DNA of 64,000 nt from an uncultured Gemmatimonadaceae bacterium (lineage in GTDB: Bacteria > Gemmatimonadota > Gemmatimonadetes > Gemmatimonadales > Gemmatimonadaceae). Numbering within the stretch: position 1 is the first letter of the stretch; the number at the start of each line of letters is the position of its first letter. The stretch covers positions 1 through 64,000 of the forward strand of contig CAVUDW010000001.1 in the NCBI GenBank assembly GCA_963740355.1, written 5' to 3'. The translations under genes were made by a program, and so were the position numbers. This document shows, one piece after another, positions 1-64,000 of the stretch. The notes under the pieces were generated by a model. That model made no database searches. It saw only the letters and a program-made list of their open reading frames with translations, and was not told the DNA's origin.

Positions 1-37
1 ATCCGACAGGTCGTAGGTTCGAATCCTACCTGGCCTA
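1..37 (+). tRNA. 3' half of a tRNA; the anticodon is outside the window, so the isotype is undetermined
   Basis: T-arm GTAGG-TTCGAAT-CCTAC (13-29), then acceptor 3' strand CTGGCCT and discriminator A; no encoded CCA. Confidence 0.85.
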
Positions 38-189
38 TTCCGATCAGATTGCTGTGCCGTCAACGGTTCGACCGAGGCGGATGGCGCCACACCCTCCCCC
101 TTCCCCGAACCCGCTGTTACGGTTAGACTTGCGTGCTTCGAGGCCTCAGCAATTCGGGGCTCGGAACAGGGGTTGCAGATCGCTTTGAA

Positions 190-263
190 GGACGCGTAGC
201 TCAGCTGGTTAGAGCGCTGCTTTCACACAGCAGAGGTCCGGGGTTCGAGTCCCTGCGCGTCCA
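190..263 (+). tRNA. tRNA-Val (anticodon CAC)
   Basis: Full cloverleaf: acceptor GGACGCG/CGCGTCC, D-arm TAGCTCAGCTGGTTAGAGC, anticodon arm CTGCT-TTCACAC-AGCAG, T-arm CGGGG-TTCGAGT-CCCTG; CCA not encoded. Confidence 0.96.
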
Positions 264-302
264 TATCCCCCCGCTCGTGGTCTCTCAGCCATATACACAG
301 CG

Positions 303-2969
303 ATGAATCGCCTCTTCCTTCGGCCGCTGTTGGCGGTCGGGGTCTTTTTGTTTATGGCGGCGGCGCTTTCAGCCCAAACCGTCAACCCGCAGCAGGCGCA
401 GCAGCTCCTGCAGAATCGTCCCGACCTGCTCAATCAGTTGCGTCAACGGATTGGCGGTAGCGGACTCAGCCCTGATCAGATTCGCGCACGACTGCGCGCG
501 CAGGGCTATCCCGACAACCTCCTCGACTCGTATCTGCAGTCAGAAGGCCGGAGTGGCGCCTCGGGCACCGCAGACCCGCTCGCTGGTGCTGCGGCGGGAG
601 CGGGCGCTGCTGGAACGGCAGGGGGCACGAACGCCAATCCGATGATGCCGACCTCAGACGTGTTCAGCGCCCTGCGCGAACTCGGCATCGCGGACTCGAG
701 CGACTTCGACTTTCCCGGCGATACCAATCGCACCAAGCGACTGACTGGCGATTCGCTCCAGACACCGTTTGACAGCACGCTAGACAGCCGAATTCCGACC
801 GACCTGCGCGGCAAGGACGGCCGCAAGCTGACCCCGTACGAGCAGTATCTCTGGCTGCGCACCGACTCGATTCAGCGCGACAGCGGACTGAAGGTTTTCG
901 GCATGGACCTCTTCTCGCAGCGGAATGCGTCGCAGTTCGATGCGAATCTCGCGGGCCCGGTCGATCCCGGATATCGCCTTGGCGCGGGAGATCGACTGGT
1001 GCTGATCCTGACGGGCGATGTCGAGCAGGCCTACACCCTCGACGTCACCCGCGAAGGATTCGTGGTCATCCCGCAGGTTGGACAGATCAACGTCGCCAAC
1101 CTGACCCTGGCACAGCTCGAAGACCTGCTCTACACACGACTCGGCCGATCGTACTCCGGCATCCGGCGCGGCGCCAACGCGACCACACGCTTCAGCATCA
1201 GCGTCGCGAAGCTTCGATCGAACCAGATCTTCGTCGTCGGTGAAGTGGCGCGCCCTGGGAGTTACCGCGTTTCAGCCGCAGGTACGGCCTTGACGGCGCT
1301 GTACGCCGCCGGCGGGCCCACCATGAATGGCTCGTTGCGTGCCGTGCAGATCAAGCGCAACGGTCGAACCGTCGGCACCATCGACCTGTACGATTATCTG
1401 ATTCGCGGCGACGCATCGCGCGATTCGCGCCTGCTGAACGGAGATATCGTCTTCATCCCGGTTCATACAGGCCGCGTGCGCGTGATCGGTGAGGTGAATC
1501 GACCGGGCACGTACGAAGTCGGCACCAACGGATCGCTGGCCGAGATCATTCGTGCGGCCGGTGGGCTGATGCCAACCGCAGCGCGCTCGCGTATCCAGAT
1601 CGAGCGGCTTACACCGGTGCGCGATCGCAACCGCCCGGGCAGTGACCGCGCGGTGCTCGACGTGAGCGGAACCGACGGCGGCGCCGACGTGCCTGCCCTC
1701 GCACTGGCTGACGGCGACCTGATTCGTGTGTTGAAGGTGGCTGATCGTGTGCGCAACCGCGTCGTGATGCGCGGCAATGTCTTCACACCTGGTTCCGTCG
1801 GACTCACCAACGGAATGCGCCTCAGCGAGGCAATCCGGAAGGCCGGTGGCTTGAAGCCAGACACCTATCTGGGGCAGGTGCTGATCACGCGCCTCAATTC
1901 CGATTCGACGCGCACGCAGTTGCGCGCCGTCCTGGCTGACACGCTCGGCGCAGTCGTGAACGATCCGATCCTGCAGGAAGAGGACGAAGTGCGAGTCTTC
2001 GGGCGTAGCGAGTTCCGCCCGTTGCGGTATGTGGCCGTCACCGGCGCCGTGCGTCGCAGCGGTCGATATCCGTACCGCGAGGGGATGACGATGCGCGACC
2101 TCGTGCTGCTGGCTGGAGGCCTGCAGGAAAGTGCCTTGCTGACCGAGGCCGAGATTGCGCGCATGCCGAAGACGCGAGCGGATGGCCTGACGGCCTCCAC
2201 GATGCGTGTGCCGATGGACTCGAGCTACCTCTTCGAACGTGCACCAGATGGCAAGTACGCGGGCCCGCCAGGCATGCCGAGCGCTGCAGGCGGTGCCAGC
2301 GACGTAGTGCTGCAGGCGTATGACAACCTGCTGATCCTGCGCCAGCCCGACTGGGAATTGCAGCGCAGTGTGTACGTCGGCGGCGAAGTGAAATTCCCCG
2401 GCTCGTACACGCTGGTGAAGAAGACGGAACGACTGAGCGACATCATCCAGCGCGCGGGCGGCCTGACCAGTGAAGCCTACGCCGACGGCGTCAACTTCTC
2501 GCGTCGCCGGAATCGTGTCGGCCGGATTGGTGTGGATCTTCCGGCGGTGCTGAAGGATGCCAAGGAACAGGACAACATCATCCTCTTCGATGGCGACTCG
2601 ATCACTATTCCGCGCTACGATGCCGTGGTCCGCGTGGATGGCGCCGTGAATTCGCCGACTGCGCTGCCATATGTGCGCGGCAGGGACATGCAGTACTACA
2701 TCCGTGCAGCCGGTGGCGGGCGACTCGATGCCGACCTGCCGCGCACCTACGTCACGCAGCCGAACGGCCGCGTGGATGCGGTGTCCCGTCGATTCCTGCT
2801 GCCTGACGGTCAGCCGACGCCGCGTCCGGGCGCTGTGGTGACGGTGCCAAAACGCGATCGTACGGAGCGACAGGACAATCTCGCAGCACGCACACAAATC
2901 GCGTCGATCATCGGGACCTTTGCGGCTGTGCTGGCGTCGCTCGCAACGATCATCATCCAGACGCGATAA
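303..2969 (+). CDS. Large polysaccharide export protein (OPX, Wza/KpsD-like) with multiple SLBB domains
   Basis: Signal peptide; Poly_export motif YRLGAGDRL...EGFVVIPQVG; repeated V.GEV..PG.Y / AGGL SLBB units; C-terminal hydrophobic helix. Confidence 0.9.
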   Translation: MNRLFLRPLLAVGVFLFMAAALSAQTVNPQQAQQLLQNRPDLLNQLRQRIGGSGLSPDQIRARLRAQGYPDNLLDSYLQSEGRSGASGTADPLAGAAAGAGAAGTAGGTNANPMMPTSDVFSALRELGIADSSDFDFPGDTNRTKRLTGDSLQTPFDSTLDSRIPTDLRGKDGRKLTPYEQYLWLRTDSIQRDSGLKVFGMDLFSQRNASQFDANLAGPVDPGYRLGAGDRLVLILTGDVEQAYTLDVTREGFVVIPQVGQINVANLTLAQLEDLLYTRLGRSYSGIRRGANATTRFSISVAKLRSNQIFVVGEVARPGSYRVSAAGTALTALYAAGGPTMNGSLRAVQIKRNGRTVGTIDLYDYLIRGDASRDSRLLNGDIVFIPVHTGRVRVIGEVNRPGTYEVGTNGSLAEIIRAAGGLMPTAARSRIQIERLTPVRDRNRPGSDRAVLDVSGTDGGADVPALALADGDLIRVLKVADRVRNRVVMRGNVFTPGSVGLTNGMRLSEAIRKAGGLKPDTYLGQVLITRLNSDSTRTQLRAVLADTLGAVVNDPILQEEDEVRVFGRSEFRPLRYVAVTGAVRRSGRYPYREGMTMRDLVLLAGGLQESALLTEAEIARMPKTRADGLTASTMRVPMDSSYLFERAPDGKYAGPPGMPSAAGGASDVVLQAYDNLLILRQPDWELQRSVYVGGEVKFPGSYTLVKKTERLSDIIQRAGGLTSEAYADGVNFSRRRNRVGRIGVDLPAVLKDAKEQDNIILFDGDSITIPRYDAVVRVDGAVNSPTALPYVRGRDMQYYIRAAGGGRLDADLPRTYVTQPNGRVDAVSRRFLLPDGQPTPRPGAVVTVPKRDRTERQDNLAARTQIASIIGTFAAVLASLATIIIQTR

Positions 2970-2983
2970 AGGGTCTGGCGCCG

Positions 2984-4492
2984 ATGGCAGACGAGGCAGA
3001 GTCCGCGGCCGAGTCGCCACGCGCGCCGTCACTGTTGCGGAGCGGCGCGCAGAGCCTCTTCACCTCTGCGGCGCCGCTGCTGGTGGCGCTCATCGCGCTG
3101 CCACTCCTCACCCGACGGCTGGGGACGGAACGTTTCGGTCTCCTCGCGCTGGCGTGGGCCTGGCTGAGTTACGCCGCGCTGCTCGATTTCGGGCTGGGGC
3201 GGTCGCTCACGCGCCTCATCGCGGCGTCGGACTCGGGTGAAGTCATCGAGGCGCCAGTCACCGCGTTCGTCTCGACCGCGTTGGTGCTGCTGACCGTCAT
3301 CGGTGGGGTGGTCGGCATCGGCGGTGCGGTGCTCGCGCCGTGGTACGTCGTCAGTGTCCTCCACGTGTCCGATGGCCTGAGACTGGATGCCATCGTGAGC
3401 GGGGTGATCTTCGCATTGACGGTGCCGGCGATCACCGGGGCCAGTGTGCCGCGCGCGGTGCTCGAGGCACGGCAGCAGTTCCGCGACGTGAACTTCGTCC
3501 GGCTGCCGGTCAGTGTGGCAACCTTCGCGGTTCCGTTGCTGCTGTTGCCGTTCACCGCGTCACTCACGGTCATTGCCATCACCATCGCGGTCGTCCGGCT
3601 TTGGGCGCTGTGGCGGTACCATTCGCTGGCCCGAGCCAGCCTGCAACGTGACGAGCAACACAGCGCGGCACGCAGTCATGTGCGCCCACTGCTGAGAGCG
3701 GGGGCCTGGATGACGGTGAGCAACGTCCTCAGTCCGTTGCTCACGGTGGCGGATCGTTTCGTCATCGGCTCGCTGATTTCTGTCAGCGCGGTGGCGCTGT
3801 ATGCCGCGCCGTGGGAGGCTGTGACGAAGCTGTTCCTGGTACCGGGAGCGCTGACGATGGTGCTGTTCCCCGCCATCACGCGTGCCTCCACAGCACAGCG
3901 CGAACAGCTGGTGCCGCTGCACACGGCCAGCGTTCGGCTGCTGACGCTGATCGTGGTGCCGGTGTGCGCCGTGGCGTGCTTGCTGGCACCGTGGCTGTTG
4001 CAACTGGCCGGCGGTCGAGAGTACACCGGCGACAGTGTCGCCGTGTTGCGCATCCTGGCCATCGGCGTGGCGGCCAACTGCGTCGCAGCCGTGCCCTTCA
4101 CCCTGTTGCAGGCCAGCGGTCGCGCGAAGTGGACGGCGATGCTGCACGTGATCGAGCTCGTTCCATTCTTCGTCGCACTGTGGTTCGCAGTCACGAAGTG
4201 GGGGATCATCGGCGCCGCCATCGCCTGGACGATTCGTGTATTGATCGACGCCGCGCTGATGGCGTGGCGCGCACAGGCCGTCGCCCCCCTGCCCGCCTCC
4301 GCGCTACTGCTGAACGTGATAGGAGTTGCACTGGTTGCTGGTGCGGCCTGGCTCGGCGACACGCTGCCTGACACGAGTCGCCTGCCGCTGATCGTGGCAC
4401 TGATCGTTTCAGGTGTGCTGCCACTCCTGCTCTGGCAGCAACGCAGCACGGCGGAACGCATGGTGATGGGTCGGCTCGGCGGGCGAGGCTGA
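2984..4492 (+). CDS. wzx: Wzx-type polysaccharide flippase
   Basis: 502 aa, about 12-14 TM segments; LG.ERFGLL..LDFGL and DRFVIG...VALYA motifs. Confidence 0.88.
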   Translation: MADEAESAAESPRAPSLLRSGAQSLFTSAAPLLVALIALPLLTRRLGTERFGLLALAWAWLSYAALLDFGLGRSLTRLIAASDSGEVIEAPVTAFVSTALVLLTVIGGVVGIGGAVLAPWYVVSVLHVSDGLRLDAIVSGVIFALTVPAITGASVPRAVLEARQQFRDVNFVRLPVSVATFAVPLLLLPFTASLTVIAITIAVVRLWALWRYHSLARASLQRDEQHSAARSHVRPLLRAGAWMTVSNVLSPLLTVADRFVIGSLISVSAVALYAAPWEAVTKLFLVPGALTMVLFPAITRASTAQREQLVPLHTASVRLLTLIVVPVCAVACLLAPWLLQLAGGREYTGDSVAVLRILAIGVAANCVAAVPFTLLQASGRAKWTAMLHVIELVPFFVALWFAVTKWGIIGAAIAWTIRVLIDAALMAWRAQAVAPLPASALLLNVIGVALVAGAAWLGDTLPDTSRLPLIVALIVSGVLPLLLWQQRSTAERMVMGRLGGRG

Positions 4493-4496
4493 CCGA

Positions 4497-5555
4497 ATGC
4501 TCGCGATCATCATCCTGCAGTACGGTCGCTGGCGTGACACCATCGCCTGCCTGCAAAGCGTCGTTCGTGATGTTGACGCTGGCCATGCCTGCGTGATCGT
4601 CGTCGATAACGCGTCTCCCGACGACAGTGTCTCGCAGCTGCACCAGTGGATACACGGTGCCCACGCCGGAACGCCACGTCCGGTACACGACACCGTTGCC
4701 GCGCAGTGGTGGCCGCTGGCTGGCACACATGCGGAGTGGGAGGTTCAGCGCCCTGGAGGCGTCGCGCCGGTGGTGGCGACGTTGGCGGGCTGGAACCTGA
4801 TTCGTTCCGAGAGCAACCAGGGTTTTGCTGCCGGCATGAACATCGGCATCCGGGCCGCGTTGTCCGATCCGCGCATCGATGCCGTCTGGCTGCTCAACAA
4901 TGACACGGTGGTGGCCGAAGGCGCGGTCTCGGCCGTCCGGACTGCGCTCGACACGGCGCCGGCCTCCGTCGGGCAGTTCGGTACGACAGTCTGCTACTAC
5001 GATCGACCGACGATCATCCAGTCGGTGGGGTGGTGCCAGTGGAATGCGTGGCTGGCCACCAGCCAGCGGGTGCACGACGGCGCCAGCGTCTCGCAGCCAC
5101 TCTCGCGCACACCGGTCATGCCCGGCTACGTCTACGGCGCATCGTGGGTGCTGCGCGTGAGTGCACTTCGGGATGTCGGCCTGCTGTGGGAAGAAGGGTT
5201 TCTCTACGGCGAGGAGCTGGACTGGTCGTGCCGGGCCGCGCGCCGGTGGCAAACGCGACTGATCGAGCAGGCGGTCGTCTGGCATCGGGAAGGGGCCACG
5301 ATCGGCGCCGGGGCCGCTACGGCAGCGGCGCGGAGCGAATTGGCCGATCTCTGCGGGATCTCGGCCCGGCTCCGCCTGACGCACCGTTTTTTCCCGCGGC
5401 GTTTGCCTGCCGTATATTCGAGCTTGTTCGGCGCAGTGCTCAACCGGCTCCGTCGGGGTGACTCCGCACGCGCCGCCGCAGTCGCTCGGTTGGTACTGAA
5501 TGGCGGTCTGCCGGCCCCGAGGCCGGTGCCGCCTGTCGATTCTCACTCGTCCTGA
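4497..5555 (+). CDS. Glycosyltransferase family 2 (rhamnosyltransferase-like)
   Basis: VVDNAS, NQGFAAGMNIG, WLLNNDT, FLYGEELDW motifs. Confidence 0.88.
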   Translation: MLAIIILQYGRWRDTIACLQSVVRDVDAGHACVIVVDNASPDDSVSQLHQWIHGAHAGTPRPVHDTVAAQWWPLAGTHAEWEVQRPGGVAPVVATLAGWNLIRSESNQGFAAGMNIGIRAALSDPRIDAVWLLNNDTVVAEGAVSAVRTALDTAPASVGQFGTTVCYYDRPTIIQSVGWCQWNAWLATSQRVHDGASVSQPLSRTPVMPGYVYGASWVLRVSALRDVGLLWEEGFLYGEELDWSCRAARRWQTRLIEQAVVWHREGATIGAGAATAAARSELADLCGISARLRLTHRFFPRRLPAVYSSLFGAVLNRLRRGDSARAAAVARLVLNGGLPAPRPVPPVDSHSS

Positions 5556-5559
5556 TGCC

Positions 5560-6621
5560 GTGACCCCAGAGCTGCCGAGCACCACGCTGAGCCAATCGCC
5601 GCTGCCGGTCGAGGAATTCTCGATCGAGGAGTTGCGTCGTGGCCTGGCGGAACGCTGGCTCTGGTGGACCCTGGCACCGATCCTCTGTGCCGCGCTGGGC
5701 GCGACGCTGGCAATCGCGTGGCCGAAGTCGTGGGCGGCCACGACCAGCTTCGTGCCGGAACAGGCGATCTCCGGCGGGTCGAGCAGCATCCTCGGTGCCA
5801 TCGGTTCAATCGGCTCACTGCTCGGCGACCAGGGCGGCGCGCTGGGCAAGCTGTCGGATGGACCGAGCGGTGAGTTCTACGCGGACGTGCTGACCAGCCA
5901 GGAACTTCTCGTCTCGACGCTGAAGGGCCAGTACAGCGATCCCGCGGCGCCTGGCACGAAGAAAACGCTTTTGGAGCTGATGGAGCCGAAAGGTGACACA
6001 CCGGCACAGAAGCTGGGCAACGCGACGCGTGCACTGAAGCGCAAGACCACGATCGAACTGACGCGAAAGAGTGGCATCGTCAAGCTCACCGTGACGCTCA
6101 ACAGTCCGACGCTTGCAGCTGAAGTTGCGAATCGCATGTTGATCCTGCTGAACCAGTTCAACCTCGATCGTCGTCAGCGCACCAGCGCTGAGCAGCGGCG
6201 TTTTGCGGAACAGCGGCTGCTCACGGCGAAACAGGAACTGGACTCGATCAGCAAGACGCGCCAGGCATTCCTCGAGGAGAATCGTGCGCTGAGCAACAGT
6301 CCGCGACTGCTGGCGCGTTACGAAGAGCTGGATCGCCTGGTGCAAGTCAAGGAAGGTGTGCTGCTCGGCTTGACGCGCACGTTCGAGGAAAGTCGCGTCA
6401 CGGAGGTGAAGGACACCCCGCTGATCGCTGTCGTCGACCACGCAATGGAACCGGATCGCCCTGAGCAGCGCCCACTGCCATGGGCTGGTGCCGCCGCGGC
6501 GATCGGCTTGCTGTTTGGCGTCGGCGCGGGTGTCGTGGCGTCGCTGCGCAAGCGTGCGCAGGTGGAGCGTCTCGCGGTGAGTGGTCGGTCCAGTGGGTCG
6601 GTGATGCGTGCAGTGGGCTGA
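5560..6621 (+). CDS. Wzz-like polysaccharide co-polymerase / chain-length regulator
   Basis: N- and C-terminal TM helices flanking a coiled-coil, no kinase domain; GTG 5560 preferred over 5500 to avoid overlapping the upstream GT. Confidence 0.78.
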   Translation: MTPELPSTTLSQSPLPVEEFSIEELRRGLAERWLWWTLAPILCAALGATLAIAWPKSWAATTSFVPEQAISGGSSSILGAIGSIGSLLGDQGGALGKLSDGPSGEFYADVLTSQELLVSTLKGQYSDPAAPGTKKTLLELMEPKGDTPAQKLGNATRALKRKTTIELTRKSGIVKLTVTLNSPTLAAEVANRMLILLNQFNLDRRQRTSAEQRRFAEQRLLTAKQELDSISKTRQAFLEENRALSNSPRLLARYEELDRLVQVKEGVLLGLTRTFEESRVTEVKDTPLIAVVDHAMEPDRPEQRPLPWAGAAAAIGLLFGVGAGVVASLRKRAQVERLAVSGRSSGSVMRAVG

Positions 6622-6630
6622 CGGCGCGGC

Positions 6631-7926
6631 ATGACGTCGATCGCCGTCCGACCTGCGTCGTCGCCGTCGATGCCGCTGCGGACGGCAGCGGGGCTGACGA
6701 TCGTGGCCACGCTGCCACTCACCTACGCACTGACCATCCCGGTCGGTTTTCCACTCAAGATCTACGAGTTGGTACTCGGCGGCCTGCTGTTGATCGCGCT
6801 GGTCGACGGTCGCATGCGTGTCGCGCCGGGATTGAAACCGTACGTCGATCCGCTGGTGGCCTTTCTCGTTGTCACGACCATCGTGCTCGTCGTCCGGCTC
6901 GTCTACCGACTCGACACGTTTACCACCAGCGGGTTTGAATCGCGCGCAGGCCCGGTCGGCGACGGCCTGCTCAAGCTGGCGTACTGGGGGCTGGCGGTCT
7001 TCGCATTCGTGGTCGTCGCAACCGAGTCGTACGAATCGCCGGAGCGCGTTGCGCGCGTGTGGTGCATCGCCGCGGTGTCAGCGGCAATCTACGCATGGGC
7101 ACTCGCCATTCCATCGGCGCTCAACCTCCCGGCTCCCCTCCTACCCGGCATGGACGCCGCAGCCAGGATCACGCTCGGCGGTCGAGAAGTACTGCGCGGC
7201 GGCACGATGCAGGAGGGGAATTTTTTCTCCTTGTACCTTCTGGCATCACTCGCCATCGCGATCTGGTCACAACGCAAGAAGACGGCATGGTTCCTCGGCG
7301 CCACCGTCTTCATCACCTTCTCGACGGCGAATGTCGCTGGGCTGGTGGTGATGTTGGCATGGATGGCCGCCAGCCGTTTTCATCGGTCGCGTGATGTGCG
7401 CGTGAAGATCCGAATCATCGCGACCATCCTCTTGTCGACGACGGCGCTCATCGGCGGGCTCGTCGCCACTGGCTACCTTGGCACGATCTTCGTCGCCAAG
7501 CTATCCGGGGCGCAGTTCGCGTCGGGACTCGACCGGCTCGATCTCACGGTGGCCGGCATTCGGATGACCGCTGCCCATCCGTTGATCGGCGTTGGGCTCT
7601 CGCAGTACGGCTTCAACTATCGCCCCTACCAGCTGACTGACGTTTTCGACGTCACGCGGCCGGTGAAGCCAATCGCCACCAATTCGTGGGTCGAACTGGC
7701 TGCCGAGACAGGCATTCTTGGCACGTCGCTGATTTTGCTGTTCGGTGCCCGCATCTGGCGCGGCACCCGCGGCGTCGATCGCATTGCCTTGCGCACCGGC
7801 GTCGTCGCTATTGCACTTGGCCTGTTCAGCTTCCCGGCGCCCACCGTCACCTTTCTGTGGGCGTACTGTGGGTTGGTGGCGGGCCTCCATCTACGCGACA
7901 AGGCTGTTGCGCAAACCTCGACATGA
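6631..7926 (+). CDS. O-antigen ligase / Wzy polymerase family membrane protein
   Basis: Multi-TM; R..GT..EGN motif; Wzy_C-like HPLIGVG....G and N.WVELAAETGILG. Confidence 0.82.
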   Translation: MTSIAVRPASSPSMPLRTAAGLTIVATLPLTYALTIPVGFPLKIYELVLGGLLLIALVDGRMRVAPGLKPYVDPLVAFLVVTTIVLVVRLVYRLDTFTTSGFESRAGPVGDGLLKLAYWGLAVFAFVVVATESYESPERVARVWCIAAVSAAIYAWALAIPSALNLPAPLLPGMDAAARITLGGREVLRGGTMQEGNFFSLYLLASLAIAIWSQRKKTAWFLGATVFITFSTANVAGLVVMLAWMAASRFHRSRDVRVKIRIIATILLSTTALIGGLVATGYLGTIFVAKLSGAQFASGLDRLDLTVAGIRMTAAHPLIGVGLSQYGFNYRPYQLTDVFDVTRPVKPIATNSWVELAAETGILGTSLILLFGARIWRGTRGVDRIALRTGVVAIALGLFSFPAPTVTFLWAYCGLVAGLHLRDKAVAQTST

Positions 7927-8024
7927 GCGGTATCGAGTGGCTGCGTGCGCGCAGCAGGGCGATGGCCAGACACGCCTTTACGCGCGCGCGGGTAGTAGAG
8001 CCCCCGATGATCAAGTAGTTTTCC

Positions 8025-9212
8025 GTGGGTGTTCACGACACACCAGCCTCATCTGTTTGGTCGAGACGCGCGATGGTGCGCGATGCTCGGCTCATGACCC
8101 GCCCCCAGCTCATCCAGATCCTGGGGCGGCAGTACCTGTTGCCGACCTGGTACCCGGCCCCGCTGGTCACCGGTCTCGCACTTGTCGATCAGGGCCGACG
8201 ACTCGTCAGCGCACCCGTGGCGCCGCGAACAATTCCCGACCTGACCCGGGCCACGATCGTGATCGCGAAACCCGATCACTTCGGCGATCTCATTCAGGCC
8301 ACGGCGCTCCTGCGTGCGTTGCGAGATCGGCTGCCCGACGCACGTCTGGTGCTGGTGCACGGTTCGTGGGCCCGCGATGTCGGTCGCTGGCTGGTCGAAC
8401 ATGACTATGTCCACGATCTCGTGACCTATGACGCGGTCTGGCTGCAGTCGGCGGAGCACTCGTGGCCAACACGCATCCGCGTCGAGCACGAGACGCGCGC
8501 TGCGGCAGCGGCGGCGATCAAGGCCATGCAGCCGGAGGTCTATCTCGACATCCGCTGTACGTCACCGAGCACCATCGACCTCGCCATCGAGAGCGAGGTG
8601 CCGGTGCGGATCGGATTTGGCCTTCGCGGACGCAGCTGGCAGTATCACGCGCTCATTCCGTACCGTGCCGAGTCGTCGCTGGGACAGAATTGGCTACACG
8701 CACTCGAGACGCTCGGCTTGCCACCTGCGACGTATGCCGGCCCTGTCTTGCCCACTGCGGCATCATTGGCGGCCGATGCCCCGATCATCGTGCAGCCGGG
8801 CAGCAGGACAGCGGCGAAGGAAGCACCGCTCGCGCTCTGGGCGGAACTGCTTCCACTCTTGGCCAAGCGCGCACCAATCTTGCTCGTCGGCAACGAGAGC
8901 GACCGCGAACGATTCGCGTCCTTGCGCGCCATGGTGCCACCAGATCGGCTGCAGGATGCAATGGGCGCCACCAGCTTCAGTGACCTGGTGATGCTGGCAG
9001 GCCGTGCTCGTGCCGCGATCGGTGTCGAATCGATGGTGGCTCACCTTGCGGTTGGTTATCGCCGACCGACCGTGGTGCTGAATAACCCGCAAGCTTCGGG
9101 TATCATTGCCTTCCCTGACGGCCTGCCGTCATTGACCTTTGTAGACATGACCAACGCCCCCCAGCACGCCGCAGCCATCGCGATTGGGCACCTCGACCGG
9201 TTTCTCGCCTGA
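8025..9212 (+). CDS. Glycosyltransferase family 9 (heptosyltransferase-like); start uncertain
   Basis: DHFGDLI, VQPGS, GATSFSDL, IGVESMVAHLA (GT9 DSG..H-like). Confidence 0.78.
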   Translation: MGVHDTPASSVWSRRAMVRDARLMTRPQLIQILGRQYLLPTWYPAPLVTGLALVDQGRRLVSAPVAPRTIPDLTRATIVIAKPDHFGDLIQATALLRALRDRLPDARLVLVHGSWARDVGRWLVEHDYVHDLVTYDAVWLQSAEHSWPTRIRVEHETRAAAAAAIKAMQPEVYLDIRCTSPSTIDLAIESEVPVRIGFGLRGRSWQYHALIPYRAESSLGQNWLHALETLGLPPATYAGPVLPTAASLAADAPIIVQPGSRTAAKEAPLALWAELLPLLAKRAPILLVGNESDRERFASLRAMVPPDRLQDAMGATSFSDLVMLAGRARAAIGVESMVAHLAVGYRRPTVVLNNPQASGIIAFPDGLPSLTFVDMTNAPQHAAAIAIGHLDRFLA

Positions 9213-10354
9213 TGCGCGTTGCAATCATTCATGATTGGCTGACAACCTGGGCGGGTGCCGAATGTGTGCTCCAGCGGCTGTTGACGCTGATGCCACAGGC
9301 CGATCTCTACTCGACGATCGACACGCTGCCAGCCGAGTATCGCGCAGGGCTCGTCGGACGCACGCCGCACACGACGATGCTCCAGCACATGCCGAAGCTC
9401 GCCGAGAACTACCGCATGCTCCTGCCGCTGATGCCGATGGCCATCAAGGCCTGGGACTTCAGCGGGTACGACCTGATCGTCTCGAGCTCACACGCCGTCG
9501 CGAAAGGCATCACGGTCCCGAAGGGCGTGCGCCATGTCTGCTACTGTCACACGCCGATGCGGTACGCCTGGGACCTCGAGAACGCGTATCTCGATACGAG
9601 CGGCTTCCGCGGCCCGAAGGCGTGGCTCGCACGGCAGGTGCTCTCCCAACTCCGCAGCTGGGATCGACGCAGCGCCGACGGTGTGACCGAGTTCATCGCG
9701 AACTCTTCCTACATCTCGGCGCGCATCAAGCGCTGTTACGGCCGCGAGAGCGTGGTGGTGCATCCACCGGTGGACACCGCCAGCTTCACGCTCAACAACG
9801 CACCACGAGCCACCAACTTCGTCACCGCCGGTCGCATCGTGCAGTACAAGCGAATCGACCTTCTGGTGGAGGCGTTTCGCCTGCGGCCGAATGAACGCCT
9901 GATCGTGATCGGGGATGGGCCGGGTCGCGCCGAGATCTCTGCGGGCGCGCCGCCAAACGTGCATTTCACCGGGCGGCTCCCACTCGATGAACTGCGGGCG
10001 CACATGCAGTCGGCACGTGCGTTCCTGTTCGCGGCCGAGGAAGACTTCGGCATCACACCGCTCGAGGCGCAGGCTTGTGGCACCCCGGTGATCGCCTTCG
10101 GTCGCGGTGCCGCCACGGAGACCATTCGCGGTCTCGATCACGACACACCGACGGGCGTCTTCTTTGGTGCCCAGACACCGAATGCGGTGGTGCGCGCGAT
10201 CGATGACTTCTATGCGCACGAGCGTGACATCACTGCCGAGGCCTGCCGCAACAACGCACAGCGTTTCGCGACCCCCCGGTTCGACAGTGGCATGCGCGAA
10301 GTGCTCGGCCTGGTCGGCTCGGCAGTCCCAGACGGCGCGCTGGCGAGCCGTTAG
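9212..10354 (+). CDS. Glycosyltransferase family 4 (WbaZ-like mannosyltransferase)
   Basis: HDWL...GAE, SSSHAVAKG, YCHTPMRY, EEDFGI.PLEAQACG. Confidence 0.92.
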   Translation: MRVAIIHDWLTTWAGAECVLQRLLTLMPQADLYSTIDTLPAEYRAGLVGRTPHTTMLQHMPKLAENYRMLLPLMPMAIKAWDFSGYDLIVSSSHAVAKGITVPKGVRHVCYCHTPMRYAWDLENAYLDTSGFRGPKAWLARQVLSQLRSWDRRSADGVTEFIANSSYISARIKRCYGRESVVVHPPVDTASFTLNNAPRATNFVTAGRIVQYKRIDLLVEAFRLRPNERLIVIGDGPGRAEISAGAPPNVHFTGRLPLDELRAHMQSARAFLFAAEEDFGITPLEAQACGTPVIAFGRGAATETIRGLDHDTPTGVFFGAQTPNAVVRAIDDFYAHERDITAEACRNNAQRFATPRFDSGMREVLGLVGSAVPDGALASR

Positions 10355-10374
10355 TCGCCGCAACCGACAGACGC

Positions 10375-11505
10375 ATGGCTTCTCGACCCGCGCTCCCCGC
10401 GCTGACGGGGCTGCGGTTCATCGCGGCTGCACTCGTGGTGGGCTACCACGTGCATGCCATGATTCCGTCGCTCCGCGAGGCGCCGCTGCTGTCGTTTCTC
10501 GGTGCGGGATACAGTGGTGTGAGCCTGTTCTTCGTGCTCTCTGGTTTTGTGCTGACATACAACTATCTCGAGCCAGACGGCACCGGGATCGCGTCCCTTC
10601 GTGACTTCCTCACGGCACGCTTCGCCCGGATCTATCCACTGTACCTGCTCGGTGTCGCGATTGGCTTCCCGATCTTCCTGCGCGACCTGCAACGCGCAAG
10701 CGGGAACTCGCTCGTCATCGATGACGGCATTCCAATCACGGCCAGCGTGCTCACACTGCTGCAGGCATGGATTCCGCCGTACGCGTGCCGGCTGAACTGT
10801 CCCGGATGGTCACTGTCGGCTGAGGCATTTTTTTATGCACTCTTTCCTGTCGCCGGTGCCCTGCTCTGCCGAAAGAAGTCCTGGGCACTGTTCGTGATCG
10901 GTGCCGCCTGCTGGATGGTCGCGTGCGGCGTGGCGATCGCCTACGTCGTGGGCGACCCGGACGGACTGGGTCGTGCAACCGCAGCCAGCGACGCGACGCT
11001 AATCAATGCGCTCAAGTTCAACCCGCTGGTCCGATTCCCCGAGTTCCTGCTTGGCATTGCTGCTGGCCTCTGGTTCCTGCGCAACCCGCGCTCACTGACG
11101 AGCGTTGCAGCTCCACTCTCGATCATGACCCTGGCGGCCATCGTGGCGGTATTTTCGCTGCATGAGCGGTTGCCGTATCCGCTGATGCACAACGGCTTGC
11201 TGGCACCGCTGTTCACGCTCTTGATCCTCGCGCTGGCAACCGGTGCAGGGCCGATCGCACGCCTGCTCAGCGTCGCGCCGATGCGCCTGTTGGGCGAGGC
11301 ATCGTTTGCGCTCTACCTGCTGCACGTGGCCATCCTCGTCTACGTCATCAAGGGACTCGACCTCGTGGGACTGAGCATGGAGCGCACGCCAGCATTGCTG
11401 GTCGTTTACCTGGTGGTGGTGCAATCGCTCTCGATCATCGTACTGCAGCGAATCGAAGAACCTGCCCGTCGCGCCATCCGGCGCAGGTTCGCGACGCCGA
11501 GCTGA
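10375..11505 (+). CDS. Acyltransferase family 3 (OafA-like membrane O-acyltransferase)
   Basis: LTGLRF..A..V..H, GVSLFFVLSGF, RFARIYP, WSLS.E.FFY, LGE.SF.LYLLH. Confidence 0.9.
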   Translation: MASRPALPALTGLRFIAAALVVGYHVHAMIPSLREAPLLSFLGAGYSGVSLFFVLSGFVLTYNYLEPDGTGIASLRDFLTARFARIYPLYLLGVAIGFPIFLRDLQRASGNSLVIDDGIPITASVLTLLQAWIPPYACRLNCPGWSLSAEAFFYALFPVAGALLCRKKSWALFVIGAACWMVACGVAIAYVVGDPDGLGRATAASDATLINALKFNPLVRFPEFLLGIAAGLWFLRNPRSLTSVAAPLSIMTLAAIVAVFSLHERLPYPLMHNGLLAPLFTLLILALATGAGPIARLLSVAPMRLLGEASFALYLLHVAILVYVIKGLDLVGLSMERTPALLVVYLVVVQSLSIIVLQRIEEPARRAIRRRFATPS

Positions 11506-11538
11506 CTCTTGCGCGTGGCATGGTGGCGGGTGCCGCCG

Positions 11539-12909
11539 TCAGAAGAGCTGCGTGCCGTTGCCGAGATTGTCGAAGCCGCAGTCGAGCGCCCGGTTGAGGC
11601 AGTTCGAGACGAAGAGGTTCTGGGTGGCAGCATCCCACCCGGCAATCCATGTCGCATGGGCTGAGAGGCCGCCACGTCGTGTGGCGGGATCCCGATCAGT
11701 TGCGAGGCGCCACTGCGCTACCGACGACCCTGCCTTCACCGTGTAGTGCACGATCTGCGTGAGTTCCGGAAGCACTACCGGGTGCGTTGCCGGGCAGGCT
11801 GTCAAGGCGGGCGCGCGGCGGTAGACCGGATATGCCATGTGGCTGTGATGGTCGGGCGAATCGAGGTTCGTACCATCCCAACACTGCGGGAAATGAATCC
11901 GGAGTTGCACCTGGTCCCCGACGGCGCACTCGGGGATCATGCCATCATTGTAGACGTACTTGTCGCGACACAGCCATTCGACGGCGTAACGCTGTACGCC
12001 CGTCGCGCGTGGGTTGCCGGCGACCATCACCAGGCCTGCAGGGAACGGCTTGATGCTGAGAGGATCCATGTTGAAGCCGGTCTTGTAGTACGCGACCAGA
12101 TCTTCTGACGGCATCTGCACTTCACCCGTTCGCGCATCGATGATCGCGGGCAGGTAGTGGAGCGATCGGTTGAGCGTTCCGCCGTGGCAGGCCGAATTCC
12201 CGCTGCTCGCCACGGCGGTCGATGTCGCCGATCCGGCCGCGGTGGTATTGCCGAAGAACACATGCAGCGCGGAGCCCTTCGACTGCCCGCTGGCACCAAT
12301 GGGATCAGCGAATTCGAAGGCGGTCACCTGGCAGCTCGTGCGGAAGGTACCGGTGCCATCCGTCACGGTTCCGCTACCGCCGCTTCGTGATTGTGGCACG
12401 CTCACCCCTGGTGATCCCATCGGCACGTCGATCGTCGATGTCGCGAGCATGCCACCAGGCGTCGGATTGACGAGTGTGCGGAATTTCATTGGGCCGTAGT
12501 CGCACCGCAGCGACTGGAGCGGAGCCGGATTCCGGTTCTGGAATCCGTACACGGCGCAGGCCACCGATCCGAACGCCGTCTGCGAAACGAATGCGCCGGA
12601 AAGCGCGATCAGTCGGACCTCACGCAACCCGGTGAACTGGCAGACGGCGCCGGCGTCGGTGCAGTACGTCCAGCGCGTGCTGGACGCCGGCGCGTTTGAC
12701 GCAGGCGAGCTGCTGGGAGGCGGCGGGACCGGTGCCGCGGTACGCTTTGTCGACTGCGCACCAACATTGCGCAGGGCAGCGACGCACGCCATGGCGAGCA
12801 TCGCCATGATCCAAGTGGCAGTGCCTCGCGTTCGACGTCGTATCAGTGCAAGTATCAGGGGCATGGCGGCATCGAACGATGCGAGCGCGCGGTGGGAGCA
12901 TCCAGACAT
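11539..12909 (-). CDS. Secreted DUF1996-domain protein with an N-terminal Cys-rich module; start uncertain
   Basis: DPI...HVFFGN, NRS..Y.P, FPQCWDG.NLDSPDHHSHMAY, CP.THP; N-terminal hydrophobic stretch. Confidence 0.8.
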   Translation of the reverse strand: MSGCSHRALASFDAAMPLILALIRRRTRGTATWIMAMLAMACVAALRNVGAQSTKRTAAPVPPPPSSSPASNAPASSTRWTYCTDAGAVCQFTGLREVRLIALSGAFVSQTAFGSVACAVYGFQNRNPAPLQSLRCDYGPMKFRTLVNPTPGGMLATSTIDVPMGSPGVSVPQSRSGGSGTVTDGTGTFRTSCQVTAFEFADPIGASGQSKGSALHVFFGNTTAAGSATSTAVASSGNSACHGGTLNRSLHYLPAIIDARTGEVQMPSEDLVAYYKTGFNMDPLSIKPFPAGLVMVAGNPRATGVQRYAVEWLCRDKYVYNDGMIPECAVGDQVQLRIHFPQCWDGTNLDSPDHHSHMAYPVYRRAPALTACPATHPVVLPELTQIVHYTVKAGSSVAQWRLATDRDPATRRGGLSAHATWIAGWDAATQNLFVSNCLNRALDCGFDNLGNGTQLF

Positions 12910-13016
12910 CGGAAACGCCTGACCGACGCCACTGTCATAGGCATGACAAGGCGTCGGTCAGGCGTTTCAAGATGTCGTCGCGTCCGATTCAGGAACAGGG
13001 CGCGACGTGGGCCGGA

Positions 13017-14432
13017 TCAGGGGACATAGTCGAGCATGCGTCCGTCGCCGATGAAGCCGACCTGACAATCCTTCTGAGCGTTGAGGCAGTTGACCACGAA
13101 TGCCTTGTGCACTTCGGCATTCCAACCGTACATCCAGTCGGCGTGTGCGCCATAGCCGCCGCGTGACGATGCGGAGAGGGTGGTCATTTCGTTCGTCAGG
13201 CGCCACTTCGACATCACCGAGCCAGCCGGGATCTTCCAGGTGAAGATTTCCGTGATCGTCGGGATCTGGTACGGGTGCGTGCTGGGGCACTTCGATCCGT
13301 TCGTCGCGTTGCTGAAGATCGGATAGGCCATGTGTGACTGGTGATCTGGCGAGTCAAGATCGCGACCGTTCCAGCAGGCCGGGAAGTTGATGTGCAGGTT
13401 CACGCGGTCAGAGCCGTTGGTGTTGCAGTCCGGGATGCTGCCTGAGCCGACATACCGGCTCTCGCATGAATACTCGACGGCGTAGCCCTGGTCGCTGGTG
13501 GCGTTCTTGTTGCCAGCGATCATGCGCAGACCCTGCGGAATTTCGCGGATGTTCGCCGGATTCGACTGATAGCCGACCTTGTAGTAGATGATCAGGCTGT
13601 CCGATGCGAGCAGCTTGCCCGACTCGGTGACCATCAGCGGAACCCAGTAGGCCGTGCGGTTGGCGGTGCCACCCATGCAGGTGGAGTTGCCGCTCGCCAT
13701 CAAACTTTCCGGCGTGCTGTTCGGATTGATCGCCGTGTTGCCGTAGAAGGCGTGCGGGTGACCGACGCTGTTCTGGCCCGGGAAGACGATAGGATCGAAC
13801 GTGCCGGTCTTGGCGAGCAGGCAGATGAAGCGCACCGACGGTTCGCCGCTGGTGCCAGCACCGCGCCACTGACCGGTCTTGATCTTTTCGTAGCTCACAC
13901 CGGCGTTGTACATCACCTCACCAACCACCGGAATCGGCGTGGAACTGGCGTGGGCGTCGGCGTTGGGAACGGGTGTCGGCATCGGTGTTGGGACCGGCGT
14001 CGGCGTCGGGGTGGTGGTCGGGTCAGGCGTCGACGGTGTCGTGACGTCGGTTCCACCCGTGATCGTGATGGACTTTGCACCCGCCAGTAGCCTGAGGCGG
14101 CACCAACCAACACGCGACCCGTACGACGGCGCGCCGTCACGATACCTGTCTGTGTGACGATGCCATCGACGTATCTGCACTCTTCCAGAAAAGTGAAGCG
14201 CCATTCACGAGGCGTCCACGACGGTCGTACACCTTGGCAACCAATTGCAGCTTCGTGCCGCGGCGATGGTGTCGACTCAGTGGTGATGATGAGACGACGA
14301 CGGACGGACCACGCACGGCGAGGCAAGACTTCGGGTGGTTGAGTCCGGGGCGCCTGGGTTGTCTGAGCAACCGGCGAGTGCGAGCGCTGAAGTCAGCAGC
14401 CCGTAGGCAGCTGAACGCGAGCGAGTACGCAT
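13017..14432 (-). CDS. Lipoprotein with Ig-like (Big_2) domain, Pro/Thr linker and DUF1996 domain; 5' part broken by several frameshifts (about 14080-14330)
   Basis: Intact DUF1996 part (DPIVFPG..HPHAFYGN, NRTAYWVP, FPACWNG.DLDSPDH.SHMAY, HADW). Lipobox LALAGC from ATG 14432 and Ig-like fragments lie in different frames. Confidence 0.72.
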
Positions 14433-14673
14433 GGCAGAAATCCGCGGTAGATGAGTAGCCATCCGGCGGCCCGACTGACATAGCGATTCCACCCCATTGC
14501 GGAAACGCCGTAGTCTCGTGGCTTTGCGTCGCCGGCTTTCGCCGGTTTTGCCTTTGTCATGCGCCCTGTCTCCAGGAAGCACGATCTGCCTTCTGCTCAC
14601 TCGTGTTGAGTGGGTCACCCAGCGTTCGTCTGAAACGAAAGCCGTGACGCTGATATAACCCGACACTGCCTTT

Positions 14674-14690
14674 TGCAACTTGTGTACCAG
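14674..14690 (-). promoter_or_regulatory. Putative sigma-54 (-24/-12) promoter for the DUF1996 genes
   Basis: Minus strand CTGGTACACAAGTTGCA: GG-N10-GC spacing, close to consensus TGGCAC-N5-TTGCW, intergenic, about 240 nt upstream of ATG 14432. Confidence 0.6.
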
Positions 14691-14979
14691 AGCAAAACGA
14701 CAGCGACCTGAGCCATTCGCGTCCAAGGCTACGACGACCTGTCGCGTGCCTTGTAACCAAGCTCGACCATACGGACTGTTTTCTTGACTCGCTCGCTCCA
14801 AGTCAGTGCAAGCCGCAGGCCCGACGGCCTCGGCCGACTCGGCGCATCGCCTCGTACCGGGAGCCCCCTGACATCACCCGCTTCCGGCAGTTCTACTTTA
14901 AGGAGCGACTAATCTCGTTTCCTTCCGTGGAGCGCCCGGTGATGGCGCCCACGTGTGCCTTCCTGCCGCCCGCGCCGTC

Positions 14980-16692
14980 ATGCGTACCGATCTCCTCAGC
15001 CGACTCACCCGCTTCTCCGCGCTCTTCATCCTCGGCTGCGGCAGCAGCAGCGCCACGCCGGGTGACGCACCACCAGAACCACCGGCCGCTGCCGACATCG
15101 CGTTCACCATCAACGCCAGCAGCACCTTCGCCATTTCGCGCTACATCTACGGCGGCAACTTCCTCGAGTCGTCCTCGACGTTCGGCGGCGCGACGCCACC
15201 AGCCGAGATGACACTCAATCGCATGGGTGGCAACCGACTCACGGCGTACAACTGGGAGAACAATTACAGCAACGCCGGCAACGACTACGAATTCCACAAC
15301 GACGAATTCCTCAGCTCGAGCGGCACGCCCGGCCAGGCCGTCAAGACCCGCGCGAATTTCGCCTTCTCGCATGGACAAGCGTTCATGGCGACGGTGCCGA
15401 TGATCGGATACGTGGCAGCCAATGCATGCGGCTGCAACGTCGGCGTGACCGATGCCGATCGCACGAACCGACTGGCGACGCACTTCCGTGTCAGCAAGGC
15501 ATTCAAGGGCAGTCCCTTCACCCTGTCGCCAAACGCTGGCGACGCCTTCGTCTATCAGGACGAATTCGTGAACTGGTTCGAGAACACCTTCCCCGGGCGC
15601 TCCACGCATGCCACGGCACCGGTGTTCTACTCCCTCGACAACGAAGTCGACATCTGGCATTCCACGCACGAAGAAATCAACAGCAACATCGGCGACAACA
15701 AGGACAAGCCGCGCCTGCAGACATACAAGGGGCTCACCGACACGAGCATCGTCTACGCGCGTGCGATCAAGTCAGTCGCGCCGAACGCACTGGTCTTCGG
15801 TCCGGCGGTCGCCACCTACGCCGGCATCGCCGTGCTCGGACGATATCCGACGCCAGACCCGGACTACGGCACGCAGAACTTCGTCGATGTCTACCTCGAT
15901 CGCATGAAGGCGGCCGAAGCGACCTATGGAAAGCGCCTCCTCGATGTGCTGGATGTCCACCACTATCCCGCCATCGGCACCCGTGGCGGCGAAATCACCA
16001 ATGACTATGCACCGCAGGACAGCGCGACGATCTGGGCGCGTGTGCAAGCCCCGCGTTCGCTCTGGGACCCCACCTTCGATGAACAGAGCTGGGTGTCCGG
16101 CGTCACCGCAGGGCCGATCCGACTGCTGCCGCGGCTGAAGGCACAGATCGCGGCACACTACCCGGGCACGAAGATCGCCATCACCGAATACTTCTTCGGC
16201 CGCGGCGGTGACATTTCTGGTGGCATCGCGCAAGCCGACGCGCTCGGCGTGTTCGGTCGCGAAGGGGTGTTCGCTGCGGCCATGTGGCCACTCGCAGGCA
16301 TCTATGCGCAGCCGTGGGCAGGTGATGGTACCAAGGCCTACGCCTACGCGTTCGCAGCCTTCAAGATGTTCCGGAACTACGATGGCGCCGGCGGCATGTT
16401 CGGCGACACCGGACTCCAGGCGACCACCAACAACGTCGCCGCCAGCTCAGTCTATGCGAGCCGCGACAGCGCGGGCAACATCGTCATCATCGCGATCAAC
16501 AAGACCAACACGGCTCGACCCGCACGCATCACGATCAGTGGGGCGACGAACCTCAAGACGGCGAAGTCATGGGCGCTCACCGGCGCGTCTCCCACGCCAG
16601 CTCGCCAGCCGGAGATCGCTCTCGACGGCAGTGGAAGTTTTTCGTACCCGATGCCAGCCCTCAGCGTCACGACCATCGTCCTCACGCCGTAG
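14980..16692 (+). CDS. Glycoside hydrolase family 44 lipoprotein (EpsB-like)
   Basis: Lipobox ILGC; R.GGNRLTAYNWENNYSNAGND, SLDNE (acid/base), LLDVLDVH.Y, YPGTKIAITEY (nucleophile). Confidence 0.9.
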   Translation: MRTDLLSRLTRFSALFILGCGSSSATPGDAPPEPPAAADIAFTINASSTFAISRYIYGGNFLESSSTFGGATPPAEMTLNRMGGNRLTAYNWENNYSNAGNDYEFHNDEFLSSSGTPGQAVKTRANFAFSHGQAFMATVPMIGYVAANACGCNVGVTDADRTNRLATHFRVSKAFKGSPFTLSPNAGDAFVYQDEFVNWFENTFPGRSTHATAPVFYSLDNEVDIWHSTHEEINSNIGDNKDKPRLQTYKGLTDTSIVYARAIKSVAPNALVFGPAVATYAGIAVLGRYPTPDPDYGTQNFVDVYLDRMKAAEATYGKRLLDVLDVHHYPAIGTRGGEITNDYAPQDSATIWARVQAPRSLWDPTFDEQSWVSGVTAGPIRLLPRLKAQIAAHYPGTKIAITEYFFGRGGDISGGIAQADALGVFGREGVFAAAMWPLAGIYAQPWAGDGTKAYAYAFAAFKMFRNYDGAGGMFGDTGLQATTNNVAASSVYASRDSAGNIVIIAINKTNTARPARITISGATNLKTAKSWALTGASPTPARQPEIALDGSGSFSYPMPALSVTTIVLTP

Positions 16693-16713
16693 CAGCGCGT
16701 GAGGACGGGTGCG

Positions 16714-17535
16714 TCACCGTGGAATCGACTGCACCCAGCGATCGAGTCGCGTCAACAGCTCGGCGCGCTTTTGTGCGCTCGTGAAGACGTGATCGGCCGA
16801 ATACATCGTCTCGACCTCGATCTGCGACTCGGGCGCGCCAGGACCGAGCGTCTCGAACACCTGGCGCGGTGAGTTGAACCGGAAGTAGACCCCGCCGCTG
16901 TACACGAACAGCAGCCGTGCGCCGCGCGATGTCATCGCAAGCACATCCTTCCGGAACTGCGCCTCCGTGGGGTACTCGCGTTCAAAGACCGATTGTCCAT
17001 CGGTGTCCGAAATCAACGGACGATCACCACGCACGCGACGCTGGAGAAATCGCACCCAGCGTCCAAGCTGGAGCGGTCGCACGACGTAGTGTCGCACCTT
17101 GAAGCCGGTGCTCGGGTACGCGTAGCCGTCAATGAAGGCCGCCCCCACCACGCGCGGGTCGGTCGACGCGGTCGCGTGCGTGCTGTCGACACCGGAACAG
17201 AGACCGATCAACACGAACTCAGTGATACCGAGTGTCTCGGTGAGGAACTGCATCGCGTCGTCGAGATCGCGCGCTGCGCGAGCAGCCGGCGTCGGCGCGT
17301 CATGCCGCGGCGCACTATCGCCCATGCCCGCCAGGTCGAAGCGAAGCACGGGAAAGCCACTCGCCGCCAGCTTGCGCGCCAGCTCGACATAGATGCGGAA
17401 CGGGCCAACACGGTGATGCATGCCGATGTTCGACACGATCACGGCGCGGGCCGCACCCCGGGCTGGCGTCTTCGGCTCACTCAGCACACCGACCAGGCCA
17501 CCATGCGCGCCGAAGACGACCGCACGTTCGTTCAC
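16714..17535 (-). CDS. Alpha/beta-hydrolase-fold protein with Cys at the nucleophile elbow (similar to exosortase-A-associated hydrolase 1)
   Basis: HHRVGPFR.YV.LAR, LRFDLAGMGDS, GLCSG elbow, C-terminal ADHVF. Confidence 0.8.
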   Translation of the reverse strand: MNERAVVFGAHGGLVGVLSEPKTPARGAARAVIVSNIGMHHRVGPFRIYVELARKLAASGFPVLRFDLAGMGDSAPRHDAPTPAARAARDLDDAMQFLTETLGITEFVLIGLCSGVDSTHATASTDPRVVGAAFIDGYAYPSTGFKVRHYVVRPLQLGRWVRFLQRRVRGDRPLISDTDGQSVFEREYPTEAQFRKDVLAMTSRGARLLFVYSGGVYFRFNSPRQVFETLGPGAPESQIEVETMYSADHVFTSAQKRAELLTRLDRWVQSIPR

Positions 17536-18353
17536 GAGCCACTCCGGGCGAGGAATGTGGTGATGGCCACGGGGATGTTGTGTGACAGTAGCGTGTCGGC
17601 AGGATGGCGACCCGGCGCGTACATGGCCGGATCATCCACGCGCTCGACGGTCACCTTCAGCCCTGCCTCGATCAGACGCTGCTCGAGCGCGGATTGCGCC
17701 GGCGTAAACGCAGCACCGATCAGCAGCAGCCGATCGATCCGACCGACTTCCTCCTGCAACAAGTCGAGGCTGGCCATGTCTGCACGAACGTGGTCAGGAA
17801 ATGCATAGCCCATCACTTCCCCGTCGATACGATGATTCGGCTCCGGGTAGTTCAGCATGCGGAGGCGCACATCTTCGCTGGCATCGAGGGTGGCGACATA
17901 CTCCGTACCCGAGACCACCGGATCCCAGAGCACGAGGTCGCGCACCTTCACGCCCGACGCGCTCGCACGCAGCGCGACGGCGGCCCCGATCCGTGTCCCA
18001 ACCAGCGAGATGCGACGAATCCCCGCCAGGTCGCGCAGCTCGGAGACGGCCGTGCCCACATCTTCCGTCCACTGCGCCAGCGAACCTTCTGTGGCGTCGC
18101 CGTACGAATCACCGGTGCCGAAGTAGTCAAATCGTAGCACATGGAACCCTGCCGCTGCCAGCAGGCCGGCAAGCTTCTGGAAGGCCCAGTGCACCTGACT
18201 GTACTCGTGCGGGCCGGGATAGCAGAGGACGACGCCAGCATCGCGGATCGTCGCTCCGTCTGGAGCATGGTAGATCCCGAACAACTGGCGATCGGGCGAT
18301 CCGAAGAATCGCGGGACGATCTCAGAAGATTTCATGCTGGCGACGCTCGTCAC
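17532..18353 (-). CDS. Alpha/beta-hydrolase-fold protein with Arg at the nucleophile elbow (similar to exosortase-A-associated hydrolase 2)
   Basis: LRFDYFGTGDS.GD, GTRIG elbow, LVLWDPVVSG; 4-nt overlap with the next gene. Confidence 0.8.
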   Translation of the reverse strand: MTSVASMKSSEIVPRFFGSPDRQLFGIYHAPDGATIRDAGVVLCYPGPHEYSQVHWAFQKLAGLLAAAGFHVLRFDYFGTGDSYGDATEGSLAQWTEDVGTAVSELRDLAGIRRISLVGTRIGAAVALRASASGVKVRDLVLWDPVVSGTEYVATLDASEDVRLRMLNYPEPNHRIDGEVMGYAFPDHVRADMASLDLLQEEVGRIDRLLLIGAAFTPAQSALEQRLIEAGLKVTVERVDDPAMYAPGRHPADTLLSHNIPVAITTFLARSGS

Positions 18354-18377
18354 GTGCGTACCCGGGCGACAATTGTG

Positions 18378-19304
18378 TCAAACATTGCGAACGCCAGCCT
18401 TTGGAAGTCGAACCGAAGTGAATACATGTTCATCTTCGACGCAGAAGTCCGCCGTCAGCAACGTTCCGGAGTCGATCCCGGCTCCGAGGGATTCGACGAC
18501 CCGAAGCGCCATCGCTCCGCGTGCCACGTCGACCCATTCGACGGCAACCGCGTCGAAATCGAAAAATACACCCGTGATCGGGTGGAGGCACTTGTAGACA
18601 CTTTCCTTGGCGCTGAAGACGGCTGTGACAAAGGTGCGCCAATCCAGCCGCGCCGTAGGGTCGCCACGGCGGCCGATTGCGTCGCCTTCGGGGAGGACCC
18701 GGCCGAGAATGTCCTCGACGGCCGCATCATTCATCACGCGCTCGCAGTCGATCCCGATCCCGAGCGTCACCGACGCCCACGCGGCCACAGCGACGGCAAT
18801 GCGCGGGGAATGCGAGATCGAGCCCACGATCCCGGCCGGCCACACGGGTGCACCGAGCGCCCCGATCGGCAGCGGCTCGCGAATCAGCGCTGGCTCGCCG
18901 GTGAGCGAAAGAATCGCCTGCGCCGCACAGTGCCGGCCGGCGAGGTAGCCGCGCGCCCGTGACCGAACCGCGCGACCGAGCGACGAGGGAACGTCGTACC
19001 GGCACCGCTCGACGCGACCCGCGCGTGCTAAACGATCCGCATGCTCCGCGCCGCTATGGCCGGCTGCGTCGTTCCTCGCATCGATTTCGTGGAGGCTGAC
19101 AGCGTGTGTGGCGCCGAGCCCCCGGAATAATGCCGGAACCGGACGCGCCCCGAACAGTCGCAGGGTTTCTCCGAGACTGGGCGCGGCCGGCGCGCCCGTC
19201 GGGGCTTGCGCTGCCGTGCCCAGCCCTAGATTCGCGCAGACGGCGTCGCTGTGAACGCGATCCGCTCCCCCGCCCGACCCCTGTTCCGCCGCGTCACTCT
19301 GCAT
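18378..19304 (-). CDS. 4'-phosphopantetheinyl transferase (EntD/Sfp-type); true start may be downstream of 19304
   Basis: YLAGR.CA, P.WP.G..GSISHS, GIGIDCE, FSAKESVYK motifs. Confidence 0.88.
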   Translation of the reverse strand: MQSDAAEQGSGGGADRVHSDAVCANLGLGTAAQAPTGAPAAPSLGETLRLFGARPVPALFRGLGATHAVSLHEIDARNDAAGHSGAEHADRLARAGRVERCRYDVPSSLGRAVRSRARGYLAGRHCAAQAILSLTGEPALIREPLPIGALGAPVWPAGIVGSISHSPRIAVAVAAWASVTLGIGIDCERVMNDAAVEDILGRVLPEGDAIGRRGDPTARLDWRTFVTAVFSAKESVYKCLHPITGVFFDFDAVAVEWVDVARGAMALRVVESLGAGIDSGTLLTADFCVEDEHVFTSVRLPKAGVRNV

Positions 19305-20200
19305 GACTCTCCTACGACGCATTCTCGTCGCCGCCATCACGCTGTTCGTCGCCTGGCAGCTGTTCCACGGTGCGAGAGCGGCGCGATTCGAATACGCCAT
19401 CTTCCGCACCCCACGCAGCGTACCGTCCCGCCCGCCAGACGCGGAGGAACTTGGGCTGCAGGACGTGGAATTTCCATCCGCCGACGGCACGACTCTCAAA
19501 GGGTGGTATCTCCCCTCGAGCAACGGTGCCGCCATGGTGGTCGTGGGAGGAAGCGCTTCCACCCGTGACGGGATGCTGGATCACGCGCGGCTGCTCCATT
19601 CGGGCGGAACCGGCGTTCTGCTGTTCGACTGGCCTGGGTGCGGCGAGAGCGGCGGCCAGATCGGGGTCGGGCCGGGCGAACGGGCCGCCGTGTCTGGCGC
19701 CATCGGCTTCGTGGCCCAGCAGCCGGATGTTCGCGACGGAAGGATCGGGCTGCTCGGCTTCTCCCTGGGCGCCCACATGTCGTTCTTCGTGGCGGCCGCC
19801 GACTCGCGCGTCAGGATGCTGGTCGTTGAAGGCGTCTTCAGTGATCCGTGGAAGCAGGGCCTGGCGGAGTACCGCGATGGCGGCGTTGCAGCGCAGTGGG
19901 GTGCGCTGTTCGGTGACCTCCTTGGTGGGATGGACCGCAAGGTACTCGACGCTGCCGCGGCAGCAGCCGGCATCGCGCCGCGGCCATTCCTGGTCGTGGC
20001 CGGCGGCGCTGACCGCACGGTTCCGGTCGAACTCTCCCGGCAGATTTTCGACCTCGCCCGAGAACCAAAGAGTTTCTGGCTGATCGAGGGCGCCGGCCAC
20101 GGCGAATACCTGACCGCCGATCACGACCTACGGACCACGACTTCGACAGTTCGTCGAAGGGGCACTGGCCGCGACCGATGGCCGAGCCAGCACCCCCTGA
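19303..20200 (+). CDS. Membrane-anchored Ser alpha/beta hydrolase with an apparent +1 frameshift near 20120-20125 (as-is ORF runs to 20334)
   Basis: N-terminal TM; GFSLG / D(RTVP) / GAGH triad. The alternative frame gives a typical terminal helix TYGPRLRQFVEGAL...TGA at 20200. Confidence 0.78.
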
Positions 20201-20249
20201 CGTTTTTCCTGGACTCACCACGCAGGACGCCGCGTTACTCGTGGTCGGG

Positions 20250-23200
20250 TTATGAGATCAGTCCCTTCAGGCGCGAGAACATACCCGAGGATTCCTGCGC
20301 AGTGGCGGCACCGGAGGACGTGCTCGCTGACTGAGTCGCCAACTCCGCGGCCGCCTGCTCCAGCGTCCCCACCAACAGGGCACGAGGATTGAGGTGTCGT
20401 CCGGTCGATTTGCGCACCTGCTCCACCACGCGGAAGCAGAGCAGCGACGTTCCGCCCAACCGGAAGAAGTTGTCGAGTACACTCACCTGCTCCACACCCA
20501 GCGCCGCCTTCCAGGCTTCAGCGAGCATCGCCTCGCTTTCGTTTCGCGGTGCGACCTGCTGCACGGTGGCACTGGCCGCCGCTGCGAACGGAGAAAGCAA
20601 CGCCTCGTACCGCACCACGCCACGCGCGTCGATCGGCAGCGCACTGAGCTCCACGATCCGCTGCGGCACACAGCGACGTGGGAGGCGCGTGCGCGCTGAA
20701 GTACGCAGTTCCGTCTCGGTGTAACGCGCCCCAGGGCGCGGCACCACGTAGGCTACGACCCGCAACTTTCCGGAGGCGTCCGGATGCATCGCGACAGCCG
20801 CTTCTGCAACCGACGGGTGCTGGCGAACGGCCTCCTCGATTGCGGTGGAACTGCACGCCACGCCGTCACACCACACGGTCGCGAAGTCATTCCGAATGAG
20901 TTGGATGCGCCCATCCGAAACGCGACGCGCTCGAACGCCCGTCGCGACCTGCGCCACGCCGCGCGACACCCGAAGGCGACCTGGAATCCCGAAGGGTGAC
21001 TTCCGCCCGTCGGCGTCGACGACATCGAGGCTCGCGCCCGCGACGCCAAGCACATTGGCGTAACTCGTCCCGTCGGTTGTGCGGGCAGCCTGCACGCAGG
21101 TTGCCCCGCCGTCGGTCGGGAGGCCGAACAACGTGAAGGCCGACGTAACTCGCGTCACCAACTTCCACATGTCTTCGCCACTCGCGAAGGCACCTGCCAC
21201 CAGCACACCGCGGAAGGTCGCCGGTGCGCTCCAGGACGTCGCGAGCAGCTGCTGCCACAGTCCGCTGTTTGCGAACAGAACGGTTGCTCCAGAATCCTCG
21301 AGCTCATCGGACAACTCGGAGGCATCTTCGCGGGCATCATCTGACGCGACCACGAGCGTTGCGCCCGCGGTCAGCGGCGCGAGCATTTCGAGCACCGCAG
21401 AAGGAGCCCCGGCGGCAAGGGTGGTGACGACGCTGTCACTCGACTCGATCGCGAGCGCAGCGACGACGTCGCGTGCCTGCGCGGCCAGAAGTGAAGCGCC
21501 CACGGTATGTACCGCGAGTGAACCACCGGCCGCTGGAACGGCGACGAGCACGGATGGCGTCTCGCCTGCGACGCTCACGGCCGTCACCGGGCTCACGTCG
21601 AGCAAATCATCGATGGTCAGTTCATGCGCCACACCGAGGTCGTCGCTATCCCCGTCGGTGATGACCGCCACCAGCTTGGCTGCGGTCGCGACCTGACGGT
21701 GGTAGCCAGCGGCATCGTCCACGTCGAGCAGGAGCACTGCGGCGCCAGCGCCCACGGCACCGAGAGTCGCCACGACACGATCGATTCCGACGGGCAAGGC
21801 AATGCCGACTGGCGCGCCAGGCACGACGCCAGCCTTGGTCAGCCCGCCGGTCACCCGCTGGGCGCGAGAGATCAGTTCAGCGTACGAGATGGACTTTCCA
21901 TTCGCCCGTACGGCGACACGTTCAGGCGCCGACACCGCGATCCGTGCAATCGCCGGAGCCGGTGCCTCGGCGTCGGTCGTGACCGGTACGTCGTGTGCGG
22001 CACGGTCAGCCGCCGACGACAAGTCGATGCTGCCAACCGTTCGCTCCGGGTTCTCCAGCACCGACATGAGGAACGTTCGGAGCTGCACAAGGAACGTTTC
22101 GGCGGTCACACGTTCGAAGAGCTCGGTGCTGTAATTCAATACAGCATAAAGCTTTGTACGCGTGTCCATCATCCACAACATGAGATCATTGGTCGTGAAG
22201 TGCTGCGGCACGTGATACTGCTCCACGCGCAACGATCCCATCGCTGCTGGGCGCTCACGCGCGTCCTGCATCGAGAACAGGGCGCGTACCGGCGGCACTC
22301 GCGTGCCGAGCAGTTCGAACGGCAATTCCTGGTTGCTGAACGAATCGAGTGTCGTGTCACGCACGGCGCGCAACAGATCCGGGAAGGCGAGCGTGGGTGA
22401 CACCCGCGTCCGCAGCAGCACCGTGTTCACGAATGGACCAACGATGACCTCGAGCTCAGGACGTGTTCGCGCACGAACCGGTGAGCCAACCAGCAGATCT
22501 TCCTGCCCGGTGTAGTGATGCAGGATGACGTTATAGGCGGCGAAGACGACCATGAAGAGAGTCGCGTCGTACTTTCGTGCGAGCGCGCGAAGCTGGTCGG
22601 CTTCCTCGATCGTGAACGGAAGCGAGATCTGGTTGCCTGAGTTGTCCGATAGCGACGGCCGCGGGAAATCGGTTGGAAGCGCGAGGTCCTGCAGGTCGCC
22701 AGCCAGCTGCGCCCGCCACCACTCACCCTGCGCCTTGGCCTCAGGCCCGGCGAGCCAGCTCGACTGCCACGCGCTGAAGTCGCCATACGTCACGGGGAGG
22801 GCGTTCAGCACCGGCGCCCGCTTCTCTTCATCAGCGGCATAGAGCTCCGTCACTTCCTTGAGGAAGAGGTCGAAGCTCCAGCCGTCCCAGACCATGCCGT
22901 GCTGCAACGAGTACAGCAGGTGGTGCTGGTCAGCCAGCTTGAAAATGCACGCCCGATAAAGCGGCGCTACGGAGAGATCGAACGTCGTGTACTGCTGCTC
23001 CTGGAAATACGCGACCAGTGCTTCCTGCTGTGCAGCCTCGTCCAGTGCAGACAAATCGCGGCGATCGAGCTTGAAGGTGCTGGTCGGTGCAACGACCTGC
23101 CGGCGTTCGCCGTCGATGGTGTGGAAGCTGGTGCGCAGCGTGGCGTGGCGCGCGATCAGCGCGTCGAACGCACGCTCGAGCCGTCCGAAGTCGAGATCAC

Positions 23201-26200
23201 CGAACAGCCTCCACGACGCACTGTGTGCGTGCGCGGACCGTTGGGTTGGCTCCAGCTCCTCGAGCAGCCAGAGCCGCTCCTGCAGCACCGAGAGCGGTGC
23301 GACGGTCGCGTCAGGGCGATGCGGAATCGACTCGACGACCATCGGTGCCGAGAGCGGAGCGCCGCTGGCGCGCGACTGGTCGACCAGCGCGCCCAGCGCC
23401 CGCACCGTTGGAGCTTCGAAGATCTTCCGGAAGGACAACTGGATGCCGTGGTCGCGACGCAGTCGCGAGAGCACCTGCGATGCCAGCAGTGAATGCCCAC
23501 CAAGCGAGAAGAAGTCCGCGACGACGCTGACCTTCTCGAGCCCGAGCACCTCCGCCCACAATCCGGCGATGATCGTCTCGGCCTCCGTCGCGGGCGCGAC
23601 GAACTCACTTTCAGCCACTACTGCCGCACCGGCCTGCGGTGCGGGTAATGCCTTTCGGTCCACCTTGCCGCTGGGGGTCAGCGGCATCGCGTCCATGCGT
23701 ACGAAGGTGTAAGGCACCATGTAATCAGGCAGCGAGGCCTTGGCGAACGCCCGCAGCTTGTCCGAGATGACGTCGTCGGAATCGGTGACGAGATAGGCGA
23801 CGAGCCGGACGTCGTTGACGCGATCCTCGCGTGCGATCACAGCCGCCTCGCGCACCCCGTCCCACTTCATCAGCACCGCTTCGATCTCGCCCGGCTCGAT
23901 GCGGAAGCCTCGCACCTTGACCTGGTTGTCATTGCGGCCGAGACACTCCAGTTCCCCAGTCGGCAGCAGTCGGACCAAGTCACCGGTGCGGTAGATCAGC
24001 GCACCAGGGGTGGTCGGATCAGCGATGAATCGCTCGGCGGTCAGGTCCGGGCGATTGAGGTAGCCCTTGGTCACGCCGCGACCCGCAATGAACATCTCGC
24101 CCGGAACGCCGATCGGCGTCTGTTGTCCCTGCCCGTCGAGGATCTGTACCACGGTGTTCGCCACTGGCCGGCCAATCAAGACCTTCTTCACCGGCGACGT
24201 CACGCGCGCGAATGTCGACCAGACCGTGGTTTCAGTTGGCCCGTAGCCGTTCCACACTTCAGCCGCACATGAGGTGAGCGTCTCGGCAAGGTCCTTCGGC
24301 ATCGCTTCACCCGTGCAGATCACGCGGAGCTTGGCGTCACCCTTCCAGCCGGACGCGAGCAGCAGACGATAGGTCGCCGGGGTCGCATCGATGAAGGTGA
24401 CGCCGGTGGACTCGACGAGCTGCATCAGCATCGCGCCGTCGGATGCCACTTCGCGCGACGCAAGGACGATCCGTGCGCCAACGGTCAGCGGAAGGATGAC
24501 CTCCGAGACGGCGATGTCGAACGACAGAGTGGTGATCGCCAGCACGGTGTCGACGCTGCGGAGGCCCGGCTCGCGCTGCACACTGGCCAACAGGTTCACG
24601 ACCGATCGGTGAGGCACCAGCACACCCTTCGGCTTGCCAGTGGAGCCGGAGGTATAGATGACGTACGCCGTGTCTTCCGGCTGCGCCGAGCTAGCTGAAT
24701 CGACGGTATCCGCGTCTGGACAGGCGGCAATCGCCGCTGCGTCCGTATCGACGAGAACCGTTGCCGTAGCCGGCAGCGACACCTCCGACGCGATCCTCGA
24801 ATCCGTGATCAGGACCGCCAGGGCAGCGTCACTGGCCATGTAGCTGAGTCGATCTGCCGGATAGTTCGGGTCGAGTGGCACATAACCCGCTCCCGACTTC
24901 AGCGCAGCGACCAGCGCGACCAGCAGTTCAGGCGTGCGATCGAGGCACAGCCCAACGAGGGCACCAGGACGAACCCCCTTCTCGCGAAGCAAGTGCGCGA
25001 GCTTGTTCGCGCGACGGTTCAGCTCCGCATACGACACACGCGTGCCCTGGAACTCGATCGCAATCGCGTCAGGCGTTCGGGCTGCTTGCGCCTCGATCAT
25101 CCGATGCACCAGGGTCTCGGCAGGCAACGCGAGGCCGGTGTCGTTGCACGAGTCGAGCGCGGCGCGGTCGGCATCGGTCAGGATCGGCAGCGTCCCAACC
25201 GTCGCCGACGGGTTTGCCACGAACCCTTCCAGCAACCGCTCGTAGCTCTCAAGCCAGCGTCGAATCGTCGCGGCATCGAAGAGATCACTGTTGTACTGAC
25301 ACTCGAGAATCAGGCCGTCGTCGGTCTCGAGCGCATTCACGAAGAGATCGAAGTTCTCGAAGGCGCGCGGAATACTCACCATCTCGGCAGCGATGCCGTC
25401 AAACGGCATTGCCGACGCTGGCAGTGACCGATCGACGTTGAACATCACCGACACGAGCGGAATGCGGCTCGGATCACGCGGAAGTTGCAGACGCTCCAGC
25501 AGGCTTCCGAATCCAAGGCGCTGATGCTCGAACGCGTCCAGCGCCGTCGTCCGCACGGCAGCGAGATAGTCGCTGAACGCCGTCGTGCCCACGGGGCGGA
25601 CACGGATCGGAAGCATGTTGACGCAGTGCCCAACGAGTCCGGTGCGCCCAGACGCCGACTGTCCGGCGGACGGCACACCAAGCACCAGGTCATCCTGACC
25701 GGACAGACGGTGGACCAGTGTCGAGAAACCTGCCAGCAGCGTTGCGAACATGCTGCTGTTGGTCTTCATGCCAGCCGCGCGCACGGCGCGCGCCAGCTCG
25801 AGTGACAGCGTGCGGTCCTCGCGCCCGGCGTCGAATGTCTTCAGCGCTGGACGAGGACGGTCATTTGGCAGGTCGAGAACGGGCACCGAGCCCTTGTACT
25901 GATCCAGCCAGTACTTCTCATCCTCTGCGCGCTCCGCGCCGTGCGCCGCCTCGGCCGTTTCGCGGGCATAGTCGCTGAACGACTCTGCGGGCGCGAGGTT
26001 GGCGGATGTACCTGAGTGTCGCGCGTTGTAGAGCGCCGCCAGGTCGCTGCCGATGACTCCGAACGACCAGCCGTCACAGATGATGTGATGGGCCGACAGC
26101 ACGAGCTCGTGCAGCTCTGGTGAGAGCTGGAGCAGGCGCGCGCGAACCAGCGGCCCGTGCTCGAGATCGAACTCCTCGGTGACCACGCCGCGCAACACCG

Positions 26201-26561
26201 ATTGCCGCTGCACCTCACGGTCGGTCTCGGAGGAACGCGTCAGGTCAAGCACCGGCATGTCCAGTTCCGTCGCTTCACCGATCATCAGCGTGAGGCCATC
26301 ACTGCTGAAGGTCGACCGCAACGCCTCATGGCGCGCTACGAGATCGCCAAGCGCTGCGCGCAAGGCGATGACATCCAGTGCGCCGCGCAACCGGATGATG
26401 ATGGCTTCATTGTACGCCAGCGACGCAGCCCGCCCCATCTGGGCCGCAGCCCAGACTTCACGTTGTGCTTCGGTCGACGCGACTACAAGCGAGATTGCGG
26501 GGCCTGCGAACGGATCGTACTCCACTCCGCCCACATCCCCGTACTCCAGCGATTCCGACAT
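20250..26561 (-). CDS. Non-ribosomal peptide synthetase, C-A-T-C*-A*-T, with no thioesterase or reductase domain
   Basis: HHIICDG; YTSGSTGKPKG, FDI, NGYGPTE, YRTGDL, GRNDNQVKVRGFRIE, SGKVDR; FFSLGGHS; second C HGMVWDG; degenerate A; FFRLGGTS. Confidence 0.95.
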   Translation of the reverse strand: MSESLEYGDVGGVEYDPFAGPAISLVVASTEAQREVWAAAQMGRAASLAYNEAIIIRLRGALDVIALRAALGDLVARHEALRSTFSSDGLTLMIGEATELDMPVLDLTRSSETDREVQRQSVLRGVVTEEFDLEHGPLVRARLLQLSPELHELVLSAHHIICDGWSFGVIGSDLAALYNARHSGTSANLAPAESFSDYARETAEAAHGAERAEDEKYWLDQYKGSVPVLDLPNDRPRPALKTFDAGREDRTLSLELARAVRAAGMKTNSSMFATLLAGFSTLVHRLSGQDDLVLGVPSAGQSASGRTGLVGHCVNMLPIRVRPVGTTAFSDYLAAVRTTALDAFEHQRLGFGSLLERLQLPRDPSRIPLVSVMFNVDRSLPASAMPFDGIAAEMVSIPRAFENFDLFVNALETDDGLILECQYNSDLFDAATIRRWLESYERLLEGFVANPSATVGTLPILTDADRAALDSCNDTGLALPAETLVHRMIEAQAARTPDAIAIEFQGTRVSYAELNRRANKLAHLLREKGVRPGALVGLCLDRTPELLVALVAALKSGAGYVPLDPNYPADRLSYMASDAALAVLITDSRIASEVSLPATATVLVDTDAAAIAACPDADTVDSASSAQPEDTAYVIYTSGSTGKPKGVLVPHRSVVNLLASVQREPGLRSVDTVLAITTLSFDIAVSEVILPLTVGARIVLASREVASDGAMLMQLVESTGVTFIDATPATYRLLLASGWKGDAKLRVICTGEAMPKDLAETLTSCAAEVWNGYGPTETTVWSTFARVTSPVKKVLIGRPVANTVVQILDGQGQQTPIGVPGEMFIAGRGVTKGYLNRPDLTAERFIADPTTPGALIYRTGDLVRLLPTGELECLGRNDNQVKVRGFRIEPGEIEAVLMKWDGVREAAVIAREDRVNDVRLVAYLVTDSDDVISDKLRAFAKASLPDYMVPYTFVRMDAMPLTPSGKVDRKALPAPQAGAAVVAESEFVAPATEAETIIAGLWAEVLGLEKVSVVADFFSLGGHSLLASQVLSRLRRDHGIQLSFRKIFEAPTVRALGALVDQSRASGAPLSAPMVVESIPHRPDATVAPLSVLQERLWLLEELEPTQRSAHAHSASWRLFGDLDFGRLERAFDALIARHATLRTSFHTIDGERRQVVAPTSTFKLDRRDLSALDEAAQQEALVAYFQEQQYTTFDLSVAPLYRACIFKLADQHHLLYSLQHGMVWDGWSFDLFLKEVTELYAADEEKRAPVLNALPVTYGDFSAWQSSWLAGPEAKAQGEWWRAQLAGDLQDLALPTDFPRPSLSDNSGNQISLPFTIEEADQLRALARKYDATLFMVVFAAYNVILHHYTGQEDLLVGSPVRARTRPELEVIVGPFVNTVLLRTRVSPTLAFPDLLRAVRDTTLDSFSNQELPFELLGTRVPPVRALFSMQDARERPAAMGSLRVEQYHVPQHFTTNDLMLWMMDTRTKLYAVLNYSTELFERVTAETFLVQLRTFLMSVLENPERTVGSIDLSSAADRAAHDVPVTTDAEAPAPAIARIAVSAPERVAVRANGKSISYAELISRAQRVTGGLTKAGVVPGAPVGIALPVGIDRVVATLGAVGAGAAVLLLDVDDAAGYHRQVATAAKLVAVITDGDSDDLGVAHELTIDDLLDVSPVTAVSVAGETPSVLVAVPAAGGSLAVHTVGASLLAAQARDVVAALAIESSDSVVTTLAAGAPSAVLEMLAPLTAGATLVVASDDAREDASELSDELEDSGATVLFANSGLWQQLLATSWSAPATFRGVLVAGAFASGEDMWKLVTRVTSAFTLFGLPTDGGATCVQAARTTDGTSYANVLGVAGASLDVVDADGRKSPFGIPGRLRVSRGVAQVATGVRARRVSDGRIQLIRNDFATVWCDGVACSSTAIEEAVRQHPSVAEAAVAMHPDASGKLRVVAYVVPRPGARYTETELRTSARTRLPRRCVPQRIVELSALPIDARGVVRYEALLSPFAAAASATVQQVAPRNESEAMLAEAWKAALGVEQVSVLDNFFRLGGTSLLCFRVVEQVRKSTGRHLNPRALLVGTLEQAAAELATQSASTSSGAATAQESSGMFSRLKGLIS

Positions 26562-26582
26562 TTTTTGGTCCTTTCGCGATGA

Positions 26583-27422
26583 TCAGCGAGTCTCTACAAG
26601 TGGTATTTCGACTGTCGGTACTGACACGACCCTCGGTTGCAAGGCAATCGAGCGAACACGTTGTGCCTTGAGGAGCCGCGCAGTTCGGAAGAGGATCCCG
26701 ACGAAACGCGGACCGCGGATCAGGTAGCGTTTCCAGAGTCGTTTGGGATCCTGCAGTAGTCGATATGCCCATTCGAACCCGGCATTCGAGACCCAGCGGG
26801 GCGCCCGACTGATCTGGCCAGAGATGAAGTCGAGACTGGCGCCGACTCCGATCGCGACGGCCGGACGAATCTCGTCCAGGCATCGTGCAATCCAGAGCTC
26901 CTGCTTCGGTGCGCCAAGTGCGACGAACACGATGTCAGGCTTCGCGGCACGCACGCGCTCGAGCACGCCAGCATCACCCTCCTTCGATCCGTCCATCGAG
27001 ACGAATGAGGGATCGATTCCGACGATACGCACGCCGAAGCGCTGCACCAGTCGTTCGGCTGCGAGTTCTGCTGCGCCCGGCTCACCCGGCATGCCGCCGA
27101 GGAGGTACACGCCCCAATTCTGCTCGGCTGCGAGCTGGACGATCGGGATGATCATGTCGGATCCCGACAGCTTCTCCGGAATGCGCTTGCCAAGCAGGCG
27201 CGACGTCCAGACGAGCGGCATGCCGTCGGCGAATGACAGGTCGGCGCGGCGATACGCGCGGCGCAGACCGGCGTGTTCATCCGCCATCACCACGTGATCG
27301 ACGTTCGGCGTGAAGATCGCGCCGCCTAGCCCGCGATGAACGAGATCGCGCACCGCGACGATCGCGTCATCAAAGGCGAGAGCGTCGACCCACAACCGAC
27401 CGAAACGAACACGATGGCGCAC
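26583..27422 (-). CDS. WecB/TagA/CpsF family glycosyltransferase (GT26, EpsA-like)
   Basis: TPNVDH, ADGMPL, SGSD, VALGAPKQE, RAP.W....GFEW.YRL.Q.PKRL..RY. Confidence 0.93.
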   Translation of the reverse strand: MRHRVRFGRLWVDALAFDDAIVAVRDLVHRGLGGAIFTPNVDHVVMADEHAGLRRAYRRADLSFADGMPLVWTSRLLGKRIPEKLSGSDMIIPIVQLAAEQNWGVYLLGGMPGEPGAAELAAERLVQRFGVRIVGIDPSFVSMDGSKEGDAGVLERVRAAKPDIVFVALGAPKQELWIARCLDEIRPAVAIGVGASLDFISGQISRAPRWVSNAGFEWAYRLLQDPKRLWKRYLIRGPRFVGILFRTARLLKAQRVRSIALQPRVVSVPTVEIPLVETR

Positions 27423-27433
27423 GTGCGCGGTCC

Positions 27434-27967
27434 TCAGGCGGCGGAAACAGTGATCGCGCCGAGGAATGCCCCGCGCCCAACCACCGCCAGAGTGCGTCGC
27501 GCAGCGGCGAGCGACGTGTCACCCAGCGGCACCACCAGCACACCGACATCGCAGCCACGGATGATCGGGACCGCGCTGTTGTCTTCCAGCGGCGATGCCA
27601 CCGCGACGATGGTGCGCTGGTCGAGCGCACTGCGATCACGCAGTTCGCCAATGATCCCCTGGACACGCGACGGTGGAACGCGCTCGGCCTCGATCAGACT
27701 CAGCGAGCCTTCGTCGTACGTCCGTCCTGCGTCAGCGAGCGCGCGCGCGACGGCGAGCACGGAGATGCCAGGGTGCGCCGGCACGAGCACCATCGAGCTC
27801 CAGCGATGTTGCGCGAAGGCGAACCAGACTGGCGGCCAGTCTTCAGGCCCTGCGACGATGTCGGGGCGCGCGATCAGGCGCACACCGTCGATCGACTCAG
27901 CTGGGACTACCTCATTGCGACGATCCATCTGAACTCCTGAAGGCTTTGGCTTATCGATGGTGATCAT
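27434..27967 (-). CDS. Stand-alone BY-kinase-like pseudokinase (CpsD/WzeX-like)
   Basis: P-loop-like secondary pattern (LVLV...ARALA, IVAV.SP, D..VLVV..G.T, FLGA) without the Walker A GK; position beside a kinase-less Wzc. Confidence 0.6.
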   Translation of the reverse strand: MITIDKPKPSGVQMDRRNEVVPAESIDGVRLIARPDIVAGPEDWPPVWFAFAQHRWSSMVLVPAHPGISVLAVARALADAGRTYDEGSLSLIEAERVPPSRVQGIIGELRDRSALDQRTIVAVASPLEDNSAVPIIRGCDVGVLVVPLGDTSLAAARRTLAVVGRGAFLGAITVSAA

Positions 27968-29163
27968 ATCTCATCCGAGCGCGTTGTGCGCACCCATTCT
28001 CCTGTACGTCGGGTTGGCTTCAACATCAGTGTGATCTTCCAGACGGCGAAAACGGGAGCCCACATCAAGTCCAGCACGGCACGTGGCCCAGTGCCGGACA
28101 ACACCGCCCCTCGCACGACATACGAGCTCAACAGGACCAAAGCGATCGCCCACGGAACGATCCCCATTCCGCCGGCGATCCCAAGCCACGTCAAAAGACT
28201 CGCGAGACCAAGTCCCGCAACCACCAGCGCACCCAGCGTCGTGAGCGGCGGCACGAGCAGATCGGCCGCCAGATCGAGCGGAATCTTCCCGCCCGTGCCA
28301 CGCGCCGCGCGGAGCAGCGGAGGCACATGCGCCTTCACGAGTTCCAGCCGTCCACCCTCCCACCGCTCGCGCTGGGAGCGTGACGCCGCCGCCGAGGCAG
28401 GCATGTCGCCACGCACTTCAGCCTCATGCACATACGCGATGCGAGTGTAGGTCAGGCCGAGTGCCACGCCGTACTCCACATCCTCGACGATGCTGAACGC
28501 GCGCGGCGGCACCTTGCGGATCAGCGCAGTGCTGAAACCCATGCCATTGCCACGAAGCCCGCACGACAGGCCAAGGCGCTCCCGCCCCAGCGAGCGCACC
28601 GTGTGAAACATCGTCAACGCGATCACCATCAGGCGCGTGCGCCACGACTCGTTCGCGTTGCGGACACCGTACTCCGCCTGAACGGCTTCAGCGCCAGCCA
28701 CGAACCGCGCCGAAAACGCGCTCAGCAGGTTTGCCGAGACGGATGTATCCGCATCGACCACCACAACCGCCGACGCGAAACCATCCGACAACGATGCTGC
28801 GTACGCGTGGGCCAGTGCGTACCCCTTGCCCCGTTCGGTGGCGTGCTGGCGCTCGAGCACCGTCGCGCCGGCCGCTCGCGCGCGATCGGCAGTGTCATCG
28901 GTACAGTTGTCAGCCACCACCAGGATGCGAAACTGTTCCGGCGGATAGTCGAGCGCCTGCAGGCTGGCGATCGTTCCGCCGATCCCGCCGGACTCGTTGT
29001 GCGCCGGGACAATGATGTCGAAGCGTGTCGATCGATCCGCGGCTGGCGGAGCAATCTTCGCCGAGAGCAGCGTCAACAGCGCGAGGTATGCCGTCGCCAG
29101 CAGGACCGGAACCGCAGCCACCCACAGCAGCACGTCCGCCGTGCCGAGCGTCAGCCCACTCAT
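27964..29163 (-). CDS. Membrane-anchored glycosyltransferase family 2 (EpsU/EpsD-like)
   Basis: VPAHNE, ADNCTDDT, RGKG.AL, DAD, GNGM, EDVE, QRERW; N- and C-terminal TM. Confidence 0.9.
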   Translation of the reverse strand: MSGLTLGTADVLLWVAAVPVLLATAYLALLTLLSAKIAPPAADRSTRFDIIVPAHNESGGIGGTIASLQALDYPPEQFRILVVADNCTDDTADRARAAGATVLERQHATERGKGYALAHAYAASLSDGFASAVVVVDADTSVSANLLSAFSARFVAGAEAVQAEYGVRNANESWRTRLMVIALTMFHTVRSLGRERLGLSCGLRGNGMGFSTALIRKVPPRAFSIVEDVEYGVALGLTYTRIAYVHEAEVRGDMPASAAASRSQRERWEGGRLELVKAHVPPLLRAARGTGGKIPLDLAADLLVPPLTTLGALVVAGLGLASLLTWLGIAGGMGIVPWAIALVLLSSYVVRGAVLSGTGPRAVLDLMWAPVFAVWKITLMLKPTRRTGEWVRTTRSDEI

Positions 29164-30767
29164 AACGCGGAGCGCGGCAATGTGACGGTCGCTTCAACAT
29201 GTGATGACGTCGGGCGGAACGCGAAGATCCGCATGCGCGCCGGGAACGCGCCCGACGCCACGGCGATCTTGCCGCATGTCGCGAGTGCCAGGCCGGCGGT
29301 CAACGTAGAGTTCAGTCCCTGCGTGCCGAGATCGCCCCACGCCTGCATCATGTAGGTCACGAACATCGTGAGCGAGATGGCGCAGGCCGTCCGCTCACTC
29401 GATGTTCGCGCGAAGAAGTACGCACGCCGCGCGAGAAATATCCCGAATGGAATCGGCATCCAGAGCAGCGTGAATCCTACGAAGCCACCCACAGTCCACA
29501 GCCAGAGGATGCTGTTGTGCGCCTGGTACTTGTACTGCGCGAAGAACTGCGAGATGTCATCGGCCTTCACCATCTCGATGTATTCGTGCCCCCAGCCGGC
29601 GCCAAGCAGCTTCCCCTGCTTCAACGTCACGAGCAGGTTGAAATTCTCGATGTCTCGCGTGTCGCTCGATCGATCATCCTGCGACACGACCGACATGATC
29701 AGCTTGGCGGGCTTGAACACCGCAGCGTTGCTGCGCTGGCCGACGACGGCGTAGACCGCGATCAACGGGAGCGAGTACAGCAGGATCTTCTTCAGTTGCT
29801 GCTTGATCGGTCCACGGAAAATGATGAAGACGATCAGCAGGTCGACCAACAGGTTCACGAACGCCAAACGGCGGTTGTTGATCACGATGCCGTAGAGGAT
29901 GTACAGGCCGACCACCAACAGCATCACCAGATTCTTGTAGTTCGGGACGTGCATGAACCGGACGACCAGCGCCACCAGGCAGATCACGAACAGGATCGAG
30001 TCATAGTGACTGGTCAGCGTCTGCGGCTCGAACCCCATCGGACGCGCGATGCCAAAGTAGAACTTGGTGGCAATCGCAATCTTGATGCAGGCCGCAACCA
30101 GCATCAGGTTCACGGCCTTGTGGAAGTCTCGTGCATCACGCACACAATACGAGAATAGTGCCGTCACGCTCGGCAGCCAGAACAGCTGACGCATCTGCCA
30201 CAACGTCTGCTTGAAATCGCCGCCGCGCACCCCGACGCCCCACACCACCAGCCACAGCACCGTCAGGAGCGAGACGCCGACGACGACGAACAGCACGTTG
30301 GTCGTGGGCAGTCGGCCGAGGCGATCGATCTTGATGCGGAACGCGACACGCATGAGCGCCATGAAGGCGATCAACGAGTACAGCATGTCGACGAACGAGA
30401 ACCGCAACGCCTCGATCGGCAGGATCTTGTTCAGGTTCTCGAATAACAGCACGTTGAGACCGAACAGCGGCGGCGTCCAGAGCACACCAGACGGCAGCTT
30501 GATCTGGTTCGCATCGGCGAGCGCCGCCAGAAACACGAGGCCGAACAACGGCGCCCGCATCGGCATCGCCACGAACAGGTACACGATCAGGACCAGCACC
30601 AGGGGCACGATCCCGACCAACGGATTCCCCGACGCGAACGTCAGGCCAAGCGACGCAAGCACGACCGCGCAAATGAACGCGATCATGCCCGGGCCGATGG
30701 TCGGCGCTGACGGTCGAGGCCACGCCGATGGCGCAGCCGTCGTCGGATTCACCGTCGGGGAACTCAC
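29160..30767 (-). CDS. Wzy-type EPS polymerase / O-antigen ligase family protein
   Basis: 535 aa multi-TM; NNRRLA, RDIENFNL, G.GWGHEY, HNSILWLW..GG.VG. Confidence 0.8.
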   Translation of the reverse strand: MSSPTVNPTTAAPSAWPRPSAPTIGPGMIAFICAVVLASLGLTFASGNPLVGIVPLVLVLIVYLFVAMPMRAPLFGLVFLAALADANQIKLPSGVLWTPPLFGLNVLLFENLNKILPIEALRFSFVDMLYSLIAFMALMRVAFRIKIDRLGRLPTTNVLFVVVGVSLLTVLWLVVWGVGVRGGDFKQTLWQMRQLFWLPSVTALFSYCVRDARDFHKAVNLMLVAACIKIAIATKFYFGIARPMGFEPQTLTSHYDSILFVICLVALVVRFMHVPNYKNLVMLLVVGLYILYGIVINNRRLAFVNLLVDLLIVFIIFRGPIKQQLKKILLYSLPLIAVYAVVGQRSNAAVFKPAKLIMSVVSQDDRSSDTRDIENFNLLVTLKQGKLLGAGWGHEYIEMVKADDISQFFAQYKYQAHNSILWLWTVGGFVGFTLLWMPIPFGIFLARRAYFFARTSSERTACAISLTMFVTYMMQAWGDLGTQGLNSTLTAGLALATCGKIAVASGAFPARMRIFAFRPTSSHVEATVTLPRSAL

Positions 30768-32307
30768 CTGCGTCGCACCTCGGCCATCACCGGCACACCG
30801 AGCTGACGATCAACCTGCCACGGCTCGAGCACACGCCCGCCGCCAAAGTCGAGCATGATGACGATGAAGCCCGTCATGAGCACGGCCATGATCAAGCCAC
30901 CCACCACCAGCAGCGGCACCTTGGGCTTCACTGGCGCCTTCGGGATACGCGCCGGTGTGATCACGCTGTAGCGGTACTTGAAGGCGGCACGGGCCGTCTC
31001 CATTTCGATGCGTGCGCCTTCGAGGCGATCGAGCAGGTCTTCGTAGTCATTGGTCGCGATCTTGAGACGCGACTTCGCAAACGTCACCTCGGGCACTTCC
31101 TGCGAATCGACACCGATGCGCGAGAGGCGCTCCAGCGCTTCACGGGCGAAGGTGGGCTCGAAGGACGTTGGCGTGGCGGTCGCACCCTCGCGCACACCCA
31201 TGCCAACCAGGCGAGCACGGAGGGCGCTTTCGTCGGAGCGCAACGCGGCGAGCTGCGTCGACGGCTCACTCAACGAGCGAATGTTCTCCTCGGTCGCCGC
31301 GATCTCAGGATGCGCCGCGCCATATTGGCCGCGCAATTCCGTGAGGCGCGTCTGCAATGCCGCGAGGCGCTGATTGCGCGATGCGGTGATGTCCTCGATG
31401 CTCTGGCGCTTGGCGCGCAGTTCGGCCTGCAATGCAACGACCGCCGGCGACGGTGCGGCCGCGGCTGGTGCCGAAGTCCGATAGGTCGGGACATACGGCG
31501 CGGCGCGGGTCGGCGTTGCAGCACGAATCTGTCCCAGCGCATCCTGGATCGACTTCTCGGCAGACGCGACGTGACCCTCGATGATGCCGATGGACTCACC
31601 GATCAGCGACACTTCCGAGGCGTGGCGCTGCTCGAAGAAGTTCTGCTGCGCGGCCTGCACGACACGGTATCCGATCGCCGGATCCGGCCAGTCGAGGCCA
31701 ATCGTGACCGTGCCCTTCGTTCGAGTAGACCCACATGCGGCGCTCGAGCATGCCGAGCACGGCTTCCAGCTTGTCGGCTTCGGTGATCGGACCCTTCAGC
31801 TGGGTCACGACAACGTCCTTGACCTTGCCCGAGCAGGCGACCGCATTTCGTCCCAGGCGCCGACATCAACTTCGTCTGGCGCACGATCTCCATCAGGTTC
31901 GTGCGCTTCATGACGGCTTCCGACGCGAGACGAGTCGGCGAATCGGATTCCGTCGGCACCGCGCGCTTCGGGTTGCCGAGCGCCGGCATCAGGAAGTTCT
32001 TCTCGGCGGAGAAACGGGTCTCGATCAGGTAGTGCTTCGGTGTGACAACGATCGCGGCAAGGACCGCTGCCATCAGCCCAGCAAAGGTCCAGATCGCCAA
32101 CTTCTTGTGTCGCTGGAACGCACGGAACGGGAAGCCGGCGGCGACACGCAGGTTCGCGAGCACGAAGACCGGCGCCTCGTCCTGGAAGATCGGGCGACTG
32201 TCGCCGAGTGCCGCAGGCGACGCACGCTGGACAGCATACGCGCGCGTGCTGAGCGCCACGGGAGGCGAGTCACCATCAGGCTGGTTGGATCGGGCGGGCA
32301 AATTCAT
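30764..32307 (-). CDS. Wzc/GumC-like co-polymerase without kinase domain (EpsV-like), interrupted by about 4 single-base insertions at 31700-31865
   Basis: N-terminal TM + TPKHY; coiled-coil with YGAAHPEI; YSVITPA..P, TM, LGVPV. Three overlapping ORFs join into one frame when single bases are removed. Confidence 0.8.
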
Positions 32308-32328
32308 CAGTGTCTCTCGAGACGACGG

Positions 32329-32502
32329 TCAGGATGGAAGACGGGGATACACGTAGATCACAGCGATCAGGTAGAACGCGTTGAAGGCGGCCATGAGCAG
32401 AATCGTGCGCCGTAGCCCCTTTCGCGGAGAACGCTCCGAGGCCGAGGTCATCGGGATGATGACGGTGGCCAGAAGAATCGAGAGCAGCGTGAATTTCTGC
32501 AT
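32329..32502 (-). CDS. 57-aa two-TM membrane microprotein (not in the ORF track)
   Basis: MQKFTLLSILLATVIIPMTSASERSPRKGLRRTILLMAAFNAFYLIAVIYVYPRLPS; GAGG RBS; fills the OPX-Wzc gap. Confidence 0.75.
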   Translation of the reverse strand: MQKFTLLSILLATVIIPMTSASERSPRKGLRRTILLMAAFNAFYLIAVIYVYPRLPS

Positions 32503-32528
32503 GGGGGACCTCTCTCTAGACGACCGAG

Positions 32529-33155
32529 TTACTCAACGACCACAACGTCGCCCGCCTGCAGCCGGAATGCGCCAGCTGGTCCGGTGTCGGTGAGCCCGGC
32601 GAAGGTGAAGCGAATGCGGACCGGCGTCGGGACCTTGCGCAGCACGAAGATCCTGTCCTTGTGCGCGAATTCCGTCAGGCCACCCGCGCAGGCGAGCGCC
32701 TCGGCGACACCGCTGCGCGGGCCGATCTTGCAAATGCCTGCGCGGGACACCGCGCCCAATACGGTGATCATCACATCCGGGACATCCTCGACCACGACGT
32801 TGACGCGTGGCGCGAGGATGAGGTTGCCGTCACGCAGTGCCTTCTCGACCGCCTGGCCGACCTCGACCGGTGTCTTGCCCGCGACGGCGATGTCGTTGAT
32901 GAGCGGGATCGCCAGCTTGCCGTCGGTTCGGACGCGCCCGCGCGTCGAGACTTTGTCGTTGTCGAAGACCTGCACGTTGATCAGGTCGCCGACGCCGACG
33001 ACGTACTTGGAGTCGGCGGCGCTTGGTTCTCTGGCGACGTAATCGGCAGCCCAGACGAATTGGCCGACCGGCTTGGCGCAACCGCCAGCGGTCAGGGCCA
33101 ACACGACCATCGCGACGGCCGTGGAGGCAGCGCGCAACTGGGTGAAGAAGCGCAT
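32529..33155 (-). CDS. Short OPX lipoprotein (Poly_export + one SLBB, EpsY-like)
   Basis: Lipobox AGGC; Y..G.GD.I.V.V, VRTDGKL..PL, AGGLTEFA; ends GDVVVVE with no OM-spanning helix. Alternative starts up to 33203. Confidence 0.88.
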   Translation of the reverse strand: MRFFTQLRAASTAVAMVVLALTAGGCAKPVGQFVWAADYVAREPSAADSKYVVGVGDLINVQVFDNDKVSTRGRVRTDGKLAIPLINDIAVAGKTPVEVGQAVEKALRDGNLILAPRVNVVVEDVPDVMITVLGAVSRAGICKIGPRSGVAEALACAGGLTEFAHKDRIFVLRKVPTPVRIRFTFAGLTDTGPAGAFRLQAGDVVVVE

Positions 33156-33222
33156 CGGAGTGTGGGTGGGGTGCATGAACGAAAGTGTCGGGTGGGGACG
33201 CATCGCTCAGGAGCGAGGCGGG

Positions 33223-34386
33223 TCAGCGAGAGCCAAAGGTGTATCCGATCTGCATCTGTGCCGCCATGCCGGATGCCTTGGTGACATCCTCACGCTGTCG
33301 GTACGCAACGCCACTGCCGAAAGTGAAGCCTGACCTGAGTACACGCCGAAACGACGCCGTGGCCGCGCGTGACTTGAATCGCAGCCCAGCACCGCTCGAC
33401 ACCTTGCTGTCAGCCATGGACGCGCCAAGGGTGACAAAGTTGCCCCGCTTCGCCTGAAAATCGTAGGCGACGGTTGCCGCACCGGTGGTCAACAACTGTC
33501 CGATACCGAACGCCTGCGACACTGCCCGCGTGTAGCCGGCAGAGAGTACGCCTGGCCCGATCGAGTCGCGCCCCTCAGCACTACCTGTCGGCAGGAATTT
33601 CGCCGGTCCGCCGGAGGAAAAGCGCGTCACGCCACCAATCAATCGAAGCTGTACCGAACCGAGCCGTGGAAGCCATCCAGCGCCAACAGACTGCGACGAC
33701 AGGGGCAGGCCGTTCGCCTTTCCCTCTTGGACGTCCGCGACGAACGTGTATCCCGCGCGGCGTGAGTATTGATGGGTGGATGATGCACGAGCGGTGAGCG
33801 CGCCGCCTGGGACAAGCACGGGTGAATCGAAGGTCACGTACGTGTAGCCGATTTCGGCGTGGCCAGTAGACGCAGCACTGAAGCGGCGGTCCGCCGACAC
33901 CACGCCTCCTCCGGACTTCTGGAACGAGAGGCCCAGCAACGGCAGTTGCACTGTACCGAGCACGTCGGTCGTGAGTCGCGTGCGATAGAACGCACCCGCC
34001 TGCCCCGTCGTCTGTGGTGTGAGGCGTCGAATTCCGTTGAGATTGAACTCGTAGGTATACGTATTCAGCGGCGACAGCTCGTTGTAGCGAATGGCGCTCC
34101 CCGCGGCGGTCAAGCCGAGACTGCCTCTCGCGCCCTGGCGGAGCACGGCGACGGCGGTGTTGATGCGGGTGACGAAGTCCTTGTCATCATCCCCGGTCAG
34201 GTAGCGCACGTTGCTGTCCCAGCCCTGCTCGGCCGTGGTGGTCCAGAGCCAGGAGCTGTGCACCGACCCAGCTGGCACCGGTCCGCTGCGCTGCGCCTCA
34301 AGCGATCCGGGCAGCGAACCGGACATAACGACAAAGCCGAGCGCGAGAACTTCTCGCGCTCCGAATCGGGCACTCACTCCGTTCAC
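33223..34386 (-). CDS. Putative outer-membrane beta-barrel (EpsX/WzpX-like)
   Basis: Signal peptide; N-terminal GWDSNV; alternating amphipathic strands; C-terminal IGYTF; directly upstream of the short OPX. Confidence 0.68.
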   Translation of the reverse strand: MNGVSARFGAREVLALGFVVMSGSLPGSLEAQRSGPVPAGSVHSSWLWTTTAEQGWDSNVRYLTGDDDKDFVTRINTAVAVLRQGARGSLGLTAAGSAIRYNELSPLNTYTYEFNLNGIRRLTPQTTGQAGAFYRTRLTTDVLGTVQLPLLGLSFQKSGGGVVSADRRFSAASTGHAEIGYTYVTFDSPVLVPGGALTARASSTHQYSRRAGYTFVADVQEGKANGLPLSSQSVGAGWLPRLGSVQLRLIGGVTRFSSGGPAKFLPTGSAEGRDSIGPGVLSAGYTRAVSQAFGIGQLLTTGAATVAYDFQAKRGNFVTLGASMADSKVSSGAGLRFKSRAATASFRRVLRSGFTFGSGVAYRQREDVTKASGMAAQMQIGYTFGSR

Positions 34387-36158
34387 CTCGCCGCCGTACC
34401 CGAGAGACTTTCCGAACGCGGCTGGAATCGTGGCGACTCAGCCGCCGTGTAACGACGCGGTCGAGACGCACGCGGCTTGCGCCCGAGCATCAGGCGCAAT
34501 GGCACCGGCTTGCGCCCTCCGAGCGTGAAGATTGTGGCCGCGAGGATCATCACATCCAGACGGAACGAGACGTTGCGCACGTAGAGCAGGTCGTAGTGAA
34601 TCCACTGATGGAAGTCACCGGTCGCACGATCCTTGCGACAGACCTGCCACAGGCCGGTGATTCCAGGGCGAACCGAGAGGCGACCATTGCGCCACGGTAC
34701 GCAGATCTGGTTTTCACGGAACGGCGATGGCCGCGGCCCGACGAAACTCATCTCACCGCGCGCCACATTCCAGAGTTGCGGCAATTCGTCGACGTTCAGC
34801 TTGCGCAGCCAATGGCCAACCTTCGTCACGCGCGGGTCGTGATCCATCTTGAACTGCGGTCCGTCCATCTGCTGCTGCGCAGCCAGCGCGCGCTGCATGT
34901 CGTCAGCGTTCGTCAACATGCTGCGGAACTTCCAGCACTTGAACGCCCGGGCATCCTTGCCCTCGCGCGAGTCGCCGTAGAAGATCGGGCCGCTGGAGGT
35001 GAACTTGACCAGCAAGGCCATCACGATGAGGAGCGGCGAGAGCAGGACCAACGCCACGAAGGCCAGGATCGGCTCGAAGAACGCCTTCACCGTGACGTAC
35101 TTCGGAATCGGGCTGCGACTGGTTGGTTCGGGAGCCGCCACGAGATGTGCGGCGGTGTGGCGACGCTGACCGCCCATGGCACCGGCATGCGTCGAATCGC
35201 CGCTGATCACGCGGTGGCGCACCGTGACGCCCTTCAGCACTTCGGCGCCAGGCAACACGAGGCACTGCGCGACGACGGCATCTTGATGCACATGCGCGCC
35301 TTCGCCGATCGTGGTCGGACCAATCACCAGCGCGCCCTCGTCGATCAAGGCACCCTCACGCACCACCACCGGGCCAACCAGTCGCGCCGTGGGATGGACG
35401 TTCGCTCGTGGCGAACGCAGCGACGCATCCTGCCCGCGCACCTTGCCCAGCTCTCGCAGCGTGGACATCGCGCTGACCCGGCGCTCACTCAACGCAAGCG
35501 CACCCGCTTCGTCGTTGAGGTCGAAGCAGTCGCCGTGATACGGCACATCCTGATTGGGAATACCGCTCGACGAGAGCTGCATCCGCAAGCCCTCGAGTGA
35601 CGTCAGCGTCATCGGCATGGCCATCTGTGCACACGCCACCGGCACCAGCGACGCCAGCACGCCGGACGGGAACGGCCAGGTGACCGGCTCGAAGTAACGC
35701 TGGATGCGGCGCACGCGCCCATCGTCGTCTGCCTGCACCAATTCCTTGGTGTGCAGCGTCGGCGCCTCGAAGGCGACCAGGTGCCGCACCATGCGTGCGT
35801 CGTTGACGCTCGCAGTGCTCAGCGGTCGCAAGTCGACGCCGTCCGACGGGTAGCAGACGGGCGACACGAACAGGAATGAATCCGATGGCGTGAACCGCTC
35901 CATCTCGCTGCGGAACTGGCCAATGCTCTTGACGCGTTCCACGTCCGAATAGCCGGCGCGGATGCGCCGCTCATAGTCGGCGTCGACATCGAAGGCCGTG
36001 AGCACGATCGGCCGGTGCGCGGTGACGCGCAGCACACTGCGCATCAACTCGCGAAGCAACAGGTCGTCGGCGGTCGGCAGCAACAGCAGCGAACCGCTAT
36101 CGAGATCGTTTCCGGTATACGAAGGGCGTACGTCGAGCAGGACGGGAACGATGCTCAT
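34383..36158 (-). CDS. Phosphoglycosyl transferase (Bac_transf) fused to a degenerate nucleotidyltransferase-like domain and an LbH domain
   Basis: C-terminal [43 protein letters not shown]; hexapeptide repeats upstream. Confidence 0.85.
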
Positions 36159-37417
36159 TTCAGTGTGGCCTGATCACGTGTCGGTCGAAGGGCATTGTCC
36201 ACGCGATCGCGTGCGAAACCGAATCCATTGCGCAGCCGTTCCGTGGCTGACTCGAGACTTGGCAGCAGCTCTGCGCTGGCGCCATCAGCCGCCACGCCCG
36301 ATGAGGTGCGGTCGAGCACCGAGAACTGATCTGGCAGCTGCGTGACACTCTTGAGGCGATCACCTGGCACGACGACACAGCGATCTGCCAGCACCGACGA
36401 GTCCACGATCGCGTCCTCACCAATCACACAATCGTCCCAGATGAATGACCGCGACACGAGCGCTCGAGCGGCCACCACGGTACGCTCGCCAATCGACGCA
36501 GGGCCAACGATCACGGCATCCGCTTCGACCCGCACGCCGGCACCGAGCAGGATGGGGCCGACGAGACGCGCACTGGGATGGATCACCGCCGTCGGGTGAT
36601 GCATCCCCTCACCCTCGCGCACATAGTGCGAGAGAAACGCCGGACGCTCGATCGCGCGTGTCACCAACCAGCGACTGACCGCGGCATAACTCGAATAATC
36701 GAGCACCTTGGCGGAGAGCCCGTGGACTTCGTGCATCGCGACATGGCCGCCTGCGGCATTCAGCCGGCCGAGCAGTCCTTCCTTGATGTCCTGATAACCA
36801 TGCTCGGCGACCGATTCCAGTGCGCTGCGTTCGAAGACGTAGATACCGGCCGGCTGTCGGCGCACACCGCTGGCCATGCCACGACGTCGACGATCAAACT
36901 CGACCACCACGGTCGCCACAGCGCCGGACTTCCGGTGCGCCGCAATCATGGCGCTGAAGTCGAGCGTGGGCACGATGGTGCCTTCGATGACGACGAAGAT
37001 CTTCGCATTCGTCATCACGGCGGCATCGCGTGCACAGCCAGCGGGCCCGCGGGGCTCATGATCCTCGAAGTAGTCGAGGGCGAGCTGCATCCGTGAGCCG
37101 TCGCCAAGCACTTCACGCAGCGACGGTGTCGCGCTGTTGGCGCACAACACGGCGGACTGAATCCCCGCGTCGCGCAGCCACTGCAGCGGATAGTTGATCA
37201 GCGGCGTATGCGCGACAGGCAGCAGCGGCCCTCGCAGCACTCGCTCGAACACGCCATCACCCCAGTGATGCGTGCCAGCCAGCACAATTCCGCACACGTC
37301 GTCGGCATCCGACGTCGCCCGCACAGCGGCGGCCGGTGCGTCTGCGTGCAGCTGGCCCTCCTGCTGCGCCGCAACGAATGGATCCAAGGGCATGAACGGC
37401 AACGTCGCCACCTTCAT
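36155..37417 (-). CDS. NDP-sugar pyrophosphorylase-like protein (NTP_transferase + LbH) with degenerate active-site motifs; start uncertain
   Basis: GIVLAG, LLPVA..PLI, EPRGPAG, AGIYVF, hexapeptide C-terminus; lacks GxGTR and the PKP Lys. Confidence 0.8.
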   Translation of the reverse strand: MKVATLPFMPLDPFVAAQQEGQLHADAPAAAVRATSDADDVCGIVLAGTHHWGDGVFERVLRGPLLPVAHTPLINYPLQWLRDAGIQSAVLCANSATPSLREVLGDGSRMQLALDYFEDHEPRGPAGCARDAAVMTNAKIFVVIEGTIVPTLDFSAMIAAHRKSGAVATVVVEFDRRRRGMASGVRRQPAGIYVFERSALESVAEHGYQDIKEGLLGRLNAAGGHVAMHEVHGLSAKVLDYSSYAAVSRWLVTRAIERPAFLSHYVREGEGMHHPTAVIHPSARLVGPILLGAGVRVEADAVIVGPASIGERTVVAARALVSRSFIWDDCVIGEDAIVDSSVLADRCVVVPGDRLKSVTQLPDQFSVLDRTSSGVAADGASAELLPSLESATERLRNGFGFARDRVDNALRPTRDQATLK

Positions 37418-37818
37418 GAACGTGAGAACTGATTGAAGCCCACTACTCCTGCACGGCTTACTCAGCCTAGCACGGAGCACCGACACGATCGCTTACGTGT
37501 GTGTGCACCAATGACTGGTACGCCTGCAGGTTCGTAACGACGTAATCGAATCTACGTGCACCGACAGCTTGTCCAGCGAAGTGCCGGAATCCGAGCCCGA
37601 GCCGGTACACGACAGCTCACGTAAACGTTAGTAGTCTCAAACCTAGCGAAACCTTGCTCGGAATGCACCTCCGCACGCCTCCAGCACATCCATGCGAGAG
37701 GAACGCACCATGGCATCGTCGACTCTCATGTCGTCGCTGATCATCAGCACAGCAGCTGGCAGTATCGACACCTGCACGATGCGAAGCGACACAGGAGAAA
37801 TCCAGCGGACCCAGCCTT

Positions 37819-39090
37819 TTGTGCGCGCCGCCACGATCGGTTCCGCTGAGCTCGCCGGGTGACCATGTCGTCGGATGGTCGTTTGCCGCCGGAGGGACCC
37901 GGCATCAGCTTCACGCCTCCCGATCACAATCTCTACGACGTACCACGTGCTACCGGTTCTGTCCCCTGACTGATATCGCCCTTCCGACCGTCCAGCTGCC
38001 GACCTCCACAGCAGAGCGTAACGACGCCGCCACCAGACCGGCGGCCTCGAAGCGACTTCCCTTCCTCGACGCGTTACGCGGCGTGGCAGCGATGTGGGTG
38101 GTGGTTTTCCACATTGGCGAAGGGCGGCAAGTGGCAGCCATGCAGTCCGTACTGCCGGCATGGTTGAACACGGCCATTTTCCCGTCGGGGCACTTCGGGG
38201 TTCCGATCTTTTTCGTCCTCAGCGGCTTCGTGATCGCGCTCTCGATCGGTACCGATCGCGTGACAGCCGGCTACGTCGGCCGCTTCGCCCTCCGACGCGC
38301 CATCCGGCTCGATATCCCCTATTGGGCCTCCATCGCGGTGACCCTCGGGTTCGTGGCCGTCAAGGCCGCGATGCAGCCTGGCAGCGCGCCGCCCCCGACG
38401 ACGATCGGCCAGATCCTGGCCCACATGTTCTACCTCCAGGATTTCCTCGGCTATCGCTCGATCAACACCGTCTACTGGACGCTTTGCTTCGAAATCCAGT
38501 TCTATCTGCTGTTCTGCGCGCTCCTTGGGGTGGCCCAGGCCTTCCAGCGCGATCAGGCCAGCCGTCGGTCGACCGCGGTGGTCTTCACACTCGCCGCGAT
38601 CACCTCGATCATCTGGCCGCTCGTGCCCTCGCTCCATCTACGCGGGCTCGCGCTGCCGAACTGGCACGGCTTCCTGCTCGGCGCCTTCGTCTACTGGTCG
38701 ATCAAGGGGACCATGCCGACCAGGTGGTACCTCCTCTACGCGGCGGCCCTGCTGGGTGTCTTCGCGGTGACCCACGACAGCTTCACCATCGTCTGTGTGG
38801 CGACCTCAGGCATAATCCTTCTGGTCGGCCTGGCTGGCAAGCTGGGCAGCTGGCTCGAAGCAGCCTGGCTGCAGTTCCTCGGCAAGATCTCTTACAGCCT
38901 GTACCTGCTCCACGTCCCGGTCAGCGGTGCGGCCTTCTTCGTACTGTCACGACTCCTTGGCCATTCGCCGGGTGAGGACTTCCTCGCCATGGTCGCCGTG
39001 ATCGCCATCAACTGCATTGCTGCGCAGCTGTTCTGGTGGGCTGTCGAGCGACCAAGTACCGCCCTCGGTCGTCGCTTGCGGAAGGGCTGA
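37819..39090 (+). CDS. Acyltransferase family 3; true start probably downstream of 37819
   Basis: LDALRG.AA..VV.FH, GVPIFFVLSGF, RR..RL..PY, YWTL.FEIQFY, LGKISYSLYLLH. Confidence 0.88.
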   Translation: MCAPPRSVPLSSPGDHVVGWSFAAGGTRHQLHASRSQSLRRTTCYRFCPLTDIALPTVQLPTSTAERNDAATRPAASKRLPFLDALRGVAAMWVVVFHIGEGRQVAAMQSVLPAWLNTAIFPSGHFGVPIFFVLSGFVIALSIGTDRVTAGYVGRFALRRAIRLDIPYWASIAVTLGFVAVKAAMQPGSAPPPTTIGQILAHMFYLQDFLGYRSINTVYWTLCFEIQFYLLFCALLGVAQAFQRDQASRRSTAVVFTLAAITSIIWPLVPSLHLRGLALPNWHGFLLGAFVYWSIKGTMPTRWYLLYAAALLGVFAVTHDSFTIVCVATSGIILLVGLAGKLGSWLEAAWLQFLGKISYSLYLLHVPVSGAAFFVLSRLLGHSPGEDFLAMVAVIAINCIAAQLFWWAVERPSTALGRRLRKG

Positions 39091-39161
39091 CGTCCCCCGA
39101 ATCTCGCCGCTGGCGCCAGTCGCCGCGGCCCCCTGCTGCGTTCCCCGACTTCCTCACGATC

Positions 39162-41606
39162 ATGCGCCTCGCCCCTCCGATTCTTCTTGCTGCCCTCGCC
39201 GTTGCAGGATGCAGATCAGGGGAGAAGCAACCGCCGCCAGAGACCCGGATCGCTTGCACTGCAGTCCGCGCAACGGCGTCGATCCATTGTCGCAATGCCG
39301 TCATCACCGCCTCCGGTGTGCCTGCCGTCGATCGCTCGGGAAGTGCGCTGCTCCTGACCGCCCAGGGCGTCGATGTTCGGGTGCTGACGAGCGCGATCAG
39401 CTGGACGGATACCGGTGTCAGCTTCGACGCCGCCATTCAGAATCTTGCCGGCCAACGGATCGGATCGAGCAACGGCGACACCGCGGATCCTCGCGGCATC
39501 CGCATGGTATTCGTCGCACCAGAGGCCGAGCTCGCAGGTGCCGCGGCGCCAGCTCAGGTGATTGCCGCACCGGTGGAAAGCAGTGTCACGGGCCGTGACA
39601 GTGTGACAGGAGCGTCGCAACCCTTCGTGAAGTTCGCCGCGCTGCTCGACAGCGGCGCAGTGACGGCACCCACGCGTGTGCAGCTCAGCATTCCCGCCAA
39701 TGCACCGTCTGCGACCTTTGCGCTCGTCGTCGTTGCTCCGGTGAAGCATCCCCATGGTTGGCTGCGCATTGCACCAGCTGCCGTGGTCGTGGCCATCGGA
39801 CGGCCGCGCACCCTCGAGGCCGAACTGCGCGATGCACTCGGGCGCGCGATGCCCTCCACCGCTGTCACCTGGTCGACGTCCACGATCGAGAACGCCGACG
39901 TCACCTCTGACGGCGCCGTCAACGGAAAGAAGACGGGCATCGCGCGGGTGATCGTGACCTGCGACGCACCATGTGCCGCCGCCGGCGATACGGCGCAACT
40001 GGCGATTACCGCGGCCGAAGGAGTGACGCTTGCGGTGCAGCCACGCGCGCAGCACGCCATTTCCCGTTTCGTCTACGGCATCAATTTCGCCACCGATGAC
40101 AGCATCAGCTCGGGCGGCGGTTCGCCCTGGTACGGCGCAAAGATACCCCGCCTCATGACTATCAATCGCGTCGGCGGCAATCGCATGTCGGCGTACAACT
40201 GGCGCACGAATTTCTCCAACGCCGGCAACGACTATCGCTTCCAGAACGACCGCTACATCTCGGGCAGCGACGTCCCGGGCGAGGCCATTCGCAGCCGGAT
40301 TGCGTCCACGCTCGATCGCGGCGCCGCCAGCCTGATCACGATTCCGATGCTCCCTTTCGTGGCGGCGGATGCCCAGGGAGAGCCACTCGACACACTTGGC
40401 TCGACACACGACGCGCGCATGAAAGCGCATTTCGTTCCCAATCGTGCATCGCGCAGCGATGGCGACGCTCCGGGGACGGTCTACCAGGATCAGTTCGTAC
40501 AATGGGTGGACAGCATGTTCCCCGCCGCACGAACCGACACACTGCGTCCAATCTTCTTCAGCCTCGACAACGAGCCGGACATCTGGCACGCGACGCATCG
40601 CGAAATCATGAGCGATACGCTCGGCAAGCCGCGGTACCAGACGTATGATGGATTCATCGGCACGAGCATCATGTTCGCGAAGGCTGCAAAGTCCGTTCGG
40701 CCGGGCACCGTGATCTTCGGGCCAGCGGTCGCCACCTACGCCGGCGTGATGACGCTCGGCCAGTACCCGACCAGCGATCCGGTGTACGGCAAGAGTCCGT
40801 TCTTCGAGATCTACCTCGACAAGATGCATGCTGCCGAACAGGAAGGTGGCCAGCGTCTGCTCGACGTGCTCGACCTGCATTTCTACCCGGCGACGGGAAC
40901 CAGCAACGGCGAGATCACGAACGATTGGGCGAAGCAGGACGAGGAGATGGCGGAGAAGCGCATCCAGGCACCGCGATCACTCTGGGACTCGACCTATGAC
41001 GAGAAGAGCTGGGTCTCCGATGTCACCGGTGGGCCAATCGCGCTCTTCCCTCGCTTGCGTGAGATGATTGCCGGGCACTACCCGGGGACGAAGATGGCCA
41101 TCACCGAGTACTACTACGGTCGCGGTGGCGACATCTCCGGAGGCCTCGCGCAGGCCGACGTGCTTGGGATCTTCGGGCGCGAAGGTGCCTTTGCCGCAAC
41201 CTTCTGGGGGCAGGCTGCCGTCGACACGTACGGCAACAGCGGCGAGCGCGCGTACGCGTATGCGTTCGGCGCGTTCCGGCTCTTCCGAGACTACGACGGC
41301 GCCGGTGGAAGCTTTGGTGACATCGGGCTTGGCGCGGCCAGCTCAGACAACAGGAAAGCCTCGATTTATGCCAGCCGGCGCGCCGACGGCCGCATCGTGC
41401 TGATCGTGATCAACAAGTCGCCGCTCGCGCTCGATGCGGATATCCCGATGACTTCCGGCCCGCAACCGAAGGGTGCTCAGACGTACACCATGCGTGACGG
41501 GGCACCGTCGCCGGTCCGCGGTCCCGACATCACGGTGCCGGCCGGTGGCTACCTGAGTTTCAAAATGCCGGCCCGCTCCGCAACAACGCTCGTACTCGAC
41601 CCCTGA
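39162..41606 (+). CDS. Lipoprotein with unknown N-terminal domain, Ig-like domain and glycoside hydrolase family 44 domain
   Basis: Lipobox VAGC; Big_2-like VTWST....A.V..DG.V; GGNRMSAYNW, SLDNEPD, YPGTKMAITEY. Confidence 0.88.
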   Translation: MRLAPPILLAALAVAGCRSGEKQPPPETRIACTAVRATASIHCRNAVITASGVPAVDRSGSALLLTAQGVDVRVLTSAISWTDTGVSFDAAIQNLAGQRIGSSNGDTADPRGIRMVFVAPEAELAGAAAPAQVIAAPVESSVTGRDSVTGASQPFVKFAALLDSGAVTAPTRVQLSIPANAPSATFALVVVAPVKHPHGWLRIAPAAVVVAIGRPRTLEAELRDALGRAMPSTAVTWSTSTIENADVTSDGAVNGKKTGIARVIVTCDAPCAAAGDTAQLAITAAEGVTLAVQPRAQHAISRFVYGINFATDDSISSGGGSPWYGAKIPRLMTINRVGGNRMSAYNWRTNFSNAGNDYRFQNDRYISGSDVPGEAIRSRIASTLDRGAASLITIPMLPFVAADAQGEPLDTLGSTHDARMKAHFVPNRASRSDGDAPGTVYQDQFVQWVDSMFPAARTDTLRPIFFSLDNEPDIWHATHREIMSDTLGKPRYQTYDGFIGTSIMFAKAAKSVRPGTVIFGPAVATYAGVMTLGQYPTSDPVYGKSPFFEIYLDKMHAAEQEGGQRLLDVLDLHFYPATGTSNGEITNDWAKQDEEMAEKRIQAPRSLWDSTYDEKSWVSDVTGGPIALFPRLREMIAGHYPGTKMAITEYYYGRGGDISGGLAQADVLGIFGREGAFAATFWGQAAVDTYGNSGERAYAYAFGAFRLFRDYDGAGGSFGDIGLGAASSDNRKASIYASRRADGRIVLIVINKSPLALDADIPMTSGPQPKGAQTYTMRDGAPSPVRGPDITVPAGGYLSFKMPARSATTLVLDP

Positions 41607-41639
41607 CACTCGCGCCGCAGTGGCGGCGCGATTCGAGTG

Positions 41640-42260
41640 TCAGTTGACGATGTCGGCGCTGCGACCGCGAGTCCGAACCGTCGCAGCCGGCACTTCGACC
41701 ACGCTGTTGGCGGGGACGGAGGTCATCACGACGGCGTTGGCCATGATCTTGGTGCCACGCCCAATCGTGATCGGGCCGAGCAAGGCGGCGCCTGGCCCAA
41801 CGTGCACATCTTCCTCGAGCGTCGGGCCACCTACCTCGCGCGTGATCGGGTCGATGCTCACGCCAAGCGTCACCGACTGGAAGAGAATGCACCCGGCGCC
41901 GACCACCGCTTCCCGACTGAGCACGAGTGCCGTGCCGTGCACCAGCGCCACGCCTGGCGCGAGGTCCGCGTCCCAGTGAATTTCGGCGCCATAGATGTGG
42001 CGAATCAGTCGCGACACGATCATCGCCAGCGGTGTCAATCGCAGCGCCAGAAGCAGTCGCATGAAGCGGTAGGCGACCATCATCTGGAACCCAATCTTCT
42101 TGAACGAGTCGACGAAGATCGAACTCGAACGACCGGCTGGCTTGTTGCCGTACTTGGTATCACCGCGCACCACGGCATCGTGATCGGCACGGACACCAAT
42201 TACAAAGCTGCGGAATGGTCCCACCCGTCGGGCGGGGAGCGACTCCGTCATGGTGCCCAT
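41640..42260 (-). CDS. Serine O-acetyltransferase-like LbH protein (EpsC-like)
   Basis: YGAEIH..A....G....HG, Q.VTLG, P.L...V.VG.GA..LG.ITIG....I.ANAVV. Confidence 0.82.
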   Translation of the reverse strand: MGTMTESLPARRVGPFRSFVIGVRADHDAVVRGDTKYGNKPAGRSSSIFVDSFKKIGFQMMVAYRFMRLLLALRLTPLAMIVSRLIRHIYGAEIHWDADLAPGVALVHGTALVLSREAVVGAGCILFQSVTLGVSIDPITREVGGPTLEEDVHVGPGAALLGPITIGRGTKIMANAVVMTSVPANSVVEVPAATVRTRGRSADIVN

Positions 42261-42285
42261 GTGGTGCGCCTCGAATTCGCCCGTG

Positions 42286-43053
42286 TCATTCCGCGGCCGC
42301 AGCAGCTTCGAGGATCGGTACGAGATCCGCCACCGAATGCACCCGCGACATCGCTTCACTGCCAAGGCTGACGCCGAAGGCAAACTCGAGCGAAAGCAAC
42401 AGGTTCAACATGCCGAGCGAGTCCCACTGCTCGATTTCATCGCGCGCTGCATCGGCTGCGGGCGCTTGCGCCAGGCCAAAGGTATGTCCCACCACATCAC
42501 GCACCGCCTCGATGTCGATCTCGCGCGAACCGGCGGTCGCATCTCGATCCGATTCCGGGCGAGCCGGGTTGCCAGCGTATCGGGCGCCTGCAGGTACATC
42601 ACCCTTCACCACGCTGCCTGGGGCGACCACGGCACCTTCGCCAATCGTCGACCCGCGCAAGACAACGACGCGCGCGCCGAGCCGTGCCTTCCGACCAATG
42701 TGAATCGCGCCTGTGGAGCCGGCAGAATCATGTTTGCCGGCTTCGTGAAAGTCCGTATCCATCAGCATGACGAACGGGCCAAGCGTCGCACCATCCCCGA
42801 TCACGATGGTTTCGTGCGAGGCGATGGCTGCCCCATGCCCGATAAAGACGCCCTCGCCGATCGTGAGGTTGCCGATCGGCCCCGTCACGAGGTGCGACAT
42901 GGCCGGTGTCGAGCGCACAAGCACCCCTCGACCGAGCGAGATCCGACCAAGGTTCTGCACGTGAAGATTTCCCTCGACCACAACCCCCTGGCCGACGACA
43001 GTGCAGGCCTTCAGCTGGCGGCGGCTACGGAACGCCTGCCACGCGGAGTTCAT
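42286..43053 (-). CDS. LbH acyltransferase fused to a C-terminal acyl carrier protein
   Basis: MDTDFH and hexapeptides ending AGNPAR; ACP motif WDSLGMLNLLLSLE.AFGV. Confidence 0.85.
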   Translation of the reverse strand: MNSAWQAFRSRRQLKACTVVGQGVVVEGNLHVQNLGRISLGRGVLVRSTPAMSHLVTGPIGNLTIGEGVFIGHGAAIASHETIVIGDGATLGPFVMLMDTDFHEAGKHDSAGSTGAIHIGRKARLGARVVVLRGSTIGEGAVVAPGSVVKGDVPAGARYAGNPARPESDRDATAGSREIDIEAVRDVVGHTFGLAQAPAADAARDEIEQWDSLGMLNLLLSLEFAFGVSLGSEAMSRVHSVADLVPILEAAAAAE

Positions 43054-45413
43054 GCGCTCACCGCATTCGCATGCGGGGCGTCCACCCAGTCGATCGCGAT
43101 GCCACGGGGACTCGGGAATGGCTGTTCACAGTCCCACGTGAAGAGCGTGCCATCGGCGTTGCGGCTCAACTCCGACGCCAGCAACAGGTCGTGGCACGGC
43201 TTGTTCTTGGAGGTCTTGAGGTAGGCCGCGTGCAACTCCTTGAGCCCGCGGCTGCGTGCCCACTCCGTGGCCAGGTGCAGCATGGCGTGCTCGATACGGC
43301 GACCCATCACGCGACAACTGAGCACGAAGTCCACCACGTGACCGATGCCGTCACGCTCCTCGACGCTGAGGATGCCAGTGAGGCCCGCCGAACCAAACTT
43401 GTCGGCCACCGTGATGGCCCACAGCGCGTGGTTCGGGTCAGCATTCCACTCCAACAGCTCAGCCTCACTCTGACGGCGCGTGGTGAGGTTCATCTGGTTG
43501 GTCTTGTTCAGCAACTGTGCCGTGCGCGTGATGTTCGCGGCGTCGAGCGGCTCGACTCGCACCGCAATGCCAAGGCTCTCGAGCCACTCATCGATCGATC
43601 CGACGTTGGCCTTCACAGCTCCACGTTCACGTTCCGCAGCGTACAACGCGGTGCGCTCAGCATCCTCAGCACTGATGGCCGGTGTGTCGAAGCATCGCAG
43701 CCCGAGCAGTCGCTCCGTGTAGAGCAGCTTGTCTTCAGGCCACTCGGGTACGAAGACCTCGGAAAGTGTCTCGCGAACGCGCGCGCGCTCGACCGGGTTG
43801 TCGTCGATGAACACCACCGACTGCAGGCCAAGATTCAGCTCGGCCGCGAGGTCGGCGATGTTCTGCGCCTTGTCCGACCAGTTGATCCGCCAGCCGACGA
43901 AATCCTTCTTCCGAAGCACCATCTGCGGATGATTCTCGATCGCCTCGAGGGCCACGCTCTCGGTGTTCTTGCTCACGATGCCCAGCACGACGCCGCGCCT
44001 CGTGAGCGCCTTCACCGCGTGCTGGAAATCCACGAAGGACTCACCGACGCCGTCGTGGCCGCCCAGCTGCAGATTCTCCCAGCCGATGTCGCCCACGATG
44101 CCACCCCACATCGTGTCGTCGAGATCGAGCACGAGCAGCTTGCGCGCCTGGCCCGAGAGCGCCCTGGCCGCGGCCTTCAGCTCCTGCGCAACTTCCGCGA
44201 AGAGTTCCGCGGAGTACGGGACCTTGCCGAGATACCAGCCCTTGGCCATGGAGCGGCCACGCATCGCCGTCGCTTCGAGCCACCGCTGCGCATTCATGAC
44301 GTACACATTCGGCACAGTCGCCAGTTGCGACATCAGGCGCGCGTTCGCGATCGTGAGCGCCCACGTCAGGCCACCGGGACGTGCATCGATGAGGCCGAGT
44401 CCGCGCTGGTGCGACGGCAGGCTCCACGTGGGTACGAAGACGAAGCGATACGACTCGGCGCCGCGGCGAACCAGCTCGGTGAAGGCATCGACGTCGGCGA
44501 GCAACTCAGCCTCGGTGGCACCGTCACCACGGACGATGCGATCGAAGGCGGGCAGCGCGAGTTCCGGTCGCGTCCAGACCAGCACGAAGTCCGCGGCATC
44601 GCTCGGCGGCCCGCTGAGCAGGCCTTGCGTCGTCTGACAGAACGGCGCGTCGGCGACTTCCATCACCGGTGCGTCGGCTGCATCAGAGAGGCGCACCGCG
44701 AGATCACCGACGGTGAAATCGGCCAGCACCATGCCACGCAGTGGCTTCGATGACACGGCCGGCAGGATGTCGCGCACGGTGCCGCTCGCGTTCGGCTTGC
44801 GCGGGGCGGCAGCGGCTGTCGGGGCAGCGGTGTCGTCCAGTGCACGGATCACGCGCGCGGGAATACCGCCGGCGATCACTCCGTCGGGGATGTTGCCAGA
44901 GACGATCGAGCCCGCGGTGATGACGGCGTTGGCACCGATCGTCGTGCCGGGAAGCACCGTGACGCGACCGGCCAGCCAGGTGCCGGCACCGATGCGAATT
45001 GGCGCAGTGGTACCCAATTCGGCGGTCAGGTCGGTGTCGTCGATGATGCAGTACGGGCCGATGCTGACATGGTCGCCGAGCGTGACCTGCTCTGCCGCGC
45101 GAATCGACGTGCCGTAGTTGACGTGCACACCATCACCGATGTCGATCACAGCGCCTTGCTGCGCGACGAGTTCGACTGGGCTGAAGGTGCTGGTGAACGC
45201 GAGGTCGCTCCCGATGCGAATCTCACCCGCGTTGATGATCCGTGGCTGCCCGACCGTCCGGGCGCGTGGTCCAACCCGGGTCACGTCCTTGAGATACAGC
45301 GGCGCGAGGACCGATCCGAACACATAGCGCACGCCTTTGCGGGCACGCTCAGCGAGCGGGAGGTCACTGTCGCGCTGCAGGCTGCGCTTAACTTTTTCGA
45401 CGAAGGCGTTCAT
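43050..45413 (-). CDS. fkbH: FkbH-like (HAD-IIIC) glyceryl transferase with an N-terminal LbH acyltransferase domain
   Basis: LDLDDTMWGG, SKN, INW..K, FIDDNPVER, KTNQ.NLTT, D.FG..G, LSCR..GR; N-terminal hexapeptides ending GGIPARVIR. Confidence 0.9.
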   Translation of the reverse strand: MNAFVEKVKRSLQRDSDLPLAERARKGVRYVFGSVLAPLYLKDVTRVGPRARTVGQPRIINAGEIRIGSDLAFTSTFSPVELVAQQGAVIDIGDGVHVNYGTSIRAAEQVTLGDHVSIGPYCIIDDTDLTAELGTTAPIRIGAGTWLAGRVTVLPGTTIGANAVITAGSIVSGNIPDGVIAGGIPARVIRALDDTAAPTAAAAPRKPNASGTVRDILPAVSSKPLRGMVLADFTVGDLAVRLSDAADAPVMEVADAPFCQTTQGLLSGPPSDAADFVLVWTRPELALPAFDRIVRGDGATEAELLADVDAFTELVRRGAESYRFVFVPTWSLPSHQRGLGLIDARPGGLTWALTIANARLMSQLATVPNVYVMNAQRWLEATAMRGRSMAKGWYLGKVPYSAELFAEVAQELKAAARALSGQARKLLVLDLDDTMWGGIVGDIGWENLQLGGHDGVGESFVDFQHAVKALTRRGVVLGIVSKNTESVALEAIENHPQMVLRKKDFVGWRINWSDKAQNIADLAAELNLGLQSVVFIDDNPVERARVRETLSEVFVPEWPEDKLLYTERLLGLRCFDTPAISAEDAERTALYAAERERGAVKANVGSIDEWLESLGIAVRVEPLDAANITRTAQLLNKTNQMNLTTRRQSEAELLEWNADPNHALWAITVADKFGSAGLTGILSVEERDGIGHVVDFVLSCRVMGRRIEHAMLHLATEWARSRGLKELHAAYLKTSKNKPCHDLLLASELSRNADGTLFTWDCEQPFPSPRGIAIDWVDAPHANAVSA

Positions 45414-45490
45414 AGGAGACAGGACGGTTGCGCGTGCCCCCGGGTCACGGGTGCCCGCGGCAGCAGATGAGTCTTGTCAGGGCGGGCTGA

Positions 45491-47047
45491 TCACAGTGCA
45501 CCATCCATTCGGATGACGGCCGGCAGGGTTCGAGCCAGAATCATCGCGTCTCGAGCAAATGACCAGTCAGCGATATACGCCGACTCGAGCTGGATGACCT
45601 CTTCGAAGTGCACGATCCGGTTCCTCCCGGACACCTGCCATGGCCCGGTCAGCCCCGGCCGCACATCGAGGCGCACCAGGTGGCGCTCGGCGTACCTGGC
45701 GACCTCATCAGGAAGCGGGGGCCGAGGGCCAACCAATGACATCTCGCCGCGCAGCACGTTCCAGAATTGCGGCAGCTCGTCGAGACTGGTGCGCCGAAGG
45801 AACGCGCCGAGGCGCGTGATTCGCGGGTCGTGGGCGATCTTGAAGAGGGGCTCCTCGCCGTAGACGTTGCGAGCGCGCAACTCTTCCTGCTGCTCCTCGG
45901 CGGAGGCGATCATGCTCCGGAACTTCCACATGTGGAAGTGGCGGCCGCCCTGCCCCACGCGCACCTGCTTGAACAGCGCGGGTCCGCGTGACGTCACACG
46001 AACGGCGAGCGCGACCAGCAGGTACACCGGCGCCAGCAGGATCAGCAGCATGGACGAGATCGTGATGTCCATCGCTCTTTTCACCACCAGCTGGCGACCG
46101 CGTTCACCAGGGCGAACGAGCCGCATCAGTGGGTCGCCGTGGTGGAACACGAGCTGCGGCTCGAAGCCATGCAGCGCGACCGTGCGCGGCAGGCAGACGA
46201 CGTTGCATCCCGCCGCATCGGCCACGCGTGCGAGGCGTTCGGCCAGCGGCTCGCTCAAGTGTCCGAACAGCACCACCGTATCGGCGCGATGTTCGTCGAT
46301 GAGTCGCATCATGGCACTGGTCGGGCCGAGAGGGCCATCCGAGTGCTCGATGCGCGTCGTGTCGACTTCACCGACGAAGCGGAATTCCGTCGGGTCGGCG
46401 AAGGCGGGATTCGAACGCCCCGCGCGCAGGTCGCGGGTCGGCGCCACCAGGATGGTTCGCAATGCGAGCGTGGCCCGCGGGCGGATCCGTTCGACGACGA
46501 TGTCCAGGACCAGTCGAACGGCCACCAGTGTCGCCGCAATCGCGAGTCCGACGAAGGCGACGCCGAACAGCCGGGACAGGTCAGGCGGCGTAAAGAGATC
46601 GGTCCAGGTGACGAACAGGACGCCTAGCACAGCGCCCATGGCCACGCTGCGAATGTGTCGCTTGCGGGCGCCGCCGACGTAACCGCCACAGATCGTCAAG
46701 CCAAGCAGCACCGCGACCTGCAGAGGGACCGCCGGTACGGCTCCGGCCGGTACAATGGTCGCCAGTGCGGTCGCGATACGTGGGCCGAACCAGGCCTGGT
46801 CGCGTGCAGCCGAGAGAATGATGCGAAGGATCTCGAGCGTCAGGAGGTCGGCGCAGACGAGCACGAACACCCGAAGCATGCTTCGCCAGACGTGCCGCCA
46901 CACCGCATGCGGCGCTCGGGCATGGAGGATTTCCGGCAGTGGAACGCCGTTGTATCTGGAGTCGTCTGACGGACGGAACAGTGGAAGCGGGTCTGTCGAG
47001 CGCCTGCGCTGCCGCGACCGTGCTGACGGGGGCGGAGGGGGTGTCAT
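45491..47047 (-). CDS. Polyprenyl glycosylphosphotransferase (WcaJ/WbaP/EpsZ-type priming transferase)
   Basis: N-terminal TMs, CoA-binding-like domain, [38 protein letters not shown]. Confidence 0.92.
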
Positions 47048-47194
47048 GTGACGGCGTGAGCCGTCGGCTCGATCGGGTGGGACACTCGTCAGGTCAGCGG
47101 CTCGCGGGGGGACTCCAGCGGCGGATGCCGACCAGAGGCGCTGTATACGATCTCTCGAAGCTAGTGCCGGCCACCCGGGGCTTGCAGTGCTCCG

Positions 47195-48853
47195 TTACCG
47201 GACACGTGGGTGGAAACGGAACTCGACCGTGAGATTTCGCTTGTCGATCTGCAGCTCTTCGTTCTGGAAGCACAGGCCCAGTGCCTGCCAGTACAGGTTC
47301 AGTCGGTTCTGCGAGCTGACGGACGCTTCCAGCCAGCCTGCCGGCGTGAGTGTCGACCCTCGCGCGCCAAAAGCCAAACTGACGTCGTGCTTGCAGAGTC
47401 CGTTGCCATTCGGGCGCGGGATGGTGAAGAACGAGTCGTCATCCCACTTGATGCGATAGGCGTAAAGGCCGAGCGAGCGCTTGGGGCTGGCGAAGTCGAG
47501 GTTGAGGCGCTGGGTGACGCTGCCGGGGCCGATGACGGCACCGAGGACCTGGCCTTTCTGTGTGAAGCCGCCCTGGACGGCGCGGCTGGTGTACCAGGAG
47601 CCTGAGGGGCGTTCGCGAAATGTCGAGCTCTGTGTGGTCTGGGAATACTCGGCACCGACGCGCCACGTCCAGTCCTTCCAGCGCATCGCTTCGACGTGTT
47701 GCAGGCCGAGCGTGAGCGCCTGCGAATGGTTCGGCGACTCAAAAAAGTCCCGGACGCCAGTCGGCAATTCGGCGCGCCCCCACTCCACCCAGATCTCCGT
47801 GCCGTCGTTCGGCAAGCGCCAGTCGGCGAAGACACTGAAGAGTTGATCGCGGCCGGCGTTCTGCGTCTTGTCGTTGTAGGGTGCCGCGTTGGGCGTGCCC
47901 ACTGGCACCAGTGGATCGATCAGATGTTGATACCACACGTTGCCCAGCATGGGCGCCGCAACGAGGCGCGCGGCGCCGATCGAGAGCCCCTTTTCGAAGT
48001 CGGGACGCCAGACCACGGCGATCCCCGAGAGCGTGCGCGTCGAGTCTTCCTTTTCGCGAAAGAAGAATGGTGAGACGGACAGGCCACCGACGAAATAGCG
48101 AATGTCCAATTCGCCCTTGGCTCTGATCGGCGTCGTGGTCCTGATGTACGCGCGCGGTGATCCTGCGGCTTGAGTGCTGAGCAGCAAGGCGTTGTACTGC
48201 CCTGGCCCCCACCACTCCGATTCGGTCGTGAAACCCACTTCGACGCGTGGCGTTCGGAACCAGAGTGCGAGCGCGCCTGGTTCCACACGACGGAGCGCCG
48301 TATTCCCGAACCGTCGTGGCGAGTCGAGCGAGCGCGGGATGTAGTGATACGGCGACGCCCACGGGCTGTAGTCGGAGCGCAGCGGCGGCACGAATTGAGG
48401 ATTGTCGGGCAACACGAAGTCGGCGTTCTCAGCGTACCAATACGTGGGCGCGATGATTGCGCCCCACCGAGAGTTGCTGCCACAAATCGCGATGCCGCCC
48501 GTCACGCTGTACGAGAGCCCCTTGCCGGCCCACATCGGGCCGTCGTTCGCCGGGAGCGGGAATGACTCTTGTGATGTAACGAGCACCTCGGGCAACACCG
48601 CCGCCACGCGAAATGGCGCCGGATTGCTGTCGGCGAGCATGCGCGCCTTGGCCGCATCCGTGGACGAACGTGTGAGGGACCACGGGGTCCCGGCTCGGAT
48701 GCTGCGCGCGCGCTCGTTTTCTTCTGCGTAGCTGCCCGGCAGTGAAGTCGCGAGAGCACCACCGGCACATCGTGCGGACGGAGGCAGCACCTGCGCGGCG
48801 AGTGGCGCGGCGAATAGCGGCAGCGCGATCAGCGCGCGAAGATGTATTTGCAT
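47195..48853 (-). CDS. Capsule assembly Wzi-like outer-membrane protein
   Basis: Signal peptide; NDG.MW.G.G, WWGPG..NALLLS..A.G.P, DQL.S, beta-rich C-terminus. Confidence 0.68.
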   Translation of the reverse strand: MQIHLRALIALPLFAAPLAAQVLPPSARCAGGALATSLPGSYAEENERARSIRAGTPWSLTRSSTDAAKARMLADSNPAPFRVAAVLPEVLVTSQESFPLPANDGPMWAGKGLSYSVTGGIAICGSNSRWGAIIAPTYWYAENADFVLPDNPQFVPPLRSDYSPWASPYHYIPRSLDSPRRFGNTALRRVEPGALALWFRTPRVEVGFTTESEWWGPGQYNALLLSTQAAGSPRAYIRTTTPIRAKGELDIRYFVGGLSVSPFFFREKEDSTRTLSGIAVVWRPDFEKGLSIGAARLVAAPMLGNVWYQHLIDPLVPVGTPNAAPYNDKTQNAGRDQLFSVFADWRLPNDGTEIWVEWGRAELPTGVRDFFESPNHSQALTLGLQHVEAMRWKDWTWRVGAEYSQTTQSSTFRERPSGSWYTSRAVQGGFTQKGQVLGAVIGPGSVTQRLNLDFASPKRSLGLYAYRIKWDDDSFFTIPRPNGNGLCKHDVSLAFGARGSTLTPAGWLEASVSSQNRLNLYWQALGLCFQNEELQIDKRNLTVEFRFHPRVR

Positions 48854-48878
48854 GTGGTGATGCGACTAAGATACACGC

Positions 48879-50573
48879 ATGTCTCGATCATCACGATGGG
48901 TGCTTGCAGCGGCGCTGCTCGGCCTGCATGCTTTGCCGTCATCTTCGTCCGCGCAGTGGCAGTCCAACACCGGCCCGCGTGGCGTTGCGCTTGGCGCGGC
49001 CGTCGGTGGTGACGTCGAGCGATACATGCGGGCACTCGCGCTCGCTGGCATCATCAAGCCCTTGCCGTGGTCCGTGCGTCCGTATGGTCCAGAGGACCTG
49101 GCAAGATATCTGCGCGACTCGAGTGCTGGTCCGCACCCGTGGAGCAGCGCGTTATCAAGTTCGCTCGCGCCGCGCGCCAGCGTCGGCGCCATGTTGTTTG
49201 TCGGCGCGAACAGCGGATTTGCCTGGGGTGCAAACGACGGTGCGATGTGGCAGGGTCGCGGCCTGAACTCCGCGATTGGCCTGGGAGCGACCGTGCGCTG
49301 GGGGCCACTCAGTGCCGTCGCCGCACCGGTGTTGTATCGCGCGCAAAACCAGAGTTTCCCGCTGATGGCGCAGCCGGCATTCGGCTACTCGAAGTTTGCG
49401 GACCCGCTGTTTCCGACCGTCATCGACCTCCCGCAGCGGATGGGCGACAAGGCGTATGCGCGGCTCGATGGTGGCGAGAGCACGATCCGACTTCAAGGAT
49501 TCGGCCTCGTTACCGGCGTGACCACGGCGAGCCTTGGCTGGGGCACCGGCGAGGCATTCCCCGCCATTTTTGGTTCCAATGCCGGTGGCTTTCCGCACCT
49601 CTTTGCAGGAACGCGGGCCGGTGGTATCCGGGTGCCATATCTGGGGCGCGTCAGTGCGCGATACATCCTCGGTGTTTTGGATCAGAGTAGTTGGTCACCG
49701 GTCCAGGGGAGCGCGACGTACATCGATGCTGCCCAGTCCGGGACACGACGGATCGGCACGGGGCTCAACGTCAGCCTGATGCCGCAATTCCTGCCGAATC
49801 TCGAGCTGGGTGCAAGTCGGTTCTATCACAGTCCGTACCGCGACGGCCCGACGCGCTGGGATGCGTGGTCAAAACCGTTCGAAGGCATCTTCAAGAAGGG
49901 ATTTCAGGGGCGGAGTGGCGGCACCGGTGACCCTACGGGCGACGCCGACAACCAGATGGCCTCGTTCTTTGCGCGCTGGGTGTTCCCGAAGCGTGGCGTT
50001 GAAGCGACGTTCGAGTTGTTCCGTGAGGACCACAACTGGGACGCGCGTGATCTCGCGCAGGAGCCGGAAAACAACGGCGCCGTGATGGCGTCGATACGAG
50101 CCACCACCAGCCGCCGCGCTGACGCGCTCGCCGTCCTGACATTCGAGTATTTCGACGGCGACATCCGGCCCATCGGGCAGGTCCGGGCACAGGGGTTCCT
50201 CTACACCCACGGAGGCCTCTTTCAGGGGCATACCCAGCGTGGCCAACTCCTTGGCTCACCGTTGGGTGCCGGTGCCATCGCCGGTGAGCGTGTCGCGTGG
50301 GAACGGTTCACACCGAACGGATCGCTGCGCTTCAACCTGCAGCGGTGGCGCACGCGGGCCCTTCGCACGCAAAATGGCGAAGGGCTGTATTTCAACGCCA
50401 ATTATTTCTATCCGAACTCGCATGACTGGATCATCGACGGCAGCGTCGCGTCCACTCGCAACCGTGGCCCGGGCGCACTGACGTTCGAGGCGGGTATCGC
50501 CTGGGCTGGCGTCTGGCAGTTGTCCGATGCCCGGACGAACCTGTATGGCCGCGCGAGCTGGAGCCTGTTCTGA
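48879..50573 (+). CDS. Capsule assembly Wzi-like outer-membrane protein (paralog)
   Basis: Signal peptide; NDGAMWQGRG, WG.G......SNA.GFPH, DNQMAS.F.RW, T..GQ.LG...G.G; ends in Phe. Confidence 0.68.
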   Translation: MSRSSRWVLAAALLGLHALPSSSSAQWQSNTGPRGVALGAAVGGDVERYMRALALAGIIKPLPWSVRPYGPEDLARYLRDSSAGPHPWSSALSSSLAPRASVGAMLFVGANSGFAWGANDGAMWQGRGLNSAIGLGATVRWGPLSAVAAPVLYRAQNQSFPLMAQPAFGYSKFADPLFPTVIDLPQRMGDKAYARLDGGESTIRLQGFGLVTGVTTASLGWGTGEAFPAIFGSNAGGFPHLFAGTRAGGIRVPYLGRVSARYILGVLDQSSWSPVQGSATYIDAAQSGTRRIGTGLNVSLMPQFLPNLELGASRFYHSPYRDGPTRWDAWSKPFEGIFKKGFQGRSGGTGDPTGDADNQMASFFARWVFPKRGVEATFELFREDHNWDARDLAQEPENNGAVMASIRATTSRRADALAVLTFEYFDGDIRPIGQVRAQGFLYTHGGLFQGHTQRGQLLGSPLGAGAIAGERVAWERFTPNGSLRFNLQRWRTRALRTQNGEGLYFNANYFYPNSHDWIIDGSVASTRNRGPGALTFEAGIAWAGVWQLSDARTNLYGRASWSLF

Positions 50574-52106
50574 TCAGCGCGTCGCGCTGACGCCCGCTGG
50601 GTACAAGCGATCCAGCTCGGCACCAAGGCGCACCAGAGCGGTCGGCGAGATTGCGTGGGCTTCGCCGGACGGTTCGACATAGGTCGTGACGCGTCGCCCC
50701 GTGGCCTCGCCCGCACGTTGCAGGTAGGTGAGGTACGGATCAGTCGTCGGCAAGCGGTAGCAGCAGGCGTCTTTCTCACCCCAGGTGTGGAAGGCGCCAT
50801 CGCGACCGGCGGCGGCGGCAAAGACCTCGTGCCCGATCCTGCTGAACACAGCAGGCGCGTGCTGCTCGCTGTCGCCGAGATTGTTGTCCGGATCGGTCAC
50901 GCGATACGAGTTGGGCACGCCACCGGCGATCGCCACCGCATAGGCCACCCGCTCGTCGAGCGCGGAATACATGTAGCTCGTCCAGCCACCGCCGGAGCGT
51001 CCCATGAGGATGATCGGCTCATCCGGGTGGTCTCGCACGATCCGATCGACGAGCCGTTTCGTCGGTTCGAGCATGGCCTGCATGGCCTGCAATGTCGATG
51101 GCGCGTTGGCGAACGCGGCGACATGGTGCTCCAGACCGGTTCGCCGATCAACCTCATTGCGGCCTTCCAGCACCATGTCCTGCGCGTAGACACGGAATCC
51201 GCGTGCACGGAGCCACTCGATTTCGGAGGCCGCCTGAACGGTTCCGTCGGCACCATGTCCTTCGAGCCATATAACGGACCCACGCGCACGCTCAGCTGCG
51301 GCAGCTGGCAGCTCGATCACTCGACTGAACAAACCATTCGACACCGGGACACGTAACGTGTCAGGCGCCGCAGCGGCCCCCGGCGCCCTCGTGACGGTCG
51401 CTGCAAAATCCGTCAGCCAGGGATCGTTGCTGCCCCAGATCAGCAAGCGACCAAGCTCGCGAACCACGGTTGGTGATTCGGCAGGCTGCAACGCCTCCAG
51501 GGTCGCGCCCTGGCGGAAAAGCAACACGTAGCGATCGTCGATCGACCACTGGCAACTCCACGTCCCGCCGTCATCGCCAAATGCGCCGTCGTCCTCGCGG
51601 CATGGCGTGCCGCGCCAGTCCTCGTGTTCGGCGAGCGCACGGTTCACGTCTGCGTCGTTGCAGAGCAGGAGCATGGGGGCATACCACCAGATGCCATCCC
51701 GATAGCAGGACGGGGGCGCCCCGACCGTGACGACTGTCGATTGGACGGTGCGCGCACCGACCAGCAACCGAACCTCGTAGGGTGCCCCATCACGCAACGA
51801 GTCGAGGATCATCCGCGGACGCGCCGCGTTGCTGCGCCGCCGACGCCATGCTGCGCCCGGGGTTGCCTCACGCCACATGATGGTGACCGGTGACTGGGCG
51901 GACAGGACCCATTGGGCGTAGAGCTTTCCAGAGTCGGGCACGAGTTGCAGATGGCCGCGGAACTCGCCGACGGTGGTCGCGGTCGACGGTGCTCCTCCGG
52001 CTGCCGCAGGCGCGGTCGTTTCGGCATCACACGCGACGAGGCACAATCCGAGCAGGAGGGCGAAAGCACGTGCGCGGCGTCGCGGCACGAGTGACGGTTC
52101 AGGCAT
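50574..52106 (-). CDS. Hypothetical lipoprotein with an FN3-like segment and a C-terminal alpha/beta hydrolase domain
   Basis: Lipobox LVAC; GRSGGG elbow, candidate Asp (KDACC) and His (EAHAI). Confidence 0.6.
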   Translation of the reverse strand: MPEPSLVPRRRARAFALLLGLCLVACDAETTAPAAAGGAPSTATTVGEFRGHLQLVPDSGKLYAQWVLSAQSPVTIMWREATPGAAWRRRRSNAARPRMILDSLRDGAPYEVRLLVGARTVQSTVVTVGAPPSCYRDGIWWYAPMLLLCNDADVNRALAEHEDWRGTPCREDDGAFGDDGGTWSCQWSIDDRYVLLFRQGATLEALQPAESPTVVRELGRLLIWGSNDPWLTDFAATVTRAPGAAAAPDTLRVPVSNGLFSRVIELPAAAAERARGSVIWLEGHGADGTVQAASEIEWLRARGFRVYAQDMVLEGRNEVDRRTGLEHHVAAFANAPSTLQAMQAMLEPTKRLVDRIVRDHPDEPIILMGRSGGGWTSYMYSALDERVAYAVAIAGGVPNSYRVTDPDNNLGDSEQHAPAVFSRIGHEVFAAAAGRDGAFHTWGEKDACCYRLPTTDPYLTYLQRAGEATGRRVTTYVEPSGEAHAISPTALVRLGAELDRLYPAGVSATR

Positions 52107-52288
52107 TGGTGCGATAAGTATTGGCGGTCGCAAATCTCGCGCTATTCGGTCAGCCGAGAGACGTGCTCTTGAGTGTCGGCGTCACATGCGCTTTCCTGAT
52201 CGTCGCTGACGCTGGCGATCCAGTCGAATTCCAGCGATGATGTATCACGCATACGCTCGCGACATTTCACATTCCTGTACCGCATTCC

Positions 52289-53446
52289 GTGTCTACTGAT
52301 CGCATCTACCTGTCCGTTCCGCACATGGGCGGCGACGAGCTTCCGATGATCCATCAGGCGTTCGAGTCGAACTGGCTTTCGACCGTCGGACCGCATCTGG
52401 ATGCATTCGAGCTCGAAATGTCAGCGGCGCTGGGTGGCAGTCGTCACGCCCTGGCGGTCGGCAGTGGCACGGCGGCGCTTCACCTGATACTGCGGGCGAT
52501 CGGCGTGGAGCGGGGCGATCACGTGGCCGTGTCGTCCCTCACCTTCGCCGGCTCCGTATTTCCGATTCTGTACCAAGGCGCAATTCCGGTGCTGATCGAT
52601 AGCGAAGCAGTGTCGGGGAACCTCGATCCGGCGCTGGTGCGGGAATACCTGCGCGACGCGGCACGCAGCAATCGCCTCCCCAAGGCCTTGATCGCGGTGC
52701 ATCTCTACGGACAGCACGCCGAGATCGACGAAATCGCCGCTGCGTGCGCCGAGTTCGGCGTGGCGATGGTTGAGGATGCGGCGGAATCGCTGGGCGCGAC
52801 CTATCGTGGTCGCGAGACGGGGACGACGGCACCGTACGCGCTGCTCAGCTTCAACGGCAACAAGATCATCACCACCAGCGGCGGCGGCATGGTCCTCGCC
52901 GAGGATCCTGCGCAGATCGTGCGGATGAAAAAGTGGGCGAACCAATCGCGAGAGCCCGCGGTCGAGTATCTGCACACAGAATCGGGTTACAACTATCGGT
53001 TGAGCAATGTGCTGGCCGGCATGGGACGTGGGCAGCTGCGCGTGTTGCGCGATCGCGTGTCGCAGCGGCGCGCCGTCTTCGATCGATACGTCACCGCCCT
53101 TGGTGACGCGCCCGGCCTCTCGTTCCAGGCGGAAGCACCGTGGGGCACGCACACGCGCTGGCTGAGCGTCTGCTATCTCGACGCCGAGGCGGGCGCGGCG
53201 GTGACACCACTCGAGGTGATCAATGCGCTCGCGGCGCAGAACATCGAAGCACGCCCGGTGTGGCGTCCGATGCACACGCAGCCACTCTTCGCGGGAGCAC
53301 CAGTCGTCGGCGGTGCGGTCGCCGAGCGGCTCTATCGCACCGGAATCTGCTTGCCTTCGTCATCGAGTCTTTCGACCGGCGATCAGGACCGCGTCATCGC
53401 ACTGATTCAGGAGACGATGGCGACACCGGCGTCTCGTAGCCGATGA
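52289..53446 (+). CDS. DegT/DnrJ/EryC1/StrS aminotransferase (PglE/EpsN-like)
   Basis: SGTAALHL, VHLYG, EDAAESLG, SFNGNKIITTSGGG, GYNYRLSN, CLPS. Confidence 0.93.
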   Translation: MSTDRIYLSVPHMGGDELPMIHQAFESNWLSTVGPHLDAFELEMSAALGGSRHALAVGSGTAALHLILRAIGVERGDHVAVSSLTFAGSVFPILYQGAIPVLIDSEAVSGNLDPALVREYLRDAARSNRLPKALIAVHLYGQHAEIDEIAAACAEFGVAMVEDAAESLGATYRGRETGTTAPYALLSFNGNKIITTSGGGMVLAEDPAQIVRMKKWANQSREPAVEYLHTESGYNYRLSNVLAGMGRGQLRVLRDRVSQRRAVFDRYVTALGDAPGLSFQAEAPWGTHTRWLSVCYLDAEAGAAVTPLEVINALAAQNIEARPVWRPMHTQPLFAGAPVVGGAVAERLYRTGICLPSSSSLSTGDQDRVIALIQETMATPASRSR

Positions 53447-54035
53447 ATTCCGGCATGGTGGCGTCGCCAGCAGCGGCGATGCCATCCCGCACGAAGACAG
53501 CCCGAATCGTGCGCCAGAGCACTGCGATGTCGAGCGCCAGCGAACACTCGTCGACATACTGAACATCGAGATCGAACTTGGCGGCCCAGCCAATGGCGTT
53601 CCGACCCGAGACCTGGGCCAGGCCCGTCAAGCCGGGCCTCGTCTCGTGTCGTCGACGATGTCGCGATGAGTATCGCGGCAGGTATTGCGGGAGCAGCGGT
53701 CGCGGGCCGACCAGGCTCATGTCGCCACGCAGGACGTTGAGCAATTCGGGAAGCTCGTCCAATGACGATGCCCGCAGCCTGCGACCGAAGGGCGTCAATC
53801 GCTCGGAGTCCGAGAGTAGTGCGCCCGTCGCATCTCGCGCATCGGTCATGGAGCGGAACTTGATCATGCCGAACTCGCGGTCACCGCGGCCGATGCGCCG
53901 CTGCCGGAACAGCACCGGGCTGCCGATGCGCTGCCGCACGAGCAGCGCCACATAGGCCATGATCGGCAGCCAGAGGGGCGCCGAGCCGATGACCAGGACG
54001 AGATCGAAAAACCGCTTGCCGCGATAGCCTGACAT
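53394..54035 (-). CDS. Small monotopic phosphoglycosyl transferase (PglC-like)
   Basis: [53 protein letters not shown]. Confidence 0.92.
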   Translation of the reverse strand: MSGYRGKRFFDLVLVIGSAPLWLPIMAYVALLVRQRIGSPVLFRQRRIGRGDREFGMIKFRSMTDARDATGALLSDSERLTPFGRRLRASSLDELPELLNVLRGDMSLVGPRPLLPQYLPRYSSRHRRRHETRPGLTGLAQVSGRNAIGWAAKFDLDVQYVDECSLALDIAVLWRTIRAVFVRDGIAAAGDATMPEFIGYETPVSPSSPESVR

Positions 54036-54161
54036 GGAGCGAAGCTAATGCGATTCGTGAATATCGCGGCGCGTGCGACTGGTTCGCTGTCGGCTGTTCG
54101 GCTAACCTTGGGTGTTGCGTCCTGACGGGTCCCCACAGGCGATTTCCCCTCTCCGCGAGCC

Positions 54162-54356
54162 ATGGCGCAAGACGCCTTCGTGCGCATTGACGATCGAAAG
54201 TCGGAGCCGTGGAAGGACGTCAACGAGGCCATCCGCGCCGGCACCGCACGACACCTCAACCCCGGGGAATCGCTCGACTGTGAAGTGCGCGTGGTTCTAT
54301 TTGAAGGGAGCGATCCGCTCAATGGCTTCACCGACGATGGCAGCCCCCTGCGATGA
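54162..54356 (+). CDS. Small hypothetical protein (64 aa)
   Basis: ATG start, protein-like composition, ATGA coupling to the next gene. Confidence 0.5.
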   Translation: MAQDAFVRIDDRKSEPWKDVNEAIRAGTARHLNPGESLDCEVRVVLFEGSDPLNGFTDDGSPLR

Positions 54357-55327
54357 GCTTCGTGTCTCCAGCTTCCGATGTGACGAACGTCTCCCCTGCG
54401 ATACAGGCGCTGCTGCCGGCGCTCGCCTGCCCGACCTGCCGCTCACCACTCTCGGCGACCGGTACATCGCTGACGTGCACGGCCTGCGGTCAGGTGTACC
54501 CCGTCAGCGGCGATGTGCCCGTGCTCCTCGATCCGGCATCCAAGGCTGAGATCGCTGGATTTCGGAGCGACGCCGAAAACGTGAAGCTCCGGCAGCAGCT
54601 GACCTCAGGCGGGCTCGCCAAGATCGTCGACCTGATCCGGCCTCCACACCCGTTTGCGTATACGCGGCGGACGGTCAACCACGCCAAGCGCATTGCCTTC
54701 TCCCAGCTCGCGGCAGCCAGCGCAGGGCGATCGGATGCTCGGTTTCTCGACATCGGCAGTGGAATTCTCGGTGGCCTGAACCACTCCGGTCTCTCCGCCC
54801 ACGTGCGGTCGCACCTCATGCCGCTCGAGATCGCACCAACGAGTGGCGTCGGTGTCGTGGGCGACGCGCACAAGCTGCCATTCAAGGATAGCAGCCTCGA
54901 CGGGGCGCTGATTCAGGGCGTCATGGAGCATGTCCGCGATCCCATTCAGGTCGTTGCCGAGATCTACCGGACGCTGAAGCCTGGCGCGCCGGTCTTTGCC
55001 GAGGTGCCATTCATTCAGCACTACCACCTCGATCCAGTCGACTACCGCCGATGGACGCACTACGGCTTCGAGCATCTCTTTGCCGAGTTCACGGTTGATG
55101 ATGTCGGGGTGGCGGCCGGTCCGGCCTCGGCCCTGACCGACATGCTGACGGAGTTTCCGGCGCTGTTGTTCTCATCGCCCGCCCTCTATTGGGGGACGAA
55201 ACTGGTCAGTGGCTGGCTCTTTTCCCCGCTGCAGCTCCTCGACGCGATCTGGGTGCGAGCGCCACGGTCGCACGTGATGGCCGGCGCCGTCTACTTTCTC
55301 GGCCGCAAACCGGGAGAGACGGCGTGA
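54353..55327 (+). CDS. Class I SAM-dependent methyltransferase with an N-terminal Trm112-like Zn finger
   Basis: LACP.CR..L...L.C..CG..YP; LDIGSG, GDAH.LPF...S.D, V.EHV.DP, LKPG. Confidence 0.85.
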   Translation: MSFVSPASDVTNVSPAIQALLPALACPTCRSPLSATGTSLTCTACGQVYPVSGDVPVLLDPASKAEIAGFRSDAENVKLRQQLTSGGLAKIVDLIRPPHPFAYTRRTVNHAKRIAFSQLAAASAGRSDARFLDIGSGILGGLNHSGLSAHVRSHLMPLEIAPTSGVGVVGDAHKLPFKDSSLDGALIQGVMEHVRDPIQVVAEIYRTLKPGAPVFAEVPFIQHYHLDPVDYRRWTHYGFEHLFAEFTVDDVGVAAGPASALTDMLTEFPALLFSSPALYWGTKLVSGWLFSPLQLLDAIWVRAPRSHVMAGAVYFLGRKPGETA

Positions 55328-56106
55328 AGGGACTTCGTGGTCGCGTCGCATTCGTCACCGGCGCCGCGCAGGGCATTGGACGAGGGATTGCATTGCGCCT
55401 GGCTGAAGAGGGTATGGCGGTCGCACTGGCCGACATCAACGGTGAAGCGGTGATCGAGGCCGCGATCCTGATCGGCGAAGCCACTGGTGCCCGCACACTC
55501 GCGATCCCAGTCGACGTCAGCGACGAGACGGCCGTTCCGTCAGCAATTGCCGAGTGCGTGCGGGAACTCGGTGGTCTCGACGCACTGGTCAACAACGCAG
55601 GGATCGACATCAGCAGCGGTCCAGAGGCGATGACGCGCGCGATCTGGAATCGCGTGCACGACGTGAATCTGTGGGCACCGATGTTGCTGACGCGCGAGGC
55701 GCTCGAGCCGCTGTCGGCACGCCGCGGCACGGTCGTCAATATCGCATCCACACACGCTTTCATCACTGAAGCCGGCCGTACCTCGTACGCAGCGGCGAAG
55801 GCCGGCGTCGGCGGCCTGACGCGTGCCCTCGCACTCGACCTCGGGCCACGTGGCATTCGCGTGAACGCCGTGCTCCCTGGTTACGTGCAGACGCCGATCT
55901 GGAATCTCTGGCTGGACGAAGCGCCCGACCCCACAGCGTTGCTCGAGACCATTGCGGCGCATCACCCGATTCGCCGGCTCGGCACACCAGCCGACGTGGC
56001 AGGCCTGGTGGCCTTCCTCTGCAGTGACGATGCCGGATTCATCACCGGGGCGTCGTATCTCGTGGACGGCGGCTACACGGTGCAGGCGCACACGCCGCAG
56101 CCATGA
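55324..56106 (+). CDS. Short-chain dehydrogenase/reductase
   Basis: TGAAQGIG, NNAG, YAAAK, RVNAV.PG; GTG 55324 overlaps the upstream stop. Confidence 0.9.
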   Translation: MKGLRGRVAFVTGAAQGIGRGIALRLAEEGMAVALADINGEAVIEAAILIGEATGARTLAIPVDVSDETAVPSAIAECVRELGGLDALVNNAGIDISSGPEAMTRAIWNRVHDVNLWAPMLLTREALEPLSARRGTVVNIASTHAFITEAGRTSYAAAKAGVGGLTRALALDLGPRGIRVNAVLPGYVQTPIWNLWLDEAPDPTALLETIAAHHPIRRLGTPADVAGLVAFLCSDDAGFITGASYLVDGGYTVQAHTPQP

Positions 56107-57086
56107 CGACGTCCGCATCGTCATGGGTCGGCAAACGAGCGCTCGTGACCGGCGGTCTTGGCTTCACGGGCAACGCAGTCGTCCGTCGCCTGCGCCAGGC
56201 TGGCGCGTCAGTTCGTGTGCTCGATGCGTTGCTACCGCAGGGCGGAGGGAGTCCGCGCAACCTGCGTGGCGTGTCGGATGGTGTAGACGTGATCATCGAT
56301 GACACTCGATCGCGCGACGCCGTGGATCGTGCGGTTCGTGACTGCGATGTCGTGTTTCATCTCGCTGGCCATGCAGGATTCTCCGCGCTGGCGCCGGACT
56401 GGTACTCGGAAATCGACTCGGCGTGCCTTGGCACGCTCAATGTCCTCGAGGCCATTCGAGTGCACGCGCCACGCGCACGCATGGTGTTTGGCAGCGCGCT
56501 CGCCGTGTACGGACGCCCGGCGGAGCTTCCGGTGCGCGAGGACGCGCCGACCGAGCCACTTACGCTGTTCGGCGTGCACAAGCTTGCCGGCGAGAAATAC
56601 TGCAGCGTGTACCACTCACAGCACGGTGTGCGCACCGTGTCGGCGCGTATCGCGGGGCTCTTCGGGCCGCGACAGCGACTGACAGGTGCCGCGAATGGCA
56701 CGATCGCGAATGCCCTCGATGCGGCCATCCACGAGGAAGTCATCCTGTTGCCGGACGACGGCGCACCGATGCTCGACATGTTGCACGTCGATGACGCGGT
56801 GACGGCTCTCCTGGCGTTGGCACAGGCGCCGGAGTGCATCGACGGCTTGGCCGTGAATGTCGGCCGCGGTTCGGGGCATACGCTGCGCGAGTTCTCTGAG
56901 TTGCTCATCGCGGCCGTCGGGCGCGGCACCGTCCGCGACCTGCCTGCCGCGGGCAGCGCTGGTGCGAGCATCGTGACCGACGTGTCGCGACTGCGTGGCA
57001 TCATGCCGGAATGGGCGCCAGCACCGCTTGCCGATCGGCTTGCGGCGACGGTGCGCTGGTATCGCGGTGAGGATGATGCTGCATAG
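56103..57086 (+). CDS. NAD-dependent epimerase/dehydratase (extended SDR) with non-canonical FxxxK
   Basis: TGGLGFTG, VFHLAG, GTLNVLEA, VYG, FGVHK, FGPRQ, HVDD. Confidence 0.85.
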   Translation: MTTSASSWVGKRALVTGGLGFTGNAVVRRLRQAGASVRVLDALLPQGGGSPRNLRGVSDGVDVIIDDTRSRDAVDRAVRDCDVVFHLAGHAGFSALAPDWYSEIDSACLGTLNVLEAIRVHAPRARMVFGSALAVYGRPAELPVREDAPTEPLTLFGVHKLAGEKYCSVYHSQHGVRTVSARIAGLFGPRQRLTGAANGTIANALDAAIHEEVILLPDDGAPMLDMLHVDDAVTALLALAQAPECIDGLAVNVGRGSGHTLREFSELLIAAVGRGTVRDLPAAGSAGASIVTDVSRLRGIMPEWAPAPLADRLAATVRWYRGEDDAA

Positions 57087-57687
57087 CCTGCAGCGGAGCG
57101 TCTTTCTCCGCCCTCGCGAGCGATTCCATGAACTCCTCGCGCTGCAACAGATCGCCATCGGCGTCCGCGATGGCGCGCAACCAGGCAATGATCGACTTGC
57201 CGATCAGCGCACGATGGCTGGCCACCTGCAGGAACTGTTGCAGCGTGGCCTGGTGGCGGCGAGCGACACTGCCGACGGCGTGTCGTACACGCTCACCGAC
57301 ACCGGCCGGAAGCGCCTGCGCATGCTGACGGTTGATCTGGCGCGCGAGCTTGAATCCTTGCAGGAGGCGACTCGCTCGATGGTGCGGGCAACGCTCGTTC
57401 CCCTCGCGCTCGAGGGTGTGCAACGCGTGGTCTTCTATCCATTCGGTGAAACGGCGGAAATGGCGTACGCCGTCGTTGCCGGGCTTGGCATGGACGTGAT
57501 CGGGATCGTGGATGATTCACCGCGAAAGTGGGGCGCGCGCTTTCACGGACTGCAGGTGCAGCCAGCGGCCGCGCTGCCCAGCCTAGCGCCCGACGCCGTG
57601 CTCGTCACGTCCGCTGTTTTTCAGGAGGCGATCCTGACGAAACTCGCCGCAATGCCGCTGGATGGTATTCGCATCCACGTGATCTGA
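57073..57687 (+). CDS. MarR-like winged-helix regulator with a C-terminal Rossmann-like domain (EPS-associated type)
   Basis: L...GL......Y.LTDTGR wing motif; C-terminal V.FY..GE.AE....GIVDD...PDAVLVTS. Confidence 0.72.
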   Translation: MMLHSLQRSVFLRPRERFHELLALQQIAIGVRDGAQPGNDRLADQRTMAGHLQELLQRGLVAASDTADGVSYTLTDTGRKRLRMLTVDLARELESLQEATRSMVRATLVPLALEGVQRVVFYPFGETAEMAYAVVAGLGMDVIGIVDDSPRKWGARFHGLQVQPAAALPSLAPDAVLVTSAVFQEAILTKLAAMPLDGIRIHVI

Positions 57688-57691
57688 CCTC

Positions 57692-59893
57692 GTGGACGCG
57701 TCACTCCTCCCGATCGTCGCGGCAGCCACCGACCATCGCCTGACGATCCATGTCGGCACGTCCGCGTCGCTGGCTGCGCTATCGCTGTCGGTCACACTCC
57801 TGCATCGTGACGGACGCGTTGAATCGATCTCGAATTGGGGCGCGTTGGATGCACGCTCCGCAGCGTCGCTGGATTCGTCAACCGCCGTCGTGCTGCAGTG
57901 GGACGCGTGCGGCGACGGGATGCAAGTCGCCGCCACGATCACGAACAAGAGCGGGGCGGCGCTGACCCTCGAACAGCTGGATCTCCGTGTCGGCGGGATG
58001 GCGCAGTGGTGGGCTGTGCATGACACCGTACCGGCGGGCCTTCGCGTGGCATACTGCGGCGCGCATTCGCGATCGCAGACCAGTCGCAGTTTCGTCACAC
58101 AATTGCGCGACGACACTGCCCTCGAGTCGTGGTGGGTGGGCGCGCTGAGCGGCGCGACAGGTCCCGGCATCGTGCTTGGCGGCATGCGGCCAGAGCGCTT
58201 CGTCACACGAGTCCGTGTCGATAGTGACGCACTGTCGGCCGAAATTCCGCTCGAGCAGTGGACGCTGTCGCCCGGCGAGTCCGTCACGATCGATCCACTC
58301 TGGATCGGTGCGACGAGAGACGCTCCCCTTCTGGCGCTCGAGCGATTTGCCGAGCTTCTGGGTGCGGCGCAGTCGGCGCGACTGGCCGTCTCACCGCCAT
58401 CGGGTTGGGGCAGCTGGGGCCACTGGCTCGAGCGCATCGATGCCGGGTTGATGCGCGAGATGGTCCACGCGATCGATGGCAGCGCAGCCCTCCGGAACGT
58501 CATCGACATCGTGCAGATCGACGATGGGTGGTCCGAGTTGCTGGAATCACGTCGGGTGTCGGCGTCGTGGCGACCCAATCCGCGCTTTCCTTCGGGGCTT
58601 GCTCCGCTTGCAACGGAAATCGCCCGCACGGGCCGTCGCTGTGGTCTGTGGATCCTGCCCTTCACGGTCAACGCTGGCTCCGCAATCGTGGAGACGCACC
58701 CGGAGTGGCTGGTGCGCGATGAACACGGCGCGCCACAGCGTGTCGGTGGTAGCGAAGCGTATTGTCTCGATCCCACGCATCCCGATGCGGCGGCATGGCT
58801 GACCGAGCTCCTGCATCGGTTCGGCGACTGGGGGATCGATTACATCAAGCTCGACTTCCTGCGGGCGCTGCTCGCGCCGGACCCAGCCGAGTCGGACGAT
58901 TCGTTCCGTGAGCCGCGGCGCTATCACGCCGCCCGCACGCGTCTCGAGGCGTATCGCGCGGGGTTGGCCGTGATTCGTGCGGCGGTGGGCGACGCGACGA
59001 CGATAGTCGCCTGCTCTGCGCCAGCAGCGGCCGGCGTTGGCCTGATCGACTGTCATCGCATCGGTCCAGACATCGAGCGGGGTTGGACTGGCCGGCTGGC
59101 AGGCGTTCGTGACGCAGCGCGAGCTGTCGCGGCGAACTGGTTCTGGCAGTCACGGACTTGGGTGAACGATCCCGACTACCTGCTCGTGTGTGAATCGGAA
59201 GCGCTGACACGGTTCTGGGCCACGGTGGTCGCACTGAGCGGCGGTTCGGTGATCCTGAGCGCCGATCTGAGCACGATGTCGCCGTGGGCGGAAGCCATGC
59301 TGGCCTTCGTCCTGCCGCCGGTCGGCCGCTCCGCCCGTCCCCTCGACCTGTTCTCCCGTGGCCCTGAGCCGCGGCGCTGGGCGCTGCCGTTCGAACGCGA
59401 CGGCGAACGCTGGATGATGCTCGGGCTGCTGAATTGGGGTGATCGACCGATCGCAGAGCGCGTGGCCCCGACCGAGCTGCAGCTCGACGCACCACTGCAT
59501 GTCTGGGACGCCTGGCGCCAGCGGCATTCGATCGCTGAAACTGCGATCACAGTCCCGATCGAGGCGCAGTCCGCCGCGCTGCTGCGTTTGACGCCGGTTA
59601 CCGATGTGCCGACGATGATTGGTTCCGAGATTCACTGGGCCCAAGGGTGGATCGAGCTTCTCAGTGCGCGATTCGACGTGACCACCGGCGTCATGCGCAT
59701 CGTGCCGTCACCGATGGTGCCGCGGGCAGGTCGGATCTGGATCTGGGTGCCGGACGGTTGGGCACTCGAGCGAGGCGCCGTCGCAGGTGGCAAACAACTC
59801 GCGGTGGTCATGATCGATGGCCCGACCGAGGCAGTGATTATCTTTTCCCGCTCCACCACCGCCCCACTCGAGAGGACAACGCGTGTTAGTTGA
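57692..59893 (+). CDS. Alpha-galactosidase-like glycoside hydrolase (GH36)
   Basis: GWGSW, QIDDGW, RFP.GL, GLW..PF, LDPTHP, YIKLDFL, RIGPD, W.NDPD. Confidence 0.87.
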   Translation: MDASLLPIVAAATDHRLTIHVGTSASLAALSLSVTLLHRDGRVESISNWGALDARSAASLDSSTAVVLQWDACGDGMQVAATITNKSGAALTLEQLDLRVGGMAQWWAVHDTVPAGLRVAYCGAHSRSQTSRSFVTQLRDDTALESWWVGALSGATGPGIVLGGMRPERFVTRVRVDSDALSAEIPLEQWTLSPGESVTIDPLWIGATRDAPLLALERFAELLGAAQSARLAVSPPSGWGSWGHWLERIDAGLMREMVHAIDGSAALRNVIDIVQIDDGWSELLESRRVSASWRPNPRFPSGLAPLATEIARTGRRCGLWILPFTVNAGSAIVETHPEWLVRDEHGAPQRVGGSEAYCLDPTHPDAAAWLTELLHRFGDWGIDYIKLDFLRALLAPDPAESDDSFREPRRYHAARTRLEAYRAGLAVIRAAVGDATTIVACSAPAAAGVGLIDCHRIGPDIERGWTGRLAGVRDAARAVAANWFWQSRTWVNDPDYLLVCESEALTRFWATVVALSGGSVILSADLSTMSPWAEAMLAFVLPPVGRSARPLDLFSRGPEPRRWALPFERDGERWMMLGLLNWGDRPIAERVAPTELQLDAPLHVWDAWRQRHSIAETAITVPIEAQSAALLRLTPVTDVPTMIGSEIHWAQGWIELLSARFDVTTGVMRIVPSPMVPRAGRIWIWVPDGWALERGAVAGGKQLAVVMIDGPTEAVIIFSRSTTAPLERTTRVS

Positions 59894-60674
59894 TGTCACA
59901 GGCAAGGTGACGATCGTCACCGGCGCAGGCCGCGGGATTGGCGAGGCGATTGCAAAGCGTTTTGCCACGGAAGGCGCGCGACTCGCACTGTGGGAGCGTG
60001 ATCCAGCCAGTCTGGCGCGCGTCACCGCTGAGTTGCGTGCGATGGGCGCAGAGGTGCTTCCGCTGCAGGTTGACGTCAGCAATGCCGACGAGTGCACGAA
60101 GGCTGCCGCTGATACGCATGCGCACTTCGGCGACCTCGAGGTGCTGATCAACAACGCCGGTGTGGCACCATCGGGAACTGTCGAGACGATGGACATCGCC
60201 GCCTGGGACGAGACCTTTGCGGTCAACGTGCGCGGAGTCTTCCTCTGTTGTCGCGCCGTCTCGCCATACATGAAGGCGCGTCGCGGTGGCCGCATCATCT
60301 CGGCCTCGTCGTTCGCTGCCATCATTCCATCCTACGCGTTTGCCGCGTACGCCTCATCGAAGGCGGCAGTGGCATCGTTCACTCGCGTGCTGGCCGCCGA
60401 GCTTGGACCGTGGGACGTGACGGTGAATGCGTACGCGCCCGGCATGGTCCCGACCCAGATGAACGGTTTCACCAGCCTGCCCGAGACCCGTCAGCAGCAG
60501 TTGCTGGACACGCTCACGTTGCGCCGCTGGGGTGCCGCGGACGACGTTGCATCACTGCTGGTCTTCCTCGCATCGGCGCATGCCAGCTACATCAGCGGCA
60601 CGCTGATCGATGTCAGCGGTGGAAAATTCAGCGTGCAGTTCCCCCAGATGGCGCACCAGCAGGCAGGACTCTGA
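59883..60674 (+). CDS. Short-chain dehydrogenase/reductase (FabG-like)
   Basis: TGAGRGIG, NNAG, YASSK, VNAYAPG. Confidence 0.9.
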   Translation: MLVDVTGKVTIVTGAGRGIGEAIAKRFATEGARLALWERDPASLARVTAELRAMGAEVLPLQVDVSNADECTKAAADTHAHFGDLEVLINNAGVAPSGTVETMDIAAWDETFAVNVRGVFLCCRAVSPYMKARRGGRIISASSFAAIIPSYAFAAYASSKAAVASFTRVLAAELGPWDVTVNAYAPGMVPTQMNGFTSLPETRQQQLLDTLTLRRWGAADDVASLLVFLASAHASYISGTLIDVSGGKFSVQFPQMAHQQAGL

Positions 60675-60679
60675 GCCTG

Positions 60680-61324
60680 ATGCGCCTCGTCATCATCGGT
60701 ACTGGTGAGAACAGCGCGCAGGCGTGGTACATCCTGAAGCATCACTCCGATGTTGCCGTCGTTGGCTTCATCGATGATGACACCACGCGACACGGGACCG
60801 AACACTTCGGCCGTCCTGTACTGGGCGGGCGGGCGGCGCTCGAACATGTGCGGGCAACGCATTCCGTGACACATGCGCTGGTGGCCATCGGGAACAACGC
60901 CGTCCGGCGCGAGTTTGCGATGGCGGTGCGATCGTCGGGGCTTGCGCTTGCCAGCGCGATCCATCCGTCCGCGGTCATCGACGCATCTGCGCATCTCGGG
61001 CAGGGCTGCATCATCGAGATGGGCGTGTGCATTCATCCCGAGGCGAGCATCGGCGACGGCGTATTCCTCGGTGGCTCAGCAGTCGTGGCGCATCACTCCA
61101 CCATCGGCAGCTTCGCCCTCGTTGGCGGCGGAGTGGTCTTCGGCGGTCGCGTCTCGATCGGGCCGGAGGCGTTGGTTGGTGTCGGCGTCTCGATCCAACC
61201 GCATGTGTCCATCGGCGCACGCAGCGTCATTGGTGTCGGGTCGGCCGTGGTGAAGGACGTGCCGGACGACGTCGTCGCGGTGGGCGTGCCGGCGAAGGTG
61301 ATTCGTACGCTCGTTGCCTCCTGA
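60680..61324 (+). CDS. NeuD/PglD/VioB family sugar N-acyltransferase
   Basis: IIG.G, GFIDD, AIGNN..R, IHPSA, VAHH, hexapeptides, GVPAK. Confidence 0.9.
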   Translation: MRLVIIGTGENSAQAWYILKHHSDVAVVGFIDDDTTRHGTEHFGRPVLGGRAALEHVRATHSVTHALVAIGNNAVRREFAMAVRSSGLALASAIHPSAVIDASAHLGQGCIIEMGVCIHPEASIGDGVFLGGSAVVAHHSTIGSFALVGGGVVFGGRVSIGPEALVGVGVSIQPHVSIGARSVIGVGSAVVKDVPDDVVAVGVPAKVIRTLVAS

Positions 61325-61351
61325 TCTTCCGTTCACCACTGACCGACGAAC

Positions 61352-62902
61352 ATGCGCGTACTGACCGCAACCGACGCCGCCGCACTGGTGCGAGACGGCG
61401 ACACGTTGGCGAGTTCCGGCTTCCGTTTTGCGCAAGCCCCGGAAGAACTGCTGGAAGCCATCGGCCGTCGCTATCTCGACACGAGTGAGCCGAAGCAGCT
61501 TCGCCTGGTGTTCTCGTCCGCGCAGGGCGACAACGCGGGGCACGGGCTGGATCACCTCGCACACGAAGGCCTACTGCGGCAGGTGATCGGTGGGTTTTAC
61601 GGCACCACACCACGCCTCCGCCAGATGATCCTGGATGGAAAGTGCGAAGGCTGGAACCTGCCACAAGGCCAGATCGCGCTGCTGCACCGTGCGACAGCCG
61701 CTGGGCATCCCGGCGTTCTGACGCATGTGGGGCTCGACACATTCGTCGATCCGCGGCACGAAGGGGGGCGCATGAATACCCTGAGCACGGAAGCGTTCGT
61801 CGAACACCTGACGATGCACGGCAAGGACTGGTTGCTCTACAAGTCGTTCCCGATCCACGTGGCCCTCGTTCGCGCCACATCGGCCGACGAAATGGGCAAC
61901 CTGAGCGTGGAGCGCGAGGCGGTGCGCATGGAGACCCTCGCGCTGGCCGCTGCCGCGAAGAACAGCGGTGGCATCGTCATCGCGCAAGTGGAGCGGCTCG
62001 TGCGCACGGGGACGATTCACGCGCAACGCGTCGAGGTGCCGGGGCATCTCGTCGACTACGTGGTGGTCGCGGCCCACCCGGAGCGAACGCACCAGCAGAC
62101 GCTCGGAGAAGGATTCAATGCCTCGTACAGCGGTGAGATCCGCGTACCAGAGGCGCGGATGCCGGAACTCGACTTTGGCATCCGCAAGGTGATCGCACGC
62201 CGCGCCGCGCAGGAGTTGCGCCCTGGCATGGTCGTGAACCTCGGCCAGGGAATGCCTGAGGGCATCGGCCTCGTGGCGTCAGAGCTGGGCTTGATGGATC
62301 GACTCTGGACGAGCTTCGAATCAGGTGTGATCGGTGGTGTTCCCGTGAAGCACGTGAACTTCGGCGTGGCGATCAATCCGATGGCGATCGTTCGGCACGA
62401 CGAACAGTTCATGATCTACAATGGCGGTGGCGTCGACATGTCGTTCCTCGGGTTTGCCGAGATCGATGGCCATGGCTCGGTGAACGTGTCGAAGTTCAAC
62501 GGGCAGGTCACCGGCTGTGGTGGCTTCATCGACATCTGCATGCGAACGCATACGCTGGTGTTCTGCGGCCAGTTCGATGCCGGCCGCGCCGAGATCTCGA
62601 TCGGTGATGGCAGGGTCGAGATCGCGAAGCACGGCTCGCACAAGAAGTTCGTCCCGGAGGTCGAGCAGATCACCTTCAACGGGCGTGCCGCGGTCGCAGC
62701 CGGCCGGCGAATCCTCCTGGTCACGGAACGCTGCGTCTTTCAGCTCCAGACTGACGGCTGGAACCTGGTTGAAGTCGCGCCCGGCGTTCGTATCAAGGAA
62801 GATATTCTCGACCAGATGTCTTTCGCTCCGATCGTCGGCGATGTTGCGCTGATGGATGCCGAAATCTTCCGCGCGGGCAAGTGGACACCGAAGTCCACAT
62901 GA
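61352..62902 (+). CDS. Acyl-CoA:acetate/3-ketoacid CoA transferase (fused alpha/beta, YdiF/Pct-like)
   Basis: NLPQG, VGL.TFVDPR..GG, AD..GN, VNLG.G.P, catalytic-Glu motif ESG, NVS.F, GGFIDI, TERCVF. Confidence 0.9.
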
Positions 62903-63642
62903 CGCGCGTCGCATTGGTCACCGGCGCATCGCGAGGCATCGGGCGCGCCTGTGCCATCGCGTTGGCGGAAGCAGGTTGCGACGTTGCGGTGAACTACAAT
63001 CGCGACGCGAAGGCTGCCGGGGAGGTCGTAGAGGCCATCGAGTCGCTCGGTCGTCGTGCGGTGGCGGTGGCCGCGGACGTCAGTGATCCCGCCGCTGTGC
63101 AGCGGCTCGTCGCGGACACCGTCGCGCAACTCGGCACCATCGCCGTGCTCGTGAACAACGCCGGAATCGCTCCGCTGACGAAACTGGAATCCATTCCGCT
63201 CGACGAATGGGATACGGTCTTCAACACCAACGCCCGTCCCCTGCTCCAGCTGACACAATTGGTGCTCCCTGGCATGCGCGAGCTCGGCTTCGGCCGCATC
63301 ATCACGATGACGTCGCAAGCTGGTGTGTCCGGAGGCGTCTTCATCGGCGCGCACTACGCCGCGGCGAAGGGTGCGATGATCACGCTCACCCGCAGCATCG
63401 CGAAAGCCACCGCTGCGACACCCGGCATCACGGCGAATTGTGTCGCTCCCGGCCTCATCGACACCGACCTCGTGGCCGGCTTTCCCGCCGCGGACGTGAG
63501 CCGAATGACCAAGGGCATCCCGATGCAACGCCTCGGAACGCCACGCGAAGTGGCCGACATGGTCGCATTTCTCTGTTCACCCGCGGCGAGCTACGTCACG
63601 GGCGCGCTCATCCCTGTTGACGGCGGCGTGCTCGCCGGCTGA
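62899..63642 (+). CDS. 3-oxoacyl reductase-like SDR (FabG-like)
   Basis: [30 protein letters not shown] coupling. Confidence 0.9.
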
Positions 63643-63648
63643 GGCACC

Positions 63649-64000
63649 ATGCACCTGAATTTTACGCTGTACGGCTCACAGGTCACGTACGGCTGGCTGC
63701 CGGAAGGCGCCACGCTCATCAGTGGGCTCGGATTCGTGCAAGAGGCCGTGCGTCGCGGGTTTCGCGGTGCCGAGATCCCGACCCGCTGCCTCGAATCAGC
63801 GTCGGCCGAGGACCTGCTCGCCATCCGGGCGCTCGCTGATACCCACAATCTCGAAATCGTCCTTTCCGCTTTCGGGACGGACGTCGACTACCTCACCACG
63901 ATGACGCGGCACGCGACCGTGCTTGGCGCCAGCGTCGTTCGCACGGTGGTTGGTGGCGCTGACTACGGCGGGGATAGGCGCGCGTACGCTGGCGGCCTTT
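63649..64000 (+). CDS. Partial sugar-phosphate isomerase/epimerase (xylose-isomerase-like TIM barrel), truncated by the window end
   Basis: Open frame MHLNFTLYG...RRGFRGAEI...IR..AD..NLEI...A..LGA.VVRT running off the end. Confidence 0.6.
   Translation, partial: MHLNFTLYGSQVTYGWLPEGATLISGLGFVQEAVRRGFRGAEIPTRCLESASAEDLLAIRALADTHNLEIVLSAFGTDVDYLTTMTRHATVLGASVVRTVVGGADYGGDRRAYAGGL

Follow-up and report, generated by a model that had tools for sequence, protein, structure and literature searches.

The locus raises the question of why an NRPS gene should close an exopolysaccharide (EPS) operon, and whether its product would be joined to the polysaccharide or go elsewhere. The window, meaning the whole 64,000-nucleotide stretch that was analysed, comes from the genome of a soil bacterium of the Gemmatimonadaceae (G000).

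The gene run and its terminal NRPS

ORF calls together with Pfam and NCBIfam scans identified the minus-strand run between 37486 and 20250 as a probable Myxococcus-type EPS operon that closes with the NRPS. The genes, in order of transcription, are:

36155–37486, minus strand: GlmU-like sugar-1-phosphate nucleotidyltransferase with hexapeptide acyltransferase (NTP_transferase and LbH), first gene of the run; Pfam NTP_transferase 41.5 bits, Hexapep
34383–36158, minus strand: hexapeptide (LbH) domain fused to a polyprenyl-phosphate sugar-phosphate transferase (PGT); Bac_transf 198.5 bits, TIGR03025 248.7 bits, under the 295.55 cut-off
33223–34386, minus strand: putative outer-membrane beta-barrel, short-OPX partner; weak BBP2_2 match, 22.9 bits against a cut-off of 23.7
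32529–33203, minus strand: short OPX export protein, EpsY-like; Poly_export 64 bits, SLBB, NF041843 (EpsY) 181 bits against a cut-off of 320
30764–32307, minus strand: PCP-2 co-polymerase without a kinase domain, EpsV-like; NF041864 (EpsV) matches on both pieces
29160–30767, minus strand: Wzy repeat-unit polymerase; Wzy_C 37.1 bits, NF041870 354 bits against a cut-off of 670
27964–29163, minus strand: GT2 glycosyltransferase, EpsU-like; NF041865 489 bits against a cut-off of 700
27434–27967, minus strand: EcpK-like tyrosine pseudokinase; AF2 model match to a Wzc kinase domain
26583–27422, minus strand: WecG/TagA GT26 glycosyltransferase, EpsA-like; Glyco_tran_WecG 196.6 bits
20250–26561, minus strand: NRPS, 2103 aa; two Condensation, two AMP-binding_C and two PP-binding stretches
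23355–26561, minus strand: NRPS module 1 (C1, A1, T1); HHxxxDG intact, A1 core motifs complete, code DISDITGVWK, T1 GGHS
20250–23354, minus strand: NRPS module 2 (C2, A2, T2); degenerate C2 and A2, T2 Ser retained, no TE

The first-pass annotation had described a single minus-strand run from the NTPase-like gene to the NRPS, and the ORF coordinates bear this out, with six 4-nt overlaps and gaps of 19, 221, 11 and 21 nt at the junctions. The last gap separates the WecG-type gene from the NRPS, and direct reading of the sequence located AAAGGA 7 nt upstream of the NRPS ATG, the close spacing and ribosome-binding site that had been reported. The run is more than a chance arrangement, because its gene order recurs in four other genomes of the genus (G001, G009, G014 and G015). 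In G001, G009 and G014, the first gene has counterparts of 70–75% identity in the same position and the barrel gene again adjoins the OPX gene; the pseudokinase gene adjoins the GT2 gene in every locus compared.

The protein encoded at 27434–27967 had no family match in Pfam or NCBIfam. Its earlier designation as a pseudokinase was supported by an AF2 model (pLDDT 77), for which the top match was the Wzc tyrosine-kinase domain 3la6 (E 1e-5, TMq 0.64), and no Walker A motif was seen on inspection of the sequence. The gene previously labelled Wzc does encode a co-polymerase, but of the kinase-less PCP type and with two frameshifts in the assembly, the intact single ORF of G009 aligning to it in frames -2, -3 and -1. 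These frameshifts may be assembly errors. The Myxococcus-type Wzx/Wzy parts found between 16.7 and 47 kb are PGT, glycosyltransferases, Wzy, this PCP with the pseudokinase, and the short OPX with its barrel, all Eps scores being under their cut-offs. The sole Wzx gene of the window, at 2984–4492, belongs to another cluster and none was found within 16.7–47 kb.

For NRPS module 1, the Condensation, AMP-binding and PP-binding matches scored far over the Pfam cut-offs and all the motifs were found (SAHHIICDG, an SGSTGKPKG-type P-loop, NGYGPTE, YRTGD, PSGKVDR and GGHS). In module 2, C2 reads QHGMVWDG, with Gly replacing the catalytic His, and A2 lacks motifs A3, A5, A7 and A10 both in the window and in all five aligned orthologues from the genus (L002–L005 and L008). 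Measured against an elongation module, the catalytic second His of the C domain, the P-loop and the A10 Lys are missing and only the T2 Ser remains. Because A2 lacks the P-loop and A10 Lys, a second amino acid would not be activated; judged by its motifs, module 2 cannot activate one, and a dipeptide step falls away. The protein stops just after T2, leaving no room for a cis-acting thioesterase or reductase. The earlier statement that neither a TE domain nor a peptide exporter is visible held in the Pfam scan of the window ORFs, where no thioesterase family was found and no exporter family was detected among the 53 ORFs scanned.

The loss of catalytic residues from C2 and A2 could mean that the locus in G000 is a decaying remnant that makes nothing functional, with module 2 dead, the PCP broken by its two frameshifts and a PKS partner (described below) moved to another contig; the G004 orthologue of the NRPS also carries two in-frame stops. 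We regard decay as very unlikely. Open, full-length orthologues of 2100–2230 aa were found in five of the eight other NRPS-bearing genomes of the genus (G001, G006, G009, G014 and G016), those of G012 and G015 run off the end of their contigs with no stop, and the PCP frameshifts may, as noted, not be real. The altered C2 motif is invariant in six orthologues, and C2 is dense in invariant columns and far more conserved than A2, from which it follows that module 2 has been retained for a reason. The T2 Ser and the catalytic residues of the hydrolase hyd1 (see below) are likewise kept. A Myxococcaceae MAG and several metagenome loci have the same degenerate layout, a distribution indicating that it is an old, maintained state.

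Polysaccharide neighbours and the probable acyl donor

The first-pass annotation had named rarity of EPS genes next to NRPS homologues as the outcome that would count against it. This is not what was found. Using Pfam, and counting Wzx, Wzy_C, OPX, PCP, PGT, GT2, GT4 and deacetylase genes, polysaccharide genes were found within 10 kb in 28 of 33 metagenome family loci (15/17 and 13/16) and in none of the 13 NRPS loci that served as controls in that scan, the controls having only 30 scorable ORFs in total and the family loci being mutually related, several with one common layout. At least two such genes were present in 24/33 family loci, compared with 3% of random 16–20 kb windows of G000 (at least one in 8–10%), a base rate that derives from home-built profiles and one genome. 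Beyond the four genomes that keep the window-type order, the cassette is rearranged yet still EPS-linked in G016, L032, L050 and L053, and in the Myxococcaceae MAG it is adjoined by GT4 and Wzy_C genes. Gemmatimonadetes bacterium T265 and Aggregicoccus sp. 17bor-14 are cultured bacteria that carry it. Genes for PF01522 polysaccharide deacetylases and Wzy_C proteins lie directly 3' of the NRPS in many family loci, and Wzx-type flippases are frequent flankers. Polysaccharide neighbours were absent from five of the 33 metagenome loci and from the DNA fetched for G004, where the cassette is surrounded by an RND pump and other NRPS genes, and G006, where it lies among housekeeping genes. Taken together, gene order and packing support the view that the NRPS belongs to the polysaccharide locus as a conserved and closely packed part, and is no stray neighbour.

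A second recurrent partner was found upstream. In G016 and G004, a gene encoding a FAAL-ACP-KS-AT-ACP-aminotransferase megasynthase (2403 and 2222 aa, respectively) is directly 5' of the NRPS orthologue and is followed, after the NRPS, by hyd2 and hyd1. The megasynthase is similarly linked in G012 and metagenome locus L050, and the order PKS, NRPS, hyd2-hyd1 was seen in most of the 78 metagenome loci. In G000 the partner is an orphan copy, 48–55% identical, on a contig other than that of the NRPS (G000:C2:931525-938050). The orphan, G016 and G004 proteins each combine FAAL, ACP, KS, AT, ACP and a class III aminotransferase, as an iturin-type loading module does. Matches to the aminotransferase part with at least 52% identity were found in all nine NRPS-bearing genomes of the genus and in 1/11 NRPS-less genomes. 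This gene order places the NRPS and the two hydrolases in a widespread family of clusters, with the megasynthase as the upstream partner.

The first-pass annotation had looked for the donor in a second operon, which with its flanking genes comprises:

37819–39090, plus strand: Acyl_transf_3 membrane acyltransferase, divergent from the EPS run; 92.1 bits
39036–41606, plus strand: second GH44 hydrolase, EpsB-like; Glyco_hydro_44 129 bits, NF041873 209 bits against a cut-off of 1250
41640–42383, minus strand: EpsC-like serine O-acetyltransferase family protein; NF041874 102 bits against a cut-off of 150
42286–43053, minus strand: hexapeptide acyltransferase with an ACP-like C-terminal tail (WDSLG); Hexapep 49.5 bits
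43050–45413, minus strand: fusion of a hexapeptide acyltransferase, a middle part without assignment and FkbH/HAD-IIIC; TIGR01686 275 bits, over the 146.65 cut-off
45491–47047, minus strand: full-length PGT, EpsZ-like; TIGR03025 332.5 bits, over the 295.55 cut-off

The acyltransferase gene at 37819–39090 had been omitted from the earlier account. The PGT, FkbH and EpsC-like genes of the proposed operon were all present, but the ACP fusion stands only at motif level, the Pfam PP-binding match to the tail being below significance (E 0.063, 14 bits). In the earlier model, here taken to run on to a dipeptide, FkbH would form glyceryl-ACP, the starter C domain would N-acylate an amino acid with it, and the dipeptidyl-T would be moved to the EPS repeat unit. 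Such a route fits the well-scoring FkbH domain and the ACP-like tail encoded next to it. It also fits the distance between FkbH and the NRPS, which in G001, G009 and G014 is about 20 kb, like that in the window. FkbH-like matches were also found near three of the 78 metagenome loci (L065, L114 and L117). Among the genus genomes other than that of the window, however, FkbH orthologues occur only in G001, G009, G014, G015 and G018, and they were not found in four of the nine that carry the NRPS (G004, G006, G012 and G016; completeness 90, 94, 88 and 94%). The gene that accompanies the NRPS, in many loci as its immediate neighbour, is that of the FAAL-PKS-aminotransferase; module 2, moreover, would activate no second amino acid. 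We therefore hold the glyceryl route to be very unlikely. Co-conservation points to the megasynthase, and not to an FkbH-derived glyceryl-ACP, as the acyl donor for the NRPS. The distribution of the FkbH operon follows the EPS locus and not the NRPS, and we propose that its FkbH, ACP-like and acetyltransferase genes are a separate acyl-decoration module of that locus.

Putative release genes and the fate of the product

The genes 3' of the NRPS are:

19303–20334, plus strand: hyd3, Ser alpha/beta hydrolase with an N-terminal hydrophobic helix; Hydrolase_4 37.8 bits, BAAT_C 22 bits
18378–19562, minus strand: Sfp-type PPTase; 4PPT_N 60.2 bits, ACPS 33.3 bits, domain at residues 195–348 of the longest ORF
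17532–18353, minus strand: hyd2, alpha/beta-fold pseudo-hydrolase with Arg at the nucleophile position; TIGR03101 90.3 bits against a cut-off of 202.75
16714–17535, minus strand: hyd1, alpha/beta hydrolase with a Cys nucleophile (GLCSG); TIGR03100 87.8 bits against a cut-off of 168.45
14953–16692, plus strand: GH44 glycoside hydrolase, EpsB-like, convergent with hyd1; Glyco_hydro_44 156.6 bits

A PPTase and two odd hydrolases do lie downstream, as had been noted, but the plus-strand hyd3 intervenes before the PPTase; it runs towards the NRPS and shares 85 nt with it. The genes PPTase-hyd2-hyd1 thus cannot simply be counted as the end of that run, and a single transcript is not assured. The PPTase probably starts near 19175, because the ORF upstream of this point is antisense to hyd3; its relatives align only from residue 129–140 onward. 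Hyd3 is 37% identical to a neighbour gene in L049, and relatives of 35–63% identity were found beside the NRPS in G004, G006, G009, G014, G016 and L045–L050. The GH44 gene is in the same position in G009 and G014.

The hyd1 and hyd2 genes are adjacent, with a 4-nt overlap. Both proteins match their NCBIfam models over the full length though under the curated cut-offs, and a TIGR03100/TIGR03101-type match at E 1e-30 was found in none of the 201 genomes sampled in the phylum. Residues Cys113, D197 and D248-H249 of hyd1 are invariant in 13/13 sequences and the G-x-R-x-G of hyd2 is present in 12/13. The two proteins are predicted to bind each other, with a complex score of 0.88 against 0.00 for the best of three controls. 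This mark was attained by 116/157 solved complexes and 2/215 mismatched pairs, rates that are approximate here because our own alignments were used. Contacts agree between model runs to 84% or more, the partners have a pLDDT of 86 or higher, and the interface takes in the region of His249. A second hydrolase pair was found in G000, after another NRPS/PKS cluster. A Cys nucleophile with a dead partner is better suited to acyl transfer than to plain hydrolysis, and trans-acting hydrolases would explain the absence of a TE.

Our best explanation, which we consider about evenly poised between right and wrong, is that the NRPS, hyd1, hyd2, hyd3 and PPTase account for the peptide-making and release half of a hybrid assembly line that is widespread and in most cases resides in polysaccharide loci, and that the chain is handed to a glycan intermediate. 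The megasynthase would activate a fatty acid, add one malonyl unit and aminate the beta-keto group, with loading chemistry as in the iturin/mycosubtilin loading module. A1 would load an amino acid on T1 and C1 would couple it to the beta-amino-acyl chain; module 2, activating nothing, would act as a conserved platform whose carrier, T2, is still live. A hyd1/hyd2 heterodimer would accept the chain as a thioester on Cys113 and pass it to an acceptor rather than simply to water. The most likely product is thus a carrier-bound beta-amino-lipo-amino acid that the hydrolase pair transfers to a glycan intermediate, the acceptor most likely being a lipid-linked sugar of the same operon's polysaccharide; the outcome would be a lipo-aminoacylated polysaccharide, anchored or surface-active. 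The chemical steps, the acceptor and covalent attachment to the glycan are all inferred.

Some observations sit awkwardly with this explanation. The PKS partner is unlinked in G000 and the PCP gene is frameshifted, passage of the chain to T2 is not accounted for when C2 has no catalytic His, and hyd3 may free the product by simple hydrolysis.

The main rival, possible but in our judgement less likely, is a lipo-amino acid, either free or resident in the membrane (as an aminolipid, surfactant or signal), with no covalent bond to EPS. Its genes would be co-located and co-regulated with those for EPS because both products serve life in biofilms or on surfaces, and one hydrolase would cleave the thioester. 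Hyd3, an ordinary Ser hydrolase with a weak match to acyl-CoA thioesterases (BAAT_C), could be that enzyme, the flanking Wzx-type flippases could carry a lipid as well as a glycan, and the cassettes without polysaccharide neighbours, such as that beside the RND efflux system of G004, fit the same reading. Elsewhere, according to the available part of one report, lipo-amino acid synthesis genes are habitually beside exopolysaccharide genes, suggesting a functional link (PMC7293339, citing Craig et al. 2011). Against a free lipid are the mere 21 nt between the glycosyltransferase gene and the NRPS, and a linkage that survives several rearrangements and spans phyla. The nucleophile and dead partner of the hydrolase pair fit acyl transfer better, and a deacetylase or Wzy_C gene directly after the NRPS accords with the logic of sugar N-acylation or ligation. 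Similar pairings in many bacteria hint that bacterial polysaccharides may bear a fatty peptide, as a tag or an anchor, of a kind not yet described.

Comparison with known systems

The earlier statement that no characterised pathway has this gene set is too strong, as comparable cassettes were identified. One is the XrtA/PEP-CTERM EPS-locus cassette, which we take to consist of an acyl-CoA ligase (TIGR03098), an ACP, a PLP decarboxylase, hydrolase 1 (TIGR03100) and hydrolase 2 (TIGR03101). To our knowledge it has no known function, and a literature search found no study of it. Both have two adjacent, distinct alpha/beta hydrolases beside an adenylating enzyme and a carrier in an EPS locus; TIGR03100 and TIGR03101 are the best models for hyd1 and hyd2, and the A1 region also matches TIGR03098. 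However, hyd1 and hyd2 score about half the curated cut-offs, an NRPS and PKS replace the ligase, ACP and decarboxylase, and no exosortase gene is nearby, the only one in G000 being far off on contig C2.

In the Nod factor pathway (NodB deacetylase, NodF/NodE carrier, NodA transferase) and in lipid A synthesis (LpxC/LpxD), an amino sugar is deacetylated and then N-acylated from a carrier. The PF01522 genes directly 3' of the NRPS in many family loci recall this logic, though no PF01522 gene was found among the window ORFs scanned and NodA or LpxD homologues were not seen; the hyd1/hyd2 pair would need to be the transferase. Dlt-type D-alanylation was also considered, and MBOAT and DltD families were not found by Pfam among the window ORFs scanned. 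A DltA match was rejected as a generic adenylation-domain match.

The rkpA/wcbR megasynthase presumably supplies a lipid part for the polysaccharide. In the available part of the source, these type I PKS genes of rhizobia and Burkholderia are embedded among capsule biosynthesis and export genes (PMC3908369), much as the cassette lies among polysaccharide genes, but those loci, capsule clusters of the ABC-transporter type, have a PKS alone and lack an NRPS, an aminotransferase and a hydrolase pair. The synthases of N-acyl amino acids by PEP-CTERM loci also adjoin EPS genes, as far as the source part cited above goes; they are single GNAT-like enzymes using acyl-ACP, whereas the cassette family combines PKS and NRPS, would use a beta-amino fatty acid and brings its own release hydrolases.

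For eight window genes the best NCBIfam models were Myxococcus Eps models, all scoring under the equivalog cut-offs. The Myxococcus xanthus EPS pathway (EpsZ, EpsU, EpsA, EpsV, EpsY/EpsX and EcpK) has a kinase-less PCP and a pseudokinase (PMC12004946) and a short OPX beside a barrel gene (PMC9601211), in the available parts of those papers, and the window has the same combinations in a Gemmatimonadaceae host. No NRPS, PPTase or hydrolase pair is described with the eps clusters in those parts (PMC12004946, PMC9601211).

The assembly-line half of the cassette has its own counterpart in the loading module. Its one or two downstream modules, the lack of a TE or a macrocycle-sized peptide and the polysaccharide context all set it apart from iturin and mycosubtilin synthesis. 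There, an N-terminal beta-amino fatty acid classically arises from a MycA-type loading module followed by C-A-T; the same FAAL-ACP-KS-AT-ACP-aminotransferase order ahead of C-A-T is found in the cassette family.

Gene content of the window

Polysaccharide genes were abundant over all 64 kb of the window in Pfam and NCBIfam searches, and the G+C content was approximately 65%. The first-pass annotation had listed a minus-strand exopolysaccharide (EPS) gene run ending in the NRPS, and this gene list proved correct when examined using ORFs, Pfam, NCBIfam and the 21-nt spacer between the WecG stop and the NRPS ATG, which includes AAAGGA 7 nt before the ATG. The features of the run and of the surrounding DNA are as follows:

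37486 to 20250 (-), genes 1-3: GlmU-like nucleotidyltransferase/acyltransferase; LbH-PGT fusion; barrel (weak support)
37486 to 20250 (-), genes 4-7: short OPX; PCP; Wzy; GT2
37486 to 20250 (-), genes 8-10: 177-aa protein; WecG/TagA glycosyltransferase; 2103-aa NRPS
303 to 11505 (+): separate, complete-looking Wzx/Wzy cluster with an 888-aa multi-SLBB OPX, Wzx, GT2, Wzz, Wzy, GT9, GT4 and Acyl_transf_3
11539 to 14204 (-): two tandem DUF1996 proteins between polysaccharide clusters
47195 to 48853 (-) and 48879 to 50573 (+): divergent pair of Wzi-like proteins (capsule assembly), each scored weakly by Pfam
52289 to 63642: bacillosamine-like sugar gene set with a DegT aminotransferase, small PglC-like PGT, PglD_N-hexapeptide acetyltransferase, epimerase, three SDRs, Trm112-methyltransferase fusion and CoA-transferase

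The junctions in the EPS run, determined from ORF coordinates, were either 4-nt overlaps or spacers of 11-221 nt, and a scan of positions 16000-35900 for promoters and terminators found no signal above shuffles. Models of the Myxococcus xanthus Eps proteins were the top NCBIfam match for eight genes (EpsA, U, V, Y, Z, B, C and Wzy_EPS), all eight scoring below the equivalog cut-offs. The PCP gene (30764-32307) was spread over three frames, compared with a single ORF in the sister genome G009, indicating two frameshifts that may be real, making this a pseudogene, or may be indel errors of the assembly.

The model of the 177-aa protein has the fold of a Wzc tyrosine-kinase domain (pLDDT 77; Foldseek E 1e-5, TMq 0.64), and no Walker A motif was seen when the sequence was examined by eye. 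Because of this combination the predicted protein matches an EcpK-type pseudokinase, in agreement with the initial pseudokinase call. EcpK is the partner of the kinase-less PCP EpsV (PMC12004946).

The NRPS and its likely PKS partner

By motif reading, module 1 of the NRPS was canonical, and the A2 domain of module 2 lacked the P-loop, NxYGPTE, YRTGD and the A10 Lys. The C2 domain motif, QHGMVWDG, includes Gly in place of the catalytic His and was invariant in six orthologues, and the T2 Ser was retained. Conservation across the orthologues was dense in C2 and not in A2. Some lineages of the family have an intact C2 HH motif and a dead A2, and in the clade that includes the window the C2 His has also gone, replaced by G, N, R or A. 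A-domain codes were taken by position, using the GrsA numbering, and unrelated NRPS loci included as a check gave recognisable codes. The code found in both modules of most family loci was DILQLGMVWK or DILQLGLVWK, which is presumably glycine-like. In the window's clade the A1 code, DISDITGVWK, matched no recognised substrate code. The presence of a dead A2 beside an A1 of like specificity suggests that A1 may load both carriers, T1 and T2.

Orthologues of module 2 (41-63% identity) were present in eight of the 19 other genomes of the genus and in none of the 21 genomes searched from other genera. In two of the compared genomes, G016 and G004, the NRPS gene is abutted by a gene encoding a PKS of 2403 aa or 2222 aa, respectively, with the organization FAAL-ACP-KS-AT-ACP-class III aminotransferase, and hyd2-hyd1, a pair of hydrolase genes, follows. 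The same PKS-NRPS linkage was found in G012 and in the metagenome locus L050. The window's own genome contains an orphan 2235-aa FAAL-ACP-KS-AT-ACP-aminotransferase PKS on a different contig (C2:931525-938050; loci L043/L044), surrounded by unrelated GGDEF/EAL, HD-GYP, recF-like and TonB-like genes, and it probably partners the window NRPS in trans. The aminotransferase part was detected (at least 52% identity) in all nine NRPS-bearing genomes as well as in G018 (87% complete); the remaining 10 gave no hit at the threshold applied. These counts come from related, not independent, genomes. Contig C2 also includes a large second NRPS/PKS cluster (251000-300000 and 264458-265716), which has an in-frame TGA in one big ORF and is followed by a hyd2/hyd1-type pair of its own.

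A metagenome scan recovered 78 loci which, as the scan patterns were generic, were sorted by tblastn. The usual layout was the PKS followed by a C-A-T-C-A-T NRPS, often with hyd2-hyd1 next, and we refer to the NRPS with its linked partner genes as the cassette. One branch of the family (L066, L067, L069, L088, L092 and L115) combines an intact C2 with a dead A2, and in these loci the NRPS is followed directly by a PF01522 deacetylase carrying a long extension at its N-terminus, and then by Wzy_C and several GT4. A search out to 10 kb yielded no hyd2/hyd1 pair in any of these six loci.

Linkage of the cassette to polysaccharide genes

The gene order of the window was retained in G001, G009, G014 and G015. 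In G016 the order is Wzy, PKS, NRPS, hyd2-hyd1, then WecG and more GTs. EPS genes are convergent with the cassette in the locus L032, and in a Myxococcaceae MAG (L033) GT4 and Wzy_C genes lie 1-4 kb downstream. In G004 and G006, there were no polysaccharide genes in the DNA examined around the cassette. G012 and L034 were left out of this judgement because their contigs end.

Among the 78 metagenome loci, 34 had their non-core ORFs annotated with Pfam, and 30 short or near-duplicate loci were left out. Polysaccharide genes were detected in 15 of 17 loci with the hydrolase pair and in 13 of the 16 assessable loci among the 17 with PKS and NRPS and no pair found. Overall, at least one polysaccharide gene was present in 28/33 family loci (at least two in 24/33), compared with 0/13 assessable generic-NRPS controls, which were drawn from 16 loci (14 metagenome, 2 genome), had just 30 ORFs between them and included two with macrolide-type GTs. 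The recurrent partners in family loci were Wzx, Wzy_C, GT4, PF01522 deacetylase, PGT, DUF218 and GINT1_N. Using home-built profiles, 50 polysaccharide-type genes were found in the window's own genome, and of random 16-20 kb windows of it, 8-10% contained one or more and 3% contained two or more. The direction of the enrichment near the cassette is certain; its size is uncertain because the detection methods used for family loci and random windows differ and several loci share their layout by descent. Profiles were used because a tblastn control with 15 polysaccharide proteins from the window was too insensitive, detecting genes in 0/16 loci where Pfam finds them. In L074, L086, L060 and L061, Wzx-type flippases are fused or adjacent to a GINT1_N-like domain and a DUF218 protein, beside a canonical cassette.

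The synteny check thus placed NRPS homologues near polysaccharide genes, and the part of the first-pass annotation that envisaged an NRPS/ACP line built into an EPS locus is supported with respect to this linkage but not with respect to a feed from FkbH (window operon 47047-41640). Orthologues of FkbH (71-88% identity) were found in G001, G009, G014, G015 and G018 and not in G004, G006, G012 or G016, and the ACP linked to FkbH was recognised by motif only. By this distribution, the FkbH module accompanies this kind of EPS locus rather than the NRPS.

Hydrolases and the proposed product

The PPTase and hydrolase genes reported downstream of the NRPS are present, but the stretch separating the NRPS from the PPTase also contains a further gene, hyd3 (19303-20334, +). 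Its product is a Ser alpha/beta hydrolase that has a hydrophobic helix at the N-terminus (Hydrolase_4 37.8, BAAT_C 22 bits), and the gene overlaps the 3' end of the NRPS by 85 nt on the opposite strand. It is kept beside the NRPS in G004, G006, G009, G014, G016 and L045-L050, was not found in G001, and is conserved together with the cassette in the clade with a degenerate module 2. A long N-terminal PPTase domain and a 270-aa or 145-aa minus-strand ORF between the NRPS and PPTase were both rejected, as the conservation they seem to show is an antisense shadow of hyd3.

In hyd1 the elbow reads G-L-C-S-G and its Cys is invariant, as are D197 and D248-H249. In hyd2, the nucleophile position is Arg in 12 of 13 sequences. 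The predicted hyd1-hyd2 complex scored 0.88 (best of three controls, 0.00), a mark reached by 116/157 solved complexes and 2/215 mismatched pairs in a benchmark whose counts are only rough for this pair, the alignments being self-made. Contact agreement between runs was at least 84%, partner pLDDT was at least 86, and the predicted interface takes in the His249 region of hyd1. The modelling supports binding of hyd1 and hyd2 to each other. Both are full-length relatives, below threshold, of the exosortase-A-locus hydrolases 1 and 2 (NCBIfam). TIGR03100 had no matches at E 1e-30 in 201 genomes of the phylum, and the 1234 clusters of hyd1 homologues at E <=1e-10 were all generically named. A sequence search of solved structures with both proteins and a fold search with the hyd1 model found only generic esterases/lipases, with no lead to function. 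The second NRPS/PKS cluster on contig C2 is trailed by its own hydrolase pair, and for this reason the pair looks like a release device of TE-less assembly lines.

Three observations lead us to infer transfer to a glycan: the genes are linked, a Cys nucleophile is paired with a dead partner, and many family loci show a deacetylase-then-acylate order. The main rival is a free aminolipid, for which there is a precedent in which lipo-amino acid synthesis genes are habitually beside exopolysaccharide genes, suggesting a functional link (PMC7293339). Transfer to a glycan would, as a tentative proposal held with rather less than even confidence, define an undescribed and widespread glycoconjugate class in Gemmatimonadota, Acidobacteriota, Myxococcota and other soil bacteria. 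A beta-amino-lipo-(di)peptide would be assembled on a carrier protein by the PKS-NRPS line and passed to a sugar by the Cys-hydrolase/pseudo-hydrolase heterodimer acting as a transacylase. The polysaccharide would become lipidated or, alternatively, a lipopeptide anchor would be glycosylated, with a Wzx-type flippase flipping it and a Wzy_C/WaaL-like enzyme carrying out the ligation. The window would be a trimmed version of this system set in a Myxococcus-type EPS operon.

Should the link prove functional, surface polysaccharides in abundant, little-studied soil phyla would regularly have NRPS/PKS chemistry as a building block, and genome-mining tools would be recording one part of the route to a glycoconjugate as an orphan lipopeptide cluster. 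The proposal, if true, would also hint at a function for the paired hydrolases that have long been catalogued, without explanation, in exosortase-type EPS loci. A Cys hydrolase together with its dead paralogue would then be a new carrier-protein-to-glycan acyl transferase. Lipidated polysaccharides are relevant to biofilm cohesion, soil aggregation and emulsifier biotechnology. As two cultured carriers of the cassette are known, Gemmatimonadetes bacterium T265 and Aggregicoccus sp. 17bor-14, the question is directly testable.

Limited literature searches found no account of the PKS-NRPS-hydrolase family or its link to polysaccharide loci, nothing relevant on exosortase with ACP, hydrolase and ligase, on NRPS with exopolysaccharide and Gemmatimonadetes, or on the A-domain codes as words, and only genome reports on NRPS/PKS with EPS and lipid anchor. 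The domain logic of the PKS partner is that of an iturin-type loading module. Megasynthases in capsule loci are already known, with rkpA and wcbR as examples (PMC3908369).

What the first reader, a model, noticed from the sequence alone, without database searches (positions are those of the whole stretch)
16714..18353. Coupled alpha/beta-hydrolase pair with Cys and Arg at the nucleophile position: candidate offloading transacylase
Seen: two 273-aa paralog-like genes overlap by 4 nt directly after the PPTase. Their elbows are GLCSG (with a C-terminal ADH His) and GTRIG (Arg, so not catalytic). Neither has a signal peptide. Established from recall: the uncharacterised exosortase-A-associated hydrolases 1 and 2 have GLC and GLRLG elbows and sit in EPS loci. 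Inference: an active/inactive heterodimer replaces the missing TE and moves thioester cargo onto a sugar.
Basis: partly seen in the sequence, partly recalled or inferred. Interest (0 to 1): 0.72.

Follow-up and report, generated by a model that had tools for sequence, protein, structure and literature searches.

The report
Paired Cys/Arg hydrolases in thioesterase slot
Two overlapping hydrolase-fold genes, one with a catalytic cysteine and one with an arginine at the catalytic position, sit where a peptide synthetase's release enzyme normally would; the same pair recurs across many bacterial phyla, which points to an undescribed two-part release or transfer enzyme.

Summary
On the minus strand, a 273-aa gene with the elbow GTRIG (H2, 18353..17532) overlaps by 4 nt a 273-aa gene with GLCSG and a C-terminal ADH (H1, 17535..16714). 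Both lie directly after a PPTase and near a TE-less NRPS (C-A-T-C-A0-T).

Their best family hits are TIGR03101 and TIGR03100, but both score far below the cut-offs. They belong to a sister clade of the exosortase-A pair.

- **Residues:** the Cys and His of H1 (120 of 120 each) and the Arg of H2 (119 of 120) are conserved.
- **Order:** in 75 of 80 related loci H2 sits just upstream of H1.
- **Context:** 73 of 80 loci show NRPS/PKS domains. In 43 loci the terminal T domain ends less than 200 nt before H2.
- **Fusions:** T–H2 fusions and a large family of single-chain H2–H1 proteins exist. One of these was modelled with pTM 0.93.

Best reading (0.6): this is a two-part, carrier-protein-dependent acyl release or transfer enzyme. 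H2 would be the Arg pseudo-hydrolase adaptor and H1 the Cys–His catalyst.

A sugar acceptor is only suggested, by a conserved GT2+WecG cassette.

The parts
17532..18353 (-). H2: alpha/beta-hydrolase-fold protein with Arg121 at the nucleophile elbow (GTRIG) and no C-terminal catalytic His. Proposed non-catalytic, carrier-protein-facing subunit.
   Evidence: TIGR03101 at 90.3 bits, below the 202.75 cut-off; Arg 119 of 120; T-H2 fusions
16714..17535 (-). H1: alpha/beta-hydrolase-fold protein with Cys113 (GLCSG), His249 (ADH) and Asp136 after strand beta6. Proposed catalytic subunit that forms an acyl-S-Cys intermediate.
   Evidence: TIGR03100 at 87.8 bits, below the 168.45 cut-off; Cys and His 120 of 120; model pLDDT 88.1
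18378..19301 (-). Sfp-type 4'-phosphopantetheinyl transferase, first gene of the PPTase-H2-H1 unit. The ORF runs to 19562, but its first ~87 codons overlap the opposite-strand hydrolase gene. The start at 19301 or later is inferred.
   Evidence: (4PPT_N + ACPS at residues 196-348)
19303..20334 (+). H3: third alpha/beta hydrolase with an N-terminal membrane anchor and a canonical GFSLG Ser, plus Asp and His motifs. It lies on the opposite strand between the NRPS and the PPTase and overlaps the NRPS 3' end by 85 nt.
   Evidence: Hydrolase_4 at 37.8 bits; codon-position GC like real genes; homologue in 10 of 80 loci
20250..26561 (-). NRPS of 2103 aa: C-A-T-C-A0-T, with no TE, R or terminal C domain. 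The second adenylation-like domain lacks the P-loop, TGD and A10 Lys motifs.
26583..27422 (-). WecG/TagA/CpsF-family glycosyltransferase 22 nt upstream of the NRPS. Part of the GT2+WecG cassette that recurs beside NRPS/H2/H1 in other phyla.
27964..29163 (-). EpsU-like GT2 glycosyltransferase, the second member of the recurring cassette.
14953..16692 (+). GH44 glycoside hydrolase (EpsB-like), convergent with H1. A syntenic neighbour in the closest relatives.
   Evidence: (L018)

Best explanation
H2 and H1 are the two subunits of a carrier-protein-dependent acyl release/transfer enzyme that stands in for the thioesterase domain of the adjacent TE-less NRPS. H2 is an alpha/beta-hydrolase-fold pseudo-enzyme whose nucleophile is replaced by a conserved Arg. 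It is proposed to receive the terminal T domain and its phosphopantetheine arm and to pair with H1. H1 would use Cys113-His249, with Asp136 after beta6 as the likely third residue, to take the peptidyl or acyl chain off the carrier as a thioester (acyl-S-Cys). It would then pass the chain to a nucleophile. In this locus the acceptor is probably a glycan-pathway intermediate or a sugar; water or an intramolecular nucleophile remain possible. Shown here: sequence features, fold, residue conservation, gene order, the fusions and the absence of a TE. Inferred: physical complex, which subunit meets the carrier, the acyl-enzyme intermediate, and the acceptor.
For: (1) Active-site logic. Cys and His are kept in 120 of 120 H1 relatives, in 78 of 78 NRPS-type and 13 of 13 exosortase-type H1, and in 136 and 134 of 136 fused proteins. 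Arg is kept in 119 of 120 H2 relatives and 132 of 136 fused proteins. Both residues align with the Ser of solved esterases. The residue after beta6 is Asp or Glu in 76 of 78 NRPS-type H1. That is the position the SulM paper describes as usual for the Asp of NRPS thioesterases (PMC11298585, passages read).
(2) TE slot. Of 80 related loci from one-genome-per-species contigs, 73 show NRPS/PKS domains. In 53 a T domain lies upstream on the same strand, and in 43 of those it ends less than 200 nt before H2, leaving no room for a TE. In 9 loci the NRPS is divergent, and in 5 NRPS/PKS genes follow the pair.
(3) Fusions. 15 of 20 longer relatives are A-T-H2, C-A-T-H2 or KS-AT-ACP-H2 proteins, all with the Arg elbow; the other 5 are H2-H1 fusions. 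Further fusions are P0224 and loci L071, L078 and L090.
(4) Unit behaviour. H2 lies directly upstream of H1 in 75 of 80 loci. Stop and start overlap in 52 of 71 evaluable pairs. The fused single-chain form is widespread, and one member folds as a single compact body with mean pLDDT 93.4 and pTM 0.93.
(5) The same logic holds in the sister clade. In 13 of 14 genomes with exosortase-A-type pairs, an 83-100-aa ACP gene sits directly upstream of H2-H1. In the one locus scanned, a TIGR03098 ligase and a TIGR03099 PLP decarboxylase lie beside them.
(6) The same genome holds a second Cys/Arg pair directly after a C-A-T NRPS inside a hybrid NRPS-PKS cluster.
(7) Local context. The NRPS ends in T2 with no TE, and a PPTase is the first gene of the PPTase-H2-H1 unit.
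(8) For a glycan-linked acceptor: synteny with polysaccharide genes is kept in the closest relatives. EpsU-like GT2 and/or WecG genes recur next to the module in Gemmatimonadota, Polyangiaceae and Acidobacteriota loci.
Against:
- The pTM 0.93 model is of a distant fused homologue (P0264), not of the window's two proteins, and had no control.
- H3, a canonical Ser-Asp-His hydrolase, lies between the NRPS and the PPTase. It could be the release enzyme here, although it occurs in only 10 of 80 loci.
- Because H3 is on the opposite strand, the NRPS and PPTase-H2-H1 are not one operon.
- Two loci (L069, L079) have a T domain followed directly by H1 with no H2 detected, so H2 is not always required.
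- The post-beta6 acid is Asn in all 13 exosortase-type H1 and all 136 fused proteins, so a full triad is not a family-wide feature.
- Three loci with full flanks (L044, L057, L070) show no carrier domain. My T-domain profile also misses small ACPs.
- Only 12 of 80 loci show a polysaccharide marker, so a sugar acceptor cannot be general.
- In the paralogous cluster the pair lies mid-cluster next to a type II TE.
Confidence: 0.6

Rival explanations
1. The pair is a carrier-to-carrier shuttle like CmaE/SyrC. H1 takes an aminoacyl or acyl group from one T domain or ACP and puts it on another, for example loading T2, whose own adenylation domain is dead. It does not release the final product.
For: A2 is degenerate: 27% identical to A1, with the P-loop and TGD motifs deleted and the A10 Lys lost. 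T2 therefore needs loading in trans or by A1. The C-A-T-C-A0-T architecture recurs with the pair in several phyla. Standalone aminoacyltransferases that shuttle between T domains are known, namely CmaE and its SyrC and zorbamycin homologues (PMC8748450, passages read). That they use a Cys nucleophile is my recall.
Against: No second adenylation enzyme or free carrier protein was found among the 43 window ORFs scanned. Many loci have two intact A domains yet still carry the pair directly after the last T with no other release domain, for example the Corallococcus loci. A-T-H2 and ACP-H2-H1 systems offer only one carrier.
Confidence: 0.12
2. The pair is a hydrolytic editing or release thioesterase (type II TE-like) that simply hydrolyses carrier-bound thioesters. 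The Arg protein is a structural partner, and no specific acceptor exists.
For: The fold and position match trans-acting thioesterases. The H1 model resembles the thioesterase DcsB (Z 20.5) and the myristoyl-ACP thioesterase 1tht (Z 18.4), among many tied esterases. Water is the default nucleophile.
Against: There is no Pfam Thioesterase (PF00975) hit at E <= 1e-4. A strictly conserved Cys in place of Ser, plus a conserved second subunit, is an elaborate solution for plain hydrolysis. In the paralogous cluster a PF00975 type II TE is encoded right next to the pair, which argues that the two are not redundant. Some fused H2-H1 proteins carry an extra GNAT/Fem-like acyltransferase domain (4 of 4 tested), which suggests transfer rather than hydrolysis.
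Confidence: 0.12
3. The pair has nothing to do with carrier proteins. It is an esterase or deacylase acting on the polysaccharide made by the surrounding locus, and H3 or another enzyme releases the NRPS product.
For: The whole window is polysaccharide biosynthesis. The only paper found that mentions TIGR03100 treats its member as a possible polysaccharide-processing hydrolase (PMC3584217, passages read). The nearest solved relatives are esterases.
Against: Both proteins lack signal peptides, and one has no nucleophile. 73 of 80 loci have NRPS/PKS domains but only 12 of 80 have polysaccharide markers. T-H2 fusions tie the family physically to carrier domains.
Confidence: 0.04

Closest known systems
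Exosortase A (XrtA) system-associated hydrolase 2 / hydrolase 1 (NCBIfam TIGR03101 / TIGR03100; function uncharacterised)
   Same: These are the best HMM hits. They share the H2-then-H1 gene order, the Arg elbow in H2, the GLC elbow and C-terminal His in H1, and a carrier protein directly upstream.
   Different: Scores are less than half the curated cut-offs, here and in all 20 NRPS-type proteins tested. In the tree the 13 exosortase-type H1 form their own clade (SH-like support 0.982) apart from the NRPS/PKS-type H1. The donor here is a modular NRPS, not a ligase + ACP + PLP decarboxylase set. The post-beta6 residue is Asp rather than Asn. The genome's one exosortase-family (EpsH, TIGR02602) gene is on another contig.
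Cys-nucleophile NRPS thioesterase domains (SulM, ObiF, AB3403)
   Same: Alpha/beta-hydrolase fold, a Cys-His(-Asp) nucleophile set, and an acyl-S-enzyme formed from a PCP-bound thioester (PMC11298585, passages read). They sit at the same position after the last T domain.
   Different: Those are single domains fused in cis, of the PF00975 type. Here there is no PF00975 hit, the enzyme is free-standing, and it is paired with an Arg-elbow partner. Ring-forming chemistry is not indicated.
CmaE / SyrC aminoacyl-S-carrier transacylases
   Same: Free-standing enzymes that take an aminoacyl group from a T domain as a covalent intermediate and pass it on (PMC8748450, passages read). That they use an active-site Cys is my recall.
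   Different: They move cargo between two carriers and act alone. Sequence relatedness was not tested here, because no reference sequence was at hand. No second carrier is encoded near the window's pair.
BtrH / CtaG papain-like, carrier-protein-dependent transacylases (butirosin, closthioamide)
   Same: A Cys-His-Asp/Asn transacylase takes an acyl group from a carrier protein and forms an amide bond on an acceptor. It follows an adenylating enzyme + ACP + PLP decarboxylase (PMC7183216 and PMC11350588, passages read). The exosortase-type gene set has the same parts list. That the butirosin acceptor is the aminoglycoside's sugar amine is my recall.
   Different: The fold is unrelated (papain-like, not alpha/beta hydrolase), and there is no pseudo-enzyme partner.
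Type II thioesterases, including the transacylating LgnA; PacP A-T-TE0
   Same: Trans-acting alpha/beta hydrolases on NRPS carriers. LgnA forms an aminoacyl-enzyme and transfers it. PacP carries a triad-less TE0 after A-T, reminiscent of the A-T-H2 proteins (PMC8748450, passages read).
   Different: Those use a GHSxG Ser and are single proteins. A conserved Arg at the elbow and an obligate Cys partner are not described there.

Membership tests
TIGR03100 (hydrolase 1, exosortase A system-associated) | HMM score at or above the curated cut-off of 168.45 bits | tested here: not met
   H1 scores 87.8 bits. Ten further NRPS-type H1 proteins score 55.8-84.9 bits. True members score 187-373 bits.
TIGR03100 (hydrolase 1, exosortase A system-associated) | Cys at the nucleophile elbow and a C-terminal His | tested here: met
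   GLCSG and ADH in the window. WGLCD[AG] in 14 of 14 member genomes and A[DNT]HTF in 13 of 14.
TIGR03100 (hydrolase 1, exosortase A system-associated) | Genomic association with an XrtA/PEP-CTERM system and with the TIGR03098 ligase, an ACP and the TIGR03099 decarboxylase | tested here: not met
   The window has none of these among the ORFs scanned. The genome's single EpsH-family exosortase hit is on contig C2. An NRPS takes the donor role instead.
TIGR03101 (hydrolase 2, exosortase A system-associated) | HMM score at or above the curated cut-off of 202.75 bits | tested here: not met
   H2 scores 90.3 bits. Ten further NRPS-type H2 proteins score 73.0-98.9 bits. A true member scores 321.8 bits.
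TIGR03101 (hydrolase 2, exosortase A system-associated) | Arg at the nucleophile elbow; encoded directly upstream of hydrolase 1 | tested here: met
   GTRIG and a 4-nt overlap with H1. G[LC]R[LSA]G in 13 of 14 member genomes, in H2-then-H1 order.
NRPS/PKS thioesterase (Pfam PF00975, type I or II) | PF00975 match and a GxSxG Ser nucleophile | tested here: not met
   Neither protein has a PF00975 hit at E <= 1e-4. The nucleophile position holds Cys in H1 and Arg in H2.
Alpha/beta-hydrolase superfamily (Hydrolase_4 / S33-like) | Pfam match above the gathering score, and the fold | tested here: met
   PF12146 at 38.9 and 29.8 bits, above the 27-bit cut-off. H1 model pLDDT 88.1; best structural match PET46 (8b4u) at Z 21.0, rmsd 3.9 over 227 residues.
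CmaE/SyrC aminoacyltransferases | Sequence membership and transfer between two carrier proteins | not tested
   No reference sequence or family model was available in the libraries searched. Only the functional analogy is drawn.
Physical H2:H1 (and H2:T) complex | Direct interaction of the two window proteins with each other and with T2 | not testable with these tools
Only indirect evidence exists: the fusions and a fused homologue modelled at pTM 0.93.

The most novel reading that the evidence does not exclude
An ancient, undescribed two-component module releases or transfers acyl groups from carrier proteins. It consists of an Arg-elbow pseudo-hydrolase that receives the carrier protein and a Cys-His alpha/beta hydrolase that carries the acyl group as a thioester. 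It comes in three forms: ACP-H2-H1 in exosortase-A polysaccharide loci, T(-H2)+H1 at the end of hundreds of NRPS/PKS lines that lack a TE, and single-chain H2-H1, sometimes with a GNAT domain. In the cassette seen here (GT2 + WecG + NRPS + H2/H1) it would couple non-ribosomal peptide synthesis to glycan assembly. The product would be a peptide- or lipopeptide-bearing glycan or glycolipid, a kind of surface-polymer decoration not yet described.
Probability: 0.3. Interest if true: 0.85.

Novelty: new variant of a known kind. Interest (0 to 1): 0.68.

Why it matters
Chain release decides what a non-ribosomal peptide or polyketide finally becomes. Genome-mining tools look for TE, R or terminal C domains to find that step.

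A conserved free-standing Cys/Arg pair sits in the TE slot of most of the 80 loci examined, and the scan that supplied them found 412 relatives among one-genome-per-species contigs. If this pair is the release enzyme, these clusters are currently read as having no release step.

It would also give a first function to the exosortase-A 'hydrolase 1/2' families, which have been known only as HMM names. It would provide an example of a pseudo-enzyme that keeps a conserved Arg where the nucleophile was.

If the acceptor here is a glycan intermediate, the finding would link NRPS chemistry to surface-polysaccharide decoration in Gemmatimonadota, Myxococcota and Acidobacteriota. That link is directly testable with a Cys-to-Ala mutant and acyl-enzyme trapping.

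Tried and rejected
- **Mixed alignment A5** of fused, H2 and H1 sequences: MAFFT placed the free H1 sequences on the H2 half, so I discarded it and used only fused proteins (A6).
- **Literature searches:**
  - TIGR03100 / TIGR03101 / 'exosortase A system-associated' found 1 paper, with only a table entry and a guess at a polysaccharide-processing role.
  - A search on hydrolase, NRPS, heterodimer, chain release and catalytic cysteine found 12 papers, none describing such a pair judging by titles and abstract starts.
  - PEP-CTERM + ACP + ligase + decarboxylase + hydrolase found 0 papers.
  - PEP-CTERM + exosortase + ACP + hydrolase matched 3 papers, 2 of them listed. The one I read concerns N-acyl amino acid synthases; the other, by its title and abstract start, concerns aminoacylases.
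  - Thioesterase, pseudoenzyme, nonribosomal, standalone and transacylation found 15 papers, 12 listed, none relevant by title and abstract start. I opened the myxofacycline paper; it mentions no hydrolase.
  - Craig et al. 2011 (PMC3187218) is not held.
  - I saw no supplements. These searches cover open-access papers only, so prior description elsewhere is not excluded.
- **Earlier scan findings:** none by place or by sequence.
- **A 561-aa frame on C2** with weak TIGR03100/03101 hits turned out to be an unrelated secreted Ser hydrolase, GHSEGG.
- **Structure searches** gave only tied, generic alpha/beta-hydrolase matches. No solved chain covers both domains of the fused model; TMq is at most 0.36.
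- **ESM Atlas** for H2 returned generic hydrolase clusters plus 'Exosortase A-associated hydrolase 2' clusters.
- **A-domain substrate specificity** was not derived, because no reference alignment was available.
- **Gene calls in foreign loci** used a length x GC3 heuristic. The first length-only version mis-called opposite-strand ORFs and was dropped.
Full report
**What is in the sequence.** Two ORFs lie on the minus strand, 17532..18353 and 16714..17535, each 273 codons, sharing 4 nt. The upstream one, here H2, reads SLVGTRIGAAVA at the nucleophile elbow. The downstream one, H1, reads VLIGLCSGVDS and, near its C-terminus, MYSADHVF. They are 24-25% identical to each other. Neither has an N-terminal hydrophobic stretch. 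A PPTase gene (4PPT_N + ACPS) ends 24 nt upstream of H2.

**Fold and family.** Both proteins pass Pfam's alpha/beta-hydrolase models (PF12146). Profile searches against solved structures put the catalytic Ser of S33-type esterases (GLSMGG, GFSLGG) exactly on Cys113 of H1 and Arg121 of H2. An AlphaFold model of H1 (pLDDT 88.1, pTM 0.86) is a canonical alpha/beta hydrolase.
- Cys113 follows strand beta5, Asp136 follows beta6 and His249 follows beta8.
- Its best structural matches are tied generic esterases (PET46, Z 21.0). The trans-acting thioesterase DcsB (Z 20.5) and GrgF (Z 20.2) are among them.
- In NCBIfam the best hits are TIGR03101 for H2 (90.3 bits, cut-off 202.75) and TIGR03100 for H1 (87.8 bits, cut-off 168.45).

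**Conservation.** Among the 120 best H1 relatives, Cys, the following Ser and His are each kept in 120 of 120. Among the 120 best H2 relatives, Arg is kept in 119, and no C-terminal His is conserved. H2 is therefore not a decaying copy. It is a conserved protein that holds an Arg where the nucleophile was.

**Context elsewhere.** A scan of one-genome-per-species contigs found 412 relatives of H1, and the 80 best loci were kept. They come from Gemmatimonadota, Acidobacteriota, Myxococcota (many Corallococcus), Polyangiaceae, Chloroflexota, Nitrospinaceae and Pseudomonadota. I scanned them with small custom profiles for H1, H2, T, A, C and KS domains.
- H2 lies directly upstream of H1 in 75 of 80 loci. 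Three of the five exceptions are cut by a contig end. Two (L069, L079) have a T domain followed directly by H1 with no H2.
- In 53 loci a T domain lies upstream on the same strand, and in 43 of these it ends less than 200 nt before H2, so no TE can fit. In the other 10 the gap holds a PPTase or an aminotransferase domain where I annotated it.
- Nine loci have a divergent NRPS. In five, NRPS/PKS genes follow the pair. Four are other arrangements.
- Four show no carrier domain, one of them at a contig edge.
- In all, 73 of 80 loci show NRPS/PKS domains.
- Stop and start of H2 and H1 overlap in 52 of 71 evaluable pairs (the start codon was chosen by a heuristic).

The window's own genome has a second Cys/Arg pair (GIRLG / GLCSG, TDH). 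It lies directly after a C-A-T NRPS and before a PF00975 type II TE, inside a hybrid NRPS-PKS cluster on contig C2.

**Fusions.** Among 20 longer relatives of H2, 15 are A-T-H2, C-A-T-H2 or KS-AT-ACP-H2 proteins, with H2 at the extreme C-terminus where a TE would sit. All 15 have the Arg elbow. The other five are H2-H1 fusions.

A search of 1.84 billion representative proteins with one such fusion (P0264) gave 1343 hits at E <= 1e-30. Among the 150 best, 136 were 540-660 residues long, and in their alignment Arg is kept in 132, Cys in 136 and His in 134. Four of four tested ~1000-aa members carry an extra C-terminal GNAT (PF13480) domain.

P0264, folded with these 136 sequences, gives mean pLDDT 93.4 and pTM 0.93 over 584 residues. 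That is a single compact body made of two alpha/beta-hydrolase domains. No solved chain covers both halves (TMq at most 0.36). This is a prediction for a distant homologue, made without controls. It supports but does not show that the window's H2 and H1 form a complex. The direct test, complex prediction, was unavailable.

**The exosortase-A pair.** No TIGR03100 match passes the cut-off in 201 Gemmatimonadota genomes; 14 of the 201 have sub-cut-off relatives (the tally includes the unpublished genome G057). In the order of a Comamonadaceae genome, 47 of 251 genomes have a true member (the tally includes the unpublished genome G229).

In 14 of those genomes:
- H1 reads WGLCD[AG] in 14 of 14 and A[DNT]HTF in 13 of 14.
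- H2 reads G[LC]R[LSA]G in 13 of 14.
- The order is again H2 then H1.
- An ACP gene of 83-100 codons (motif LDSM) sits directly upstream of H2 in 13 of 14.

In the one locus scanned with NCBIfam, a TIGR03098 ligase and a TIGR03099 PLP decarboxylase lie alongside, both over their cut-offs. In a FastTree tree the 13 exosortase-type H1 sequences form one clade (SH-like support 0.982), apart from the NRPS/PKS-type sequences. The window groups with three Gemmatimonadaceae loci (support 0.983). All 20 NRPS-type proteins tested score below the cut-offs. The Cys/Arg division of labour and the link to a carrier protein therefore predate the split of the two clades.

**The local setting.** The NRPS (26561..20250) is C-A-T-C-A0-T with no TE. 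Its second adenylation-like domain is 27% identical to the first but has lost the P-loop, the TGD motif and the A10 Lys.

It encodes a membrane-anchored alpha/beta hydrolase with a canonical GFSLG Ser, and it has gene-like codon-position GC and a conserved homologue in L018. Homologues occur in 10 of 80 loci. The NRPS and PPTase-H2-H1 are thus separate transcription units.

The whole window is polysaccharide biosynthesis. The closest relatives keep the synteny NRPS-(H3)-PPTase-H2-H1-GH44-GT4-GT9-Wzy-flippase-exporter. Only 12 of 80 loci show a core polysaccharide marker. However, close homologues of the window's EpsU-like GT2 and/or WecG transferase recur beside the module:
- in Gemmatimonadota: L016, L018, L051;
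- in Polyangiaceae MAGs: L041, L048, L055;
- in a Proteobacteria MAG: L067;
- in an Acidobacteriota MAG: L086.

Against the window's proteins, GT2 E-values in L041, L048, L055, L067 and L086 are 1e-107 to 1e-125. WecG E-values in L041, L048, L055 and L051 are 1e-76 to 1e-80, and about 1e-148 in L016 and L018. In L041 the module sits with a sugar epimerase/dehydratase, and in L086 with a flippase and a GT4.

**Mechanism.** The most economical reading is that H2 and H1 together do the job of a thioesterase domain.
- H2 is placed next to or fused to the last carrier, so it would receive the T domain. Its Arg may hold the phosphopantetheine phosphate or the substrate; this is inference.
- H1 would take the chain onto Cys113 and pass it on.
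- A thioester intermediate keeps the acyl group activated. That suits transfer to an amine or hydroxyl rather than hydrolysis, as in Cys-type TE domains (PMC11298585) and in the papain-like transacylases BtrH and CtaG. Those act after an adenylase-ACP-PLP decarboxylase trio (PMC7183216, PMC11350588), the same parts list as the exosortase-type locus.

The acceptor here is unknown. The GT2+WecG cassette makes a glycan intermediate plausible, at roughly one in three.

Rivals are a CmaE/SyrC-like carrier-to-carrier shuttle that loads T2 (0.12), plain hydrolytic release or editing (0.12), and a carrier-independent polysaccharide esterase (0.04). The main weaknesses are:
- no interaction or activity data;
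- the presence of H3;
- two loci that lack H2;
- an acid residue that is Asn in the exosortase-type and fused clades.

**Novelty.** Five full-text searches found no description of this pair at NRPS/PKS ends or of a function for TIGR03100/03101. Subscription journals and supplements were not searched. I file it as a new variant of a known kind: a relative of the uncharacterised exosortase-A hydrolase pair, working like a trans-acting Cys thioesterase or transacylase but built from an active and a pseudo-enzyme subunit.

Noticed in passing
window 19303-20334 (+): Third alpha/beta-hydrolase gene on the opposite strand between the NRPS and the PPTase. It has an N-terminal membrane anchor and canonical GFSLG Ser, Asp and His motifs, and it overlaps the NRPS 3' end by 85 nt. 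Homologues occupy the same place in L018 and occur in 10 of 80 related loci.
   Followed up: partly
window 20562-21944 (-), NRPS residues ~1540-2000: The second adenylation domain of the NRPS is degenerate: 27% identical to A1, with the P-loop and TGD motifs deleted and the A10 Lys lost. The C-A-T-C-A0-T architecture recurs with the hydrolase pair in Gemmatimonadota, Myxococcota and Pseudomonadota loci. How T2 is loaded is open.
   Followed up: partly
window 19302-19562 (-): The first ~87 codons of the 394-codon PPTase ORF lie antisense to the H3 gene and read like non-coding translation. The PPTase probably starts at or after 19301.
   Followed up: partly
G000 contig C2 264458-266182 (L015 4450-6182): A second Cys/Arg hydrolase pair in the same genome, inside a large hybrid NRPS-PKS cluster. 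It follows a C-A-T NRPS with TubC-type docking domains and precedes a PF00975 type II thioesterase.
   Followed up: partly
proteins P0276, P0279, P0298, P0323: Single-chain H2-H1 proteins with an added C-terminal GNAT domain (PF13480, Acetyltransf_6). This three-domain form hints at acyl transfer to an amine acceptor.
   Followed up: partly
window 26583-29163 (-); L016, L018, L041, L048, L051, L055, L067, L086: Close homologues of the window's EpsU-like GT2 and/or WecG glycosyltransferase travel with the NRPS/H2/H1 genes in three phyla. The GT2 E-values (1e-107 to 1e-125) are very low for such distant hosts, which suggests a mobile cassette.
   Followed up: partly
window 30764-32307 (-): The EpsV-like chain-length (PCP) protein is split over two overlapping ORFs, 31603..32307 and 30764..31660, which match EpsV positions 24-113 and 183-484. 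This may be a frameshift or a naturally split gene.
   Followed up: no
window 10375-14204: Compared with the syntenic locus L018, the window has extra genes between GH44 and GT4: two DUF1996 proteins (13017..14204 and 11539..12909, minus strand) and an Acyl_transf_3 membrane acyltransferase (10375..11505, plus strand).
   Followed up: no
L069 9565-10840; L079 155-1275: In two related loci a T domain is followed directly by H1 with no H2 detected, so a subclade may work without the Arg partner.
   Followed up: no
window 1-64000: Most ORFs across the window carry polysaccharide-pathway domains: three polyprenyl-phosphate sugar transferases, two GH44 genes, two Wzy-like polymerases, two Wzi-like proteins and two Acyl_transf_3 genes. 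Several polysaccharide loci appear to lie side by side.
   Followed up: no

Follow-up and report, generated by a model that had tools for sequence, protein, structure and literature searches.

The second, terminal module of a nonribosomal peptide synthetase (NRPS) from an uncultured Gemmatimonadaceae bacterium has lost the catalytic motifs of its C2 and A2 domains, is under purifying selection and is not recently decayed. We propose, at a probability of about one half, that it is a conserved non-elongating hand-off module, with T2 cargo taken by a trans-acting unit of two neighboring alpha/beta-fold proteins, hydr1 and hydr2. The gene lies in a 64,000-nucleotide stretch of contig CAVUDW010000001.1, which in its entirety is called the window here (Table 1).

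Table 1. Features of the NRPS locus, in window coordinates.
Feature	Position	Strand	Remarks
hydr1, alpha/beta hydrolase	16714..17535	-	Cys nucleophile (GLCSG), His249; TIGR03100-like, below cut-off
hydr2, alpha/beta fold	17532..18353	-	Arg at nucleophile position (GTRIG); TIGR03101-like, below cut-off
Sfp/EntD-type phosphopantetheinyl transferase (PPTase)	18378..19562	-	ORF as listed
Alpha/beta hydrolase, N-terminal hydrophobic anchor	19303..20334	+	GFSLG Ser; convergent with NRPS, overlaps NRPS 3' end
NRPS gene, C1-A1-T1-C2-A2-T2 plus tail	20250..26561	-	2103 aa, single uninterrupted ORF by translation
Low-complexity linker and short C-terminal basic-hydrophobic motif	20253..20336	-	GMFSRLKGLIS
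T2 carrier domain	20337..20540	-	DNFFRLGGTSLLCF; Ser2039 codon 20445-20447
A2, degenerate adenylation-fold spacer	20592..21944	-	A3/A4/A5/A7/A10 residues gone
C2 condensation-fold domain	21972..23306	-	Second His replaced; HGMVWDG = residues 1221-1227, window 22881-22901
T1 carrier domain	23376..23579	-	FFSLGGHS, Ser1024
A1 adenylation domain	23637..25094	-	Full set of core motifs; specificity columns DISDITGVWK
C1 condensation domain	25155..26480	-	HHIICDG intact
EpsA-like WecG glycosyltransferase	26583-27422	-	
Conserved ORF without known function	27434-27967	-	
EpsU-like GT2	27964-29163	-	
Wzy polymerase	29160-30767	-	

Translation bears out what a preliminary description of this DNA had said of the polypeptide: the frame is still open, C2 has Gly for the second His of HHxxxDG, and A2 lacks the P-loop, the A4 Asp, YGPTE and the A10 Lys, to which the failure of A7 can be added. 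T2 retains FFRLGGTS (residues 2032-2039, window 20445-20468), and the stop comes 64 residues past Ser2039, where about 60 had been given. At A3, A5 and A10, respectively, A2 reads VAVPAAGGS (residues 1673-1681), FGLPTDG and LPIDARGVVR (residues 1975-1984), against YTSGSTGKPKG, GYGPTE and PSGKVDRK in A1. Aligned column by column, the A3/A4/A5/A7/A10 sites are VPAAGGSLAV / APSA / TLFGLPT / VATGV / GVVR in the window and TSGSTGKPKG / FDIA / NMYGPTE / YRTGD / GKVD in relatives with an intact A2, and A8 likewise deviates in the homologue alignment. Since five motif columns are lost jointly and the flanking domains are well kept, this is not a chance pattern. The folds are still recognized by Pfam profiles, that of A2 less completely: Condensation (PF00668) matches C2 at 289.8 bits (profile positions 3-452 of 456), PP-binding (PF00550) matches T2 at 28.5 bits, and A2 scores 86.1 bits with AMP-binding (PF00501), the best stretch covering profile positions 5-108 only, and 46.5 bits with AMP-binding_C (PF13193), its C-terminal subdomain being retained better than its core. 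A conserved C-terminal motif sits beyond the disordered linker that follows T2.

The motif-dead state is common to all 28 full-length homologues, down to about 35% identity; HHxxxDG with its second His and the core A2 motifs were each found in none of them. The second-His position is occupied by G (17 homologues), N (7), A (2), R (1) or T (1), and the other C2 active-site residues (H1221, W1225, D1226, G1227, W1228, and S1229) are invariant, as is the Ser of the T2 motif GG[T/H/S/Q]S (28/28). Mean pairwise identity is 0.52 for C1, 0.48 for C2, 0.55 for T2, and 0.28 for the A2 core. C2 is not globally relaxed: the mean major-residue frequency is 0.587 across 36 His-less rows, against 0.601 across the 48 that keep both His (HH). 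Moreover, ten columns, including R1108, F1233, R1349, P1423, and N1476, are conserved at 0.9 or above in the His-less clade and below 0.6 in HH rows, and at H1111, W1117, and R1426 each group conserves a different residue.

Selection was measured on relatives, the window NRPS being without a sufficiently close one. In five close pairs, all His-less (L039/L040, L032/L033, L032/L035, L033/L035, and L003/L004), dN/dS was 0.07-0.11 for C1, 0.04-0.10 for A1, 0.02-0.07 for T1, 0.06-0.13 for C2, and 0.10-0.27 for A2; a further pair, L005/L006, gave 0.20 for C1, 0.11 for A1, 0.14 for C2, and no value for A2. For T2, dN/dS was 0.02-0.13. An AlphaFold2 model of module 2 reached a mean pLDDT of 87.3 and a pTM of 0.79, with most of the A2 core at 85-96, and its top Foldseek matches were NRPS C-A(-T) modules. 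Simple decay, in which module 2 is a functionless dying remnant, is scarcely credible in this context. The catalytic motifs are indeed gone, and A2 shrinks from 509 to 253 aa in some lineages, short relatives such as L038 keeping little of it beyond the C-terminal subdomain; however, the ORF is unbroken, all 28 homologues share the state, and fold confidence is high. The preliminary description had tied decay to intact close homologues and neutral evolution, whereas in our analysis the nearest homologues are themselves not intact, with dN/dS far below 1 in relatives.

Relatives with both HH and an intact A2 do exist, and DILQLGMVWK was read in 15 of 22 intact A2 domains. On a C2 tree of 85 relatives (quick LG+G4 search), the A2 state changes three times and the second-His state twice, and a single origin of all A2-lost rows was rejected (AU test, p-AU 7.7e-5, for groups named once the tree was seen). 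The tree shows intact ancestors of a Gly-Gly type, at least two losses of A2 and one of the second His, the latter following A2 decay.

The preliminary description had also noted the absence of a release domain. For the polypeptide this stands, as a profile search of the complete 2103-aa protein gave zero matches to TE or R families; for the locus it does not, because separate genes beside the NRPS encode a putative trans-acting release function. The start of hydr1 overlaps the stop of hydr2 by 4 nt, and the two genes adjoin each other in the window, in further loci of the sample and in L103. Their best family matches are the exosortase-A-associated hydrolases 1 and 2 (TIGR03100 and TIGR03101), likewise adjacent pairs near exopolysaccharide (EPS) genes, with scores of 87.8 for hydr1 (cut-off 168.45) and 90.3 for hydr2 (cut-off 202.75); above-cut-off matches to either family in the same genome numbered zero. 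The TIGR03100/TIGR03101 neighborhood includes a ligase/ACP carrier system, in place of which the window locus has an NRPS. In a locus sample drawn by a WDGWSFD pattern search (best 80 of 335 matches), 44 of 88 loci have a hydr1 or hydr2 match next to the NRPS, and in 21 loci hydr2 starts within 100 nt of its stop. Cys113 of hydr1 is invariant (39/39), and Arg121 of hydr2 is kept in at least 90% (n=20). Furthermore, two A2-less relatives have hydr2 fused to T2 (L084 and L092; E 1e-40 and 9e-44), and five others have a classical TE (GGSMG) placed after T2. The same genome has a second TE-less line, of NRPS-PKS-NRPS type, with its own GIRLG/GLCSG pair behind it.

Complex prediction points to a hydr1-hydr2 heterodimer, with ipSAE of 0.88, 0.87, and 0.89 against 0.00 for the best of three controls, runs sharing at least 82% of contacts and partner pLDDT of at least 86. 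Among 157 solved complexes 116 attain the ipSAE mark, as do 2 among 215 mismatched pairs, counts that are only rough because own alignments were used. hydr1 would have a nucleophile-less and seemingly obligate partner, a point absent from the preliminary description, as are the intact Gly-Gly-type ancestors and the recurrence of A2 loss. The broad suggestion made earlier, of a non-elongating but preserved module whose T2 serves a trans-acting Cys enzyme, holds in the light of conservation, selection, the hydr pairing, the T2-hydr2 fusions and the predicted complex.

The NRPS gene begins 21 nt downstream of Wzx/Wzy-type EPS genes on the same strand (block 26583..30767), and EPS-gene matches occur in at least 24 of 88 sampled loci, a lower bound because many contigs are short and the queries were the window's own proteins alone. 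From this synteny, the NRPS is probably linked to polysaccharide synthesis; since the second hydr pair and its NRPS-PKS line lie outside any EPS locus, the acceptor could also be something other than a sugar. The window ORFs that were scanned included neither a stand-alone A domain nor an exosortase family member. The anchored GFSLG hydrolase is restricted to loci of the His-less clade. The operon also has a dedicated PPTase, which we count in favor of the hand-off reading and whose true start is probably further downstream, because homology begins only near residue 140-195.

In the hand-off reading, A1 would be the sole working adenylation domain, activating an alpha-amino acid, and C2 and the shrunken A2 would add no residue, acting as folded domains that position phosphopantetheinylated T2. 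T1 cargo would pass to T2 through the C2 tunnel by thioester-to-thiol transfer, which would be feasible without the second His because the free thiol of pantetheine does not have to be positioned by it. T2 would then be the site where the heterodimer picks up the thioester cargo, the hydr1 Cys taking it and passing it on; from the operon context a lipid-linked EPS repeat unit is the probable acceptor, with water also possible. Among known shuttle enzymes, SyrC and CmaE have an active-site Cys. In the available text of the sources, in holo-AB3403 the pantetheine thiol extends as far as the HHxxxDG His (PMC10510592), PacP to PacH transthiolation occurs spontaneously, and CmaE, SyrC, and LgnA, which shuttle from T to T, are alpha/beta-fold enzymes that move aminoacyl groups off a carrier thioester via a covalent intermediate (PMC8748450). 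hydr1 may be comparable to these in its fold and, for SyrC and CmaE, in its Cys; they deliver to another carrier. hydr1 also has a nucleophile-less paralogue as predicted partner.

Other explanations deserve weight. One that we hold unlikely is that A1 loads both carriers, T2 receiving a free aminoacyl group directly, C2-A2 being an inert scaffold and hydr1/hydr2 taking the aminoacyl-T2. A2 would then be redundant, in keeping with the Gly-type columns that intact A2 shares with its own A1 in 8 of 18 rows readable for both, with its repeated loss and with the C-T forms that delete A2 outright and retain HH; relatives with HH and a dead or deleted A2 seem to require another loader of T2, and on this family history direct loading by A1 is plausible. 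One known module likewise keeps a non-functional A domain beside a carrier loaded by another enzyme, its C domain being presumed active, and the second A domain of SidD is degenerate. A2 could be lost repeatedly because one A domain can serve several carriers, as in the available accounts of SidD, where one loads iteratively (PMC8162485), and of capreomycin CmnI, loaded by CmnA-A1 (PMC12400406); in both, however, the C domains are active and elongating, and those accounts hold no link to a polysaccharide locus or hydr1/hydr2. Moreover, the C1/T1 product would be without an exit, although purifying selection on C1 and T1 is strong, and the conservation of C2, equal to that of C1, would stay unexplained.

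We consider it distinctly improbable that C2 still condenses without the second His, joining T1 cargo to an A1-loaded aminoacyl-T2 or, as in glidonin, to a free amine or hydroxyl. The remaining active-site residues are invariant, and condensation can survive mutation of the second His (review, PMC11546977), so that C2 could still be active, above all in the HN relatives. The available text on glidonin of Schlegelella brevitalea (PMC10587159) describes a comparable terminal C13-A-T13 module without a TE, in which the A domain cannot activate an amino acid, A-T is proposed to maintain folding, and C13 condenses free putrescine; nonetheless, C13 keeps HHxxxDG, and its H9721A mutant is cited there as a sign that this His positions the substrate. 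In the clade studied here, G, N, A, R, T, and S all occur at that position, unlike a residue that positions a nucleophile, and release to a free nucleophile would make the T2 Ser dispensable; unlike glidonin, the window family has an invariant T2 Ser and a conserved hydrolase-pair partner. A poorer prospect still is a cargo-free module 2 acting as a docking platform that gathers at T1 the hydr pair, the anchored hydrolase or the EPS machinery of the membrane. Its model, the X domain of glycopeptide synthetases, precedes a TE rather than an A-T pair. That domain (HRxxxDD) is a dead C-fold recruiting trans enzymes (PMC11546977), C2 would likewise keep its fold with an altered motif for a non-condensing role, and the columns conserved specifically in the His-less clade could mark a new surface, with the C-terminal motif past the linker as a further candidate. 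However, the X domain recruits a P450, whereas C2 has HGxxxDG and the scanned window ORFs gave no P450 or TE match; the invariant pantetheinylation motif and low dN/dS of T2 speak against docking, as does the fusion of hydr2 straight to T2, at the usual TE place, in two relatives.

A more specific form of the hand-off reading is tentative, and we rate it as rather doubtful: C2 may represent a new condensation-fold class, 'C0', that transfers an acyl or aminoacyl group from the T1 pantetheine to a bare T2 thiol without elongation, with T2, held by the A2 spacer, feeding the hydr pair, which would aminoacylate a lipid-linked EPS repeat. EPS decoration would then vary, because close relatives swap module 1; beside the window columns, A1 reads DILFLGIVFK in L001 and is Gly-type in L028 and L031. 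More boldly still, the enzyme could be iterative, with T2 as a donor to its own N-terminal C1.

Dead A and dead C-fold domains are known singly, and here a large environmental family, with 335 matched metagenome relatives, joins both in its terminal module, with a readable history that would lead from an intact Gly-Gly-type ancestor through repeated A2 loss to a single His loss. In place of a thioesterase stands a defined unit, a Cys hydrolase with a nucleophile-less paralogue. KS0 is a non-elongating PKS module, and a hand-off module would be its NRPS counterpart. If the hand-off reading is true, it would also explain what the uncharacterised hydrolase-1/hydrolase-2 pair does in exopolysaccharide loci, and bacterial exopolysaccharides may bear NRPS-made aminoacyl decorations.

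The nonribosomal peptide synthetase (NRPS) under study is organized as C1-A1-T1-C2*-A2*-T2, where asterisks denote degenerate domains and C2*-A2*-T2 constitutes module 2. Across the whole protein, Pfam recognized two Condensation domains, AMP-binding, AMP-binding_C and two PP-binding domains, with no other family. In C2, HGMVWDG (residues 1221-1227; window 22881-22901) occupies the place of HHIICDG in C1, while in A2 the segments VAVPAAGGS, FGLPTDG and LPIDARGVVR correspond to YTSGSTGKPKG, GYGPTE and PSGKVDRK of A1, respectively. When aligned column by column with relatives having an intact A2, the window's A2 failed at A3, A4, A5, A7 and A10. T2 carries FFRLGGTS, and the stop codon follows 64 residues beyond its serine. 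Thus, the preliminary description of a stripped module that keeps its carrier serine and lacks a release domain was confirmed, each motif that it named being present where it had been placed. Scanned singly, the parts of module 2 still scored as Condensation (289.8 bits), AMP-binding (86.1), AMP-binding_C (46.5) and PP-binding (28.5).

A search with residues 1080-2103 retrieved proteins of about 2100 aa whose module 2 was 28-59% identical to the query; those with a name belonged to Gemmatimonadaceae and Polyangiaceae. In the 28 homologues aligned for motif state, the second His of C2 was always replaced, by G (17), N (7), A (2), R (1) or T (1); none had any A2 core motif, and DNFFxLGG[T/H/S/Q]SLLC of T2 was kept in all. 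Mean pairwise identity was 0.52 for C1, 0.61 for the A1 core, 0.65 for T1, 0.48 for C2*, 0.28 for the A2* core, 0.36 for the A2* subdomain and 0.55 for T2. Nei-Gojobori dN/dS was estimated from close pairs within the same His-less clade, the values therefore describing relatives, since the window has no close enough one of its own. Five pairs of loci (L039/L040, L032/L033, L032/L035, L033/L035 and L003/L004) gave 0.10-0.27 for A2*, 0.06-0.13 for C2* and 0.04-0.10 for A1, and the four that have T2 gave 0.02-0.13 for it. Pair L005/L006 gave 0.14 for C2* and 0.11 for A1, with no A2* value; two pairs were noisier, L041/L042 ranging from 0.37 to 0.55 across all domains and L029/L037 having saturated dS. 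Furthermore, AlphaFold2 predicted a folded module 2 from a 30-row alignment (mean pLDDT 87.3, pTM 0.79; A2* core mostly 85-96), and Foldseek matched the model to NRPS C-A(-T) modules. Based on the substitution rates and the predicted fold, A2* is a spacer that stays folded, its constraint relaxed yet real, whereas the constraint on C2* is like that on a working domain. Plain decay of module 2 is a rival reading that these data contradict: the preliminary description had set neutral evolution beside intact close homologues as evidence for it, and we found the altered state in 28/28 homologues and dN/dS far below 1. On this comparative evidence, the state of module 2 is not recent decay; judged by its motifs the module is unable to adenylate, C2 has no canonical His, and the rates in relatives show selection maintaining the module.

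To place these changes in the wider family, a metagenome scan was seeded on the C2 signature WDGWSFD, and the best 80 of 335 relatives were taken (79 distinct loci), a sample biased to the query. Adding the genome loci gave 89 C2 motifs in 88 loci, which fall into six groups: HH (second His present) with intact A2 (25 rows), HH with degenerate A2 (15), HH with A2 absent entirely, i.e., C-T (8), His-less with degenerate A2 (32), and contig-truncated rows that were either His-less (6) or HH (3). In a quick LG+G4 tree of C2, not of A2 (85 rows plus four C1 outgroups), the deepest branches were L010 and L087, both long, of unsure place and without an intact A2, followed by HH rows with intact A2. 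Except for the long-branched L010, all His-less rows formed one 36-row clade (SH-aLRT 96), with the window inside an HG subclade of seven rows (98) that branches from among HN rows. Two HH rows with degenerate A2 (L049 and L091) were sister to the His-less clade (84). Twenty further HH rows whose A2 is degenerate or missing formed a clade of their own (99), placed inside the intact group. The minimum number of changes on this tree was three for A2 state and two for His state. An AU test rejected all A2-lost rows as a single clade (51 rows vs 27; delta lnL 148, p 7.7e-5), the groups having been named after inspection of the tree and truncated rows left free to place. As read from the C2 tree, A2 was lost more than once, and the His was lost once (L010 aside), later than the decay of A2, with the site then drifting among unlike residues.

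Specificity columns were placed by alignment with AB3403 and DhbF module 1, for both of which a review confirms glycine as substrate (PMC10510592), and which were also the best A1 matches in the A4-A5 region. On these columns DhbF reads DILQLGLIWK and AB3403 DILQLGVVWK; the intact A2 of relatives reads DILQLGMVWK in 15/22, and A1 of the HH groups is mostly of the same type. Consequently, the ancestral enzyme was probably of Gly-Gly type, one of its two A domains being redundant with the other. The A1 of the window (DISDITGVWK, shared with 22 of the 33 His-less rows having a readable A1) deviates in five columns from that of Gly-type domains, so that Gly is not assignable to it. Close relatives carry still other A1 types (DILFLGIVFK in L001, DAIFTGIIWK in L021, the Gly type in L028 and L031), which shows module 1 being exchanged and module 2 retained. 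LgrA, the top PDB match for A1, was rejected as a guide because its score sums two A-domain matches.

Downstream of the NRPS, on the same strand, lie genes for a phosphopantetheinyl transferase (PPTase) and two hydrolases of the same alpha/beta fold, hydr2, with Arg at the nucleophile position, and hydr1, with a Cys nucleophile. In hydr1 the Cys of GLCSG was invariant in 39/39 homologues and His249 was retained in at least 90%; in hydr2 the Arg of G-x-R-x-G was present in at least 90% of 20 homologues. Their best families were TIGR03100 and TIGR03101, respectively, with scores far under cut-off, and profile searches of both against PDB sequences gave nothing more informative about function than generic small esterases. 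The PEP-CTERM paper (Haft, 2006; PMC1569441) mentions no hydrolase, acyl carrier, acyl-CoA or decarboxylase. Either hydrolase was matched in 44/88 loci (23/38 His-less, 21/50 HH), and in 21 loci hydr2 starts less than 100 nt from the NRPS stop. Among the eight A2-less relatives, five have a classical thioesterase (TE; GGSMG) after T2, and two (L084 and L092) have T2 fused to hydr2 and then hydr1 (profile E 1e-40 and 9e-44). Taken together, these gene arrangements show T2 as the likely attachment point of the release unit.

The predicted hydr1-hydr2 complex reached ipSAE values of 0.88, 0.87 and 0.89 (best of three controls 0.00), with at least 82% contact agreement between runs, partner pLDDT of at least 86, and an interface including hydr1 residues 245-255, around His249. 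The ipSAE mark is reached by 116/157 solved complexes and 2/215 mismatched pairs, rough counts for which our own alignments were used. The models thus support binding between the two proteins. A second locus of the same genome (L103) encodes a PPTase, an NRPS (TubC_N docking, C-A-T), a PKS (KS-AT-KR-ACP) and a TE-less NRPS (C-A-T), followed by hydr2-like (GIRLG) and hydr1-like (GLCSG) proteins and a type II thioesterase; therefore, the hydrolase pair is not specific to polysaccharide loci. In L004, another NRPS, accompanied by a hydr2/hydr1 pair of its own, is arranged tail-to-tail relative to the orthologous cassette. An anchored Ser hydrolase, convergent to the NRPS, was matched in 16/38 His-less and 0/50 HH loci, its homology to relatives ending at residue 273 of 343.

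At the C-terminus, most members of the family, whatever their class, carry a Pro/Ala-rich linker followed by a short motif such as GMFSRLKGLIS, GGLFKRLQGLLKR or GKRLRGLFGFGKRE. This motif is missing in 12 relatives, in 11 of which hydr2 directly abuts the NRPS. It resembles a MinD-type membrane-targeting helix or a docking peptide. The hydrophobic moment of the best 11-residue stretch in the window's tail was equalled in 246/2000 shuffles, which is not significant; some relatives gave a stronger result (30/2000 and 78/2000 shuffles). An amphipathic membrane anchor is thus only a lead, and a docking peptide is an equally open reading.

Coordinates of features in the window and in related loci
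Feature	Sequence	Coordinates	Strand	Remark
Large SLBB export protein	window	303-2969
Flippase-like gene	window	2984-4492
Second Wzy	window	6631-7926
Anchored Ser hydrolase ORF	window	19303-20334	+	85 nt overlap with NRPS 3' end
Pro/Ala-rich linker and short basic-hydrophobic motif GMFSRLKGLIS	window	20253-20336	-	NRPS tail
NRPS ORF	window	20250-26561	-	2103 aa, no interruption (translation)
EpsV-like chain-length (PCP) gene	window	30764-32307	-	two overlapping ORFs, different frames
Fused hexapeptide-acyltransferase/FkbH-domain protein	window	43050-45413	-	TIGR01686, 275 bits
DegT aminotransferase	window	52289-53446
Second assembly line with hydrolase pair	L103 (G000, the window's genome, contig 2)	1-17000
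Second NRPS with hydr2/hydr1 pair	L004	16614-23012	-
Tandem family NRPS genes	L038	3812-15856	+

An EpsA-like glycosyltransferase gene lies 21 nt upstream of the NRPS start and is itself preceded on the same strand by genes for a conserved protein of unknown function, an EpsU-like GT2, Wzy, PCP, an export protein and a phosphoglycosyl transferase. Exopolysaccharide (EPS) genes were matched in at least 24 of 88 loci, with the window's proteins as queries. The remainder of the window likewise holds polysaccharide genes, almost wholly so in regions 1-16700 and 33000-55400, at least two Wzx/Wzy sets' worth, including two GH44, two Acyl_transf_3 and three Bac_transf. The EpsV-like gene, whose ORFs 31603-32307 and 30764-31660 cover model positions 24-113 and 183-484, could be frameshifted, split or the product of an error in sequencing. 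FkbH matches also occur near the NRPS in five relative loci (L041, L082, L087, L091 and L092), and the FkbH-domain protein could be a putative trans-loader of a carrier domain, with T2 as a candidate. The L038 tandem consists of an intact C-A-T-C-A(Gly-type)-T and, after it, a C-A-T-C*(HA)-A*(253 aa)-T, an arrangement suggesting that T2 of one protein may donate to C1 of the next.

Regarding mechanism, we propose that cargo would pass from T1 to T2 through C2* by thiol-thioester exchange; T-to-T shuttling and spontaneous transthiolation are on record (PMC8748450), as is the reach of the holo-carrier thiol to the C-domain His (PMC10510592). The Cys of hydr1 would then accept the cargo and hand it over, with a lipid-linked repeat unit as a possible acceptor. 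Alternatively, A1 might load T2 directly, or module 2 might serve a docking role only. C2* may also retain residual condensation, since this second His can be dispensable (PMC11546977).

Searches of titles and abstracts, with few subscription journals covered and supplements aside, found no publication describing such an NRPS within an EPS locus. The nearest described systems are the glidonin termination module C13-A*-T13, alongside which the kutzneride A* is cited (PMC10587159), SidD (PMC8162485), the glycopeptide X domain (PMC11546977) and the CmaE, SyrC and LgnA shuttles (PMC8748450). In none of these does a C without the His occur together with a dead A, a live terminal T and a release pair of hydrolase and pseudo-hydrolase within a polysaccharide locus, as in the NRPS described here.
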